Assembly (NCBI GenBank): GCA_051362555.1 | Contig: CM120649.1 | Coordinates: forward strand, 19,792,567-19,856,566 | DNA from: Lingula anatina | Taxonomy: Eukaryota > Animalia > Brachiopoda | Reading direction: 5' to 3' | DNA: 64,000 nucleotides | Shown here: positions 1 through 64,000 of the stretch, one piece after another | Position numbering within the stretch: the first letter of the stretch is position 1 | Layout: each line of letters begins with the position of its first letter | The notes under the pieces: generated by a model | What the model was told of the DNA's origin: nothing | What the model saw: only the letters and a program-made list of their open reading frames with translations | Databases searched by the model: none | Made by a program: the position numbers and the translations under genes

Positions 1-476
1 TTCATCGAATCCTATGTATGGCTTCTTCATCAAGTGCTGTGAAGAAATGATTTCTCACTGTAAGTAGCTGCAGGACATTGTGGCATTTCCCTGAATTATG
101 TATTACCTTTGCGTGTAGCAGGAGAATCTTAGGTGATTTAGTGGAAATTTTTCAATTTGGCAGCCTAATGCCAGACTGCTGTGACATTATCAAGGACATT
201 GGCTGAAGTAATTTATTATAATTAGCAACTTTTCAATTTCCATGCCTTGTTAGACTTTCCTGTCACATTTGTGGCCATTTTGCTGTAAAGAGTGTTAACT
301 AACTTATCTCTATTTAATTTGCTGTCCTGATAGAAGAGGGTTTTGTGTACTTTGTCAATTGGCTAATTGATTCATTAGCAACAATTCAGTTTTGCTGGCT
401 GTAGCTGGTAATCACAGACATGTTCTTCACGGTCAGGGTTATTCATCTTAATAACAATAATAATAAAAAGCAAAGT

Positions 477-668
477 CAGGCTGGTTAGCAGGGGTCTTAG
501 CTGCAATTGGAGAAAAAAACTCTTTTGGCCTGAAAAGGTCCACTGAATTTAAATCAAAATTTGATGAGGGTTCTTTGCCTTTTCTGAAATTGGGGGTGAA
601 AAGATCTTCTCTTTCAGAAAAAGATTGCCCCCCCCCCCTTTTTTTTTTTGTTAATTGCTGTCTGCATG
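477..668. mobile_element. Degenerate copy of the ~170-bp MITE family also at 1029, 17588, 44566 and 59706
   Basis: Shares CAGGC..TAGCAGGGG start, AAAAGGTCCACT, TTTCAGAAAAAGA, C-run and AATTGCTG motifs in the same order as the 59706 copy. Confidence 0.45.
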
Positions 669-940
669 CGCAATTCAACTAGGAAGATAATTTAACAAAG
701 AGAATTGCTGAAGTGGCTGTACATTTTTTTTGTTTGTTTCATTTAAATATCCATAATGTCATAATGTAAATGATGACCATGGACAGCTAACTGTTACCAT
801 GGGCAGCTAACTATTACCAGTATCCAGTGATATATCAACAGCTTGCCTTTTTCAGTTTAATCCACATGTTGCGCTTGTTGAATTGTATTGATTCTCCTGT
901 GGTCTCCAGTGACCTCTGGCAGTCATTATGTTGAGTTGAG

Positions 941-942
<2 letters not shown>

Positions 943-1027
<85 letters not shown>
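943..1027. repeat. (TA)n microsatellite
   Basis: About 42 uninterrupted TA units. Confidence 0.97.
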
Positions 1028-1028
<1 letters not shown>

Positions 1029-1201
1029 CAGGCCCGTAGCCAGCAATCTGAAAAGGAGGTCCTTTTTCTGAAAAGTGGATCTTTTACCATGAAACCTTCA
1101 TGTACTGTACCTATATACAATTTTACCCAGAGGGGACCTTTTCCCAGCAAAAAAAAGGGGGTTCATTTGAACCTCCTGAATCCCATCTGGCTACCGACCT
1201 G
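1029..1201. mobile_element. ~170-bp MITE with imperfect 15-bp TIRs (hAT-like termini)
   Basis: Starts CAGGCCCGTAGCCAG, ends CTGGCTACCGACCTG; internal AAAAGTGGATCTTTTACCATGAAACCTTCA recurs at 44615 and in reverse at ~59805. Confidence 0.75.
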
Positions 1202-1295
1202 TATAGTGAAGAAATTTCAATTCATTCTTCTAAGTAAATTTTGAAATACATTGAGATTGAAAAAAAAGGGGGAAAACAGAACATGAGGTTAGAGA

Positions 1296-1700
1296 TTTTA
1301 TCCCCGCACTTTAGGGACAATTAAGAGTCAAGGATCATGTTATCCCACCCGTCTGTACATCTGTGTGTTAGTAATTTCCCCTATCTCCTCATAGTCCATT
1401 ACAGATAGGACACTGAAACTTTTGGAATTGGTAGACCCATCATCAGGGACGTGCATGGGCAATTTGGAATTTTAGTGCCACAGGGGATTGGGCTGTCCCC
1501 GGGGGGGGGGTTGATTCTAAATTCTTTTCACATAGTAATTTATGCTATCTCCTCCTAGACCATTCAAGTTAGGAAACTGAAACTTTGGGAATTGGTAGAT
1601 CAAAATTTTGGGTACTCTACTATAGTTCCTGTTCCGTGCAGTGAAAGCACCGCATATGCTATAACAATATAATTTCGTGATTACAGAATTGTGTACAGGT
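1296..1700. mobile_element. Probable non-autonomous Helentron/HINE-like element with internal tandem repeat
   Basis: Begins TTTATCCCCGC, short GTCTGT-type tract, and a ~55-bp block (TATCTCCTC..CTGAAACTTT.GGAATTGGTAGA) present twice (~1382, ~1546); architecture typical of invertebrate HINE/pearl-like elements; ends approximate. Confidence 0.45.
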
Positions 1701-1951
1701 CTAAAAGTTTGGTAATTTTTCACCACTGAGAAGATCTAGTCAATACAGTATTCTCGGGTTTGTGGAAACAAATCAGATGGTCCAGCATTATGTGGTTAGA
1801 ACTTGGAGGAATATAGAATGGTTAATTCACCCAAGGTTAAACCTGTGCTAGACAGTTTTGATATCATCTGTTAAGTCAACCGTAAGATTTAAAGAGCAAG
1901 CAGAAGCTAACGTGACACAGCTTTCCTGCTGGAGTATTGATCCCTCCCTGC

Positions 1952-2250
1952 CTGTACTGTACTGTACTGTACTGTACTGTACCACACATTACACTGCAGC
2001 ACTGAATAGGGTCATAATACGGAGAATACTTGGTTGTCATTCAGATTACAATACAATACAATACACACAAGTACTATACAGTGCAATGCCGTGTAATGTA
2101 ATTGCAATACAATGCTACACAATTACCATGAAATATGTAGTAGTACACACAATATACAATGCCAAAGATGTTGTGTGGTATAACTTAATTATTTATTGAT
2201 TCCTTTGTTGCCATTTAACATACAATGCAACACAAAACAATACAGTGTAG
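1952..2250. repeat. Degenerate pentanucleotide simple repeats (TACTG / TACAA)
   Basis: TGTAC x6 at 1952-1982 followed by a decayed ATACA tract. Confidence 0.7.
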
Positions 2251-5200
2251 TAGAGTTACTCCATCTGTAACAGTCTTTGAAAATTGAAAAGTCATTCCAT
2301 ATTCCGCCATACCATACCTTTGAAAAGTCATTTCAGATTCTGCCATACATACCATACCTTTGAGCACTGACTTTCCCTTTGTGTGTGATAGTTATATCTA
2401 CAGTAGATGGTTGACAGGTAGTGATCAAAGGTCATTGAAGAGACACCTTTTTGGTGTCAATTTTTCATGGACAAATTATACTTATCTCTTAAAAAAATTA
2501 TCAAAACATAATCCTTGTCCTTAAGTTTTAGTTCAACATGAAGTGTTTTTTTTTTTTTTATTACACTGAAGGTGTGTTAAAAATTTCACATTTAGTCTTT
2601 TTAAGCATTGGTTAGAGACAATTACTAATAAGGCTTCCCCCAGAGGGCCTTCCAGCCATCATTTGAATGGCCTAGGCCTCTAGAGAGAGCATAATATTCA
2701 AAGACAGCTTACAAAAGTTTTCGGTTTGTTTTTTTCGGTTTGCTTGGGTTGGACTCCCTGTAAATAGATGTCCAAATTACAGACCCACATTTTGGACTCC
2801 CTGTATCCCAAATCCTGGGTAAAGTCCCCCTGCTTAAAGATCATTGTGGCCACTTCATTGATGCAGTTTTCTAATGCTTATGTTCTTGTATTGGATTTAG
2901 ATGAGATTACTGTATCATTCTCATGGGATCTGAGTGAGATTTTTACTGCTCATGCAAACTGAACATCATCAATTTTCTGTTCATTATGGAGCTTGATACA
3001 TAGTGGATGGAGTCAAGGTGGATTGGTAAGTTGATTAAATCGACTCAGGTAAGAAAATGGATGAGGTTATTAGGTTACAGCAACTCCATACATTCACAGT
3101 TGAAAATGTGACTTTTTTTTTGCGTGCCAGCACAAGCCTATAACTAGCCATTTTAAATGAGGAGTTAAATTTCTGAAAAAAAAATGACCTTTTTACCTTT
3201 GTAGTTTAGAAACTGCCTAGAACCTAGAAAACCAGCCCAAAGGATGGTATGTCAGTTCCTCCCACCCCCCACCCCCTCCCCCAACCCCCCCCCTCTCCCC
3301 TGCCTGGATGCCTGCTACATGTGCTCTGTTTATTAATTTATGTCAAAAGTATTATAAGGATGTATTTTATAGCTTATAGAAGATTTACATAGCACATCTC
3401 CAAGACTCAGGAGTTAACTGACTTAAAAAATTGATCACAAATACAAGCTATGCAAAAGATTGCCAAGATTCCCATTTTGAATTATGTATTTAATATAATC
3501 TTTTTTTTTTTTTTTTATTATTTTATTTTAATTATTATTTTATTTATTTATTTATTTATTATTATTATTTTTTGTCACTCTACGCTATTTTCTCTCTTGG
3601 CTGCTGTTGTAGAAATCATTTTATTCTTATCCTGCTATTATTGGACTCCTTGTATCCACCTCTCTGGTGTATTACTATATCCTTTGAACTTGATATAACA
3701 AAAGCCGTCCTTTAGCTTACAATAAGTCGATATAAAAAACGGGCTTAAAATAGTAAAAAAAGTAGTCCAAGTTGCCAATTTCTCATGTTTGTGACCTCGT
3801 GATAATCTATAAATGTAATTACAATGTGGCTGTTCTTATTGATCTGTCATTGCAAAGAGTCTAATCATTACACCATCATTAGACTTATTTCAGATCTCAC
3901 ATTGAAATTGATGTGCTATATATAGCCTGAGCTAAATTGACTGCAAATTGTCAATATTTCTTATGTGCATTGTCACCTTCCAGGTCTTGTGATAACAGTA
4001 CATTAAAAAAAAGAAAGAAAGAAGGGGATAAAAAGACTTTAAAAAATGCAATTTTTCGTGAAATTGGTGTCAAACTATTTTTTTTTCTTTTTTTTTTTTC
4101 GCTATCTCAAGCCTTTTATTTAAAAGAAAAGTTGACTTTTTTTTTTAATTCCCAGACATGAGCCAAGAAGTGAGGTTTGGGAATGCCAAACCTGTTGTTC
4201 CATTTAGGTACGATTTATCTTAGAATAAATTTATATTTGAAGAGCTTTTGGTCCTTTTCCTTCTGTACAGGGATTAATAGTCCTTTTTAAAACAATGATT
4301 TGCTGATGGCTTCATCAGTGGTTGAATGTACAGTTGAATTTATAGTTTAATTTAACACTGACTCCTACATAAACTTCAGTCTCTCTGTGGTATATATCCA
4401 ACCTCTAACATCCACTTGACTTCAACTGCACTGGCTTTATTAGCTGTGGAATAACGATGACCTTTTCAGCGTTGTCTCTGACATTCAGTGATAAGAGGGA
4501 ACATCAATGGCAAGTGACAGTGGAGATGAGGCCTGTTCTCTGCCAGAGAATATGGAATTACCTACAGTAATACACAGTTTGATCTGAGATTTGTTTGATT
4601 GAATTGACCTGAAATATATCAGTGGTAGGCATATTCAGATGATTGATTTATTCAAATTGATGTTGAATGCAAGCACCAAATGTAATTGTTTTTTATTCTT
4701 TCTTAACATTTAATTTGAGTACTATGTGTAGTATGTGTGGGGATATTGAATATTGTAGAATCCCAGTAGAGAGAGAGAGTGAAGACACTTGTAAGGGGTC
4801 ATGCAGAATGGAAGATCCAAGTATCAACTGGTCCAAGGATCAAATATGGCGAACCCCACATGAAAGAAAGACTACCTAATCCTGTAATGGTCTCTCCTCC
4901 TCTCACATGCCTCCCCACCTGTCCAGTCAAATGGAGCTAAGATTTAATTACTGTGCCCCTGCAGGGACAATGGGTGGGGAGGTGTGTGAGAAGTGGAGAG
5001 ACCATAACAGGATTAAGCGGTATTTCTTTCATGTAGGGTCAGCCATATTTGATCCTTGGACCAGTTGGTACTCGGATCTTCTATTCTAAATGGCCTTAAA
5101 GTCTTCATGTGATATAATACTTGCAGTAGTAAACTACAAGTTAAGCTTGGCAGGGACTGTAGATGCCATTACCCGTCTTTATTGATTATGGCCCTAGGAC

Positions 5201-7855
5201 CTGTTAAAGTAATTATCATGAGAGAAGAATTTTCCAGCTAGTGCATCTGTGATGCAAGTTTACCTAATAATTACCTAATTGGTCATGTTTGGTTTATCGA
5301 CCCTCCGGTCTAATTTAATTACTTCAAAAAAAATGCCAGCTTGTGGAATCCTTAACAGTGTAGACGAAAGAAAAAACAACTGGTTTTCGAGAGGCTGAGA
5401 GCATCTCCCTGAGGAACACTGGCTCATTAGCTTGACGTCATTTGCAGGGCTTAATGAAGGTAATCAATAACAATCTAATTAATTATCAACTTTGCTGTTT
5501 TACACCTGCCTCCCCCTCCCCCCCCCCTCCCCCCCCCCCCCCCCCCCCCCCCATCACCACCACCACCACCACCAAGGAGTAGGGGATACATTTTTTGGCC
5601 CATCTGTCAACATCTGTTAACAGAATGAATACTTGTACATACAATAGGCATATCTTATGTCAATAACAGCTTTAATCCTTCTGATATATTGGATGGGTGC
5701 TGAACAGGGTCGATTGATTAATATTTGGAAGATAATTGGTCCAAGATATGGATTTAGGAAGTTTTTGAAGATTTGTACTTACAACAAATGACTTGATGGG
5801 GTTAATTATTTGTATCACCAGTGAGTAGAGTTGATGAACAATCCTGTTACGAACCTTCCAGGCTACAACCAATATATATCCAGATAAATAAATAAAAAGC
5901 ATCAGCTTGTACCTCAGAGGTAATACAATTGTTTTCCATTAACCTTGGCTCCAAATACATGTCATATACTGAGTACATGTGTCCACTTGCCTTAATTGTT
6001 GTCTGTTTATGATTATCTTTATATGACAACAGTTATTGATTTGTCAGGATTAGGTTGAGTGTTTCCCTTTGTATTCTAGTACTTGTCTCTTACCACGGTG
6101 GACAGATACATTATCAAGGCATTTACATGGCTTGCTTTTGTGGTAAATATAGACAAATAAAAGACCGCATTTAGCACCATTTTACTAAACCTGGTTTTAG
6201 ACTTGATTTCAGGAGGCAGTTGATTTGACTGCTAGACTGTATGGCACTGGAAACATCTTCAGAGCACTGTCACTGAGGTGGTTGTAATGAATTAAGCACA
6301 ATACTGAATGTGATTAAGAAAATTGAAAAAAAAATTTAGTTTTCATAAGACCAAAGCTTATTTATTTAGCATTAAACTTTGTGTATGCTTGTAGTGTGAG
6401 GTGTAGATGGATGCTGACCATTTTCTTTCAGGGTAACATGTTTTTATCCTGAAATGTATCAGTACTTGCGCTGTAGATTTAGGTCAGTAATTCCCCAAAG
6501 TCAAAGACACACATCAGGAGCTGATCCAGAGAGATTTAATCTGACTGTCTTCTGGGTCTTCAATTTGCCCCTGTACATGCATTTAAGCCATGAACTGAGG
6601 TACAGTTTAGAGGTTGCTAGGTTGATATAAGGTCCATGTTATAATTATGCCCAACTCTCTCTCTCTCTCTCTTGTCCCTGCTATGTGAAGTTTGATCCAA
6701 GCAAGCACGCTTCATTGTTTATACAGCTTGGTAAAGAGAGTTCTGTGCTGCCAGCTGCAGGCTCACACACACACACTGCACTTGTCAGTCACTGGAAACT
6801 TCAGGTGTGTTTCCACTGGAGATGGGCTGTTTTTTACTTAATTAGTACAGCAATCTATGTCAGTGTGTTTCCACATTATGAGTAGAGTAAATGTATCTAT
6901 AGTAATTTCTCTGTTGTCCCACCTGCCATTGTAACTGATATATAAATATATTACATTGCCTTTCTGTGGTGAACTAATTTCATGATTTGGGTTGTACATT
7001 AATATTAGGTTGGCTGTCATTGTAAGGAAGGCATTAAGTTAGTTGATATTACATTGCCTTTCCATGGTGAAGTAATCATAACCAGGTGGCCAGATGAAAT
7101 GGGGTATCTGACTGATATATTAATTAGGCTGACCCATCTTTATACACCTGGAACTGGCCTTAAGTAAATAGAATTCCAAGGGTTACTGGGTATAGAGGTC
7201 ATCTAAGTTTACAGCATCCACCCTGACATTCTGAGAGTGTTCCCTCGGATGATATTTGAAAACTCTGTAACTTGGGCTGTTAGAGAACCAGCACAAGCTT
7301 TGATACAATGAATAACAACACATATAAGTGTGGGCAAAGATGTTTATTCAGATTAGAATTTGAGCCACATCAGTGATAAATTTAATTTAATATTTGTATC
7401 AAGTCCTTAAACATATTTTCTCAAGGATTTGTCAGAATGTTATATCCTGGTATGAATTTTATGGTTATTTATCAGGCTTACCTGTAAGAATGGTTTATAA
7501 GTCATCACTCAGCATATGGCAGATATAAAGGGCAAAGTGTTAGGCATATTTTAAGGGTCGGTTAATGTGTTACAGTTCCTGTCAATTCTTATTTCTTGTG
7601 CATGCTAACTATGTGAGATTAAGCATGCTATTTACTATAGCATAGGTATAATAATCTCTCTCTTTCTCTCTCTCTCTTTCTTATGCATTTTTGGCAAATG
7701 ACCTGGAAAATGCAGGAGCAGGACAAGTTTTTGACACTCACCCGGGCAGTCTGTGTTCTTATATATATGCATATTTTCAGGAAGTAGAATATATGAAAAC
7801 TATTGTTCCTAAAAAAAAAAAGAATTGAAATAAAAGTGTGAGATATTTTTTTCAG

Positions 7856-8170
7856 ATTTTTCTGCTGGCCGCCCCTTCCAACAAGTACGTGACCACTGTA
7901 TTCCGTCTACACATGTACGCATTTCACGGCGCAACCCTTGCCATGTTACTTCCTGTTACGAACACAAGACTGGTAAGGATATTTCCTATGGCACAATTAG
8001 AATTAAAGCAGTCACAGAGAGCAAACCTTTGCCAGTTAATTGGCAGTTCAGTTCTCTTTAATAATTAATCTATCAATCAACTATGAGATCATCACCATAA
8101 TGATAATGTGATGGGTTCTAAAATAACCCAATTCTGACCTTTCCTTGAAATTTTATCAATATTTGCGTTA

Positions 8171-8207
<37 letters not shown>

Positions 8208-9765
8208 TTAGTTAGGCTTTGAACTGAACCACTAACTTAGGTCTTCTGAATGTCTCAGATAACCTTAGTGGATATTTGACATTGTAACATACCAGAGACC
8301 TGTTCAGAGTAAGAGCCACTCCTTTCTTCTCCCCTTTCAGCTGCCATTTGAGACAGAGGTCTATTACGTGCAACATATACTGATGTTGCTGGTACCGTAT
8401 TTTCTTATGAGAGAAAGGGGTAAGTTTTTATGGTCAAGTCTTGTTATTTTGATATTAAAATAGCTTATATTATCTAAGGGAAAAATGTATGAATAGAGGG
8501 GAAAAAATGTGCACATCAAAAAGTTTATTCTCTTTCATCTAGTTTGATATACACATTTATAAGTTTGTGAAAGCAGTAAATAAATACATATTCAATCAAT
8601 AGCTTATATTGAAGTGTTTTCCATCTCCAATATTTTGGTGTCAGTTAAGAGCGTCATCCATAGGGAATGAGGCTATCCAGAGGAATAGACTCTATTTTTG
8701 AAATTTCCCTTGCAACTTACATAATGTCTCTGATATAAGCAGTGTATTTTCAGTTCTTTCTGTATACATTGGAATGCTGTAACCACCAGTTCATGAGTTG
8801 GCACTATCCACCTGGGGTGATCCTCATGGCTGGAAAGTAGCCATGTTTTAATTTAAAAAATGAATTTTATAGCACAAAGATAATTCTGATAGATATTCTA
8901 GGTTCAAAAGGTAACTGAGGCACTTTCAAATATTTGGGGAACCTGGATTTTAATGATTGGATTTTGTGCAATTCATTATCCACATAGGCATGTGTGCACA
9001 TATGTATACATACAATCACATACACGTTATAGCATCATTAATATGACATTAATTATTTTAATATTTCAGGTCCTTACCTCACAGAACCTATATCTGATAT
9101 ATGGTGGCCCCTTATGGCTCTGGGAATTCTGTATTTTTGGCACTTTGGACCACTCCACTATATAGCTTATGTAAGTTCTACTGCCTGCTGACTGTATGGA
9201 ATGTTGAGTTTTGGAAAATGAAGAAAAAAAATATCATAGGAATTTCTTGTCATTTGTGTAAGAAAGTCTTCACATGCATGCATTCACATTAACATGCACA
9301 CACTCTTCAACATGCACGAATTTACACATGTAGACCCACCTATTCATATGAACACACACAATCACATAAACACATTCACACACACACACACACACACGCA
9401 CATTCACACACAGCTAACCTGATCAGTATACACTATGTCCAGCAACAAGTCATATCACCTTCTCTCTAGAGACAGGGGTACCATGGAGTTTGAAGAATTC
9501 CTAGCTCTTTCTCACATTTTCTCGCACTCTGTGTTTCCAGCTTTCTCAGGTGAACCTGAACAACATGCTGTGTCCAGCCATCAGTGACCCGTTCTATGGG
9601 CCACGCTACAGGTGGTGGGCCATGGGGCACCAGGTGCTGATGATCCCCCTCCATGCCAAGGTGTACACCTATGTGGCCAACCTCCTTCTGCCCAGCAGCA
9701 CTCAGGACTCCCACAGGGGCAGGGGGGACAGCCTTGGCTCCAACGGACATGCTAAGATGAACTGA
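7856..9765 (+). CDS. TMEM164: Transmembrane protein 164, last four coding exons (first coding exon lies upstream of the window)
   Basis: GT-AG exons 7856-7972, 8341-8419, 9070-9170, 9541-9765 join in frame: [130 protein letters not shown]...; NTRLLPFE and [18 protein letters not shown] match the TMEM164 family. Confidence 0.92.
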
Positions 9766-9789
9766 AGACAGGGGCGGAGGATTGTAGAA

Positions 9790-10260
9790 GATGTAGAACT
9801 GATAGCAGGATGTTGAACTCATACCAGGATGTAGAATTGATACCAGGATGTTGAATTCATACCATGATGTTGAATTCATACCATGATGTTGAACTCATAC
9901 CATGATGTTGAATTGATACCATGATGTTGAACTGGTACAAAGATGTTGGACTGGTACCAGGATGTTGGACTAATACCAGGATGTTGGACTGGTACCAGGA
10001 TGTTGAATTCATACCATGATGTTGAATTCATACCAGGATGTTGGACTGGTACCAGGATGTTGAATTCATACCATGATGTTGAATTCATACCAGGATGTTG
10101 GACTGGTACCAGGATGTTGAATTCATACCATGATGTTGAATTCATACCAGGATGTTGGACTGGTACCAGGATGTTCAAGGCTTTTTTTCTGAAATGAATT
10201 GATACCAGTGAATAAACCTGATCAAAATGATCAATAACTGTGCTAATTAACTGATACCAG
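9790..10260. repeat. Minisatellite at the start of the TMEM164 3'UTR: 19-bp monomers in a 57-bp higher-order unit
   Basis: Monomers CCAGGATGTTGGACTGGTA / CCAGGATGTTGAATTCATA / CCATGATGTTGAATTCATA cycle about four times, with degenerate flanks. Confidence 0.93.
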
Positions 10261-11525
10261 TGAATGCAGCAGTTTGTGGGAAGGTGGTAGGCATGCTTTG
10301 ATACTACTTAAAACAATATGTGATGTGATTCAGTGAACTGCAGCCACAGAAGAGGTACAGTCCAGATCTGTTGACATGGTTGGGTGCTGCTGGTATAAAA
10401 GAGTTTGGGCACAGGGCAGTGACAGACATGCTGAAGTGATCAGTCACCAGTGAGAAGACTTGTCCACTTGGCAGAGAAAAAGGAGACCTTGTTAGAAGTG
10501 AGCAGAAGAGTGGATTGTGTGATGTTTCATAGACATGTTAAAATGTCCTGTCTGTGTTTTTTTTTTTTTTTTTTTTTTTTGTCTTGTCCTGGATATGAAA
10601 GCTATGGATGTATACAACAATATTGAAGACCCACAGCATCAAGAAGATTGATACTATTTACGTGGGGGGTTTGTGGACTGTCAATATTATTAATGATTTT
10701 GGGATATGAAAAATTGATGCAATAGCCACAGTTACCAGAACTAAGCTTGGGGTATATTGCTTTTTGAGATTGACGGCTTTGGAATATCAAGTTAATGGAG
10801 CATTTATTACAGATTGATGATACCAGTGTAGATAAAATGAAAATTAAACTACTTGCTGCTGAAATATGAAGAGAAATTGAGCCCAGATCATTCATCTAAA
10901 GTGGATACTATCAATGTCATGGAAAACACTGTAAAGTGAGAAGTAGATCTGAGATGAATCCAGCCCTATTATTTCTCCATCCAGTGGTTTCATAGAGGAT
11001 AAAAACTAGTCGATAATGAGAGGAGGGAAGGGGGGGGGAGTATGTGAACATGTGTGCTTTCTCCACATAGTGAGCAGAACTTACACAGCACTGTCTCTGT
11101 TTGAGGAATGTGTACAGAGGAAAAATGTTCAGTTCACAGTTGAATAAGTTAGATAACGAATGCAGAGAGAGTATCAGTGTCAGTCATCTTAGAGAGAGAG
11201 GTACTGTGAAGGCACAGTGGTTGTATGTGAGGGATACACCCTACTTACACATGGTATATTAATGTGGAATATGTGCAATGCTTTGACTGGCTGTTCTGAC
11301 AGGCCACCAGAGAGAGCATCTGAGATTGATCCTTCACTATAATAAGCATAATGTTAAGAATGAAAATAAAAAAATAAAATAAACATTTCCAATTCTTGTG
11401 CCAAGAAAACTAACCTTGAGAAATTCATAATGCGAACAATTTTATTTTATTTTTTAAGTCCCTTTAAAGGAACAAATGATTGTGATGTTGTATGGTACAT
11501 TGTTAGCAAATGTAATCAATTTACT

Positions 11526-11762
11526 TTGGAACTGCTACTACTGCGAGTAAGGATATCATATTGTACAAGTCACCCTGCTACACTGGAACTGCTGCTACAT
11601 ATTTTATTAACATTACTTTTATCAAGTTACTAGAAGTGCTACTACATGTTGTAAGGATGTTACCATATAGGAATCATCCTGCAAAACTGAAACTGCTACT
11701 ACACACTCTAAGGTGATAACCACATAGAAGTCATCCTGCAACTCTGGAACTGCTACTACACC
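11526..11762. repeat. Old degenerate ~55-bp tandem repeat
   Basis: Core CTGGAACTGCTACTAC recurs five times with AGTCATCCTGC-like blocks between. Confidence 0.7.
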
Positions 11763-13209
11763 TACATGGGTCTCAGTCTGCTATATGTATGAAGATCATC
11801 CATCAGTCACATATAACATTCAGTTATGGTTTAAGACAAACAGTGTGTGTGTTTGTTTAGTAAGTCCTCCTGCCACAAGTCCTGCATCTAGTATTTATTT
11901 AATTAAATACTATGTCCCAGTTATTGATTTACTGATATGAAAAGATCTGTAAACTTGGTTTATTTTGAGGATCATTCATGTAGTAAATATATACAGTAGA
12001 AAGATTCAATCACTTCTGAAGTGTATTTCAGCTGGGTTGATTCAGCCAGGATTTGGCATCTTCATAAGCTACTTAATGCTTTGTAATACCAAGGAGGTAC
12101 AGAAATGAAGCCAACTTTACAATGGGCATAAATGATCAAATTTTCCAATACATAATTTTAATTTTATAATCGTATTTCTGTGCACAGGAAAGCTTTACTT
12201 GCACACAAGGTAAAGTGTTGACCAGCACATCCATGAGCCAAGAATTGCGTTAAAGGGCATGCTTTAGCCTCGATTTCTCTCCTCTATATAGTGATTAAGT
12301 ATCAAATGTTTTGATACTAATCCTGAAATTGTTAGTGATGTTTACATAATACATTGTTGTTGTGAGTATATTTTTATCATTATAGAAATTGTTCTGTATT
12401 AAGCAGAATGTGAACGAGCCAGTTTTCACAATTGTATTTGAAAGTACTTTAGTTAACGCTGTTCCCTGGTTCTTGTTGGAAGCACAGGTAACTGTTCACT
12501 CCAGAGAAAGGTTAGGGTGTTCACAGGTGAGGAACAGTGTCCTCATTAATACTCTCAAGGATATTGGGTGGCCAGTTCATTTAGTTAATGGCTGGGACAG
12601 ACATGTCAGTATTCCAAAGGTGGTAGTTAAGACTTAATATATAAATATTGTTCACCCATTCTTTTATCATGATAATTTACTTTGTCACCAAAAAGTTATG
12701 CTTTAATTGGACAATTTATTGTTTATTTGGTAAGAAAATTGTAGTTATTTGGTCAAAACCAGCCATCACTATAGAGTGACTTTGGGTGATGTTGATCATT
12801 TCTCTTCCTTGTTAAATCTTGTCTCCAAAGGAAACCTGTTCTCACTTATAACTTCATCATTGCTTCCTGTAACATTTATCTAGATGTTCTCATTCAATTA
12901 ATAACCAAAAGGTGAGGTGTTTGTTTGTTTTTTTTTGTTTGTTTGTTCATCTTAGTCTTTCCTCTACGCATTATTACATAATAAACTATGCTCATAAGTA
13001 TATATATAATATGTCATTATATAGTTCTCAAGATTTAAGATTTATTCTATATCATGTTCAGTAAATACATTGTGTTTGTACATGTATATCTAGTCTCCAT
13101 AAGGCATAATGATAATACTTGTAGTGGTGTCATGTGTCATGCAATATGTTAATATACAGTGTATGTGTGGAGCAGCTAGGTATACCTGTGTATATTGTAC
13201 TGGAATAAG

Positions 13210-13424
13210 AGGGCATTTCCAGAGATTTAGATCAATCTTACTAGATCGACCTAACTCCCTGGGGGTTCACGCTAAATTGCAGTCTGCCGAGCGCGCACGA
13301 CAGTTAATTACCCCCTTACAGCTTGTAGTAGGCGGGAAGGACATTTAAGCCGGATTATCTGACAGTGATCTAGTGAGACTCCCCACGGGGATAGATCGAT
13401 CTAAAGTCTATGGGAATGCGCCCT
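13210..13424. mobile_element. ~215-bp foldback MITE
   Basis: Termini AGGGCATTTCCAGAGATTTAGATCAATCT and AGATCGATCTAAAGTCTATGGGAATGCGCCCT are imperfect inverted repeats; CpG-richer than flanks. Confidence 0.65.
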
Positions 13425-14004
13425 AAGAGAGTAGGCAATGTGCTCTTGTTTACTTCACATCCTGTGGGTTTGTGCTGTTGTCTCTGTAATGGGAGACTGA
13501 GAGCAGGAGTCATGTTATCCTATAAATAATAATGGCTTGAAGTCTTGCGTATACAGGGATTGCCAAAGTTTTAATTGTGTAATGTAGCCATGGAGACACA
13601 GAAGATAATGAGTGCAAAATTAGTCTTGTGGAAAATTGTTTTAGTACGACCTTAAAAGAACTTTTTAATAAATCAGTCACTTTTTTCAACAGTATTTAAT
13701 TGGAACGAAAGGCTATCCATGTATCTGATACATTTTTTTCTGAAAATGTGCTTTTTAACTTGATGTGCAAATAGGGTATTTTTTTCCTTTTGGTGCAAAA
13801 CAAAACCTCTTATAATTTTCTTTCTTGTTTTTAGTTAGTGCATAATACATGTGTTATTTTGTTATTATCCATCTGAAGGTGCTGTACGTATTGACAGTTC
13901 AGTTAAGTTATAAACGGTTCCCTCTCAAATGCAGTATTATATTTATTGGATCACTACAATCAGTTTAACCCTTTAATGCTTGTACCCTCACTGCTTGTCA
14001 GCCT

Positions 14005-14264
14005 TGGGACCATTCCCAGACCATATCGTTCTAACTGTGGATCGATCTATCTCCAAGGCAATTCTCGCTAAATTGCAAGCAACTGAAGCGGCTTAGATGT
14101 CTGTCATGCCTAGAAAATCTGCTAAGGGGTAATTAATTATCATTTAGTAGCTTCAGTAGACATGACAGACATCTAAGCCGCTTGAGCTGAGAGCAATTTA
14201 GCGAGAAACCCCTCAGAGATGGATCGATCCTATTAGCTTGATCAAGATATGGGACCCAGTCCTA
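14005..14264. mobile_element. ~260-bp foldback MITE related to the 13210 element, in opposite orientation
   Basis: ~70-bp arms GGATCGATC..TCTCGCTAAATTGC..AAGCGGCTTAGATGTCTGTCATG and its reverse complement; CGGCTTA.ATGTC, AAGGGGTAATTAA and GCAATTTAGCG match the reverse strand of 13210-13424. Confidence 0.7.
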
Positions 14265-16341
14265 GACTTTGATGTCACTGGAAGAGGGTTTATGTCCTGA
14301 CGTTGCATGTGATTAAAGACATTGGCCAGAGATAGTACTTTCTGGAAAAAAAAATGGCTTTATGTTTACTGTAATTGTTATGAATTATGTTTATTGTCTG
14401 AGTCAGATGCCATCTTGTTGCTTTCATTTTTTTCATTAGAGTGCTCAGTTTTAAGTGAGATTTTTTTTGCAGATAGGTGAACTCTTAGTTGAGATCTCAT
14501 TTACCTTTTCAGTACATAATTATTTTTTCTCAGATTAATTATAAAATCTTGTCATTGATTCATGATATTTCTATTTCGTAGCTGTCTGATTATGTTGTTT
14601 TCTGGTACACTTGACATCTAGCGAGAGGTACTTTGGGGATCTTCAGGCTCCACCATGTAACACCAAGCCTTTGGTTGGTTTCTAGAGACTCACTACAATC
14701 TATGTGATCTCTACCTTTATTCTGTACAATCCAGGTATTGGTGTCACTGGTCCACTTCTATCTGCTGACTATAGGTTCTACTCTACACTACTTCTGACTA
14801 CTTCATGTGAAGACACAAGACTCTAATGACAGTATATTGCAAATTCTTCTCCTTATATACTAATACATAAGGACAATTACATTACAGTGATTCCTTAACA
14901 AGTCAGAGATATTGAAGCCAGTTAACAGAATTAAGACATACTGCAGGAGACCTTTAACACAATTAGACCAAGGCGGATTTAAACTTTAAATAGAAGATGA
15001 AGCCATAAATGAAGTTATTCAGTCCTGAAAACATCCTGCAGAACTTTAATGTAATTTTAACTTGGACATCTAAATACATTTATTATACACTGACATCTGA
15101 CTTGATTTGTGTAGAAGTTTAATGTAATTTACTGAAATATTCACTTAATATAATTTTAGGACATCTAAATATAATTTAATTACATATAACTTGAACTAAA
15201 ATAGGGATTTTCTGAAATTAAATTTGGCCATGAAGTCACCTCTATGATACATTGTGAGTAAAAAATCTATCGTAAGTCGGCAAACTGTATGGTAAAACTG
15301 CTGTAAGCTTGACCTTTTGGCTGAGGGAAGAATTATTGTGAGAGGCTTTATTGAATTTTACTCATAGTTTAACATACATGTCTTCAAATATGAGCAGTAT
15401 TTTTGTTTTAATTTCAGTAGTATTGCTTCAATTGCCAATGATATTGATATTAATACATCAGTATTGATTTAAATTTGCTTCAGTGTATCCGTTGTAGAGT
15501 TCTTGTTTTTTTATGTCAAGTCAAAGGACATATACTGCATTGTGGATATACCAGTCCAAACAGTATTGAGGTGCATTTACTTCTTATTTATCACCAGTTT
15601 GATTATACTGTTTCCAAAATTCAGCAGTTCTCAAGACCGATTTGGGAATAGTATAGATTTTTTTTAAAGATTGATTTATATTTATGCTGTTGCCCAGATA
15701 GTCACTGGTGCATGGTGGGAATTCTGAGAATTACTGGAGATCTAGGATAATGATATTTACTAGGTCATAGGAATAATTTATTTTTCAAAGTTAAGTTTGT
15801 TATCGTTTGCATTATTTCAGTCTTGAGGACCATTCTACTTAAATAATACTAATACGTGTACAACCTACCTTTTCTATCATTTAAGTTTCATTTGGTGTAA
15901 ATAATTATAGGAATATGCAATTGTGAAGTTTCTCCATTTTATACAAATTTTAGAAGTTTGAGTATGTATGCTAGTCACAAGTTGACAGGAGTTTGGAAGT
16001 GCAGTGTAGGAAATATAAGAAAAATGTGTAAGAACCGTTATGGTGTATCCAGTCCTGACATTAAGTTATATATTTTAGCATTAATTTTGTTCTTCGACAT
16101 TTTTGAATCTGATTGATGAACAATTAAACTTTCTATTATCACCTTGATGTTCAAGTGTGACTGTATTGTCAATCATTAAGAGGGACCTTTCAGTAGCATT
16201 CATTTTCTGACCATAAATTGTATTTCAAACATTTACCTTTCCAAATATCATTATCTAGTTTTTCTGATTATATTCTTATTTTTCAGGAATTTTTCTCAAC
16301 CTGTTTGTAATCTAATGTTCTCCCAAGTTGAAAGGATACAG

Positions 16342-16400
16342 AAATAAAAAAATGTTAAATAGCATGTTGTTTATCTTTATTGTGATTATTTGAGAAATAA
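16342..16400 (+). terminator. Candidate poly(A) signals ending a long TMEM164 3'UTR
   Basis: AATAAA at ~16342 and ~16395 followed by GT/T-rich sequence, just before the convergent PANK4 3' end; earlier AATAAA copies (e.g. ~11365) are alternatives. Confidence 0.3.
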
Positions 16401-17587
16401 ATGTAAAATAATTTCAATGTGTAAATTTAGATCAATTATTCTTAAATATAAATGTATTGTTTGGCAAAAGGATAGTCGCCATAAGTTTGAAGGCCTCATT
16501 CAGAACAAGGCATGCTGCATTATCCCCTAATAGATACTGAATAGATTCCCCGCGAGGATTAACACAACAAACATTCAAGTAGGTGCTTCATATTCGATCT
16601 GTGGATCTGCCCATTGACATTTAAGTTAATTGTCCAGTGAAAATGTTTTTAAATTGTTGAAATCTGTTTCTTAGAACATCCATAGAAAAACAATTGCAGT
16701 ATGTATTCCAAATTAGAAGTTATCAAAGAATTTATGACTGTTGCTGCAGCAGAATTTCAAAGTTGATTATGCCGCAGATTTGCGCGCAACATGAGAACAT
16801 TAAAAAACTTAGAAGGTAATAATGAACACCTCGATAGATAAACTTACATGTTTTATTCATGACTTTCTTCATATTTTACAAAAATCACATAACATAGTAA
16901 AATCTTGGATTTTTTACTTTTAATTACTATTTCTTTAGTCAAACTTTAACTCTATAATATCATTTAATCATGACTATCTATAAACTTACATAAATTTTGT
17001 TGTTAACTCTACTGAACAGATAATGGATTTAGACTTTTTCAAAATAAATAATATTAAAATTATCATCAACATATCTATATGATCTCTTTGGGAGCATTCC
17101 CACAAAACCATCGCACTTGCTGGATCACTCAAACTCTGCAAGAGATTCTCCCTAAGTGCAACCACTGTAATCAGGATAAATGTCTGCCATGCCTCCTGGA
17201 ACTGCCATGGGTAAGTAAGGCAAATGCACATGAAAGTTTATTAATCCCTAGCTGTCAATTAAGCTGATTACACTGAATGCAATTAAGCTAGAATTCCCCC
17301 GCAGAGTTGGATTGACCTAGCCAGTTCAACATTTGAATCTGAATATGTTCTTTGACACAGTAACAGATGTGCTATCAACCTTACTTGACTTCCCCACTCT
17401 CTAAGGTCACCTGGTGTAACCCTGGGGACTGCATACAAACATTCTTCCTGGCACAAAACCATTTGTTCCCAGTGTCGTAGGCAGAGGGGGTGTGGTGGGT
17501 TGAAAGAACAGCCCTTCTGCCCCGTATAGGTCCACTGTGGATCAAAACAGATCAAGGTTTTATTTCATTCATCAAACATAGTCACCT

Positions 17588-17661
17588 GCAGGAAGGGGTT
17601 AAAAAGGTCCACTTTTTCTGAAAGTCAACCTCTCCAAGTTTGAAACTTCCAGCCACAGCTT
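17588..17661. mobile_element. Fragment of the ~170-bp MITE family in the PANK4 3'UTR
   Basis: AAAAGGTCCACTTTTT.TGAAA block shared with 59815-59838. Confidence 0.45.
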
Positions 17662-17678
17662 ACTGTTCCCACTCACTG

Positions 17679-20600
17679 CTACCTGCTGTCCACGGAAAAC
17701 TTGGCAGGTAACGAGTGCGTCCGTAGCACCACACGCTTGGGTTTTTCATATTTAAATATAATGCTGAACATGTCTCCACCCAGTCTGTTAGCAAGCCAGC
17801 GGTTCTTGAGGACGGCTATCTTCAGGGCCTCACAGGAGAAGGCTGTGGAGTAATTGGTGTGGACTGATCTACCCATACCCTCAAGGACGATGAGATCAGC
17901 CGCCATGTCACGTATCTTCAAACTCAGGTCATAACTGATATACCTAGAATATACAACACAATATCAATCAGTTAATATCTTAATAGATACTCTAGTTAGT
18001 TTTCAAGCTAGACTCCTGTCTTTATGCACAGGCATTCAAAATCATATGAAAACTGATGGAGTCTCATTTTATGCACTTCAGTAGTTTCCTAATATTTTTT
18101 ACCTCATAAATACATTTTCTTCTGTTACCTGAGATCAAGACAAGGAGAAGCCAGTCCAGACTGTTACCTGAGATCAAGACAAGGAGAAGCCAGTCCAGAC
18201 TGTTACCTGAGATCAAGACAAGGAGAAGCCAGTCCAGACTGTTACCTGAGATCAAGACAAGGAGAAGCCAGTCCAGACTGTTACCTGAGATCAAGACAAG
18301 GAGAAGCCAGTCCAGACTGTTACCTGAGATCAAGACAAGGAGAAGCCAGTCCAGACTGTTACCTGAGATCAAGACAAGGAGAAGCCAGTTCAGACTGTTA
18401 CCTGAGATCAAGACAAGGAGAAGCCAGTCCAGATTGTTACCTGAGATCAAGACAAGGAGAAGCCAGTCCAGACTTTTACCTGAGATCAAGACAAGGTGAA
18501 GCCTGACCAGACTCCATTATCACCAGTCTCTCCTCTGCTAGTGCCCGGGAGATCGTCTCAGAGATGGCGGCCACTCTTTTGGCAAGTATTATCACTTCAC
18601 TGTATGTGACATCGTTCAGTGCTGGCATGGTGTTAGCACATAAGATTACCTGGAACAGGTGAGAGAGAGAGAGTATTATAATATCTCACAGGCAATACAG
18701 GTGAGTGAGAGGTACTCCTAGGTTAGAGGTAACACAGATCTTTCTTTCTATATTATTATTTTTCTATTTAATATATTCTTTATTAAGATCATTATAATCA
18801 TGGTGATGTTTTAAAAATTATGCTATCTCATGTACCTTAGTCCCTCTAGAGAGCAGCTCCCTGGCAAATGGAAACACTCCCAGTATAATGTCAATGCCAC
18901 TGTTGTCACAGAAGATGACAGCACAGTTGTGGACAGGACCTTTCAGCCTCTCTAACCACTGCTCATAGTTATCCACCAACCAGGGCCTCTCTGGGAGTTT
19001 AAAAACATAAAGATCATCAATGGGAATCATTTGAGATTGATTTTGTATGAAATAAAGCTAAATTTCATAGGATTTGGAGGAGTGTGGTCAAAAAAAATGT
19101 TGCACACTTTCTAGTTTTGCTTGGCATCATTCCGTTCTGACATCCAAGGTTTTTCAGGGATAATTTCAGAGCCTTTTTTAAAGAATTATAATTAAAATTA
19201 TAATCGTCTTTAAAATTTAATAAGTTTAAGGAGGCATCTTTCTGTCAATCATTGTGTTTGAAAATGGTAAACAAATTGCCTCACTTGTTGAACTGTGAAC
19301 TAAATGAATATGGTGTTATGATAACCCAGTTAGGTAATGTGGTATAGATGTACAAAACCTGGCTATCACACCTCTCTGTGCATTCATCCCAGCATTGTGT
19401 TAGTTGTGACAGCTGGTTGAGAAAGAATGTGACTCTCACCTTGCAGCCTAGCCCTGGCCTCAGTGAACCCAAACTGGCCCTCTTCCATGATGTTCACCAC
19501 TTCCTTGGCTCCCCAGTCAAACACATTCCCCGCCAGCAATCCCTCCACCAGGGCCAGCTGTTTAGCCTGCCAAGACAAGCTGTCTAAAAACTTCAGATGG
19601 TCCTCTAGATGCTTCAAAGCCTGTTCATTTTCAAATTGCTTTTGCTGTAAAAAGCACAAAACATAGGTAAGAACAAATGCCATTGAAATAAGTCACTAAA
19701 TATGATTCATCATTCATTTTTGTTTATTTTCAAGTCTGTTATTACTTTCTGGAAAAGATAACAAATGCCTCTTTAAATATGAAAAAAAATTACAAGATAA
19801 AAAATCATGAAATCAGAGAGTGATATCACCCAAGGACAGAAGTTACTAGGTATCCTAAGGGAAAAGCTTGAGGTATAAATGAAGCAGTTATCAAAGATAG
19901 CTGGGAAGGACTGAGGTCTAAAATACTGATCCCTTCAGGATGCATGGGTTATATCTCACCTGTATATAAGGGTCCGAGAAACTTGACTCCTTTAAAAAAT
20001 GTTCTCTTGTATCTAAAAGACTACGGACTGTTAATGACCCAAATGCTCTGAAAAGTATAATACAAATTACCTTTATATAGATGTACCTTATATAGATTAG
20101 AAATTAATGAAATAAGGGATTATGTATATTTCTTTTGATTTCAACATATTGGATTGATCTGAACAAACTTAGAAAATGATTCTTATTTACATGTGAGTAG
20201 AAGGTCAAATTAGGACATTCCGATCTCATGCAGTGTCTTCTTTTTTTTTCAGCACAAAAAATAGTTTTTTTAGCTTGAAAGTAAAGGTTGCTGATTTTTA
20301 TGTCTTATCTTGTCACATGACTTACGATGGATTTGCCTTAAACTCCTTCAATCTCTGTAAATATTTGTCCTTGAACTTGGCAGCCCTGTCACTGGCGTCT
20401 GCGGAGTCCGGCTGACTGGCAATAGCACGTTCCACAAACTGATAGAAACCAAATATTGATAAGACATTTGTAAATTTGACCATTACAGAGCTTCGTGAAC
20501 AGTGTAGTCTATTTTGAGCCTCGTTCGCTTCTGCCAGTGTACAGGTAGCAACAGTTACTACAATATTCAAGGTCAGAATAACCAATATCATTGTTTTTTT

Positions 20601-23600
20601 TTTTTTTTTGGAGGAATAGATATACCGATATCAAAAATTCAAATTAGAAATTGTATTCAACAAAATCACGAAAATGCTGACTATAACATAATTATATGTA
20701 TTTATCCAGACATTACATAAAATATCCAAAAACTTCATTTAGTTCAAACACAATCATTATCAATCTGAACATGGAGAACTGTCTATTAGAGAAGCTAATT
20801 TTTCTCCCTAGCTTCAACATTCACTCTGATTTCAGTAAAATCCATAATAATAATTATTCCAAGTATTTTGTCACCTTATCAGTGGCTTCCTCAAAGCACT
20901 GCAGCCAGTACTCCCTGGCCGCCGCGTCCTGGGTCAGGTCCACTACATCAGGGAAATAACTGGACGGGTCCAGCAGTAGTGGACAGTTGACCAGTGGGTT
21001 GGAGAACCTGTGTAACTCTAGCATGTCAAACTGGAAAATATAACAGGAGAACCTGTGTAACTCTAGCATGTCAAACTGGAAAATATTATAAGAAATACCC
21101 AAAATATATCTCATACACCATACTTGTCATTTGTTTACAAGAGCTTTAGATTTGGGAACACATATGAGTATAGCCATGAATTAAATACCCGACGGTAAAA
21201 TTAGTAGCCATGAGCACAGGGTTAGACTGCACAGAGAATTTGGATTTACGGTTTGTGGGTCATATCACTGTGCTCATGGCTTCAAACTGAACACTTGGGT
21301 TCTTGATTTGTCTTAAATTTGGGTACTTGTGCTCACATGCCTAATTCATTTATAAGGCCTGTATGTGGAACTGTTTGTTGTTTCATACAATATATCAATA
21401 CATCTATAACTTACTGTGGACTTTCTCTCCCTCAGAGGGACTTTACTGGTCCTAGGACTCTGTAGACCAGAGCTGCCTGCGTAGTCCTCAATCCACGAGT
21501 ACTTGTCAGCCTCTGGAATAAGACAAAAGAGGCATTAATACACATATTCTGATGTCTATTTTTCAATGCTGTGACTTGGCAGCAATGTGTTCCACTAACA
21601 AGTCTGTTAATAGACCATTTTGTGTACATTTAAATTATCTTTTTTGAGAGGCTTATCATCTTCATCAACCAACAAACAGATGTTCTCATTGGCTCAAGTG
21701 TTCTGTTATAATTGGTCATAGATATCAATTGCATTTTCAACTACTACTTATTGTACTGAGCATATCAAACTGTGTTTTATTAAAATAACAATACCAAATG
21801 TACGCATTTGATAAAAGTAATAACTAATACAAATTATTATATTGAAAAAATATTTAGTGAAGTGTGACAAATGAGGGACTGAGGTCCACTTACCCTCCTC
21901 CTCAGCTCCTTTCAGAAAGGCTCCTATGGCCCCAAGGTATCCCTCATGTCTGAGAAATAGAGCTTGGATCTCTCCCTGAAACAGGCAGTGAGTAATTGTG
22001 CTAGGTGTGACAGTGAAGTGGGTAATTGTGTTAGGTGTGACAGTGAAGTGGGTAATTGTGTTAGGTGTGACAGTGAAGTGGGTGATTGTGTTAGGTGTGA
22101 CAGTGAAGTGGGTGATTGTGCTAGGTGTGACAGTGAAGTGGGAAATTGTGCTAGGTGTGACAGTGAAGTGGGTAATTGTGCTAGGTGTGATAGTGAAACG
22201 CATTGTAAAAATACTAGTTTCCCGATTTCTTCCTCATACAGTTCTTTACATATCAAATGTGTCCAATTATTCATTCTACTTGCCAAATAAAAAATGGAAT
22301 ATTTTTTTAAACCATATATTCCACGCATCTAAATATCATAAAAAACTAGCATTTCTGAATGTGAACAAAATTCTATACAACCATAAATTTCACAACAAAA
22401 AGGTGGACATAGTAACCAAACTGCCACAACAAATCCCTTAGATTCTGGCAATAAAATACTCACTTTAGACCAAAAACTAATAGCAAAAGAGATGGTCTGC
22501 ATAGTCATAGGGTGACCTCGGATGAAGAAGCCACCAAAGTAGATTTTCTTCAGCTTGTGGAACTTGGCGTGTAGATAAGCCAGTTGTCCTATGTCATTGC
22601 TAATACTGATCAGAAGACTCTTGGCAATGTCTTCCGACTTGAAGTCTGCATCTGACATAACAAACAGATAAGAAATTTCAAATATGATAGTTCTGATGTG
22701 GAGATTTGTGTAAATCATTTTACATGCTATTTATTAATTGTTTATTTATTTATTAAGCCCATATGGAACATCTGAAGGAACCCTATGCTATGGTTAATAC
22801 ATAATATATATATATATATGCACATAATAAGAGATTTGCATGTGAGCTGGTCACAAGAGTGGAAAATCCCATCTCTTCCTAGCCCAGTGATATGTAACTA
22901 GTGGCAGGCTTCACCTACACTGTCTCTCCTGTGCCGACCGAGCTGCTCTCCCAAAACTGCTGGCAATGACATCAGAGGCCAGGCCCACCCTGTTGTAAGC
23001 TCCTCCATAGATGTCCTTCACCAACATGTCAATGTTCCTATGGTCTCCCTTTGCTGCCAGTTGTAACAGCTCATCAAAGCCCTGAGTGTAGGAAATAACA
23101 ATAATAAGGCAGCGAAGCTGTCAAATGTACAGACAAAAAGCTGTAACAGCTCATCAAAGCCCTGAGTATAGGAAATAAAAGTAAAATGACCATTAAATAA
23201 CAAATAGTCTCTGTAAGTCAAGATTGGCAGGGCAAATGTGCCAGATGTGACAAAGATGGCCGATTGTGTTAGTTGTGCCACTAGTTTTAACATCACACTG
23301 TAAATACCTTAGCCTTGGTGAGCAGAGATCCAAGACCCCAGAACGTTCCTCCTCCCATAGATGTGCCTCCAACTCTCTCATATTGACCATCTGCCTCTAC
23401 CTGCAATATTACAGCAGCACTGATCAATAAATTTAAAATTGCACAACTTATCATGTAGGTCAATATTATCTTCATGACTTTGACATTGTGATTGCTCATT
23501 GACTGGTATTCATATTACGTCTTTATTTTGTTTTCATAATTATAAATATAGAAGTTTTTCAAAGTGTATAAGACTCATTTCATGTTATTTATTTATTTTT

Positions 23601-26600
23601 TGTTTTTTTTTCTTTCTTGAAAGTAACAAATAATTCATATATATATACAGTGTTTCCCCTGGCTTTCAAGCTCTGCGAGGTGGTAGGCAGTCCGCGATCC
23701 CAGCAATACTAGGGGGGTCGGGGGGCATGCCCCCCTGGAAAATTTTTTAAATCGAGGTGCAATTTGGTGCATTTTAGGGTATTTAGAACTGATTTTTTTT
23801 ACATTTTATGTGGCACTGAATTGTCTTGTTTTAGATGTTTTGAGGAGTAAATTCAGTAATGACATAACAAAGGTTTGGACAAAATTTATTTTCCAGTCTG
23901 TGCATTCACTCAGTTTAGTCCTTTTCAGTTTATAGAACATACTCTTTCAAAAAAAGAAAAAAAGTTAATACTTTCAAAAAAAAAAAAAAAAGTTAACTAC
24001 TTTAATACTTACAAGAAACGAGAAAAAGGGCTTACTACATTGAATTATTTTTAAATTGACCAAAAAGTTGATAAAATATGTTGTTTTTACCGTTTTCACA
24101 TTCTTGTGAAAGTAACTGGTCAATTGACTTTGCGTGTGGGAGCGCTTCATCCTAATATAAAACTGCCGCAAAAGTTCTCTCTCTTGTCGTTCAGCGCAAA
24201 GCGACTCCCGCTACTACTTATACGTAGTTTGAGATGTAATTTATAATCAACAACTTCAAACACCGTTAAATGAATGCCTCGGAATTAAAGAGATGAAAAT
24301 CACACTTATCATCAATTTTAGTTCTTCGTTTATTCATTTATATGGTTCTATTCAGTCATGGAAATTCATATTCAATGCATAAGTTTCCACGCGAAATACT
24401 GACGTGACCCAGTTTTACAACGCTACTGCTTTCACAAAACTCACCCATAAATCAATAGAAAATCTTCTCCAAGTTTATAAAATCAACGAAGTTCACTTTA
24501 TTTGCTCCTTTTTTATCAGTGAATATTCGTAAACTATAAAAACAAACAACAGGCGGTCTGAATTTCGGAACATGAAGTGATAGAGAAAGTGTATTCTAGA
24601 CACGTGATTAAATGGTGTCAAGAACAGTTGCCTCGTTTCGCTCTGTTTCTTATACTTCAAATAAGGCACAGAACTGCGAAAACGAGGCACTCACAGGGAG
24701 ATAGTAACTGCTGGTTATTTTTAGGCATACGCACATGCGTCTTTCCGTTACTACTAAATCAAGTTCTCAGAAGCATGGGATTACTTATGTAAACAGAAAA
24801 TGCCATATTTGCTTAGAAATAAATATAATTTTCAGTTAGCATGAGTGACAATATACTTTGTTGTTCCATATAGTCCAGCGAGGCGGTGCTTTTGACAAAT
24901 TTCAGCGAGGCGCTTGCAAATATCATCGAGGCAGGCGCCTCAATCATTTAAGTGCAGGGGAAACACTGTATATATATATATTCCTTATGATCTTTTTTAA
25001 CTGAAATACTAAATTATAATATATTATCTCAAGACCCAATCAAAGAGGTATTTCAACATTATTTAACCAAGACCCTCACCTTCAATATGCTCACTCCAGA
25101 CCCTATATTGACCAATAAATACGGGAATATTTCAGGGTCTGAACCCACAGCCTGGAAGTCGTACTCGGGGTTGCCATGTTTGACATAGGTGAATGCCTCG
25201 TCAGAGATGTTCTTCAGCAGAAAGTTGCAACCTTTTATCAAACACTCCATCTCATCTTCTTTATCTACCCTGGAGTATACACATTACACATCTCATCTTC
25301 TTTATCTACCCTGAAGTATACACATTACACATCTCATCTTCTTTATCTACCCTGGAGTATACACATTACACATCTCATCTTCTTTATCTACCCTGAAGTA
25401 TACACATTACACATCTCATCTTCTTTATCTACCCTGAAGTATACACATTACACATCTCATCTTCTTTATCTACCCTGGAGTATACACATTACACATCTCA
25501 TCTTCTTTATCTACCCTGGAGTATACACATTACACATCTCATCTTCTTTATCTACCCTGGAGTATACACATTACACATCTCATCTTCTTTATCTACCCTG
25601 GAGTATACACATTACACATTACACATCTCATCTTCTTTATCTACCCTGGAGTATACACATTACACATCTCATCTTCTTTATCTACCCTGGAGTATACACA
25701 TTACACATCTCATCTTCTTTATCTACCATGGAGTATACACATTACACATCTCATCTTCTTTATCTACCCTGGAGTATACACATTACACATTACACATCTC
25801 ATCTTCTTTATCTACCCTGGAGTATACACATTACACATCTCATCTTCTTTATCTACCCTGGAGGGTGCAATGATGGATACACATTTAACACTTATGGTGT
25901 CAAGGTTCTGAATCAGGAACTATAAATTTAGAAAACAACTGTAAACGAAAGGCCTCTTCTAGAAAGTGAACTATATATAACTGTGTGAATGCACGCAAAT
26001 TTTGTTATAATTTATCATGCACAATAATCAAAACAAAAAACAAACATACTCACAAACCTAACACTTACTGTACCCCTAATTTACTGGTTATCAAATCCTT
26101 GTACTTGAAGGCTCCCCCTCCTGTGACCTTGATGACCTTGTTCTTCAGGTTCTCCTTATTTGCTGGCAGTAGGTTTCCCTGGATGAAGTCCAGGCAGGTC
26201 TCTATAAATTTACTCTCAAACTTCACAAAATGTAAGGCATCTTGGTTCTCAATGTCCTCCACAACTGTGTATATATGCTCTGCATTCTGGAGAAAAATAT
26301 AAATTAAGTTGGTAACGGAGAAAATTGAAAAACTGAAGCACTGAGTGTGATGGTAGGGTGGGTGCAAAGGTGGGTGGGTATGGCAGTGGGGTAGGGGTGA
26401 CAGTGGGGTAGGTGGGCTATGGGGTGTGTGTGTGACAATCAGGTGGGTGTGACAGGTGTGTCCTTGAAGATTAAGTACATGATATCAATGGTATCTCATC
26501 ACTGTACAATTTGCTAGAGCTCAAAATTATTTAACATAAAACTTAAACAGACCTGGCAACATATAACAGTCCTCAGAATGCACAGAACTTGTCTAATGCC

Positions 26601-27695
26601 TTATGTTAAAACAATAGAATAATCTCAGTATACAATGGGAGTAATAGTCCTAAATAGTATGCAGAATGCACAGAGTTATCCACTCTACTTAAAACCATCT
26701 TCTTGGACTAGTTCAGCAGCTCTACTATGTGTACCTCCAGATTATCAAGGCCCTCTGCCAGTAGTGACTTCTTCCTCTGTACTGTGGAAATGTAGGCAAG
26801 CTTGGCCAGGGAACCACCTCAATGGAATGAAATGAAAACACATGGGAAAAATGATATAAAATTCTCCAGTGGAGTGAAGGCAAGAATGAATACCATTTCC
26901 ACCTTTTACCTTTATCCTTCAAATTCTAGCACAGCAGAATCAGCTGTCACCCTGATAAGTTAATGAATCTAAAAACTACATTAAATAGGGAAGACTGGGG
27001 ATAGTTGGACCCCGGGGTAAGTTACCCCCCCCCCCTCCCCCATCAATTTATAACAAAGTAACTATATGCCTTACGGGGTAAAAGAATTTATCACATCATT
27101 TTGTAAAGTGACCGTATCCAATAGTGCTAAGAAAGCATTGGCAGTGAGTCCAAATGAAATAATTTAGCATCTAAAAGTAACTTTATTAAAGAGACTTGAT
27201 GGGGGGTCAACTTACCCCGGGGTCCAACTAGCCCCGATCTTCCCTAACTCAAGAATACCACAATACTGCATGGGTACCCAGTCTACATTATAGATAACAA
27301 ACAAGCAAATAAATAAATAAATAAAATGAAATAAAAAATATCTATAATAATAAAAATTAAAAACAAAAATTATTCGGAAAATTGGAGATTTTTAAAAAAA
27401 TTTCAAAGAAAACTTAATATTTTCTTTTGAATTATGGTAAACAAACGTGGTACTTTTAAGTATCTATATGTTTTGGCATTCAGTAATCGATCTAGGTGAC
27501 AGCCGAGTACGAGCATGACTTCTTCAAGTTCCTGTAAAACTCCAGTACATGCACTTATTAAACAACAGAGCAATCTGACAGTCGACAGCTTCAAAACTGA
27601 CCTATATCAATTGCAAATCTTTTTGCATTTTTCATATTTCTGAATGCCTCTGCATGTGAGAGCTCAATGCTCTTGGCATATTGCGATTCAGCCAT
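17679..27695 (-). CDS. PANK4: Pantothenate kinase 4 (type II PanK domain fused to DUF89/ARMT1-like 4'-phosphopantetheine phosphatase), 16 coding exons
   Basis: Exons approx 27695-27602, 26817-26735, 26286-26069, 25269-25080, 23400-23308, 23081-22919, 22651-22464, 21975-21894, 21510-21415, 21030-20875, 20439-20326, 20047-19960, 19646-19440, 18989-18835, 18649-18480, 17943-17679; peptides [120 protein letters not shown]. Confidence 0.96.
18122..18512 (-). repeat. 39-bp tandem array copying the PANK4 exon 15 donor junction (10 donors including the real one)
   Basis: Minus-strand unit GTAACA+GTCTGGACTGGCTTCTCCTTGTCTTGATCTCAG matches the last 33 nt of the exon plus the donor. Confidence 0.95.
21001..21086 (-). 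repeat. 45-bp duplication of the PANK4 exon 10 acceptor junction
   Basis: ATATTTTCCAG/TTTGACATGCTAGAGTTACACAGGTTCTCC occurs twice; exon starts at 21030 or 21075. Confidence 0.93.
21990..22200. repeat. 30-bp minisatellite (7 copies) abutting the PANK4 exon 8 acceptor
   Basis: Unit GTAATTGTGCTAGGTGTGACAGTGAAGTGG, ending ~15 nt from the AG at 21977-21976. Confidence 0.95.
23062..23178 (-). repeat. Duplication of the PANK4 exon 6 acceptor junction (80-nt spacing)
   Basis: TTATTTCCTAYACTCAG/GGCTTTGATGAGCTGTTACA at 23081 and 23161. Confidence 0.92.
23648..24968. mobile_element. Non-autonomous DNA transposon (hAT-like), 1.3 kb, in PANK4 intron 4
   Basis: TIRs CAGTGTTTCCCCTG / CAGGGGAAACACTG, TATATATA on both sides, subterminal GCGAGG repeats, no transposase ORF. 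Confidence 0.82.
25248..25863 (-). repeat. 41-bp tandem array (about 15 copies) copying the PANK4 exon 4 acceptor junction
   Basis: Minus-strand unit TGTAATGTGTATACTCCAG/GGTAGATAAAGAAGATGAGATG = 19 nt intron + first 22 nt of the exon. Confidence 0.96.
26988..27244. mobile_element. 257-bp MITE with ~43-bp TIRs and TA target duplication (Tc1/mariner-type) in PANK4 intron 1
   Basis: TA-GGGAAGACTGGGGATAGTTGGACCCCGGGGTAAGTT ... AACTTACCCCGGGGTCCAACTAGCCCCGATCTTCCC-TA. Confidence 0.85.
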
Positions 27696-27699
27696 GTCA

Positions 27700-28245
27700 T
27701 GACATTAAATGGGTAAATTATTCGCTGCTGCAGTTGCTGCACCTCCCGACCTGCATCTGACCTAGTTTCACGCGAACCGGAAGTTGATACCAGCAACGAG
27801 CTCGTATGAAACAAGAATTTTATCGGAATGATTATTGAAAACTGAATGCGAAATGTATAATTCATTTAATATTATTACTAGGATTGTGTATCATTTAGAT
27901 ATTTTTATAGATTTTTAAAACAAAATTTTATGAGAAATTGTTTCAAAATATCCCTATATAAGTAAGATTTACCTCGCTTTTTGCCAAGTCCAAGCAAGAA
28001 AGTTGTAGATGAGGTCATGATGAAGCCTCTTTGTGTTTGCTCAACGGTTTCCTCTCCATACCTCTTCACTGTTACCTCCTTAGTGGATCAGGACAAAACT
28101 GAAGCAAAATTATGGATATCTGATTATTATAGGTCCTTAATATGAAGGTTAAGCGCTGGAATCACACGTTAGGCTGAAGTGAGCGTCGACCTGCCCAAAG
28201 CGAAATCACCGAATTTTTGCGTGGAATGTAGAGCTATCGTGTAAA
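27700..28245. promoter_or_regulatory. Bidirectional promoter region between PANK4 and the membrane protein gene
   Basis: Divergent start codons 550 bp apart; CpG-containing patches at both ends; ETS/GABP-type CCGGAAGT at 27777-27784. Confidence 0.6.
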
Positions 28246-31200
28246 ATGACTGCTTGCTGTTACACGACCGTCGCCTGCTTAATTTCCCTGAGCCTGCTGG
28301 CTAGTATAACAGGTAGTTTTATTTTTAATTTTTCTGTTAAATTACGGACCTTGCAGTGATTTATATTTGGTCAATTAATTGAAGATCTAGAGGTCATCTG
28401 AAAGTATTTATAACCAAACACTAAATAATTATGTTAAATAACATTTTATTAAGGGCTTTAAATTATGTGAACTGTGTCAGTCTTAGCTGTTACTTTTGAT
28501 TTTTAATAATATAATATAATCTTTATTGAGCACTAAAATGCATACATATTACATTTTACAGGCTCTCTACACTAGTCATAACAACTTAGCAACAATTATA
28601 CAAAGCTATACAATACTTAGAGCGGATTCTCAACGAATTGAGCCAGGCTCCACAAAGCCGGTGACCCAAAAATGGCGGACGTACATGAAAGAAAACCGCC
28701 CAATCCTTTAATAGTCTCTCCGCCTCCCCCCACGTCGTCCCTGCGGGATACAGTAATTAAATCTCGGCTCCGTTCGCCATGCGGAAGCTACCTGAGAAAT
28801 ATTAACTGCGCATGCTCATCAGTTAAACTCGTGGTGAAGAAAGCATGGCGGCAGAAGGTGTTCGAAGGAAAAAAGCTCTTCTGTTTTATTATCTGTCAAA
28901 ACAGAGACGAAAAAGGAATGAATTGGCCCGTAGAGCAGCAACGAATCGACTATCTACGGAGATAATATCACCAGAGATATTCACAGAACTACACAGCCCC
29001 AGTAGACGTAGTTGGAGGTTGGAGCCGAGATTTAATTACTGTACCCCGCAGGGACGACGCGCGGGGAGGCGGAGAGACTATTAAAAGATTAGGCGGCTCC
29101 TCCTTCATGTACGTCCGCCACCTTTAGGTCACCGGCCCTGCAAAGCCCGGCTCAATTCGTTGAGAATCCGCTCTTATTGAATGATTACTGGGAAGCAGCA
29201 CAGAATAAAACGACTATTGCTATTGGTGGGTGTGTCGTTTTTTCAAACTTTCAGTTATATATAGATATAATGTTCTCAAACACAATTCACTTTTTGGACT
29301 GAGCAGCCACTGAATTTTTTCATGATCTGTTTTCTGCTCAGGAGGTATCATTAATCTAATTCTTCTGACACTATGTTCTTCACATTTCAGTAAAAAGTGG
29401 ATCTCCGTTTCAATTTCATTACAGTGGGGGCACTTGCGATTTTCAGTAGGGGTTTTAGGGGATGTATAGCGGCCACGTTCAATTTCTAATTCGTGGTCAC
29501 TAATCCGCATTTTTGCAATAGTCTTCATTTCTGATGGGGTGACTTTCATTGACAGATATTTTTCAGGGGTGTAAGTTTTTTTAAGTAATCTGTATGTCCT
29601 GAGTTTACTGTAGTTATCACTTTCCAGGTCTTTCCAAAATAGTTCCTCAATTTTATTGTTGATAGCATCTCTTAGGTTTTCAAAGTTATCTAGTGTTTGT
29701 GTATCAGTTTTATGACCCAGACCCCAACACTGTATAAATGTTCTTATTGATTCAGACCAACAGGGTCCTTTTTCTTTTTGCTCCTGTTCATAAATGTTTT
29801 TGACCAATCTGCTGGAAGGTAGCTCTTTGAGTCTGGCGCTGTATCTCTGTGTCTGTTTTGCAATATCAGAATAGAGTGGAAATCTTCCAAATTCAGCTCT
29901 ACAGGCATTGTTCATAGCATTTTTTTGTACACCTAGTGCCCATTTGCACATTTTTAGATGTAGTTGTTCAAAAGGAAATTTATTTAGTTTTGTAAGTGAC
30001 ATTTGTTTTTCCTTGAATATTTCTTCAGACCAAACTTCACATCCATATAGTAAGATGGGCTTGATGGTTTTGTCAAAAAGTTTTAAGTTGAGTGTGGGAG
30101 ATGTTATCTTGTTTGAGGACAGGGCTGTTTTAAGAGCAAAAGTTGCTTTTAGAGCCTTTTTCTTTAAATTTTCAATTGCTTTTTTCATTGAACCTGTATT
30201 TGTAAAGGTTAAACCCAGATAATTGTACTCTTTTACTGATTCAATGGCTATATTATTTATTGTAAATGATGTTGCAGAGTCTAATTTTCCTTTTTTATTA
30301 AATATCATGATCTTGTACTTTTTTTCATTTATGTTTAGTTTCCACTTTTTACAGTAAGCTTGCAGTGTCGTTAGTTTATTTTGTAGACCATCTCTGGATG
30401 CCGATATTAGGACAAGGTCGTCAGCATACAAGATGTGATTCAGTCCATTAATTGCACCGGGCTGGTTGCAAGAAAGGAAAGCCTCCTTGAGGTCATCCAT
30501 GTATAAATTAAAGAGAGTGGGACTAAGGTTATCTCCTTGGCGGATTCCTAATCTTGATAGAAATGGGGTAGTGTAACCTAAACCTACCGAGATGCCTAAT
30601 CTGGTGTTACTATACATGCTTTTTATGACACGGTAGAATTTCCCCCTAATCCCGAGTTTAAGTAATTTCAGTAATAGTCCCTTGTGCCATACTGAATCAA
30701 AGGCTTTTCTCATGTCAATGAAACAGGCATACAGCTTTTTGTTTTGATTGAGATACCTGTTGACTAGTGATTTCAAAGTAAAGATATGATCTGTTGTTCT
30801 ATAACCTGGCCTGAAGCCTGCTTGTTCTTCACTTAATTTGTTTTCATTGTTAATATGTTGGATGAGCCTGTGTGCTAAAACTGAATTAAATAATTTCCCT
30901 AAGCAACTAGTTATGCAGAGGCCTCTATAGTTTTCAGGGTTCATATGTTCTCCTGATTTAAAAAGCGGGATTATAATTCCTAGGTTCCAAGATTCAGGGA
31001 TTTCAGATGTATTTAGCACCATGTTAAATAGTTTTGTGAGCACAACTGCAAAATACTGTGCTCCTGCTTTCAACATTTCATTTCTCACCTTGTCTTCCCC
31101 AGGTGATTTCCCATTTTTTAGATATTTAATGGCATTTTTAACCTCTTTCACTGTAATAGGTTTGTCAAGTACTGCTTCACCAGGTAGGCTTTCATAAGAT

Positions 31201-34200
31201 TTAATTTCATTATCTAAGGCATGGTCACCTTCAGGAGGGATCCCACACAAATGGTAGAAGTGGCTAAACCATGTATCTGGGCTAATTAAGTTTTGCTGTT
31301 CTTTATCATGGTTTAGTTTTTTAAGGGTTTGCCAAAATGCTTTGGGGTTATTTTCTTCAAGGTTTAACAGGTCATTTAAGAGTGCATTTTTGTGGTTATG
31401 TTTCTTTTGTTTAATTACTTGTTTATACTTTTTTGCCACTTCATGGTATGTGCAAGAAATGAAGTTATTTTTTGGGTTATTTTGAAGAAGTTTGCCTAGG
31501 TACTTTACATTTCGTCGTATTTCAGCACAAGTGCCGTCAAACCACGGTTGTTTTCTCGTTCTATTAGGTCTTTTTTTAGGCTTATTTTCAGTTCGCTTCT
31601 TAATACGCAAGGATGATTTAGCAGCCTTTTCCAAGATGTTTGTAAGTGAATTGCATGCATTGTGCACACCTTCTTTTGTAGCAGGGAAATTGGTAAGTTG
31701 CAGGGAGCAAATGTCATTCATCATTGTCTCATTTTCTAGGGCCTCTATGAACTTTTCACGTGAGTTTGACTCCCAAATGTAGCGGTCACTGAATCCCTTT
31801 ACTTGCTGTGTTTGTGCAGACTGTTTGAAACCTGTTATTTGTAATGTCAGATCTAACCTGCAGTGATCTGATAAGTAATCTATTGGATGTACTGTAAAAT
31901 ATTTGATTTTGCTCAAAAGCCCATCACTAACAATAGCGTAATCTACTGTGCTGCAACCCTTTGTGTTGTAACAGGTGAAATATCCTAAAGAATTGCCTCG
32001 TATTCTACCATTTAGAATACACAAGTTACTACTAATGCACAGTTCTAGTAGGGTTCTTCCCTGGGGATTCACCACACTGTCTAGGTTATTTCTAGGCTTT
32101 AAGTTCCTGTCACTGATGCGGCTGTCAGGCATAGGACCAATCATATTATCATCTTTCACAAAGTCTTGCAACATCCCTGTTCTGGCATTAAAGTCACCTA
32201 ACAAGCAAACTGAGCCCAGGGCTTTAAACTGTGCAATTTCTTCCTCTAGTATATCAAAAGTTGCTTCATCAGATGGAGAATTGCTTGGTTTTATGTATAC
32301 TGCACAGAGAAATATATCATTTTGCAGTCCAAAATGTTTACCAGACAGTCTAATCCACAACAAGTTCTCACTCTTACTATTAAACATCTTGATTGCATCT
32401 CGGAACTCTTTCTTATAGTATATCACAATTCCACCTGAAGGTCTACCTCTAACTTTCTTTTTTCTTCTAACTTTAAGGAAGTGGGCATGTGAGCCAGTAG
32501 GCAAGACAACTTTTGACCTTTCAGTTGAAAAAGTTTCCACACATACAATTTGATTTTTTGCTGCATTTTCTAAGGCAGGTGCCACTCTGCTTTCTATTTT
32601 GAAGGATGTACCATATCAGTGTATGAAATGGCCGCCTGCCCGCCAGCCCGAGGCTGGTAACTTTCAGGCCGGGCGGGTAAGATTTGCAGATTACCCGCCC
32701 GACGGGCTGGCTGTTTTTACAGCCTATTTTCACCTTTTATTTTGTCTATGTTCACAACAATTTCAGCAAAATATCAAACAAACTCACTGTTTTCACCCAC
32801 TTTCATAGAAGCAAAGAACTATCCATAGCTTGCAATCAAACGCTCGTATCGAAATGTAACCAACAGTCTCCCTCTCAGTGGCCTCGTTTTCGAAGTTCTG
32901 TCTGTGTGATATGAAGTTGAAAGACAATTTGAAACGAGGCACAATGTTCTTAACCAGCTTCAGTGCACAGCAGATAACGTTACGTCGTTGTTTTGTGTAG
33001 AGGAGATACCGCGAGTAGCAATTTGTAGGTTGAGAGTAATAAAAATGTGAAAGTATAAAAAGTTATGATATTGATTAAATCGACTTATAGGTACATGAAG
33101 TGCTTATAATCAACAGTAATATAGGCAATGGAGGCAAATAAAAGGAGAATTTTACAAAAAATTTGAATCCCAAAATTATGAGTGAATGTACGAGTTTAAG
33201 CCATGCGTCAGATGTAGTTCTTTTCCCACGTGCTTTCATCTTGGGCTGTCAAAAATGAAAAAATTCTATCAAGTCCGATAGAGAATTTGAAAAACAATTG
33301 AGGAAAGAAATAAAACTAACAAAGATTACGACAGAACCAAACGAAAGAGAACAAATTGGGACCAATGGAAAGGTGACTTCGATTTGCAATTAGTCGAGCG
33401 GCAACATTTTTTTTCGTAAAACCGTAACTCGAAAGTATCACGCAGTGCGACCGAGCGCAAGCATCTCGATCCAATAACTCGTCCATACTCGCCCCATATA
33501 AAAATGATATTGTAGCCTCTATGTGATATATATAGCTATTCTCAATAAGCAATGCTTTCGAGATACGGGGCCCTGCAGGACTGTCTATGGGCCATTAGCG
33601 TGCAGGACCGTCCCCGACCGCTTTTTAAAGCTTAAAAGCGATATTCAAAGGGACCCTACGTGCTAAATTTTTTCTTCTTTATTGTTAGCACAGAGATCGA
33701 TTTATTTGACAACAATATATATTTTTTTGGTCATACTTGTTGCTATACAAAAAAGCAAAAATTATGATCAAATTATATCACGAAATCGGAATAAAAGTTA
33801 TGAATAAATTATTGACGAAGAAATGAGACAGCCTGCAAGGTGAACATAAACTGAATTGACTACCCCCGCCCTCCCCCGACTGCTAAAGGGCCCTGAAAAT
33901 TTTTGGTATTTTAGATGGTGAATGGTGCCATTTGGTATGGTTTAGAACTATGATTCAACTAGTGAAAATCTTATTTCAAGAGGTGAGTTTTTTTTACAGA
34001 AATTAAAAGGGGGGCGTCAGGAGCCCCTTGACCCCCTCTAAATCCAACACTGACAAGGTATCATTCAGTAGAAATTCCAAAATATTTCTAAATTTCCATG
34101 CATAAGGCATGATATTGCCCTTTCATTTCCAAATTACTCTCCCAAGAATGCATTCTAGACCCCCTCAGCATACCTCTCTTAACTCTAGGGGTTATCATAA

Positions 34201-36931
34201 ATAGGGCAGGTAACTACATGGCCGGGCTGGTAACTTTTCAGAGTTACCTGCCCGGCGGTCTGGCTAGTAATTTCCTTGAATTTCATACACTGACCATATG
34301 TATAAAAAAGGGGGGGGGGGGGGGGGGGCAGGTACTCTGAAATTATACTGCAATGTACAGTTTTAAATTTCACATTTATAGTAGAGTCTAAAATATGGAA
34401 AAAAGTTCTAGCAAATTTTATCTTATTAGATTTATCATTTATCATATATTTAATAATTATTTTATTATTTATATTATTAATTTATATATATATTTCTTTT
34501 TTCATCTCTACTCTCAGCTGTTATCTTCGAACTATGTTATTATAAATAAAAAAGCATTCTATTATATATATCATCTTGTTCTTCAGCTGACCCAGACGCC
34601 TGCTTCTTTGTGGACCTCGTCTCCCGCTGCAGGACAACTGTGAAACAATATAATGTCACCATAACATCCACTATCAACAAGTGTCACCAGCCAATAGATG
34701 TCACTGTAGAGCTACAGGTAAGTTAATATATAATATATAGATGTCACTGTAGAGCTACAGGTAAGTTAATATATAATATATAGATGTCACCATAGAGCTA
34801 CAGGTAAGTTAATATATAATATATAGATGTCACCATGCAGCTACAGGTAAGTAAATATATAATGTATAAAGATTTCACTGTAGAGCTACAGGTAAGCTGA
34901 TATATAATATTTAGATGTCTCCATAGAGCTATAGATTAGTTATAGCCTATTAATGCCACTCTGGGGTTTACGGTTTTCCTTAATTTTAGAATATTTAGCC
35001 CCTCTTTGTTTGACAAGAAGATAACAATTATGAAAAAAATCTCCAAAAATATTTATGGCGTAAAAAAATTGCAATTTTTATCTTTCATTTAAGAATGACC
35101 AGCCACCTTTCACATGGAAGCACACGTTTGCCAATGATGGGGAGACACAGCGGATTGGTAACTACACAGAGGAGACGTACATGCAGTTTCAGATTGACAG
35201 ATATTTCTGGCAGGACAAACCAGAGCTTAGGATGGCTGTAAGGGAAAATGATTTTTTGGGGAAAAAACTAATTAATTTACTGATTTTGATGTTGAGAGAA
35301 ATGCGACCAGGGAAAAGACTGTCATCCTCTTTTTAGCAAAATGTCTGTTTAGATTCATTAAGGTCTGGTTTCAAACACAACTCCGATTGTAATAGGTGTC
35401 CTTAATTTTTGCTGGTAGATTATAAGATAGACTAGACCATGTTGAGCACTGTCAGTGGCTGTTAAAGCACTAACTCCCAGACTAAAGTGAGTGTTGTTTG
35501 TTATTCATAGGCCTGGATTATAATGTCTAAAGAAGGAGTGAACAGGTTTCTGAAGACCTCCACTATGGTTAGCACAGAAGACTGTCACGGTGAGCCTCTA
35601 TGTGTGTGTGAGTGAGAGAAAGAGAGAGAGAATAAGACCATGGCTATATTATTTAAATTTAATCATCTTTTATGGGGGCCATTCCTTCAGATTTCTGCAT
35701 ATCATCTCTTTTCTACATATTAATATTATCCTCTTTGCCGTGAGTAATTTTCATTGCATAAGAAGAAGTCTTATTTCAAACTATTTTGCCTATTGTGTAA
35801 AGTATACTATGTCTGTCACCAGGTGGCACCACCAACCCTGTAGCTGCGGCCCTCGCTGGGATATTTGTAACTGTCACCGTCATCAGCCTCGGTGTTGCTG
35901 TGGGCTTTGTTTGCTACAAAAGACGCAAACATTCCAAACGTCGCGAGCAGTTAATCTTAAACATGGAGGCCCCAGCAGTAGCTGAACCATTCGCAGACGC
36001 AGGTCAATCCTCTGCCAACAGAAGACATCATCAGGACAAAAAAGATGCTCCACAAGTGCCAGGTGGATCAAGTGATAAAATTAAAGAAAAAGTTTCAGTG
36101 GCACAGAAAACAACTGTAGATGGGGCTGTGAGCTCTACTGCACTTCAGCCAAGAGAAGCTGATGTCAAGTTTCAGAGCGAGTCTGTCCAAGACAGTATCA
36201 ATGCCAAACTGCCCTCTGGTGGCCAGGGGCCCCTTGATTTAGAAGGGGCTGTGGGTTATAGCTTAAACCCTTCACACTCAGGAAAGGTTCCTTTCACTCC
36301 TTTTGATACAGGGGGTGGTTCCCGAAAACAAAAACACAGGAGTAAACAATCTCACAGGGGAGATGGACTTTATGGAGGAGACATCTATTCGTGCCAATAT
36401 GGCAGTCAGTTAAGAAACTCAGGAGGTTTGGATAATAACCAATTTGATCACTCAGTCCATTCTGGAAGAGGGCGAAGAGGAAAAAGAAAAAAAGGAGGAC
36501 AAAGATTCTCAAATCCACCCAGACAAGGGGTGAGCGTTCATCAAGATGGCGGTGAAAAATTTGCAGAAGAACTTTCTGTGCGCCTCTCAAGTCTTCAGAA
36601 TGAAGAGTTCAAAAGCAGACAAACAAATGGCTTATACCCTGGCCCAGAGGAGCCTGGGTCTCTCGAGGACCACCCATCTTTGGGAGATGATCATATACTT
36701 ATTGCCTCTTTGCACAGGGACCCTGCAGGGCTAGCTGTCTCAGACAGCACACGGCAGGCTGCAGACATGACCAATGGGGCACGGACAGACAGGGCCGCCT
36801 CAGGCCACTCTTTCAGTTATCTGGAACCAGCTGAGGTGGCTCCTTCTAGTGTGACAGTCACGGATAACCCCAATGGGTATGGCGGTGCTAAACCAAAGAG
36901 AAAATTACCTCAAATGCAGCCAGTTGTCTGA
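28246..36931 (+). CDS. Unrecognised single-pass type I membrane protein (~510 aa): signal peptide, ~120-aa ectodomain with four Cys, TM helix, long low-complexity cytoplasmic tail
   Basis: Phase-compatible GT-AG exons 28246-28312 (MTACCYTTVACLISLSLLASIT), 34587-34717, 35094-35237, 35511-35589, 35823-36931 (PVAAALAGIFVTVTVISLGVAVGFVCY-KRRKH then the 343-aa ORF). Confidence 0.8.
28620..29173. mobile_element. 554-bp MITE with 152-bp TIRs and TTA target duplication (PIF/Harbinger-type) inside the LINE 3'UTR
   Basis: TTA-GAGCGGATTCTCAACG ... CGTTGAGAATCCGCTC-TTA; arms 28620-28771 and 29021-29173. Confidence 0.88.
29220..32585 (-). CDS. LINE ORF2: APE-like endonuclease (N-terminus missing), reverse transcriptase, C-terminal CCHC motif
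   Basis: 1121-aa uninterrupted ORF; EN motifs SGGIVIY, LLGDFNARTG, STVDYAIVS, SDHC; RT motifs EQAGFR, FIDMRKAFDSV, GIRQGDNLSPTLF, YADD, YNYLG; CPHC..HFLLKC. Confidence 0.95.
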   Translation of the reverse strand: MAPALENAAKNQIVCVETFSTERSKVVLPTGSHAHFLKVRRKKKVRGRPSGGIVIYYKKEFRDAIKMFNSKSENLLWIRLSGKHFGLQNDIFLCAVYIKPSNSPSDEATFDILEEEIAQFKALGSVCLLGDFNARTGMLQDFVKDDNMIGPMPDSRISDRNLKPRNNLDSVVNPQGRTLLELCISSNLCILNGRIRGNSLGYFTCYNTKGCSTVDYAIVSDGLLSKIKYFTVHPIDYLSDHCRLDLTLQITGFKQSAQTQQVKGFSDRYIWESNSREKFIEALENETMMNDICSLQLTNFPATKEGVHNACNSLTNILEKAAKSSLRIKKRTENKPKKRPNRTRKQPWFDGTCAEIRRNVKYLGKLLQNNPKNNFISCTYHEVAKKYKQVIKQKKHNHKNALLNDLLNLEENNPKAFWQTLKKLNHDKEQQNLISPDTWFSHFYHLCGIPPEGDHALDNEIKSYESLPGEAVLDKPITVKEVKNAIKYLKNGKSPGEDKVRNEMLKAGAQYFAVVLTKLFNMVLNTSEIPESWNLGIIIPLFKSGEHMNPENYRGLCITSCLGKLFNSVLAHRLIQHINNENKLSEEQAGFRPGYRTTDHIFTLKSLVNRYLNQNKKLYACFIDMRKAFDSVWHKGLLLKLLKLGIRGKFYRVIKSMYSNTRLGISVGLGYTTPFLSRLGIRQGDNLSPTLFNLYMDDLKEAFLSCNQPGAINGLNHILYADDLVLISASRDGLQNKLTTLQAYCKKWKLNINEKKYKIMIFNKKGKLDSATSFTINNIAIESVKEYNYLGLTFTNTGSMKKAIENLKKKALKATFALKTALSSNKITSPTLNLKLFDKTIKPILLYGCEVWSEEIFKEKQMSLTKLNKFPFEQLHLKMCKWALGVQKNAMNNACRAEFGRFPLYSDIAKQTQRYSARLKELPSSRLVKNIYEQEQKEKGPCWSESIRTFIQCWGLGHKTDTQTLDNFENLRDAINNKIEELFWKDLESDNYSKLRTYRLLKKTYTPEKYLSMKVTPSEMKTIAKMRISDHELEIERGRYTSPKTPTENRKCPHCNEIETEIHFLLKCEEHSVRRIRLMIPPEQKTDHEKIQWLLSPKSELCLRTLYLYITESLKKRHTHQ
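32617..34292. mobile_element. Non-autonomous DNA transposon, 1.68 kb, 13-bp TIRs, 7-bp target duplication (P-like or hAT-like)
   Basis: ACCATAT-CAGTGTATGAAAT ... ATTTCATACACTG-ACCATAT; GC-rich subterminal GGGC(G/T)GGTAA / TTACC.GCCCG repeats at both ends; no transposase ORF. Confidence 0.85.
34694..34940 (+). repeat. 43-bp tandem array copying the exon 2 donor junction of the membrane protein gene
   Basis: ATAGATGTCACTGTAGAGCTACAG/GTAAGTTAATATATAATAT: five copies with GT donors plus one decayed copy. Confidence 0.94.
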
Positions 36932-38160
36932 TTTACAACCTGAATATTTTAGAGGATGTGAAATATGGATGAGAACTGAGAGTTATAAATCATCTTGGCT
37001 TAAATGAATTTAAAAATCTACATGCCAAGAGTAAGGCCTTAGTCTGGGAGAAAATTTATAAAGCTGGCATATTTTAAAACAAGTTCCGTGCCAGAGGAGG
37101 TCTAAGTTGTGACTTAGATATTCATGCATTTCATATAGCAATTATTTGATCTCTCACTCAAGGTTTACTTATCTCTGTGTTGCTTCATGTTATTCAGTAT
37201 ACTGATTACCAAAGTGTCCAGTTGTCTTTCAGTATTTTTCATGTTAGTTTAATGGTACAGGGATTTATACCTTAGTTGCTGCGATAAACTAGTTTCTAAA
37301 GATTTTATACCTCCTCACTGCCCTAACCCTTAATGAGGATACACATAGTGAGAGGGCTGAAACACAGGTAAAGCCAACAAATAAATGTCAAGTATCAGCT
37401 TCTGTATGAGGCACATGTTAAGAAGACCAGTATGGTTTCTCAGGTCAGTCCTGTTGATGACAGCCAGGGTTGTGTCAGTGTGACAGGTGTGACAGTCTGA
37501 TAGAAACCTTAGTCCATTCCCCATTACTTTGTACTGGTGGCATTCGTCCATATACTTGCTCCGATACTCCACTGCTTAACCCGACCTATACTTATTATAT
37601 TGTACTCAAGACTTTCATTCCTAGGAAGTCTATTCCTAGGAGCACCATTCCTAGGCCTGCCATTCCTGTCACACCAACTCTGCATCATGTGTTACTGGTA
37701 GAACAGCTGATGCAGTGTCCTAGCTGCTTTGTTAGATATTGTTTAAGGTTAACGTCTGATTATTTTATCTTTTTGTATACCTGAGCTACAATAGACAGCT
37801 GTTTGATTTTCCTAGATCTGTTAAAATGGTAGATATTTACTGATATAATCTGTTGCAGGTTTTTTTAATAACATGGAAAAGTTGCAACAAGTCCTATGGG
37901 GCAGTATGATGTGCTGGATTCAAAGGTTTCCATCAGGGTGTGGTACACATTGAGAGGCCCGAACTTGTGGTTAAGTTTCAGTTTTTATTTTTTATTTGTT
38001 TTATTATTATTATTATTTATTATTATTTATAATCATTATCATTTTACAAAATCTCTTTGCCACCTGCTATTTGATAAGTTAAATTAGCCGTGTAGAATGC
38101 TGGAGCTCTTTGTAGGCAACTTCTGGCCAGTTTATCAAGTGGACAATCTCTCAAAATCGA

Positions 38161-38334
38161 CCGGTGTAACGTGACAGAGTCCCCCATGACCGGGAGTCCG
38201 CTTTCCATTCATTTCTACAGGTATTAAAGCCACGCTCTAGATTTTGACCCGCTTAGGTCAGGCTAACCCTAACCATCATAACTAAATGGAGGGTGGACCT
38301 CCTGTTACACGGATCCTCAGTTACGTTACACCTG
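38161..38334. mobile_element. ~175-bp MITE-like element with short TIRs and internal TAACCCTAACC
   Basis: CCGGTGTAACGTGAC ... GTTACGTTACACCTG; core CTAGATTTTGACCC.CTT..GTCA.G.TAACCCTAACC..AATGGAGGG recurs at ~42170. Confidence 0.65.
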
Positions 38335-38739
38335 TCCAGTGAAGTGTAACCCTCACTAGAGGGGCTAAGAAGTCGAGTGTCTCAACGTTTGCCCAAGGTG
38401 TGCTATTAAGTCGTGTTGATAGTCGTGTTCGGTCCTGAAGTTAATAAAATACATTGAAAACGCATCTATATAAGGATCAGTTATGATAGGTAAAAAGAGT
38501 CGGAGCTTTTTGGAGCTTGAGGCATACAATGTAGTTCTAATGCGTTGTCAGTGTATTTTATTTATTTCTTTTACAAGATCAATGCGGTGTTAATGATGAA
38601 TCCCCAAAGATGCCCTAAAGTGAACATGTTTCGATTTGGTCGTATTCAACCATTCTGCCGAGATCGTCCCCAAGTTAGATCGTACAAGCCGGGCTGGGAA
38701 CACGACACGAGAGAGAGGTCGGTAAATTACCGAAGATCT

Positions 38740-38778
<39 letters not shown>

Positions 38779-39245
38779 TATTAGAGCAATTTTTCTTTCT
38801 ATTTATTTATTTTCTCGCGATAGTACTTTGTAGAAATAATGTTTTCAGAACTTATTGTTCTGAAGACTTGGCGCCTTTGAATTATGTAACTATACAAGAC
38901 CATATGCATTTACGTGAGAACAGTTATTTTTATGTTTAAAATGTAAAATCTCATCCTGTGTTTTGTGCAGGTAAAAATATTTAAGAACTACTCTCTTTTC
39001 AAGTGAGATGTTTTTCATATTATTTTAAACTTGAAAAGTTGTCTTTCTGTTTGGATGATTCTAAATCGCGCGCTTTCATTCAAGTATAATGTAATTTGAA
39101 TATAATATATTTGAATAAAACAGTTACTGATTTTTCAACTTCAGTCTCGTGTGATTTAAAAAAAAACATTCTTTTTCACTCTCAAGTAGTTTTGACGCTC
39201 GAGCTCATTTTATAGTCACTTAGGGGTTTTGATCTACAAAAACGA

Positions 39246-39292
<47 letters not shown>

Positions 39293-40230
39293 ACACACAC
39301 AATTCTCAGGTGACAAAACTGCCGGACAACGACACCTGTCAGCAGTCACATAAGCCGACATGGCACTTTTGACTTAAGATGGTTAATTTTTCCGGTGTAC
39401 CAAAACAAAGAAAGGTTGAATCATAAAATCTTCATGGCATTTATTTAAAACGTTTTCCTAAAATAACTCAGAAATTAATATGGGTTTAACCAACCGATAT
39501 ACATAAAGACCGATTGGAGACGGGCAACTTGTCCTTGGCCGGTATGCAAGAAAACGGAGATTTTCCCCTTTGAAAGTTTTACAGTTGGGCTTATTTTGAA
39601 ACTGATTCAGCATTCTCTAGATCAAGAATTCGGCTTTTCCCCTTTATTGGACAGGCCAGGAGAGGTGGGGGGGGGGGGGGGGGGGGGCGGGTCTGCTTAA
39701 AATTGTCAACTTACCGGCAATGGCTCATTTTGTTAACACAGACGAAGAAATAGCAAGGTTTCGTGGCAATCTAATGTAAAACGTTCGATGGCGATTTATT
39801 TGCGATCTAAAGCGCCTTTCCCAGATTTTATCTCACAAAATGTCACATGCGCAGGTGTCAGTCACTAAGTGCACGACATCCAAACACGTTTTTTTAAAAT
39901 TAATTTATTTAACAGAAGCGTATTTCTTCCTAACGAAACACATAACTAATCCGCTTCATCGTTAACCTTCACGTACGATGTTAAATTTGATGCTTTTTTT
40001 TCGAGAAACGCAGTTTTTAAATCGTGCTAAAAGAAAATGAAAATGTGAAGAAAATCTGTGAAAGATAATGCATTCCGATCCATTCACTAAACAAGACAGA
40101 TTAAAACCACAATGCTAGTAAAAATCGCAAAACTCGCTATATTTTAATACTTCTTTGTCTATTGTGTAACTTCAATATTGAGCATTTTGAGTTCTGATCA
40201 AAGATTTCACCCCTGTCCCGTGGGGTGTTG

Positions 40231-41601
40231 TCACCATCCCGGGGGGTACATCGGGGGCCCAGTGCCGCCTTGGCGTTTGTCAGGCTTCACGTGCCTCATT
40301 CCTCGCAGTAAGCGCAGCATTTTGGATCGAAATGTGTCTGTAAATTTGCTCTCATCAGCGTCTCTCAAATTAGAAATTGCATCTTCGAAGTTCAAATTTC
40401 TCGTTAACTGTTTCAATGGTTTTTCTTTTCCCGGTAAGCGTCCTAGAATTGTCTGTATATGAGCAATGCCCCTCCCGGGAGGAGGGAGAGAACCATCAAA
40501 ACCATGTGACCTGCGCAAAGCGTTTGGTTTTAAATGGATTTCTTCTTTCTCACGATCAGTAACTTGGCGGGCAGGGAAGAAAAGTGGAAAACTCGTTGTC
40601 GAGAGATATCTTTGTCGAGTTTCCGTCAACATCGGTTGAAATTCAATTGGAAGATTTGAAAGTCTTTGATTCGTCTGCAAATGTTTGGGTGCCGCTTGTC
40701 TTGGACGGTAACCGGGAAATGTGTCGTCTGTTTTTTGCAGCAGCCTGGCGGCAGAGGAACCTAAGGCCGTGCACAGCGTTGCGCTAAACAAGAGAACGTG
40801 GACGGCACGGGACACCTGCTCGCTGCGACATGTTCTGAAATGCGCAAATAAACAGTTCATTCAATGAATACATATGCATGCTAAGAACATAATAAATATG
40901 AATACTTTATCTTTTGTTTTCATAAACTAAATAAATTGAAAGCATTCAGTCCACGACTTTCACCATTCCATATGAAAGTGACTTGTAATTCTGATATACT
41001 GTATATTTACGTCCATAATGGGCTAATATATACACGTGGTATTTTTCCTTTACTTTAGATTTATGAAATTTCTAAATTAAATATAAAAAAAGCCATTTTA
41101 AATATGTAGAGATCATAGATAATTTTTCACAAATGAAAGAATTTGTAAGTAAAAAGTTGTTTTGTAATTCTTTTATGTCTCAAATTTCCAACGATAAACC
41201 ATCAATGCAATCTGGAAATAATTACAAGAAACTTACTTTTGGAAATCTTCTTATCAGATAACCAATGTTATAGAAAAATATGAGACCATGTTTTGTTATC
41301 CTTCTTTTCTTTCTTGTTGATCTCAAAAGTTTTTTTTCTTCGGATAATAAGGAACAGACAAAATTAAACTGAAATCTTTTATGCCGCAAGTCAAAACGTT
41401 ATGCACCCCCCTCCCCTAAAAAAAATGATAATAAAATGATAAAGAAAGAAAGAATTTTTTTAATCTGCCAATTAAAATAGCCCTATTTTATTTATTAGCT
41501 CCTCATTTGCAAAACAAACCCTTGTAATGAGATCGTTTTTCAGGATGACATAGAATAAAAATTTTTAAAAAACCATACCTTTTCCACATGATCACAACCA
41601 T
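40231..41601 (-). CDS. Putative secreted peptide (neuropeptide-like) precursor, ~208 aa, two exons
   Basis: Exon 41601-41579 (MVVIMWK-AG/gtatgg) joins in phase to 40834-40231 (ttcag/A); hydrophobic stretch AVHVLLFSATLCTALG; basic sites RR, GR and KR; C-terminal KR-QGGTGPPMYPPGW-stop. Confidence 0.68.
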
Positions 41602-41738
41602 CTTGTTTCAAGAGTTGGACGCAATGTAACTTTCCTAATATTTTTCCTGGCTACAAACTCCCTCACAGAAATCAGTCCGTGACATCAGGTTGGTGTTCAG
41701 GTGTCAGTGTTATCTGGTCTGAGATCAGGACCAGGCTC

Positions 41739-41746
41739 TTTTATAA
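41739..41746 (-). promoter_or_regulatory. TATA box of the secreted precursor gene
   Basis: GGTTATAAAAAGAGCC on the minus strand ~140 nt upstream of the ATG. Confidence 0.55.
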
Positions 41747-42093
41747 CCAGAATGTTTGGTGAACGCCCTCTATTCAGCTAATGGATATTTCCAGCTCGAT
41801 ACTGAGGGTGTTACGAGACTCTGTGGGCGTTCTTTCTAATCTCTCTTGACGCGAATGAATAGTCCCCACTTGAATTGCAATTGATCGGAACTTAATTAAT
41901 TTTGCTAATAAGTGTTAAGTCGTTGGATTTGTCTGTGTACAATGCGTAAGTTATGACGGACAACTTGTTTAATGTTTAGTTAAAGCGTTGATGCGAGGAT
42001 TTACGGAGAGAGGAGGTTGGATGACCGGGGACGCTTAGGAAGACGCCCAGGAGTATTAAGGTCCAGGGCTCGGGTAACAGCGAGATAAACACT

Positions 42094-42261
42094 CCGGTAT
42101 CATGCACGAGAGAGAATCCCCTGTGATACAGCCAGTTCTCCAATGATTTGTACAGGCGAATCCCGTCCTAGATTTTGACCCACTTGCGTCATGGTAACCC
42201 TAACCTCTATGAATCTAATGGAGGGCGGGTTCTCTGCACGGAGGCCTATATTTTACACCGG
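42094..42261. mobile_element. Second, diverged copy of the TAACCCTAACC-containing MITE-like element
   Basis: CCGGT ... ACACCGG ends and core shared with 38161-38334. Confidence 0.6.
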
Positions 42262-43858
42262 CAGTTGCAACTTGTTTGCTTTCCTTTCTTATTGTTTTAT
42301 TTACCTCACACTTGAGAGGGCATAGTACGCAAAAATACACAAATGTACAACAACGTTATTAAAAAGTACAATGGTAGGCAAAGATATAGTTAATATTGCC
42401 GAAAAATAGTGCCAAATAGAATTCATGTTTAAGTGATTCTTTATCAAAGAATATCATTAAATACAAATATATTGTTTTGCATTATTGCTTTTAGTGTCAA
42501 ACCAACATCGGGAATTGGTGGCCTGCTAAGTATGATTGCTGGTTAAAATAAGTTTGTGCAAACACAGCGAGATTACGTGAGATAAATAAAAGACTAGTGC
42601 ACAGTGAAAACGATATTTATTACTATATGCTTTTTTTTTCAAAGGGATGTAATACACCACATTTGTGAGAAATGAAGCTGTTACTAACGTAAAGTATAGT
42701 GAATTATATGATATGTAAATGGTATGGGGGCAGAGATATTCTATCACCAACCTTATGAGAATTATCGTTTATCGAACTTGTTGTGAGATTGGAGTCAAAA
42801 TCCTCCCTAGACCTGGGGGAAGACGTGTTTGTAGACAAATGATGTGGGTTGGGAGATTTTGTTTGACATTTGCTGTGCTAACTCCCATGTTTTTAAAGAC
42901 GCATATTGAGCGAGTAAGTATTCGAATTACAGCAACTTAACCCGAACAAATGCCACTATATAGTTTCAAATAGGGACCTAGTAGATGTATAACTGAAAAG
43001 AAATTCCACAGTTTCATAACATATTTCCGGAAATGGTATTTCTACAGATTTTCTGCTCATGTGCTGTGCATTGCAGACAAAAAGTAAAAAAAAAGATAAA
43101 ATTACGACCAAAAAATTGATGAAGATGCAGTTTTAAATCCATTTTTTCTGCTGCACAAAATATGTTTTATTCTTCTTCTTTTATTTTATATTTTATTTAT
43201 TTATTTATTTATTTATTTTATTTATTTATTTGCATGTGGTGACGAACTGTTTCTCGACAAATGCTGTACAGGGAATTACATTTATGCTTGCTTCGAATGT
43301 ATCTTCGAGCATCTTGTAAAATAACGTCTAAACCCAATATCACGAATTTGGCACATAACATTTCACTGGCCTCTATCCCACAAATATCAAAAATAATATC
43401 TGCAAAGAAAAAAGAAAAACAAACAATTGGGTGATAGACTTACAAGCACCAAAAAAACTTTATTCATCCAAAAATCAATGGAATGATATGCAGAATGCAC
43501 GTCAATTTTGAGTTGTAGAAAGCACCCAAATAACAGTCACGGTACGCGTGTCAAGTACACACAAACACTATCATTCATTTCTCTGACATGGGTTCAATAA
43601 AACTATCCCTCCCCTCCCCCACGGATTTAATTTATATACTTTACACTACCGCAGTCAGTTAGTCATAGGCAATTAAGATAACTTTCACAGAAATTAATAT
43701 TCTTGCTACCATTTTCACGTCAACCTACATGATTGACCTAAAACACATACAGTGAGTCAGTGTAAAATAAACATATGAATAGCTCTAGCTATCATAACAG
43801 TCCCAGTTAAGTTTTCTAGGATAGATTATCGTAACTCTCCTTCGTCTAATAAATGGTG

Positions 43859-43862
<4 letters not shown>

Positions 43863-43908
<46 letters not shown>

Positions 43909-43929
43909 GGGCTCGCACACACACACACA
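43863..43929. repeat. (CT)n followed by (CA)n microsatellite
   Basis: Directly visible. Confidence 0.9.
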
Positions 43930-44565
43930 AACCCACGCGTGGACAACTGAACTTTCGCCATGCCTGTATGATATTTCCACGAGTCCTGCGCTGAACTGTT
44001 CAACATGTAGTCTAAACAAGCATGCTCTCCACGCGTGGGTCCAGTCCCGTCCAATAACGTTATCTGTGTGCTTCCTGAAAAAGCTCAACTGGCATATTTC
44101 ATAGAAGTAACGCCTATGTTTACCAGGAATCTCCAGGTTACCTGTTCTAAAGTTAACCCAGTTGAAGGCTCGATAAGAGACGCAGCCAGGCAACTCCAGA
44201 TGGGTCCATCGACTTGTAGTAGAGCAACCTTCGCTTACTTTATTTGACAGTGCTTTCCGTTGTCGAAGAAATAGAGATGAATTATTAATGTGTTCCACCT
44301 GGAAAAGTGGAGGATGCATCCCGTCCTGGCGCGTGATTAGCTATCTTTAAATCTGACTTCACCTGCCAGTGACCGTGAGGCAAAAACTTGTATTTTTGTG
44401 CATGCGTTTTAGTTTTTGATAAAAATTATCGTGGTCCTCGTGATTGTGTACCTGTCATGAAAGTCAAATCCAGGGAAAACTGACAGCAGGTGTTGATCAA
44501 TATTTTAATGTTATGATATTTTAACGTTAATTACTAGTACGTATATAGTCTATATACATGTACTA

Positions 44566-44723
44566 CAGGTCAGTGACCAGCAATTTAAGTAGGAAGGCGG
44601 GGGGGGGGTCCGAAAAAGTGGATCTTTTACCATGAAACCTTCACGAACTTCGATCAAATTTCACCCAGAGCGGACCTTTTTCGCACGAACCACTCCCCCC
44701 CCCCCCACCCGGCCACGGGCCTG
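44566..44723. mobile_element. Copy of the ~170-bp MITE family
   Basis: CAGGTCAGTGACCAGCAATTT ... CCGGCCACGGGCCTG with the shared GGATCTTTTACCATGAAACCTTCA core. Confidence 0.72.
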
Positions 44724-46233
44724 TCCTATGCCCTGACTTAAAAAAATTCTAGTGATGATTGGTTTTTATTACTCCGCACGGGATATGCTCATATTTTTAC
44801 AGGTCAAATCTGTTTTAGAAATAAATATACAGAATATCAGACTTAGTACTGCGGGTGACCTTGTAATATCAATCTAATAACTGCAGTCGCTTTGAAGCTG
44901 TTTAAAAGTTTTAAAATCGCACCGCACACGATTTTTTAACAGGAAAGGACAGAAAGTCCGTTTGTTTTATACTAAATACATTTGCCATTAGAGTATTAAT
45001 TATTGCTTTTAATACTGTTTAACTTCTACTTAAAAGAAACAAAGGTTGATTCACAACACTTATATTTTTGATGAATCATTTGGCACAAGTGCAATTAATC
45101 AGGTGCGTCAGCAAAATTTTAAGAATTTATGATGGCTGTTAATGGCTGTATTTACTGATAACGTAATGCACCATCTTCTGGCGGTAATAAACCACGTCCC
45201 GTCATTCAGGGTAGCACGAGGTACATGTAGGTCTACAGTTGCGAAGATGCACATGTCGAAATATAGGCGAAAGTGCAACCAAATAATGATATGAATTAAA
45301 AAAAAAGAACACTTTATTGTCTAAGCCTTTATGGTCTAAAACAAAACCCTAGTGCACATGACATCCAAGTAGGTTTATTGATGTTTATTGAACTGTCATA
45401 ACATGTTTGTGTTCTGGTCAAATATTTAACATTTCGACAAAGCTGTGGAAGGCTGTGATGGAGGGAAACATACAGTATGATTTCGGCGACCAAAAAAAAA
45501 AAAAAAAAAAAAAAAAAAGCGTAGAATTTGAATTTGATGTTTTGAACGAATGAATGGACAGATAAAAAAATGAATTAGGTAAATATATGATATGGAAAAC
45601 TAAGGCAATGTATTATGATGTGATAAAAATCCGTTTCGTGTTCATTTCCTGCTACATGTAACAATTCAACCCTTTGTTTTAAGTAATTCGTGCTTCAAAT
45701 ATCCATGGATCAAATACTCAACAGCATCTGCAGGAAATGATAAGACTACATGGTAAAACATTCTATAATCTCCACTCGTTACGCGACTGCAAACTAACGA
45801 AATGCGCGCATTCCGTACGTATAGAAGGAGGGAATTAGCGGTGTTGGCTTTCTAAGTCTATTTGCTAAAAGATAACGGGGCCCACGCGTACGCAGGACAA
45901 CTAAATACTCTACTATACAGCTAAGGAATTGAGGACAAAATATTTTCAGTGTTTTTCTGGGTTGTCTATTTATTTGTTTATTTATTGTTGAATTTTGTTA
46001 CTAAGAATAGTCTACAAAAGTTACCATCGTTAAAAATATTAATCTAATTTAAATTTAGACATTTATAGGTCCCAATTTATAAATACAGGTGGATTTAATG
46101 TTATTTTTTCTTTGACATTGGTGCTGCGACTACAAAAAGGAGAAAAATACTGAATAATTTACTGCTTCTTTTTGTATCGAATAAATAATTTTTAATTCAT
46201 ACTTTGGAACGTTCCCCGTTCAATAGAGTGAGA

Positions 46234-46323
46234 GTCATGTGACTTATTTTGTCACGTGACCTGCTCTCGCACAACGCGAGATTTTAGGAGAGAGGCACTA
46301 ATCAGGGCCGTCGCTAAGGTAAA
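46234..46323 (+). promoter_or_regulatory. Candidate DNAH2 promoter / non-coding first exon
   Basis: GTCATGTGAC (46234) and GTCACGTGAC (46251) E-boxes; X-box-like GTCGCTAAGGTAAA (46310-46323) overlapping a donor AAG/GTAAAT; acceptor TTCCAG at ~47155 precedes the ATG. Confidence 0.4.
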
Positions 46324-47210
46324 TTATATTATATATCAACTTAAAATCGCCAATTAGAGATAATTTGTAGGTTTGTCAAGATCAGTTTGATAAATTTGCA
46401 TACAAAGAATACCCAGTACAAATATAGTCTCCGAAGATGTGGTTTTTGAAGTCAGAAAAGTGATCGAAATAGGACGCTTCTACAACATTTTACAGCAAAT
46501 ATCGGCGCTTCTACAAGTTCAGGCAAAAATAATACTTGTTTACAATGTTTTACAATAAACTGCTCAAGAAATATCTAGATATTTCTCATGTAAAAAGAAG
46601 CACCCCTTCTTTAAAGTAAAATTAAGTTTTCACTTAGATGTTTCGTGAATTGAGCGCTTTTTACCTACCATTGCTGTGTTTAGGTAAAATTAGAAATACT
46701 TGGCAAGTTTTCAAAATGGGGTTTTACAGCCGAAACAAGGCTACAGATTTGGTATCTCTCTTGTCTAAGTTTGGTTAATATGAAATCAGTTTGTTTGTTT
46801 TGTCCAGGCTCAAATGCAAATCCATAGGGCCACTGTTTGATACTTATTTTGGCATAAATTGAGGCGACCTCTGATATAGTCACTGCAAACACGAATCTGT
46901 GATGCAGTGTTAACACTATTGAAGCTGTTATCTGAAATAAGACATGGCTCGAGATTTTGCATGATCCTTAAATCTTACAAATAGGTGCTCTTTAGTCCTG
47001 TATATCTCCCATATGTTAAATTGGACCTCTAACTGATTTTTGTTATTAAACGTAATTCCACCTTTTATCAAAAATAGACCAAAACTCACAACGATTTTTT
47101 TTATTTTGATTTGATAATGTGAGTACATTTTTAATAAAGTGACTTATCATTCCAGGCCCATGCATTTACACTATTAGGATTTTATGAATTACTCACATTA
47201 AGAAGCAAAT

Positions 47211-50200
47211 ATGTCGGAAGAGGCACCAAATACTCCCCCAACAGAAGAAAAAACAGAAGAAGCTGGGGAGGGAATACAAGAAAATGGTGTTGAAAATGGA
47301 GAAGAAAATGGTGTGCAAGAAAATGGTAAATAAGTGTTTATCAGATTATTAAATTTAATTTTACCCACTTTTTTTTTTAGATATAATCCCCTTTGAAATT
47401 GCTGGTTACTGACCTGTTAAGGTAGATGATACTTGGATTGTAGATAAAATTATACTCCCAACTTCAAAAGTCTGTACATTTTTCCTTTAAAATTTTTAGT
47501 TAATGGAGATATTAATGGAGAAGTGAATGGAGAAGTGGAACCATCAGAAAGTGGAGAACTTGCTGATTTAAAGGATGATGATGATGAAGAAGACAGTAAA
47601 GAAAAAGAGCCAGAAGTTGATGTGGTAAGTACATCTGATAATAATGTAACTGCATGCACTTAATAAATGCTTGCTAGATATAGTAGGAGTTAGTGTTCAG
47701 CAAATATGATATGGGTTAGTCACAAGTGGGAGAAATTTATTTCTGCGTTCTTGTCTACATAAACTTGTATTTATAGTTTATCAAAGTGCAGGAATTTCTG
47801 ACAAAATGTGTTGAATGTATCTAACAATGAAAGATAACAGTTAAAGTAAATTATATTTTTATTGATACATCAGAAGATGAGTTAAGATATTGATATCCTC
47901 ATCAAATACAGGCAAAAATAATTATTTGTCTCAGTAATAGTAATGATGTGAAAATGTCCATACTTATTTAATAACTCAGAAGTATGTGGCATGTAAATTA
48001 ATTAATAATCATAAATTAAAATAAATAAAATAATTAAGAAATTATTATCTTAAAATTGCAGCGTCAGCTCCTAAAGGACAGAGTGACACTAAGCCACCTG
48101 ACGTCAGACATGTACACAGAGACGCACGAAACATTTATCAAACGTTTCCTGGACGACCCTGACTGCAGGCTGCTGGTCGCATACATGGACAAAATTAACG
48201 GTCTGACATTTGATCACATGATCCCTACAAACCCCACCGAGGAGGTGACCTATTTTATTCAAAAGGGAGAACTGAAGGGTGCAATTACAGCACAGAATTT
48301 CCTGAAGTGTGTCCAGTACGGAACAGTGAATGGAAACCACATTGAGAGCCTGCTGAAGATGATGTCAGGAATATATGCACCAATTTTCTTTGAGAATACA
48401 ACATGGCCAGACAGTATCCTTTTTATTAATGTGTGTGTGTGTGATTGGGTGGAGTTTTGGGGTTCTGGGCCCAGTTTTATAAGAAAAAAAGCAAAAACAA
48501 AAAACAGTACATAAGATGAAATAGAATAAAATACTGCATTTGTGCCTGTTGGGAAATAATGACCTAAAGTTTGAAATTTGATTTTACACTAAGGATTATT
48601 ATTAAGCAGGTATCTAAATGAGGTTTCTGAATATGTTCTAGATTTGTTTGTAGAAGATTACACCTTTCTGCAGGTCTGTCATGTGTGTGAAGTTCTGCAT
48701 CATGTGGATTTTAATTTTCAATTCGTTCATTTTGACATTCTGTGTTTGAGTGATTGAAAACTAAAACCACCTGGCCTGTAGAGTTCCTTAACTCTGTGTC
48801 CAGGTATTAAGAACGACTTTGCAGCGCAGTTACACAGGTTCCTGGCCAGTCTGACAGACACGCGCTGGAAGATGGAGGGCAAGACGGTGCTGTATGTCCC
48901 CAGTGAAGGGATGAAGATGCAGGCAGAGGAGGCCGCCAAGAATAAGGAGCTGGTACAGAGACTGGAAAGTAAGGATGAATTGTTATGAGGGTTTAAGATT
49001 GATTTAACTTTGCACTGCTGTTTTGCTATTTGTAATAGTTTTAATTTTTATGTGGAAAAGATACACAAACATGATCATGACAATTGTGTTCATGTGTTTT
49101 TTACAATTTTTAAAAAATGTATGCCTTATTTTATTTGAACATAAATTTGAACATAAATTTAATATGACATATTATAACTATCACTTTCCTATCCAAAATT
49201 TAAATTAACTTCTCCATGTAATCAGGTGATGTCCATGTTAAAGTCATGTTTTTTTGATAAATCTACATGTTGAACTATAAAATATTCCAGCTGCTATGAT
49301 TCATTGGACCAGGCAGATCAAGGAAGTTCTCAGCTCCCAAGATGGTTTTGAGACAGCAGAGAATGCGGGACCCCTGGAGGAGATCGAGTTTTGGAAGAAC
49401 AGATGTGCCGACTTATCTGGCATCAGCCAACAACTGGACAAACCTGGGGTGAAGAAGATTACCGCCATCCTGGGACTGGCAAAGTCTTCGTATGTGACAC
49501 CCTTCATGAAGTTAGCAGGACATATCAAAGTAAGATTTTTTAGTCTATCAAAATATTTCATAGATATCTGGTTTGATAACTATGTATGCTATATGATTTG
49601 TCCTATTTTTTACAATCAGTATGGTGTACTTCATGATGAAAAAGTTATTTGTTACAATGAAAACTTACATTTTAAGGTAGAATATAAAATACGACAGTTA
49701 CTGCACTAGTGTCTTCTTCATGAATTTATGCTGTGCAAGTGTTCACATAATTCACTTGAAATCAGCCAAATGTCTGCATTTTATATGAGTAGTCTCCTTA
49801 TATCATTAATATATTACATTAAGTATACTTTAGTAATTTAAAATTATATTTCTGTTGTACATTTTCATCTACCCAAGCAGATGCATGTGCTACAATGAAT
49901 TAATCTTATAAATCAAAGCATAATTTCAGAATATATCTGTTTTGTCTTCATTGTCCTTTTGTTTATTTTCCATACTTTCACATGCCACACCTTATCATCT
50001 AGATATATCTTAAATCCACTGTTATTTTCTTGTATTCCAGGAGGGGTCCAGACAGGCAGAGAGCAACCTCAAGTTTCTGATGGTATTAAAGGACCCATGC
50101 TATGAGCTGTCTGACGCTCACCCCAAGGACATCCCACCCATGTTGCCCAAGATTCTGAACCTGATCAGGATGATCTGGGTGAACTCGGAGTTCTATAAGA

Positions 50201-53200
50201 CCAGAGAGAGGCTCATTGGGATCCTTAGGAAGGTGGGCCTAGTTTTCTGTTGTGTGTCTTTACCCCAAAAGATTGGAGTAAATTTTGCAGTTTTAGAGAC
50301 TGATTTCTAGATAAACAATTTTTGAACCACTGTTTCCAATCATATTTTGTAGACAGGTATATAACTAAATTTATGTGATTATCTGTTCCTTCTTGGAGCT
50401 TGTAAATCCTCAGCAATACAATCCATCACGCCAGTCTTTATTTTTGCCAAGAGTAATTTGGCCTCACTATATGCTGCTGTAGACTGAACCAACAATGTCT
50501 GTGCCCTGTGTCTGATACACTAACATGTGTGAAAGTTTTTGGATTTCTGGATCTTCATTGGGGGCTCTGGACCCACTGTGGCCTTCTGCAAAATTTTCAG
50601 GATTTTCAGTTTTTACAATTTTCACCACGTACTAGTAAGTAATGGTAGTTGAGTATTGAATTCAGCATCTCTGTCGTTATATAATATTTCAGCTGAGTAA
50701 TGAGATCATCCGTCGCTGTTGTAAGGAGATTTCTCTGGACAAGATATTTGATGGCTATGTACAGTCCAGTATGAAGAGCCTGAATGAGTGCATTGAGTGC
50801 TGTGAGCAGTGGAAAGACATTTATAACAAGGTGGGCTATGGTTAGGCTTTTTGAAAAAAAAAAGGAAATTTAATTTGATTAAATAAATGATAAGTGAATA
50901 GATGAAGGCAGAAAAACTGGATTTTTTTTAATGAGTGAATTTGAAATAAGTAACAAATATTGAAATCAGAAATACCATTCCTGTTGAAAAATCTTTAAGA
51001 GAGAGACCTTATTTGTCAGTGACATTTGTACATTCACAAGACTTGATAAATATGCACAAATTTTTACATGTTTCTGTAGTAAATTGAATACCCTTGAATG
51101 ATAAGATATTTGAACCCTGTTTGATGTTATTCATTTACAGCATTTCTGAAATAAAAACTAGTCTTCAAGACCTGTTATCATGTATCTTATTTATTTATTT
51201 ATTCATTTTTGCCTTAATTTTTCCCTGCCAGACTGCCAAGCTCCACCACAAGTTTTCTCCCTCAGGCTGGGTGCTGGATAAGAGTGGCATCTTTGCCCAG
51301 GTGGATGCTTTCATCCAGAGATGTAAGGATCTCTTAGAGGTAGGAGACAGTGACAGTTCACTTTCACTTTCACTTTTTATCAACACATCCAACTAATACA
51401 TTGTATCAAAACACATAGAGGTTTGGTCATTGATTTGTATGAGGTGTCAACAAGCATGAAGCAAGCTTGATGAATTTTCATTCCTTTAAATCAATTATTG
51501 CCTGGGGCAATCGCCCAGAGACATTGGACTAGTAAAAAAATTAGATTTCATATAACCCAGACTGAGTTTTAACAGTAGACCCAGATTACCTGAAGTGCTA
51601 ATAGCCAAAAAGTTTTTTTTTTTTTTTTTTTTTTGTATAGACTGCAGTTCTCATATGCTCCTAGCATAAAAAATAGTCATGAAAACCTCTTAAGGACTAA
51701 GAGGTATGAAATTTGACCACTGATGTTTGCACTGTTTTTGTCTAGGTCTGTGAGTGTCAGATCCACTTTGCCAGACGAGAGGATGGCAACAAGACAGAGA
51801 TGCCACTGTTCGCGGGTCAGAAAGGACCCGAGATAGCACGGAGCCTGCTGGAGATAGAGAACGCCTTTGAGAAGAATCTGAACTACTTGAGAAGTGTCAA
51901 GAAGACCATCTTGGATGTGAAGGCCACTTCCTGGCATGATGACTACAACAGGTGAGTTAAGAACATGTGAGGTCATTTGTCTTCTGAAGTTGCAGATTCA
52001 AATCCTTTCAGGTGCTCTAGCAATTGTTTTACATGATGTCCATGTTTTAATTTCAGATTTATACTTTGTTCATATTGCTTCATTTGGTATCCATATTAGT
52101 TCTGGACCTTGTTTTTAATGTATTCATATTGTTTTGTATAGTATCCATATTATTTCAGTTTCATATTTATACTGTATTCATATTGTTTTATATTGTATTA
52201 TTTTTACGTCCAGGTTTCGTGCTGGTATCAAGGACCTGGAGGTGATGATGCAGAATGTGATCACGTCAGGCTTCGAGACAGCCACCACGGTGGAGCAGGG
52301 CGTGGAGCTCCTGGACGTCTTCATGCATCTGTCATCTAGAGAGGTAAAGAGTCAGAAATATGACCTGTGATATGTGTGATAGGACGTAGATTAAGCTGTG
52401 AGAGACAGGGATGGTGTTAATATCTGAGAATGTGGGCAGAGAAGTGACCGCTGTTGTGTATTGGGACAGTATTGTAGCTTACTAAACAACTAGTATGTCG
52501 TGTAAGCTTTCTTGCTTTATAACATAGCATGGCAAGGGAATGTCATAACACTACTAAAAACTGTTGTCTAGAATGGTGGGTGCCTCTCACATGCTTATTG
52601 TTTTGTTACATAAATATATATCATTTCTGACTGAAAGAACAGTTTATTGTTTTTTTTGCTCAATAACTGTGCTGTTCAAACAACCATTAGATGTATTCTT
52701 TCTTTTAGTGATAATATTCTCTGAATTGTGACAGTAGTGTACAAATAACTTATTAACAAGTCTGTGTGAAGTTTTAGACTATAGTTCTTGTGTCAAAGTA
52801 GTTATCTTCAGTAGAGTTAGAACTCTAACATAGCCCTGTAGTGTTGTATTTTGTGTCTATGAATTGGTTTGTTTTCAGCCTGATCAGGATTCAAAACTGC
52901 GACCAGAGAGAGACCGAGCGGTATTATTGATGTTGATGACTGATACTTTGCCTTTTTTTCCCTCTAGCATGCACTGTATTTTCAAGTATTTCTGTTCAGA
53001 TTCTCTACATATATTGATTATTTAACATATTTTCCCTGTAATTTAGAAACACATCATGCAATTTTAGCCTTATTTTGTGAAATTAGTTTGTTCAAGGCCC
53101 CATTGTTTTTTCATAAAATCCCATTTTATATATCCCAAGCACTGCAACAATTCTTGTTTTAAAATGTAAATAGAATAAAAAAATAAAAAAAACACTTCAT

Positions 53201-56200
53201 GTTATTTTTTATCACAAAAAATCCCTTTCACACATCTTTTAGCATACAAAGTGCCCTCACAGCATCACAATTCCCCCTTCCTTTACTTTGTATGGATTAT
53301 AAAGGCAAGATGGTAAAATTGAACTGAAATTGCTTATTTATAGAATTGCAGATTTTGGCACTTGCATATGAACTTGCTTGTGACATATGGCATGCTTGCA
53401 TTTGTTATAGATGTTGCTTATTGATTTTATTGAAGCAAATGTAAAGCCCATCAGCTTTACTGTGTTAAAATGAATAGAATGAATTTGTATCAATTCATTA
53501 AAAACCTTTAAATATTAAAAAAATCCATGGTTTGTTCTCTGTGCATTGAGATGTGTTAAAAAGCATAATATACAGAACCAAGATATGCAGCCTGAATGAA
53601 TATAACTCATATACTTGATTTCCACTATCTGCAGGCCATCAGAAGAAGCCTGGACAAGAAGACAGTGGATGTGTATGGTCTGTTCAATGATGAGTTGAAT
53701 GCTGTGAAGAAGGAAATGATGCAGAAGTCCACAGCCATCCCCTTGCCTCTGGGCCACCCTAAATATGCAGGACAGGGGCACTGGGCCAGACAACTCAAGA
53801 AGAGGATAGAGAGATCTATGATGGTGAGTCATTGTCCCGTTATCCCACACGCTGCCACCATGATGGTGAGTTATTATACCATACGGTGCAATATACCACA
53901 CTGTGCAATCAAAATAGAGAGACAAAATCTAGCTGCTGTCACCAAAATGCTAAAAAATTACTTATCAATACAGTACCTCATTCTTCACTGTTTCAGATCT
54001 TGGACCGCGCCCACTTCCTCCCTCATGCTGGTGCTGGAGACGAGGCCAGGGCTCAGTATCAGCAACTCTGTGCTGCACTGGACGACTTCATTAGGAAGAC
54101 TTTCAATGAATGGAGTCAGACTATAGACAGGGTACGTAATAGGTAGACCTCAGAGACAACTGATTATTATGTGTATAGGAAAGATGTTAGAATTATAGGC
54201 TCTAAGTTATAAAGCACAGTAGCAGCAGCTATTTGCTGTTTTGGTGTCTTTATCAGGAAGGTATTAAGGGAGGGAATGAGAGAGATGTAAAAAATCTAAC
54301 TTGATTTTATCATCTATTTCAGGAGCCGTCCAAGTTACTGGAGATTCCTCTGATGGCCCGCAGTCTGGAGAGGCCGCCCATGATAGATGTCAATTTTGAC
54401 AGGTATGGGGCACAAAATTATCATTATTTTGTTATTTTTTTGCAGTACAAACCTCTAAATGCTGACTTGATGGATCTATCTAGAAAATCTTGACTATTAG
54501 ATGAATGTAAAGTATTTAAATTACTGATTGATTCTTATTTTTGAAAAAAAAAGAAAAAAATAAAGGGATAGAGAAGATAGACCGTGAAAGGGATTTTCAA
54601 CAGTACATAAATATTTTACTCTAACTGCTCAATTATCTTAAGATAATAATTATCACATGTGCAAGGATATCACACTGTCACACTTGCAGGTCCCTCCTGA
54701 AGCTGTTCCAGGAAACACATTACTGGGAAAGGCTGCTGTTTGAGATCCCACATTACTGCAGTGACGTCTGCAGTAAAAAAGAAGAGCTGAGAATTCTCAG
54801 AGAAAATGTACTTCTGGTTGTCAGAGACTACAACAGGTAAATATGGTGTCATTTGACTAGTTTAAAGCTTATGATTGTGTAATTTAATTTTTTACAGAGT
54901 ATTTCAGGGTTACTGTAAAAAAATTGAGAGGTGGAATTTTATTGGAAAAAAAATTGTGCCATGTGTCTATTAAAAAATGATTTTTGAAAAGTAAATGACT
55001 AGGAACATTGTTTATTTAAAAAACTTTATCATTGCTTGGTATGAGGGTTAAAGGATATGAACGTCCTAAATTAAATATTTTAGTGTATAAGTCACATCTT
55101 TCTTTTATTTTTCAGAATCATAGCAGCACTGTCTCCAGAAGAGAGAAGTTTGTTCAAGGAAAGAATTAAGAATCTTGATAAGAAGATTCACCCTGGTCTT
55201 ACCAAGCTGACCTGGGCATCCAAGGGGGTGTCAGATTACTTCATAGGAGAGTGCAGAGTCCAGGCCAGCAAGGTAAGAGAGGAAAAACACTTCTTTATGA
55301 ATTGGAACCAAATGTTCTTTTGTCACAAAAGTGCTAGATTTTATGATAGGTCTCTTGGGACACAGACATCACCCAGTGATGTCAGTGAACAATCAAGATA
55401 TCAGGTTGACTATGAAAGTCTTAAAAAATATTACTTTTTGAAAAAGAAAGAAAAAAAAAGAAATATAAAATATGTACTCATCAGTGTTCTAACTTCCCCA
55501 ATCTCAGGTTCAAGCTATAGTAGATGACTACAAGGGAGCCAACATGAACATCTCCAGTAGCTGTAAGAGGATCAGTGAACTCCTGCTGCTCAAGATAGAC
55601 GGCAAGAAGATCTATGAGGACATGCAGTTTGATGAAGATCAGGTAATTAAGGAACCTTTTGGCAGTCTTAGTCATAGCAATTTTAACATTTTTGTTGCTA
55701 GAATTCCAGATGGATATCCTCCATCTTATTGTAAAGGAATTTATTCCAGTATTGAGTTTGATTAAATTTAAATTGAATGTACCTTTAATTATAGTCTTCT
55801 AACAGATATTACATAAGAGTTGTTTTCACCTTACACCTGGAGAAAAGAAATGAGTTGCAAAAATGTCATATTAAGTTTTATGCATAGTAATGATAGTAAG
55901 AAAGTGTTTAAATTTATAAATATGCTCTACAGGAGAAGCACCGTGCCAGTGTGAAGGTTAAGTTGGAAGGAATCCATGCTGAGATTGTCAGGACAATGAA
56001 GAGTACATATGAAGTATTCAGAGGAGATGGTGGGGAGGTACGTATATTGTATGGATCAAACATATCTATTCAGGTGAACATTAAATGCTGTTAAGTAAGT
56101 AGTATTGGGATATATTGTGGACAATATAATATCCTCTATACTGACCTATATGTTTTCATTGTGATCTCCAGGTCCAGCAGCACTGGCACAGGTACACTGA

Positions 56201-56880
56201 GAAGATGGACAGAATGTGTGAGGAGGCGTTCAGACTGAATGTGAAGTGGTCACTACAGGAGCTGTCCAGGGCCATCAATGGAGACGGCAAGACTGCCCCC
56301 AACCCGCTGTTCAAGGTGAAGGTGGTGTTGGAAGGAGACAAGGTGAGTGTTGTCATGGAAACTAATCAAATATAGAAAAAATACACAATTGCTACAATTT
56401 AATTTTCATGGAAGATTTTAACATAATATTATTAAGAATATCAAAATATGGGTACACAGGTCTTAGAGGGAAATTCTTTACATAGCAGTGCCTTTAAAAT
56501 AATAACATTTGAAAAACAGAAAAGAAATGTTCATTGTAAAGTATGAAATATAAATATTTATAGAGTGTTTTGTAAAAATGTTTCTTTCCTTATATCAGGT
56601 TGAGTTTAACCCCACATTGAAGCAGCTGGCGTTCATCGTGACAGCCATAGGATCCCACCTGACTAAGACTATCTCCAGTATACGCAGGCTGCCAGACCTG
56701 CTCACTAAGAAAAAATCTACCAAAGATGTATGTCATTTTCATTTGTTTTACACATTTACTTCTGAAATTCATAGTTTAAAGCAAGAAAACAAAGACTATA
56801 TTTCTGTCTTACATGATAACAGCAGGGTTTTTGTTTCAAATTATGCGGTGATGTTACACCCAGATATTATTACTATTATA

Positions 56881-56917
<37 letters not shown>

Positions 56918-59864
56918 CAGCCCATCCATGATGTTGTGGCCAGAGATGAGGAGATCAGGAAGATCCAGAACGCCATCAAGACAGGAATGGCGACCAATGC
57001 CACCAGTCTCCAGGAGTACCTGACCACCTGGGACAACTACCGCGAGATCTGGGAGATCAACAAAGACGCCTTCATCAGGAGATACCAGAAACTGAACCCA
57101 CAGGTGTCCTCTTTCCACGCTGATATTGAAAGGTACATGTGTGTTTTTTAAACTGCTGTATTGCCTTTTGGTAAAACTACTTTTTACTAAAGTTGAATGT
57201 GTTAACAGAAACATAACCATTTGTTCCTTGGCCCATTTGTGAACTATCCTGAAAATTTCATCAAAATCTGTCCATAACTTTTTGCATAATGTCCCGAACA
57301 GACAAATAAATTAATGTAACCAAAAATACTTGATCTCATTGGAGGAGGAAAATATTTTTGTAATACAACTAAATGTTATATAATTAAATATAAACAGGAA
57401 TGATGACTTTTATTACAAAGTATTTGACTGAGGACATAACACTACATGATAACTCTATATTTCCAGATACACTGAGGTAGCTAACAATGTTCAGACCCAG
57501 GAGACCATCCTAAACATCCAGTTTGTTCTGTTAGACTGTTCTCCTCTCAAGTACTCTATCCTCAGTCACTGCCAAGAATGGCAGAACAAGTTCACTACGC
57601 TGCTCAAGGATATCGCCACCTCCAAACTGAACGAGCTGCACAGCTTCCTGCAGGATAACGGGGCAAAGTGAGTTTGTACTGACTGAATATTTGTGGTTTT
57701 TATTTTTATTTCATTGCTATAAGTCAGAACTGTCAACAAAAGTTTGAGCTGTTACCTGTAGGTTGTCAGTAATGTTAAACTAAACTTGATTGGCAGATGA
57801 CAAAGAAGTCACAATGTAGACACTATTATTTGGCTGCAGTATGTCATCTTTTAGTTCAAATAATTTAGTATTGATGATTTTCTATTTGAGAATAAAATAA
57901 TTATTTTTCAAGCTGATAAATTTGTTAAGATATGCAGCTGAATTGGTGAAATTTAGTATGATTTTTTTTTCTTTATTTAAGCTGATAAATGTGTTAAGAT
58001 ATAAAGCATACCCTATATTTCCGTAGGGTAAGCAAACCACCCCAGACCCTGGATGAGCTGGCCGACACCCTGACCCTGTGGGAGACCCTGAACAGTGATC
58101 TGAGCAGTGTGGAGGCCAAGTTTGCCCCTCTCTACGACCAGTTTGCCATCTTGACCAAGTATGAGGTGCCAGTGCCAGAGGAGGTAAGGGATTGGGCTTA
58201 TCTTGTTCTGCAGATGGCAGCACATAGATAAGCTATTTGACTAAATGGGCATATTGGATTGACTGGAAGCTTAATGTTACATTAATAGTGTCAGACTTGA
58301 AAAAAAATTATTGAAACTGTTATAGTTTACTCAGTAAATAGGCCACCCTAAGTTTGAAGTTGTACAATGTTTAAAGATTTGCCGTCTTGTTTTCAAAATA
58401 GATCTTCAATCAGGTTTACATCTCTTCTGTTACTGGCAGTATTGTTTAATTTATGTTATGCAAAGAATAGTTAAGTAGGTAAAATTGCATTAAAATGTGT
58501 GATCCTATTGAAAAACATTGAGATTATACCACTTGTGTATGCAAACTGATGTGCTATGTTTTGTTGTAGACGACAGCTATGTTAGATGAACTTCCTAACA
58601 AGTGGGTGGAATTCCAACAGACTCTGATAGATGCTGATGCGATGCTGAAGAAAAATAAGGTAACCTACTTAGCAGTGCCCTTATCAATTTATGTAAGAAA
58701 TAGGTCAGGATTCCTTATACATATTCCAATGACTTTTGTCACAGTTTTGAAGTCCTAATATTCAGTTTATATTAAAAAAAAAAAGATAAATAAAAAAAAT
58801 AATAAAACATATCCTCAAGAAGGAGATCATTGGTGCTTGCAGGAGAAGTTCAAGACGGGACTTCTGGCGCAGGCGGAAGAGTTCAAGAAACAGGTGGCAG
58901 CACTGCTGTCAGACTTCAGCAAGAACGGGCCGTTCAGTGGCAGTCTTGGCACAGAGGCGGCGCTGGTGCAGGTAGCTGAGATCAAGGCTCAGGTGAACAA
59001 CTTCAAGGAGCAGGAACAACAACTGCGGCGAGGACTTGGGATCTTCAAGATTGATCAGCCGCCATCTAAGGATATAGGAGTACTGGAGAAGGTATGGTTT
59101 ACTACCTGTATGTATGTATGTGTATGTGTGTGTTGGTACAGTGTTTGTCTGTCTGTCTGTATATAGGAGTGTTTTGCATTTAATGTATTTGATTTTAAAT
59201 GCTGTTTAAGCTTCCTTTCAATATCTGTAACTTTTTGCAGTATATGGGTCTCTTTCTGACAAGAACATTATAAAAATCAATTATTATTGTCTGTGTTTTG
59301 GAACAATATCATGTGTTCTATTCTAGGATATAGAGAGTATAGAGACAGTGTGGGAGATTACTAAGGAGTGGGAAGAACACTGGGACCAGTGGAAGCTAGT
59401 ATAACAATATCATGTGTTCTATTCTAGGATATAGAGAGTATAGAGACAGTGTGGGAGATTACTAAGGAATGGGAAGAACACTGGGACCAGTGGAAACAGG
59501 GGAAGTTCTCTGGATTGCAAACTACAGAAATGGAAGATCAGTGTCAGGTAAGTGGACATGTGATCCTTTTTTTCTTCTTTTGTAATTTAACAGAAACTCA
59601 GGAGTGCTATAAGACACTACAGTTTGGAAATGTTGAAATTTTTTTATTATTTTGTAGCTTCCTTTTCTTAATAATTGAATGTGCTCCGTTAGATCAGTTC
59701 ATATTCAGGCCCGTAGCCAGGGGGGGTTCAGGGGGTTCAAAAGAACCGCCCCTTTTGTTTGGAAAAGGTTCGCTCTGGGTAAAATTTGATCTAGGTACAT
59801 GGGGATTTTATGGTAAAAGGTCCACTTTTTCAGAAAAAGAACCCCCCCCTTTTAAATTGCTGGC

Positions 59865-59899
<35 letters not shown>

Positions 59900-60264
59900 A
59901 TTATTATCCCCCCAGGTGCTGTTCAAGAAGCTGTCTAAGCTATCACGTGAACTGAAGGACAAGAGCTGGGAGATTGTGGAACAGAGTAAGAATAAAGTGG
60001 ACCAGTTTAGGCGTACCATGCCTCTGATCAGTGACCTGAAGAATAAAGCTATGAGACCCAGACATTGGACACAGATCAGGGTAAGGCTGCACAGGATTGA
60101 GTGTGTGTGTGTGGACAAGCATTTGTGTGTCATGTGTGCGTATGTAAGCATGTGTGTGCATACAAGGGTGAGCATACACATATGCTTGCAGGCACACACA
60201 CATACATGCACCACACATAGGCATGCATAGGGCACACATGCACCCACACACAACATACACAATC

Positions 60265-60317
<53 letters not shown>

Positions 60318-63300
60318 CCAGTGCAGCGACAGCAGAATATACAGAGGGAAAATCAGTATCTTCATCATAATTTAGAATACAGATCTAACCATAGCAATGA
60401 ATTTGGATTCACAGATCATTTTCTATATATTTTCCCGACAGGAAGACATGCAGAGAAGTTTTGACCCTGAGTCAGATGATTTCACCCTGGAGAAGATCAT
60501 CGAGTACGGTTTTGACCAGTACAGTGAGCAGATCAATGATATCTCTGGCGCCGCCACTAAAGAACTGGCCATAGAGGTGGCCCTACAGAAGATCAGTGAG
60601 ACCTGGGAGATTACTGAGCTGGACATTGGACCCTACAAGGACAAAGGTCACTTCAAACTGAGGTCAGTTTTGTCCAGGTCTTAGAAGATTAATAATAATT
60701 AAATATAATAATAATAATAAAAGAAAAAAAATAATCAAAGATTACTTTGAGTAAGATTGATAGCAAAATAGCACACACTTTAGCCTGTAAACTAAAATAA
60801 AACAAAATATGCATTTTATGTCAGCATTCCGAAAATAATTCTATTAGATTGCTTCATGTAAAATGGCATATTGTCTTTTAATTAAAATGGAATAAAAATG
60901 GAATAAGCCTTCCTAATCAGTGTTCAGAGCATTTTTGAAACAAGAAGGGCAGGGCATAATTTTGTTATTCTCCCTTCTCTCTCTTTCTCACAGGTCCACT
61001 GAGGAGGTGTTCCAGTTCCTGGAGGATGGCCAGGTTCAGCTGTCCACCATGAAGGCATCCAGGTTTGTGAAGGCATTTGAGCAGGACGTGGACAGGTGGG
61101 AAAGGACGTTGTCATTGATCATGGAGACAGTGGAGATGTTGTTGACTGTACAGAGACAGTGGATGTACCTGGAGGTGAGGCACAGTTCATACATATTACA
61201 CTGAATATATATATATATATATATTTATAGTTATTTGGCACATTTTCAACTATTCAAATGTTTGTGTATCACAATGAAAAGTTGTTTTTTTTTTGGCATA
61301 TTTGAATGAGAAACAAAGATTTACTACAACAGCCACACTGAATAAAGAAAAAAATTAGTAATACAAAGTTAGTATATTGTGATAGCAACCACACAGGGAA
61401 ATACCAGACCATTCTAAGTTCTAATACATGGCCCCCACAGCCCAAGTGAAGTGGGTAATATCTCTGGTTTTATTCCAGAATATTTTCCTGGGAGAAGACA
61501 TCAGGAAACAGCTGCCCAGGGAGTCGGCCGACTTTGATGAAATCAACATCAGCTGGAAGAAGATCATGACAACCATGAATAAAGACAAGAATGCTTTGAG
61601 AGCCACACACCAGCAAGGTGCGAGCCTCCATGTGTATCTTATATGTTCTTGTTAGATGATTGAAATAATTATGAATGGATGGATAGATTAATGAATGGAT
61701 GAATAAAAACATGTTTTCTAATTCAAAATTGTTCAAAGGTCAAACTATAACTTCAACTTATTGCAAAATTTAGCCCATTTCATCATATGCTATTGTCTCT
61801 TATAACAACATTCTTTGTCCACCATAGTCTACAATGTATATCTAGTTGTTTATAGAAATCACTATGGGAACTACTTCATGTATTTGTATTTGATTATGCC
61901 TGGATGTATCTGTATCTGTACCATGTGTTCTAGGACTGATGGAGAGACTGATCCAAATATGCTATTATCTCTTATAACAATATTCTATGTCCACCATGTG
62001 TTCCAGGACTGCTGGAGAGAGTGACTCAAATATGCTATTATCTCTTATAACAATATTCTATGTCCACCATGTGTTCCAGGACTGTTAGAGAGAGTGACTC
62101 AAATATGCTATTATCTCTTATAACAATATTCTATGTCCACCATGTGTTCCAGGACTGCTGGAGAGGCTGACCCAGATGAACAACAAGCTAGAGGAGATCC
62201 AGAAGTCTCTGGACATGTACCTGGAGACCAAGAGACAAATCTTCCCCAGATTCTACTTCATCTCTAATGATGACCTCCTGGAAATCCTGGGCCAGTCTAA
62301 AAACCCTGAGGCCGTCCAACCACACCTGAAGAAGTGCTTTGATAATATTAATAAACTAAAGATGGGAAAGGTAGAGTTCTTGGGGAATAGTTAGGATGGG
62401 GATGGGAAATTTAGTTTTTGGTAGGGGTAAAGTAGAGATGTTACAGGTTTACAGTCAGCCTGGAATATTTTTCACAGTCTAAAGACCTTTATATTTGTCT
62501 GGGAAAAAGGATAACTTTTTTTTTTAAATGCTTACTCATAAATACTAAATTCTAAGTTTAGCTATTGATGTTTCAACAGTTGACTGTACTACAAATTTGC
62601 TACTATGAAGACCAGCGTAACATTCTTGTAAGGTTTTTCGGCTGTAAAACCATAATGAGCAGTTAAGTATAGCATGTTTCAGAGATGCGGTTTTGCATTT
62701 CAAGATTATTTTTCTTGTTTACTTTTCACAGTTAATGTATTTGTGTCTCATCTGTATTATCTATCATTTCAGACTGGTATCACACAGAAGTGGGAGGCGG
62801 CTGGTATGAGCTCTGCTGACGGAGAGTATATAGAGTTTGTTCACTCAGGGACACCTGTACATGTGCTGCTGGATGGTCCAGTAGAGGTGAGGTCAACACA
62901 TAATTACATGCTTGGAAATGTTTTTTGTCATATTAATGTACATTATTTTGTTGATTTGAATAAATGTTTTAGTTTGGTTGGGGTCAAACAGTAATTACAT
63001 CCATGGAAGTGATATTTATATAATACAAATAAACTTAAACAAATGTGTTCATATCTAATAAATAATGAGTAAGTCATCAAACTCACTATCATAACTTTAC
63101 AAATATCAAATTAAGTTTCACAGGAACTATTATAGGTATTTTTAAAATTTTATTTTTTGGCAAATAGGGGTTTTTGTCCCTTGCTTTATAACATTAAAGG
63201 GATATTTTAGGTATTGCCTTCAGATTTTTAAAATGTTGTCATGGATACTGCCCTTGTCTTCCAGGCCTGGCTGTGTGACATAGAGAGAACCATGCGGACC

Positions 63301-63947
63301 ACCCTCAAGGACGTGCTGAAGCAGTGCCGCGCGGCGCTGAAGAAGAGTCTGAGTAAGAGAGACAAGTGGGTGCGAGAATGGTGTGGTCAGATGTGTATTA
63401 CGTCCAGTCAGATGCAGTGGACACAGGACGTGACTAAAGCTCTGGCCACCTCTAAAGAGAGGGGAGATAAGAAGGCTTTGAAGAGCTTAAAGAAGAAACA
63501 GGTGTGTATACATTGATTTTGTAACTTAGAGCAAATTTGTGTTTTAAATTAATGGAAACAGAATATCAAATATTTATGATGTGCAAAGAAGAAGAAAGGC
63601 AATATAATATGAAAGCCATGGGAATAAAATGTATTAAAAAAATAATGCAAAGTTTTTATTAATTTAAAAGGGGCATTCCTTGGTTCAAGATTATTAACAA
63701 AATCATAGCATGAAAATGGCCTACAATGAGAACATGTCCAATGTTTTAATGTCCCCAGGTCTCCATGCTGTCCAAGTTCTCAGAAGCCATCCGTGGCAAC
63801 CTCACCAAGATCCAGCGTCTAAAGATTGTTGCCTTGGTAACCATTGAGGTCCATCAGCGTGACATCATAGAGCAGCTGATCAAGAGAGGCGTCAATGATG
63901 TCACAGCATTTGAGTGGCTCAGTCAGCTCAGGCTTTACTGGGAGAAG
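47211..63947 (+). CDS. DNAH2: Dynein axonemal heavy chain 2 (inner arm I1/f beta), tail and linker region, ~33 exons; continues beyond the window
   Basis: ATG 47211 (acidic N-terminus); peptides WPDSIKNDFAAQLHRFLASLTDTR, MIHWTRQIKEVL, GPLEEIEFWKNRCADLSGIS, IFAQVDAFIQRCKDL, MRPRHW, VQRQWMYLENIF, YLETKRQIFPRFYFISNDDLLEILG, VALVTIEVHQRDI, FEWLSQLRLYW; the N-terminal peptides match DNAH2 rather than outer-arm chains. Confidence 0.93.
48414..48803 (+). other. U12-type (minor spliceosome) GT-AG intron in DNAH2
   Basis: 5' site GTATCCTTT, branch site TTCCTTAAC at 48784-48792 ending 11 nt before the 3' end, no long pyrimidine tract; splicing gives in-frame W-P-D-S-I-K-N-D. Confidence 0.93.
53818..53880 (+). 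repeat. Short duplication of a DNAH2 donor junction (42-nt spacing)
   Basis: ATGATG/GTGAGTCATTGTCCC versus ATGATG/GTGAGTTATTATACC. Confidence 0.6.
57225..57352. mobile_element. Decayed Helentron/HINE-like terminal fragment
   Basis: AAAATTTCATCAAAATCTGTCCATAACTTTT ... ACAGACAAA ... CATTGGAGGAGG resembles a common HINE end of aquatic animals. Confidence 0.4.
59302..59495 (+). repeat. 101-bp duplication of a DNAH2 acceptor junction
   Basis: AACAATATCATGTGTTCTATTCTAG plus 68 nt of exon repeated; upstream copy starts 59327, real exon 59428. Confidence 0.95.
59706..59865. mobile_element. Copy of the ~170-bp MITE family in reverse orientation, one TIR truncated by an (ATT)n tract
   Basis: CAGGCCCGTAGCCAGGGGGG ... 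AAATTGCTGGCT followed by (TTA)n. Confidence 0.75.
60100..60316. repeat. Degenerate (GT)n then (CA)n microsatellite
   Basis: TG-rich tract followed by CA-rich tract, pure (CA)n at 60268-60316. Confidence 0.9.
61785..62175 (+). repeat. 73-bp tandem array copying a DNAH2 acceptor junction (four acceptors plus one decayed partial copy)
   Basis: CCATGTGTTCYAG/GACTG.T.GAGAG with the AG ending at 61933, 62006, 62079 and 62152; only the last continues as exon (GLLERLTQMNNKL). Confidence 0.94.
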
Positions 63948-64000
63948 GTGAGGAATTTGTAAGAGACTGATTTAGCCAAAATACAGGGCTTGTTTTTAAA

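What the first reader, a model, noticed from the sequence alone, without database searches (positions are those of the whole stretch)
18122..62175. Splice junctions are systematically tandem-duplicated into introns: at least eight decoy splice-site arrays in three genes
Seen: arrays whose unit spans an exon-intron boundary at 18122-18512 (39 bp x10, donor), 21001-21086 (45 x2, acceptor), 23062-23178 (80 x2, acceptor), 25248-25863 (41 x~15, acceptor), 34694-34940 (43 x5-6, donor), 53818-53880 (42 x2, donor), 59302-59495 (101 x2, acceptor), 61785-62175 (73 x4, acceptor). Units are unrelated to each other, each copies its own local junction, and the exon-proximal copy gives the conserved protein. 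Most of the long-unit tandem arrays in the window sit on or beside a splice site although junctions are a small share of the sequence. Known: tandem duplication across splice sites is a proposed route to intron gain and new alternative splicing, usually as a rare event. Inference: about 8 of ~110 junctions suggests a lineage-specific process targeted to exon borders (e.g. R-loop, nucleosome or methylation boundary-linked repair slippage) plus splicing/NMD that tolerates perfect decoy sites.
Basis: partly seen in the sequence, partly recalled or inferred. Interest (0 to 1): 0.85.

Follow-up and report, generated by a model that had tools for sequence, protein, structure and literature searches.

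The report
Lamp-shell "mirage" repeats at splice sites
In three genes of a lamp shell (the brachiopod Lingula), seven exon edges, and likely a decayed eighth, are copied with their splice signal into the neighbouring intron; this repeat type is already named "mirage" in lancelets, and here the copies likely stem from untidy DNA-break repair and are likely skipped in splicing.

Summary
The observation largely holds. Seven of 111 modelled junctions (PANK4 4, a membrane-protein gene 1, DNAH2-like dynein 2) carry clear local copies of themselves; the eighth (53818) is a borderline, decayed copy. Of 16 non-simple local duplications in the window, 7 span a junction against 1.1-2.0 expected (P 3e-5 to 7e-4; about 0.02 if junction copies are twice as detectable), and 3 more end 12-24 nt before an acceptor. 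Short-read contigs of two separate samples break exactly where the 45-nt duplication predicts, so that one is not an assembly error. The organism is Lingula anatina. This is a known repeat type: lancelet "mirages", human F7 intron 7, chicken "exon stuttering". The scan found it before on other DNA (35 notes, at least 12 genomes, 3 listed in this genome). Added here: all three near-identical two-copy cases have filler at the join (4, 8 and 43 nt, the last holding a piece of a very high-copy repeat), which points to end-joining repair, not slippage. "Lineage-specific" is not supported. Decoy use is barely tested: 9 reads at one junction, all at the exon-adjacent site.

The parts
17676..27695 (-). 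PANK4 gene, 16 coding exons, 786 aa; host of four junction duplications
   Evidence: Fumble + ARMT1-like domains on the matching public protein
18122..18513 (-). PANK4 exon 15 donor array: 39-nt unit (about 32 exon + 7 intron), real donor 18480 plus 9 extra GT donors; decoy use gives a stop at codon 700
   Evidence: raised contig depth in two samples
21001..21086 (-). PANK4 exon 10 acceptor duplicate: 41 identical nt (11 intron + 30 exon) + 4-nt filler; real acceptor 21030, decoy 21075; decoy use would add 15 aa in frame
   Evidence: contig breaks at 21030/21057 in runs X1 and X3 match the prediction
21987..22197 (-). 30-nt x7 intronic array ending 12 nt before the PANK4 exon 8 acceptor; does not cross the AG
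23062..23178 (-). PANK4 exon 6 acceptor duplicate: 37 nt (17 intron + 20 exon), real acceptor 23081, decoy 23161, 43 nt between the copies
   Evidence: 9 RNA reads join exon 5 to the real acceptor
23106..23140 (.). 35-nt fragment of a very high-copy dispersed repeat lying between the two exon 6 junction copies; family not identified
   Evidence: summed contig depth 122,227 (X1) and 90,611 (X3) in this bin against about 100 and 15 in the neighbouring bins, loose ends at both borders; no second copy in the window
25248..25875 (-). PANK4 exon 4 acceptor array: 41-nt unit (19 intron + 22 exon), real acceptor 25269, 14 extra copies (13 with AG); the most distal copy has a longer, pyrimidine-richer intron end
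28246..36930 (+). Unnamed five-exon gene for a predicted signal-peptide, single-pass membrane protein (labels by eye); open frame in the model
   Evidence: last exon has no Pfam match
34694..34942 (+). Donor array of exon 2 of that gene: 43-nt unit (24 exon + 19 intron), real donor 34717, 5 extra copies (4 with GT), decaying with distance
47156..64000 (+). DNAH2-like axonemal dynein heavy chain, first 33 exons, runs off the window
   Evidence: best matches: dynein axonemal heavy chain 2
52051..52198 (+). Decayed 54-nt intronic repeat ending 15 nt before the dynein exon 10 acceptor
53818..53909 (+). Borderline, likely old copy of the dynein exon 11 donor (real 53823, decoy 42 nt downstream; in frame, +14 aa)
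57910..58002 (+). 24-nt intronic duplicate (69 nt apart) ending 24 nt before the dynein exon 22 acceptor
59302..59495 (+). Dynein exon 25 acceptor duplicate: 93 nt (25 intron + 68 exon, one mismatch) + 8-nt filler; real acceptor 59428, decoy 59327
61785..62174 (+). Dynein exon 30 acceptor array: first period 172 nt, then 73-nt periods that lack 99 nt between two ACCAT words; real acceptor 62153, three decoys

Best explanation
These are 'mirage' repeats, local copies of an exon edge with its splice signal, that likely start as DNA-break repair duplications, likely grow by unequal exchange between copies, and likely persist because splicing picks the copy next to the intact exon. Shown: the copies, their intron-plus-exon make-up, their excess at junctions in this window, filler at three joins, and presence of one duplicate in two separate samples. 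Inferred: a staggered break is filled in and end-joined, leaving a 37-93 nt duplicate plus filler or a captured repeat fragment; two copies then seed arrays of up to 15, sometimes after an internal deletion in the exon-side copy. A duplicate inside an exon is removed by selection; one across an edge leaves a whole exon and spare sites in the intron. Exon definition (acceptors) or first-site scanning (donors) likely favours the exon-adjacent site, and premature stops likely clear most mis-spliced RNA for 6 of 8. The excess at edges is probably real but modest and partly a product of these filters.
For: 7 of 111 junctions copied; 7 of 16 duplications span a junction, 1.07-2.01 expected. All 3 near-identical two-copy cases have non-matching sequence at the join: 4, 8 and 43 nt; 35 nt of the last belong to a very high-copy repeat. 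Insertions at repair joins are described as end-joining scars (PMC13269935, passages). Internal copies of the 39-mer share variants that the real exon end lacks, and end copies differ most, as in lancelet arrays (PMC3087553). The public protein model uses the exon-adjacent site at all 4 PANK4 arrays. 9 RNA reads (2 in X12, 7 in X15) use acceptor 23081, and no joint to its decoy is listed. In human F7 identical downstream donors are functional yet silent (PMC1557585 abstract).
Against: The origin rests on three joins; no nearby exact template was found for the 8-nt filler and only a one-mismatch 9-mer for the 4-nt one, and fillers could be later mutations. The 37-nt case could instead be a target-site duplication of a truncated mobile element. 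RNA depth was 1-7: no joint was listed for acceptor 21030 or donor 18480, and joints under 3 reads per run are not listed. By a matrix from this window's own sites, the distal decoy scores higher than the real acceptor at PANK4 exons 4 (10.7 vs 7.3), 10 (10.1 vs 8.9) and 6 (7.5 vs 7.2), so why it is skipped is not explained by site strength. Two decoys are in frame. Eight of the ten clear junction-linked duplications are at acceptors, which filters alone do not obviously predict.
Confidence: 0.55

Rival explanations
1. Duplications are actively targeted to 3' splice regions: breaks or nicks form where the spliceosome engages the nascent RNA (R-loop or chromatin border), so mutation itself is concentrated there.
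For: In PANK4 and the dynein gene all 9 catalogued duplications span a junction (6) or end 12-24 nt before an acceptor (3); the chance for a wholly intronic one to end within 25 nt of an acceptor is 0.07-0.09 each (class defined after seeing the data). The excess remains after removing exon-internal placements (3.5- to 4.0-fold).
Against: One window chosen for the feature, n = 16. Four duplications in the long TMEM164 intron and two past its stop are far from junctions, and 0 of 7 TMEM164 junctions are copied. No copy holds an exon-exon join, so no sign of a spliced-RNA template (by inspection). No data on R-loops or chromatin.
Confidence: 0.25
2. There is no true excess: a repeat-prone genome with short introns, loss of exon-internal copies, longer detectability of copies anchored to a conserved exon, and choice of this window explain the count.
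For: Median collapsed intron 319 nt, so 11-20% of surviving duplications span a junction by chance; doubling the odds for detectability gives 3.2-3.4 expected and P about 0.02.
Against: The 7 clear cases are 95-100% identical between adjacent copies, so decay bias should be small; P 6e-4 in the strictest unadjusted null. Earlier unreviewed notes report higher densities elsewhere in this genome (not tested here).
Confidence: 0.12
3. The spare sites are functional: they tune expression through unproductive splicing or add short in-frame peptides.
For: 33 of 35 extra copies keep AG or GT; two are in frame. A public PANK4 isoform (X2) starts at Met139, just inside the exon with the 41-nt array, which decoy use would produce.
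Against: Intact sites are expected of young or homogenised copies; older copies lose them (34934 region, one 41-mer copy). Isoform X2 would also follow from any break of frame between Met21 and Met139. No decoy joint listed in RNA (low depth). Units are unrelated and lie in unrelated genes.
Confidence: 0.05
4. The arrays are assembly artefacts.
For: Two-copy cases are 97-100% identical; the dynein and membrane-gene arrays and the 41-mer array were not checked against reads.
Against: Contigs of X1 and X3 (different samples and studies) end at 21030 and restart at 21057, exactly as predicted for the duplicate; depth is raised over the 39-mer and 30-mer arrays in both; copies carry graded differences and fillers.
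Confidence: 0.03

Closest known systems
Lancelet 'mirage' minisatellites (Adh3, globins BflGb6 and BflGb9, troponin C, PGBD5). Read: passages of PMC3087553 and PMC3902484; the original Adh3 paper was not held
   Same: Tandem copies spanning an exon-intron boundary, at both donors and acceptors, units of tens of bases, most copies keeping AG/GT, end copies most diverged, normal splicing apparently unaffected.
   Different: Different phylum (brachiopod); density counted here (7 of 111 junctions) whereas the passages read give single loci; fillers and a captured repeat fragment at joins are not mentioned in those passages; copy-number and somatic instability shown in lancelets were not testable here.
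Human F7 intron 7 37-bp VNTR (PMC1557585; abstract and passages)
   Same: First unit spans the exon-intron boundary; identical downstream donors stay silent. Same layout as the 39-mer and 43-mer donor arrays.
   Different: Single locus, donor only, tested by mutation; most cases here are acceptors, for which that scanning rule does not apply.
Chicken 'exon stuttering' on dot chromosomes (bioRxiv 10.1101/2025.09.16.676548; passages; supplements not seen)
   Same: Local expansion of exon-edge fragments into the adjacent intron; mechanism left open, DNA repair suggested.
   Different: Chicken cases are on GC-rich dot chromosomes, span 112-23,555 bp and fill introns; here 36-40% GC DNA and arrays under 630 bp.

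Membership tests
Mirage minisatellites | Repeat unit spans an exon-intron boundary and is copied into the adjacent intron | tested here: met
   7 clear cases, 1 borderline
Mirage minisatellites | Tandem, head-to-tail arrangement | tested here: met
   Met for 6 of 7 (two with 4- and 8-nt filler); the exon 6 case has a 43-nt foreign spacer and is not strictly tandem
Mirage minisatellites | Both donor and acceptor boundaries affected | tested here: met
   5 acceptors, 2 donors, plus 1 borderline donor
Mirage minisatellites | Many but not all copies keep AG or GT | tested here: met
   33 of 35 extra copies
Mirage minisatellites | Regular splicing is not disturbed | tested here: inconclusive
   9 reads at 1 of 8 junctions, all at the real site; public PANK4 model uses the real sites
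Mirage minisatellites | Homogenised inner copies, diverged end copies | tested here: met
   39-mer, 41-mer, 43-mer and 73-mer arrays, by inspection of aligned copies; no tree built
Mirage minisatellites | Copy-number polymorphism and somatic instability | not testable with these tools
   Collapsed short-read contigs give no copy number
Intron gain by tandem duplication | A new intron whose two ends derive from duplicated sites is actually spliced | tested here: not met
   All copies lie in an existing intron beside a whole exon; the PANK4 model needs no new intron

The most novel reading that the evidence does not exclude
Short duplications in this animal are mutationally aimed at 3' splice regions: transcription- or spliceosome-linked breaks are end-joined with filler DNA, so exon borders are hotspots, and the spliceosome routinely passes over the original, stronger acceptor to use a rebuilt one next to the exon. 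That would be a general splicing-coupled mutational bias across marine invertebrates, measurable genome-wide, and a natural test set for how acceptors are chosen.
Probability: 0.25. Interest if true: 0.7.

Novelty: new member of a known kind. Interest (0 to 1): 0.3.

Why it matters
As it stands it is a further example of a named but little-studied repeat type, in a phylum for which two library searches found no report. It matters for annotation (spare splice sites confuse gene models) and as raw material for intron gain or exon extension. It would matter more if a genome-wide test showed true targeting to acceptors, because the origin of mirages is stated as unclear in the lancelet paper and as speculative in the chicken preprint; the fillers seen here give a concrete signature to count.

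Tried and rejected
No whole genome was held, so no genome-wide enrichment test. The run search listed no RNA holder among indexed runs; raw RNA runs were laid instead. Reads were laid only on 18420-23900; the 41-mer, 43-mer and dynein arrays and most of the 39-mer array have no read check. The RNA depth peak at 22995-23177 (about 100) was rejected as evidence of decoy use: those reads run on into unrelated sequence and belong to the high-copy repeat. A second weak hit (dynein exon 24 donor, score 26) was rejected: it is a chance likeness to the copied start of exon 25. Twelve of 28 repeat clusters were dropped before the count as simple or homopolymer repeats. TMEM164 exons upstream of 7856 are not in the window, so 1-7855 was treated as intron. 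No template for the fillers and no second copy of the 35-nt fragment in the window; no look-alike in earlier findings. Paper searches with no hit. The Adh3 mirage paper was not held. Supplements of the cited papers were not opened and may describe joins or fillers.
Full report
Setting. The window is animal DNA of 32-42% GC per 2-kb bin. A PANK4 exon matches a Lingula anatina protein at 100% over 68 aa, and a TMEM164 exon another at 99%. I modelled four genes by hand: the last four exons of TMEM164 (+), PANK4 (-, 16 exons), an unnamed five-exon membrane-protein gene (+) and the first 33 exons of a DNAH2-like dynein (+). The PANK4 model gives 786 aa and differs from public isoform X1 at 3 residues; the dynein model is open over 5508 nt. 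Together they have 111 junctions. No whole genome was held.

Noticed in passing
window 29220-32615 (-): An open 1131-aa endonuclease plus reverse transcriptase frame of a LINE-type element in intron 1 of the membrane-protein gene; likely a recent insertion.
   Followed up: partly
window 23106-23140: Fragment of a very high-copy repeat (depth about a thousand times the surroundings, also abundant in RNA reads); it holds a short CAGC-GAA-GCTG hairpin; family not identified.
   Followed up: partly
window 19394-19415, 21995-22197, 23263-23285: A related motif recurs in three PANK4 introns, once as a 30-nt x7 array; on the transcript strand it holds a CTAAC-like word, and contigs from elsewhere share it, suggesting a dispersed motif family.
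   Followed up: partly
window 9790-10175: A 19-nt x20 minisatellite begins 25 nt after the TMEM164 stop codon, in the presumed 3' UTR.
   Followed up: no
window 23648-24968 and about 32617-34293: Two stretches bounded by short terminal inverted repeats, seen by eye, likely non-autonomous DNA transposons; the first has high contig depth at its left end.
   Followed up: no
PANK4 exon 4, window 25080-25269: Public isoform X2 of Lingula PANK4 (648 aa) starts at Met139, the last codon of the exon piece copied in the 41-nt array; may reflect decoy use or another upstream break of frame.
   Followed up: partly
window 28246-36930 (+): Unnamed gene with a predicted signal peptide, short cysteine-bearing ectodomain, one membrane span and a long low-complexity tail; no Pfam match for the last exon.
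   Followed up: no
window 40231-40860 (-) and 43846-44340 (-): Open frames of 209 and 164 aa between genes; the first has no Pfam match.
   Followed up: partly

Follow-up and report, generated by a model that had tools for sequence, protein, structure and literature searches.

The passage of an ADAR edit from RNA to cDNA and then into a chromosome is already known, from avian retroviruses and from insertions made by L1 in cells. A-to-G hypermutated avian retroviruses have been described (Felder, 1994; Hajjar and Linial, 1995; both as summarised in the review PMC12925331), and in cultured cells 3 of 235 pseudogene insertions made by human L1 are reported to be ADAR-edited (PMC11702581, bioRxiv 2024). 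Human L1 RNA itself has been reported as unedited (PMC5224506). In the RNA of Xenopus tropicalis, palindromic Harbinger repeats are described as hyper-edited (PMC5625713), and DNA editing of LTR retroelements by APOBEC is documented (PMC4866542, PMC2873906). As for the brachiopod Lingula, four ADAR-like gene models are given in Table 1 of PMC6651903, and AID/APOBEC-like deaminases are reported to be present as well (PMC5889660). In the literature searched, whose coverage is incomplete and takes in few subscription papers, germline-fixed ADAR edits in retrotransposon copies, or in an invertebrate LINE, were not found.

The locus described here lies in a stretch of 64,000 nucleotides of Lingula anatina DNA (the window), and consists of a hairpin-forming MITE inside the 3'UTR of a LINE (Table 1). 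An earlier note on this DNA had proposed that the mismatches between the arms of the hairpin are traces of RNA editing. The reading favoured here, which we consider likely, is that they are for the most part fossil ADAR edits, which arose in a hairpin of LINE RNA before retrotransposition fixed them in germline DNA; an ADAR origin of the marks, whatever the route, is held with greater confidence, as very probable.

Table 1. Features of the hairpin, the retrotransposon that carries it and related elements (window coordinates)
Feature	Coordinates	Strand	Evidence and remarks
MITE, 554 bp	28620..29173		In LINE 3'UTR; 47 nt past the stop codon, 115 nt short of the LINE 3' end
MITE target-site duplication, TTA	28617..28619		Second copy at 29174-29176
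3' arm in LINE RNA	28620..28771	-	Arm alignment, run comparison; - strand G at 28650, 28651 (family DNA A) and at 28667, 28701, 28706 (unpolarised); C-to-T on the - strand at 28748
Loop, 249 nt	28772..29020		Mixed differences from the family majority; internal control
5' arm in LINE RNA	29021..29173	-	Arm alignment, run comparison, context; - strand G at 29060, 29062, 29097, 29137, 29138, 29141 (family DNA A), at 29044 (family letter) and at 29099, 29100, 29103, 29121, 29122, 29148 (unpolarised)
Decayed relative, same MITE family	4797..5095		Arms unpolarised: 7 A.C, 6 G.T, 5 transversions; outgroup
Non-LTR retrotransposon (LINE)	28505..32548	-	Truncated at the 5' end, within the endonuclease domain; 3' tail rich in A/T
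LINE target-site duplication, 3' side, 10 bp	28495..28504		Longest word common to both ends
LINE target-site duplication, 5' side, 10 bp	32549..32558		Match to 28495-28504
LINE ORF2 (EN part, RT, C-terminal CCHC-like motif)	29220..32548	-	Uninterrupted to the stop codon
Predicted first exon of host gene, signal-peptide-like	28246..28312	+	Translation, GT donor; putative gene model

That the arm mismatches run one way is a confirmed observation. A global alignment of the two arms (28620-28771 and the reverse complement of 29021-29173), with which blastn agrees, returns the counts that had been made by hand, namely 16 transitions, one transversion (C.C) and one indel, and all 16 transitions are A.C on the + strand, with no G.T, which makes them G.U pairs on the - strand, the sense strand of the LINE (two-sided binomial p=3.1e-5). 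The even split expected elsewhere is indeed found: seven other inverted pairs of the window, one of which includes the focal left arm, pool to 33 A.C, 35 G.T and 43 transversions, and the two structures that the note had used as controls lack polarity (2 A.C and 1 G.T in the element at 26986; 8 and 6 in the hairpin at 14005). Compared with the pooled background, 16 of 17 mismatches in a single class have a p of about 1.6e-7. Folding predicts an almost unbroken stem for the - strand (-365.7 kcal/mol) and a weaker structure for the + strand (-316.3 kcal/mol).

Positions 28380-29800 were compared with three public DNA runs (X1, X6 and X10) and one RNA run of the same species (X15), four of 21 listed runs. 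The comparison covers the best 40 of 323 substitutions, 12 of 53 indels, 15 of 34 joints and 24 of 1999 pieces; the ranking appears to be by share, and absence from these sets is weak evidence. In run X6 the depth over the MITE reaches 1.3e5-3.2e5 in several bins, versus 78 on unique flank, and contigs of the same run join 28615 to 29173, skipping 557 bases, that is, the 554 of the element plus 3, as an empty site would. The depth, together with a joint that matches the element plus one duplication, indicates a high-copy MITE inserted by DNA transposition. The features of Tourist-like PIF/Harbinger elements are present: TIRs, a 3-bp TTA/TAA duplication, short length, no coding sequence and many copies, TTA/TAA targets being described as typical of PIF/Harbinger MITEs (PMC4561436). 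The 25 terminal bases are intact and, to judge from these ends and the TTA duplication, the element would in principle be mobile. Its loop departs from the majority letters of the family at some 12 sites, which makes the element a distinct lineage. The decayed relative in the window is 71-81% identical to the focal arms and has a short loop. The exact arm pattern had no match in metagenome and viral contigs, the exact loop pattern had none in metagenome and prokaryote genome contigs, and Rfam gave none at its gathering score over 28400-29400.

The LINE contains an open frame at 29220-32615 in which Pfam recognises RVT_1 and Exo_endo_phos_2; homology to full-length relatives begins at 32549, about residue 35 of 1150-1200, and the best relatives, which are 36-44% identical, carry no clade name. 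An ORF with EN and RT, 5' truncation, a 3' tail and a target-site duplication are all present, and on these features the copy is a true product of target-primed reverse transcription (TPRT). It differs from a 3698-nt contig of X1 at 2 of 605 bases (0.3%), and the alignment of the X6 flank contig ends at 28504, which is read as an apparently empty site at this position in the X6 animal. Such a divergence and the empty site imply that the LINE is young and probably polymorphic. At this divergence about one arm mismatch would be expected and 17 are observed, so the differences came with the donor MITE or in one burst. As a separate matter, a G of the window at 29226 marks a sub-lineage of the LINE; its depth is 17.8 in the low-depth run X1 and about 41, half that of unique sequence, in X6, and falls to 0 in X10, which suggests that recent amplification differed greatly from one animal to another.

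A predicted + strand gene for a membrane protein harbours the LINE, in antisense orientation, in its first intron; the next in-phase exon of this gene would be near 34587, and its last exon, with a hydrophobic segment, is predicted at 35822-36931. Given this arrangement, the polarity follows the LINE and not the host transcript, and transcription of the host gene, or editing of its pre-mRNA, predicts the other sign. The same intron holds, 68 bp past the 5' end of the LINE, a 1676-bp non-autonomous DNA transposon (32617-34292) that has perfect TIRs of 13 bp and a duplication of 7 bp. The membrane-protein gene (28246, +), whose start is about 250 bp from the LINE tail, is arranged head to head, at about 550 bp, with a PANK4-like gene (27695, -) that has Pfam Fumble and ARMT1-like domains and two exons 100% identical to Lingula anatina PANK4. 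Intron 1 of the latter contains a 261-bp MITE (26986-27246) with 46-bp TIRs, and tandem arrays at 21957-22227, 25155-25961 and 18044-18589 (units of 30, 41 and 39 bp) start at its exon-intron borders, the 30- and 41-bp units appearing to be copied from an exon edge. Farther away, 14039-14230 is a loopless palindrome of adjacent 96-bp arms that are 79% complementary and unpolarised.

The direction of change can be read from the letters of the family in DNA for half of the pairs. Among the best 40 of 323 substitutions, 8 of the 16 pairs are polarised, seven as A-to-G on the LINE strand and one as C-to-T (p=0.035; 8:1 and p=0.02 when 29062 is included), and the other 8, namely 28645, 28667, 28671, 28672, 28690, 28693, 28701 and 28706 with their partners, have no entry. 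The window has C where the family has T (A on the - strand) at 28650 (238374/238374 in X6, 140/142 in X1), at 28651 (238279/238374 and 142/142) and at 29097 (132963/134640, 29637/32434 and 102/102 across the DNA runs). At 29060, T reaches 93% in X6 and 85% in X1, but only 128/98998 (0.1%) in X10, where a related family dominates. The family A at 29137, 29138 and 29141 is thin, as it comes from one or two X6 contigs of depth 40-48; an X1 contig of depth 9 has a letter other than T at 29141, and the deeply covered partners of these three sites have no reciprocal entry among the best 40 of 323. The C.C mismatch resolves into two changes, one at 28730 and an A-to-G at 29062 (97-100% T in three runs). 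The opposite direction is seen at 28748, with G in 81842/84837 in X6, 358/358 in X10 and 30/30 RNA reads, so that in the pair 28748/29044 the window has changed C-to-T on the LINE strand relative to the family majority. The earlier note had named C-to-T change as the contrary reading; it applies to this pair, the other seven polarised pairs being A-to-G. Sites 29099 and 29103, without an entry under the depth of 134640 at 29097, lean towards family letters, whereas the decayed relative, with A in both arms there, leans the other way. At 28672 and 28701 that relative speaks for editing, at 28706 and 28667 against it, which at about 74% identity is weak evidence.

The changes are also confined to the arms, as had been anticipated. 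Sites with C in the window and T in the family are 8 of 13 in the arms versus 4 of 27 outside (p=0.008), and differences in the loop and the LINE body are mixed and unpolarised, both within the best 40 of 323; the loop differences from the family majority comprise, among those listed, one A-to-G on the - strand (28942), the rest being other transitions or transversions.

Depletion of G on the 5' side of the edited A is reported as a shared ADAR motif, together with a preference of invertebrates for A downstream (PMC5625713), and mollusc data on editing context are given in PMC6651903. When the 16 sites plus 29062 and 29100 are restored to A, a 5' G is found at 1 of 18 sites versus 20 of 60 unchanged A (p=0.015); narrower sets give 2/16 (p=0.09) and, for sites supported by DNA, 0/8 (p=0.05). 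The single 5'-G neighbour claimed earlier is therefore right if 29100 counts as a former A, and becomes two of 16 if it does not. The sole 5'-G site of the larger set, 29044, is the partner of 28748, in the pair that DNA classes as unedited. On the 3' side, G occurs at 6/18 restored sites versus 12/60 unchanged A, with no significance by eye.

The search for live editing in RNA, which had been suggested as a check, gave direction-dependent non-T reads at 28650 and 28651 in X15, one run from a different individual. At 28650, non-T was found in 57/78 first-mate-plus versus 0/10 first-mate-minus reads (p=1e-5), and at 28651 in 65/78 versus 0/10 (p=3e-7), the reads being not fully independent. By the usual convention, which is assumed here, first-mate-plus reads represent RNA of the - strand, and over the outer arms nearly all reads are of this kind (68 versus 13, 34 versus 3, 23 versus 2). 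The shares at 29137, 29138 and 29141 (31/33, 27/33 and 36/36) are too high, since mapping bias attracts edited reads to this arm. Family letters at 28625 (45/48) and 29168 (36/37), and loose ends and flanks that are not LINE sequence, imply that the reads come from other copies of the MITE; that the same reads carry non-T and family letters is judged from position and depth. There are 31 T>C places in RNA versus 16, 19 and 14 in the three DNA runs, and ORF2 reads are near zero. The signal is as predicted from editing of both arms in sister copies; since RNA and DNA come from different animals, a genomic variant at one expressed locus could also account for it.

An A-to-G burst that is limited to the duplex and matches sites edited in RNA is best explained if ADAR acted on a LINE transcript with the MITE in it, which was then reverse transcribed. 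Reverse transcriptase reads inosine as G, a matter of known chemistry. In the sequence of events that may be proposed, an active LINE family would have received the MITE, by DNA transposition, in the 3'UTR of one of its copies, the insertion being visible here and the event itself probably having taken place in a source copy elsewhere. The transcript would then fold into the predicted 152-bp stem, and ADAR would deaminate adenosines in both arms, at most 18 of the 78 in the stem or about a fifth. The LINE reverse transcriptase would read I as G during target-primed insertion, of which the target-site duplication and the 5' truncation are the traces, and the edited copy would be inherited, a minority of the G.U pairs being ordinary C-to-T changes or family variants. 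ADAR editing has direction, arm confinement, 5' context and the strand-dependent RNA signal in its favour, and the idea of an edited and then retrotransposed transcript holds in large part but not in its full extent, since 28748/29044 is C-to-T and 29099 and 29103 may be family letters.

The step that would carry the MITE along with the LINE transcript has the TPRT product in its favour; against it, the common LINE allele is free of the MITE. The joint of this empty allele has a depth of 1751 in X6, about 22x that of the unique flank, the majority of LINE copies are without the MITE, and behind the near-identical LINE contig of X1 (depth 17.8) no MITE of the window type follows at similar depth. 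No source copy with both LINE and MITE was seen, and no junction piece occurs among the 24 of 1999 pieces listed; in a polymorphic family, a rare source copy that these animals happen to lack is plausible. The absence of such a copy, the many MITE-free LINEs and the mobility that the intact ends would confer speak for real edits that arrived by another path, the edited MITE having been retroposed elsewhere and then cut and pasted here, or cDNA of an edited transcript having converted the arms. This is nevertheless unlikely: if the MITE had transposed again, the odds of finding its polarity on the LINE strand would be no better than even, the near-zero ORF2 reads of X15 count against it, and the path through the LINE needs no extra mechanism.

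General processes that could make arm mismatches one-way were tried and rejected. Decay of CpG touches 4/16 sites versus 29/91 in the background; APOBEC, which changes G to A on the element sense strand, has 0 of the 16 pairs in its class; an asymmetry due to host-gene transcription would act on the wrong strand; and a plain enrichment of the LINE strand in G disagrees with its ORF2, which is only 18% G and 38% A.

Another proposal is that the donor MITE already carried the asymmetry, or that selection maintains an RNA hairpin on one strand, where both A-to-G and C-to-U changes leave a tolerable G.U pair. The C-to-T change at 28748, with up to four more pairs that may be of the same kind, the nearly unbroken stem predicted for the - strand, and the distinct lineage that the loop differences indicate can all be cited for it. 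This proposal is improbable, as the polarised sites lean strongly to A-to-G, CpG decay is insufficient, and neither the depletion of 5' G nor the RNA match is predicted by it; moreover, the LINE is too young, and too often without the hairpin, for the latter to be a structure that it needs.

The edited allele is found independently in none of the DNA runs X1, X6 and X10, which would suit an artefact in which edited RNA reads, or a sequencing error linked to the hairpin, put G letters into the reference. The X6 animal appears to lack the LINE here and X1 is of low depth, so this absence is expected; the locus has almost no RNA reads, and polishing with RNA is improbable because 84-100% of RNA reads differ from the window at 28625, at 29168 and in the loop, and yet its own letters are kept there. 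An artefact is accordingly very unlikely. Least credible of all is a chance draw from ordinary mutation, for although some 16:0 splits will turn up when very many hairpins are scanned, the pooled comparison, which includes the deficit of transversions, and the independent evidence from direction, context and RNA oppose it.

If fossil editing of the LINE RNA is the correct explanation, this is a natural germline case of RNA edits turned into inherited DNA, in which the partner arm records the ancestral state and the RNA of sister copies provides a live comparison at the same sites. It would also mean that edited LINE RNA was present in cells of the germline or the early embryo, and that inosine-rich RNA can complete retrotransposition. 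The polarity of G.U from arm to arm offers a cheap test, free of any reference and applicable to any genome, with which the frequency of fossil editing can be counted. A more speculative extension, which we consider rather unlikely, is that Lingula LINEs routinely capture fold-back MITEs, that ADAR loosens the stem for reverse transcriptase, and that edited MITEs re-enter the genome, where transposase can mobilise them again. RNA editing would then be a recurrent germline mutagen with predictable sites, shaping families of DNA transposons, and the RNA sites with the heaviest editing would turn into fixed differences in DNA; an earlier round of the same process might underlie the variable purine run at 29097-29103.

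What sets this locus apart is a DNA-transposon hairpin in the LINE's own 3'UTR, the record in the partner arm and the site-level match to live RNA. As in the pseudogene insertions reported for L1, the proposed edits are clustered within an inverted repeat of a 3'UTR and would have been written by a LINE reverse transcriptase; that case, as described, is somatic, relies on induced L1 and concerns Alu pairs in cellular mRNA copied in trans (PMC11702581), whereas here a natural invertebrate genome, the LINE's own RNA and one self-folding MITE of DNA-transposon origin are involved. With the avian retroviruses the locus would share A-to-G change within an inverted repeat of an RNA that was then fixed as DNA by reverse transcription, although nearly 50% of A are reported as changed there, and in this non-LTR element at most 23% (18/78). 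The reports on APOBEC also describe deaminase marks that retrotransposition fixes in the genome and that are recognised by strand bias, but these are sense-strand G-to-A changes along the element, reported as vertebrate-specific, and not A-to-G changes within a duplex. In Xenopus, as probably in Lingula, a self-folding repeat of Harbinger type is a prime target of ADAR and G is depleted upstream; there the edits are described in RNA only, and in Lingula the proposed edits stand in the genomic sequence.
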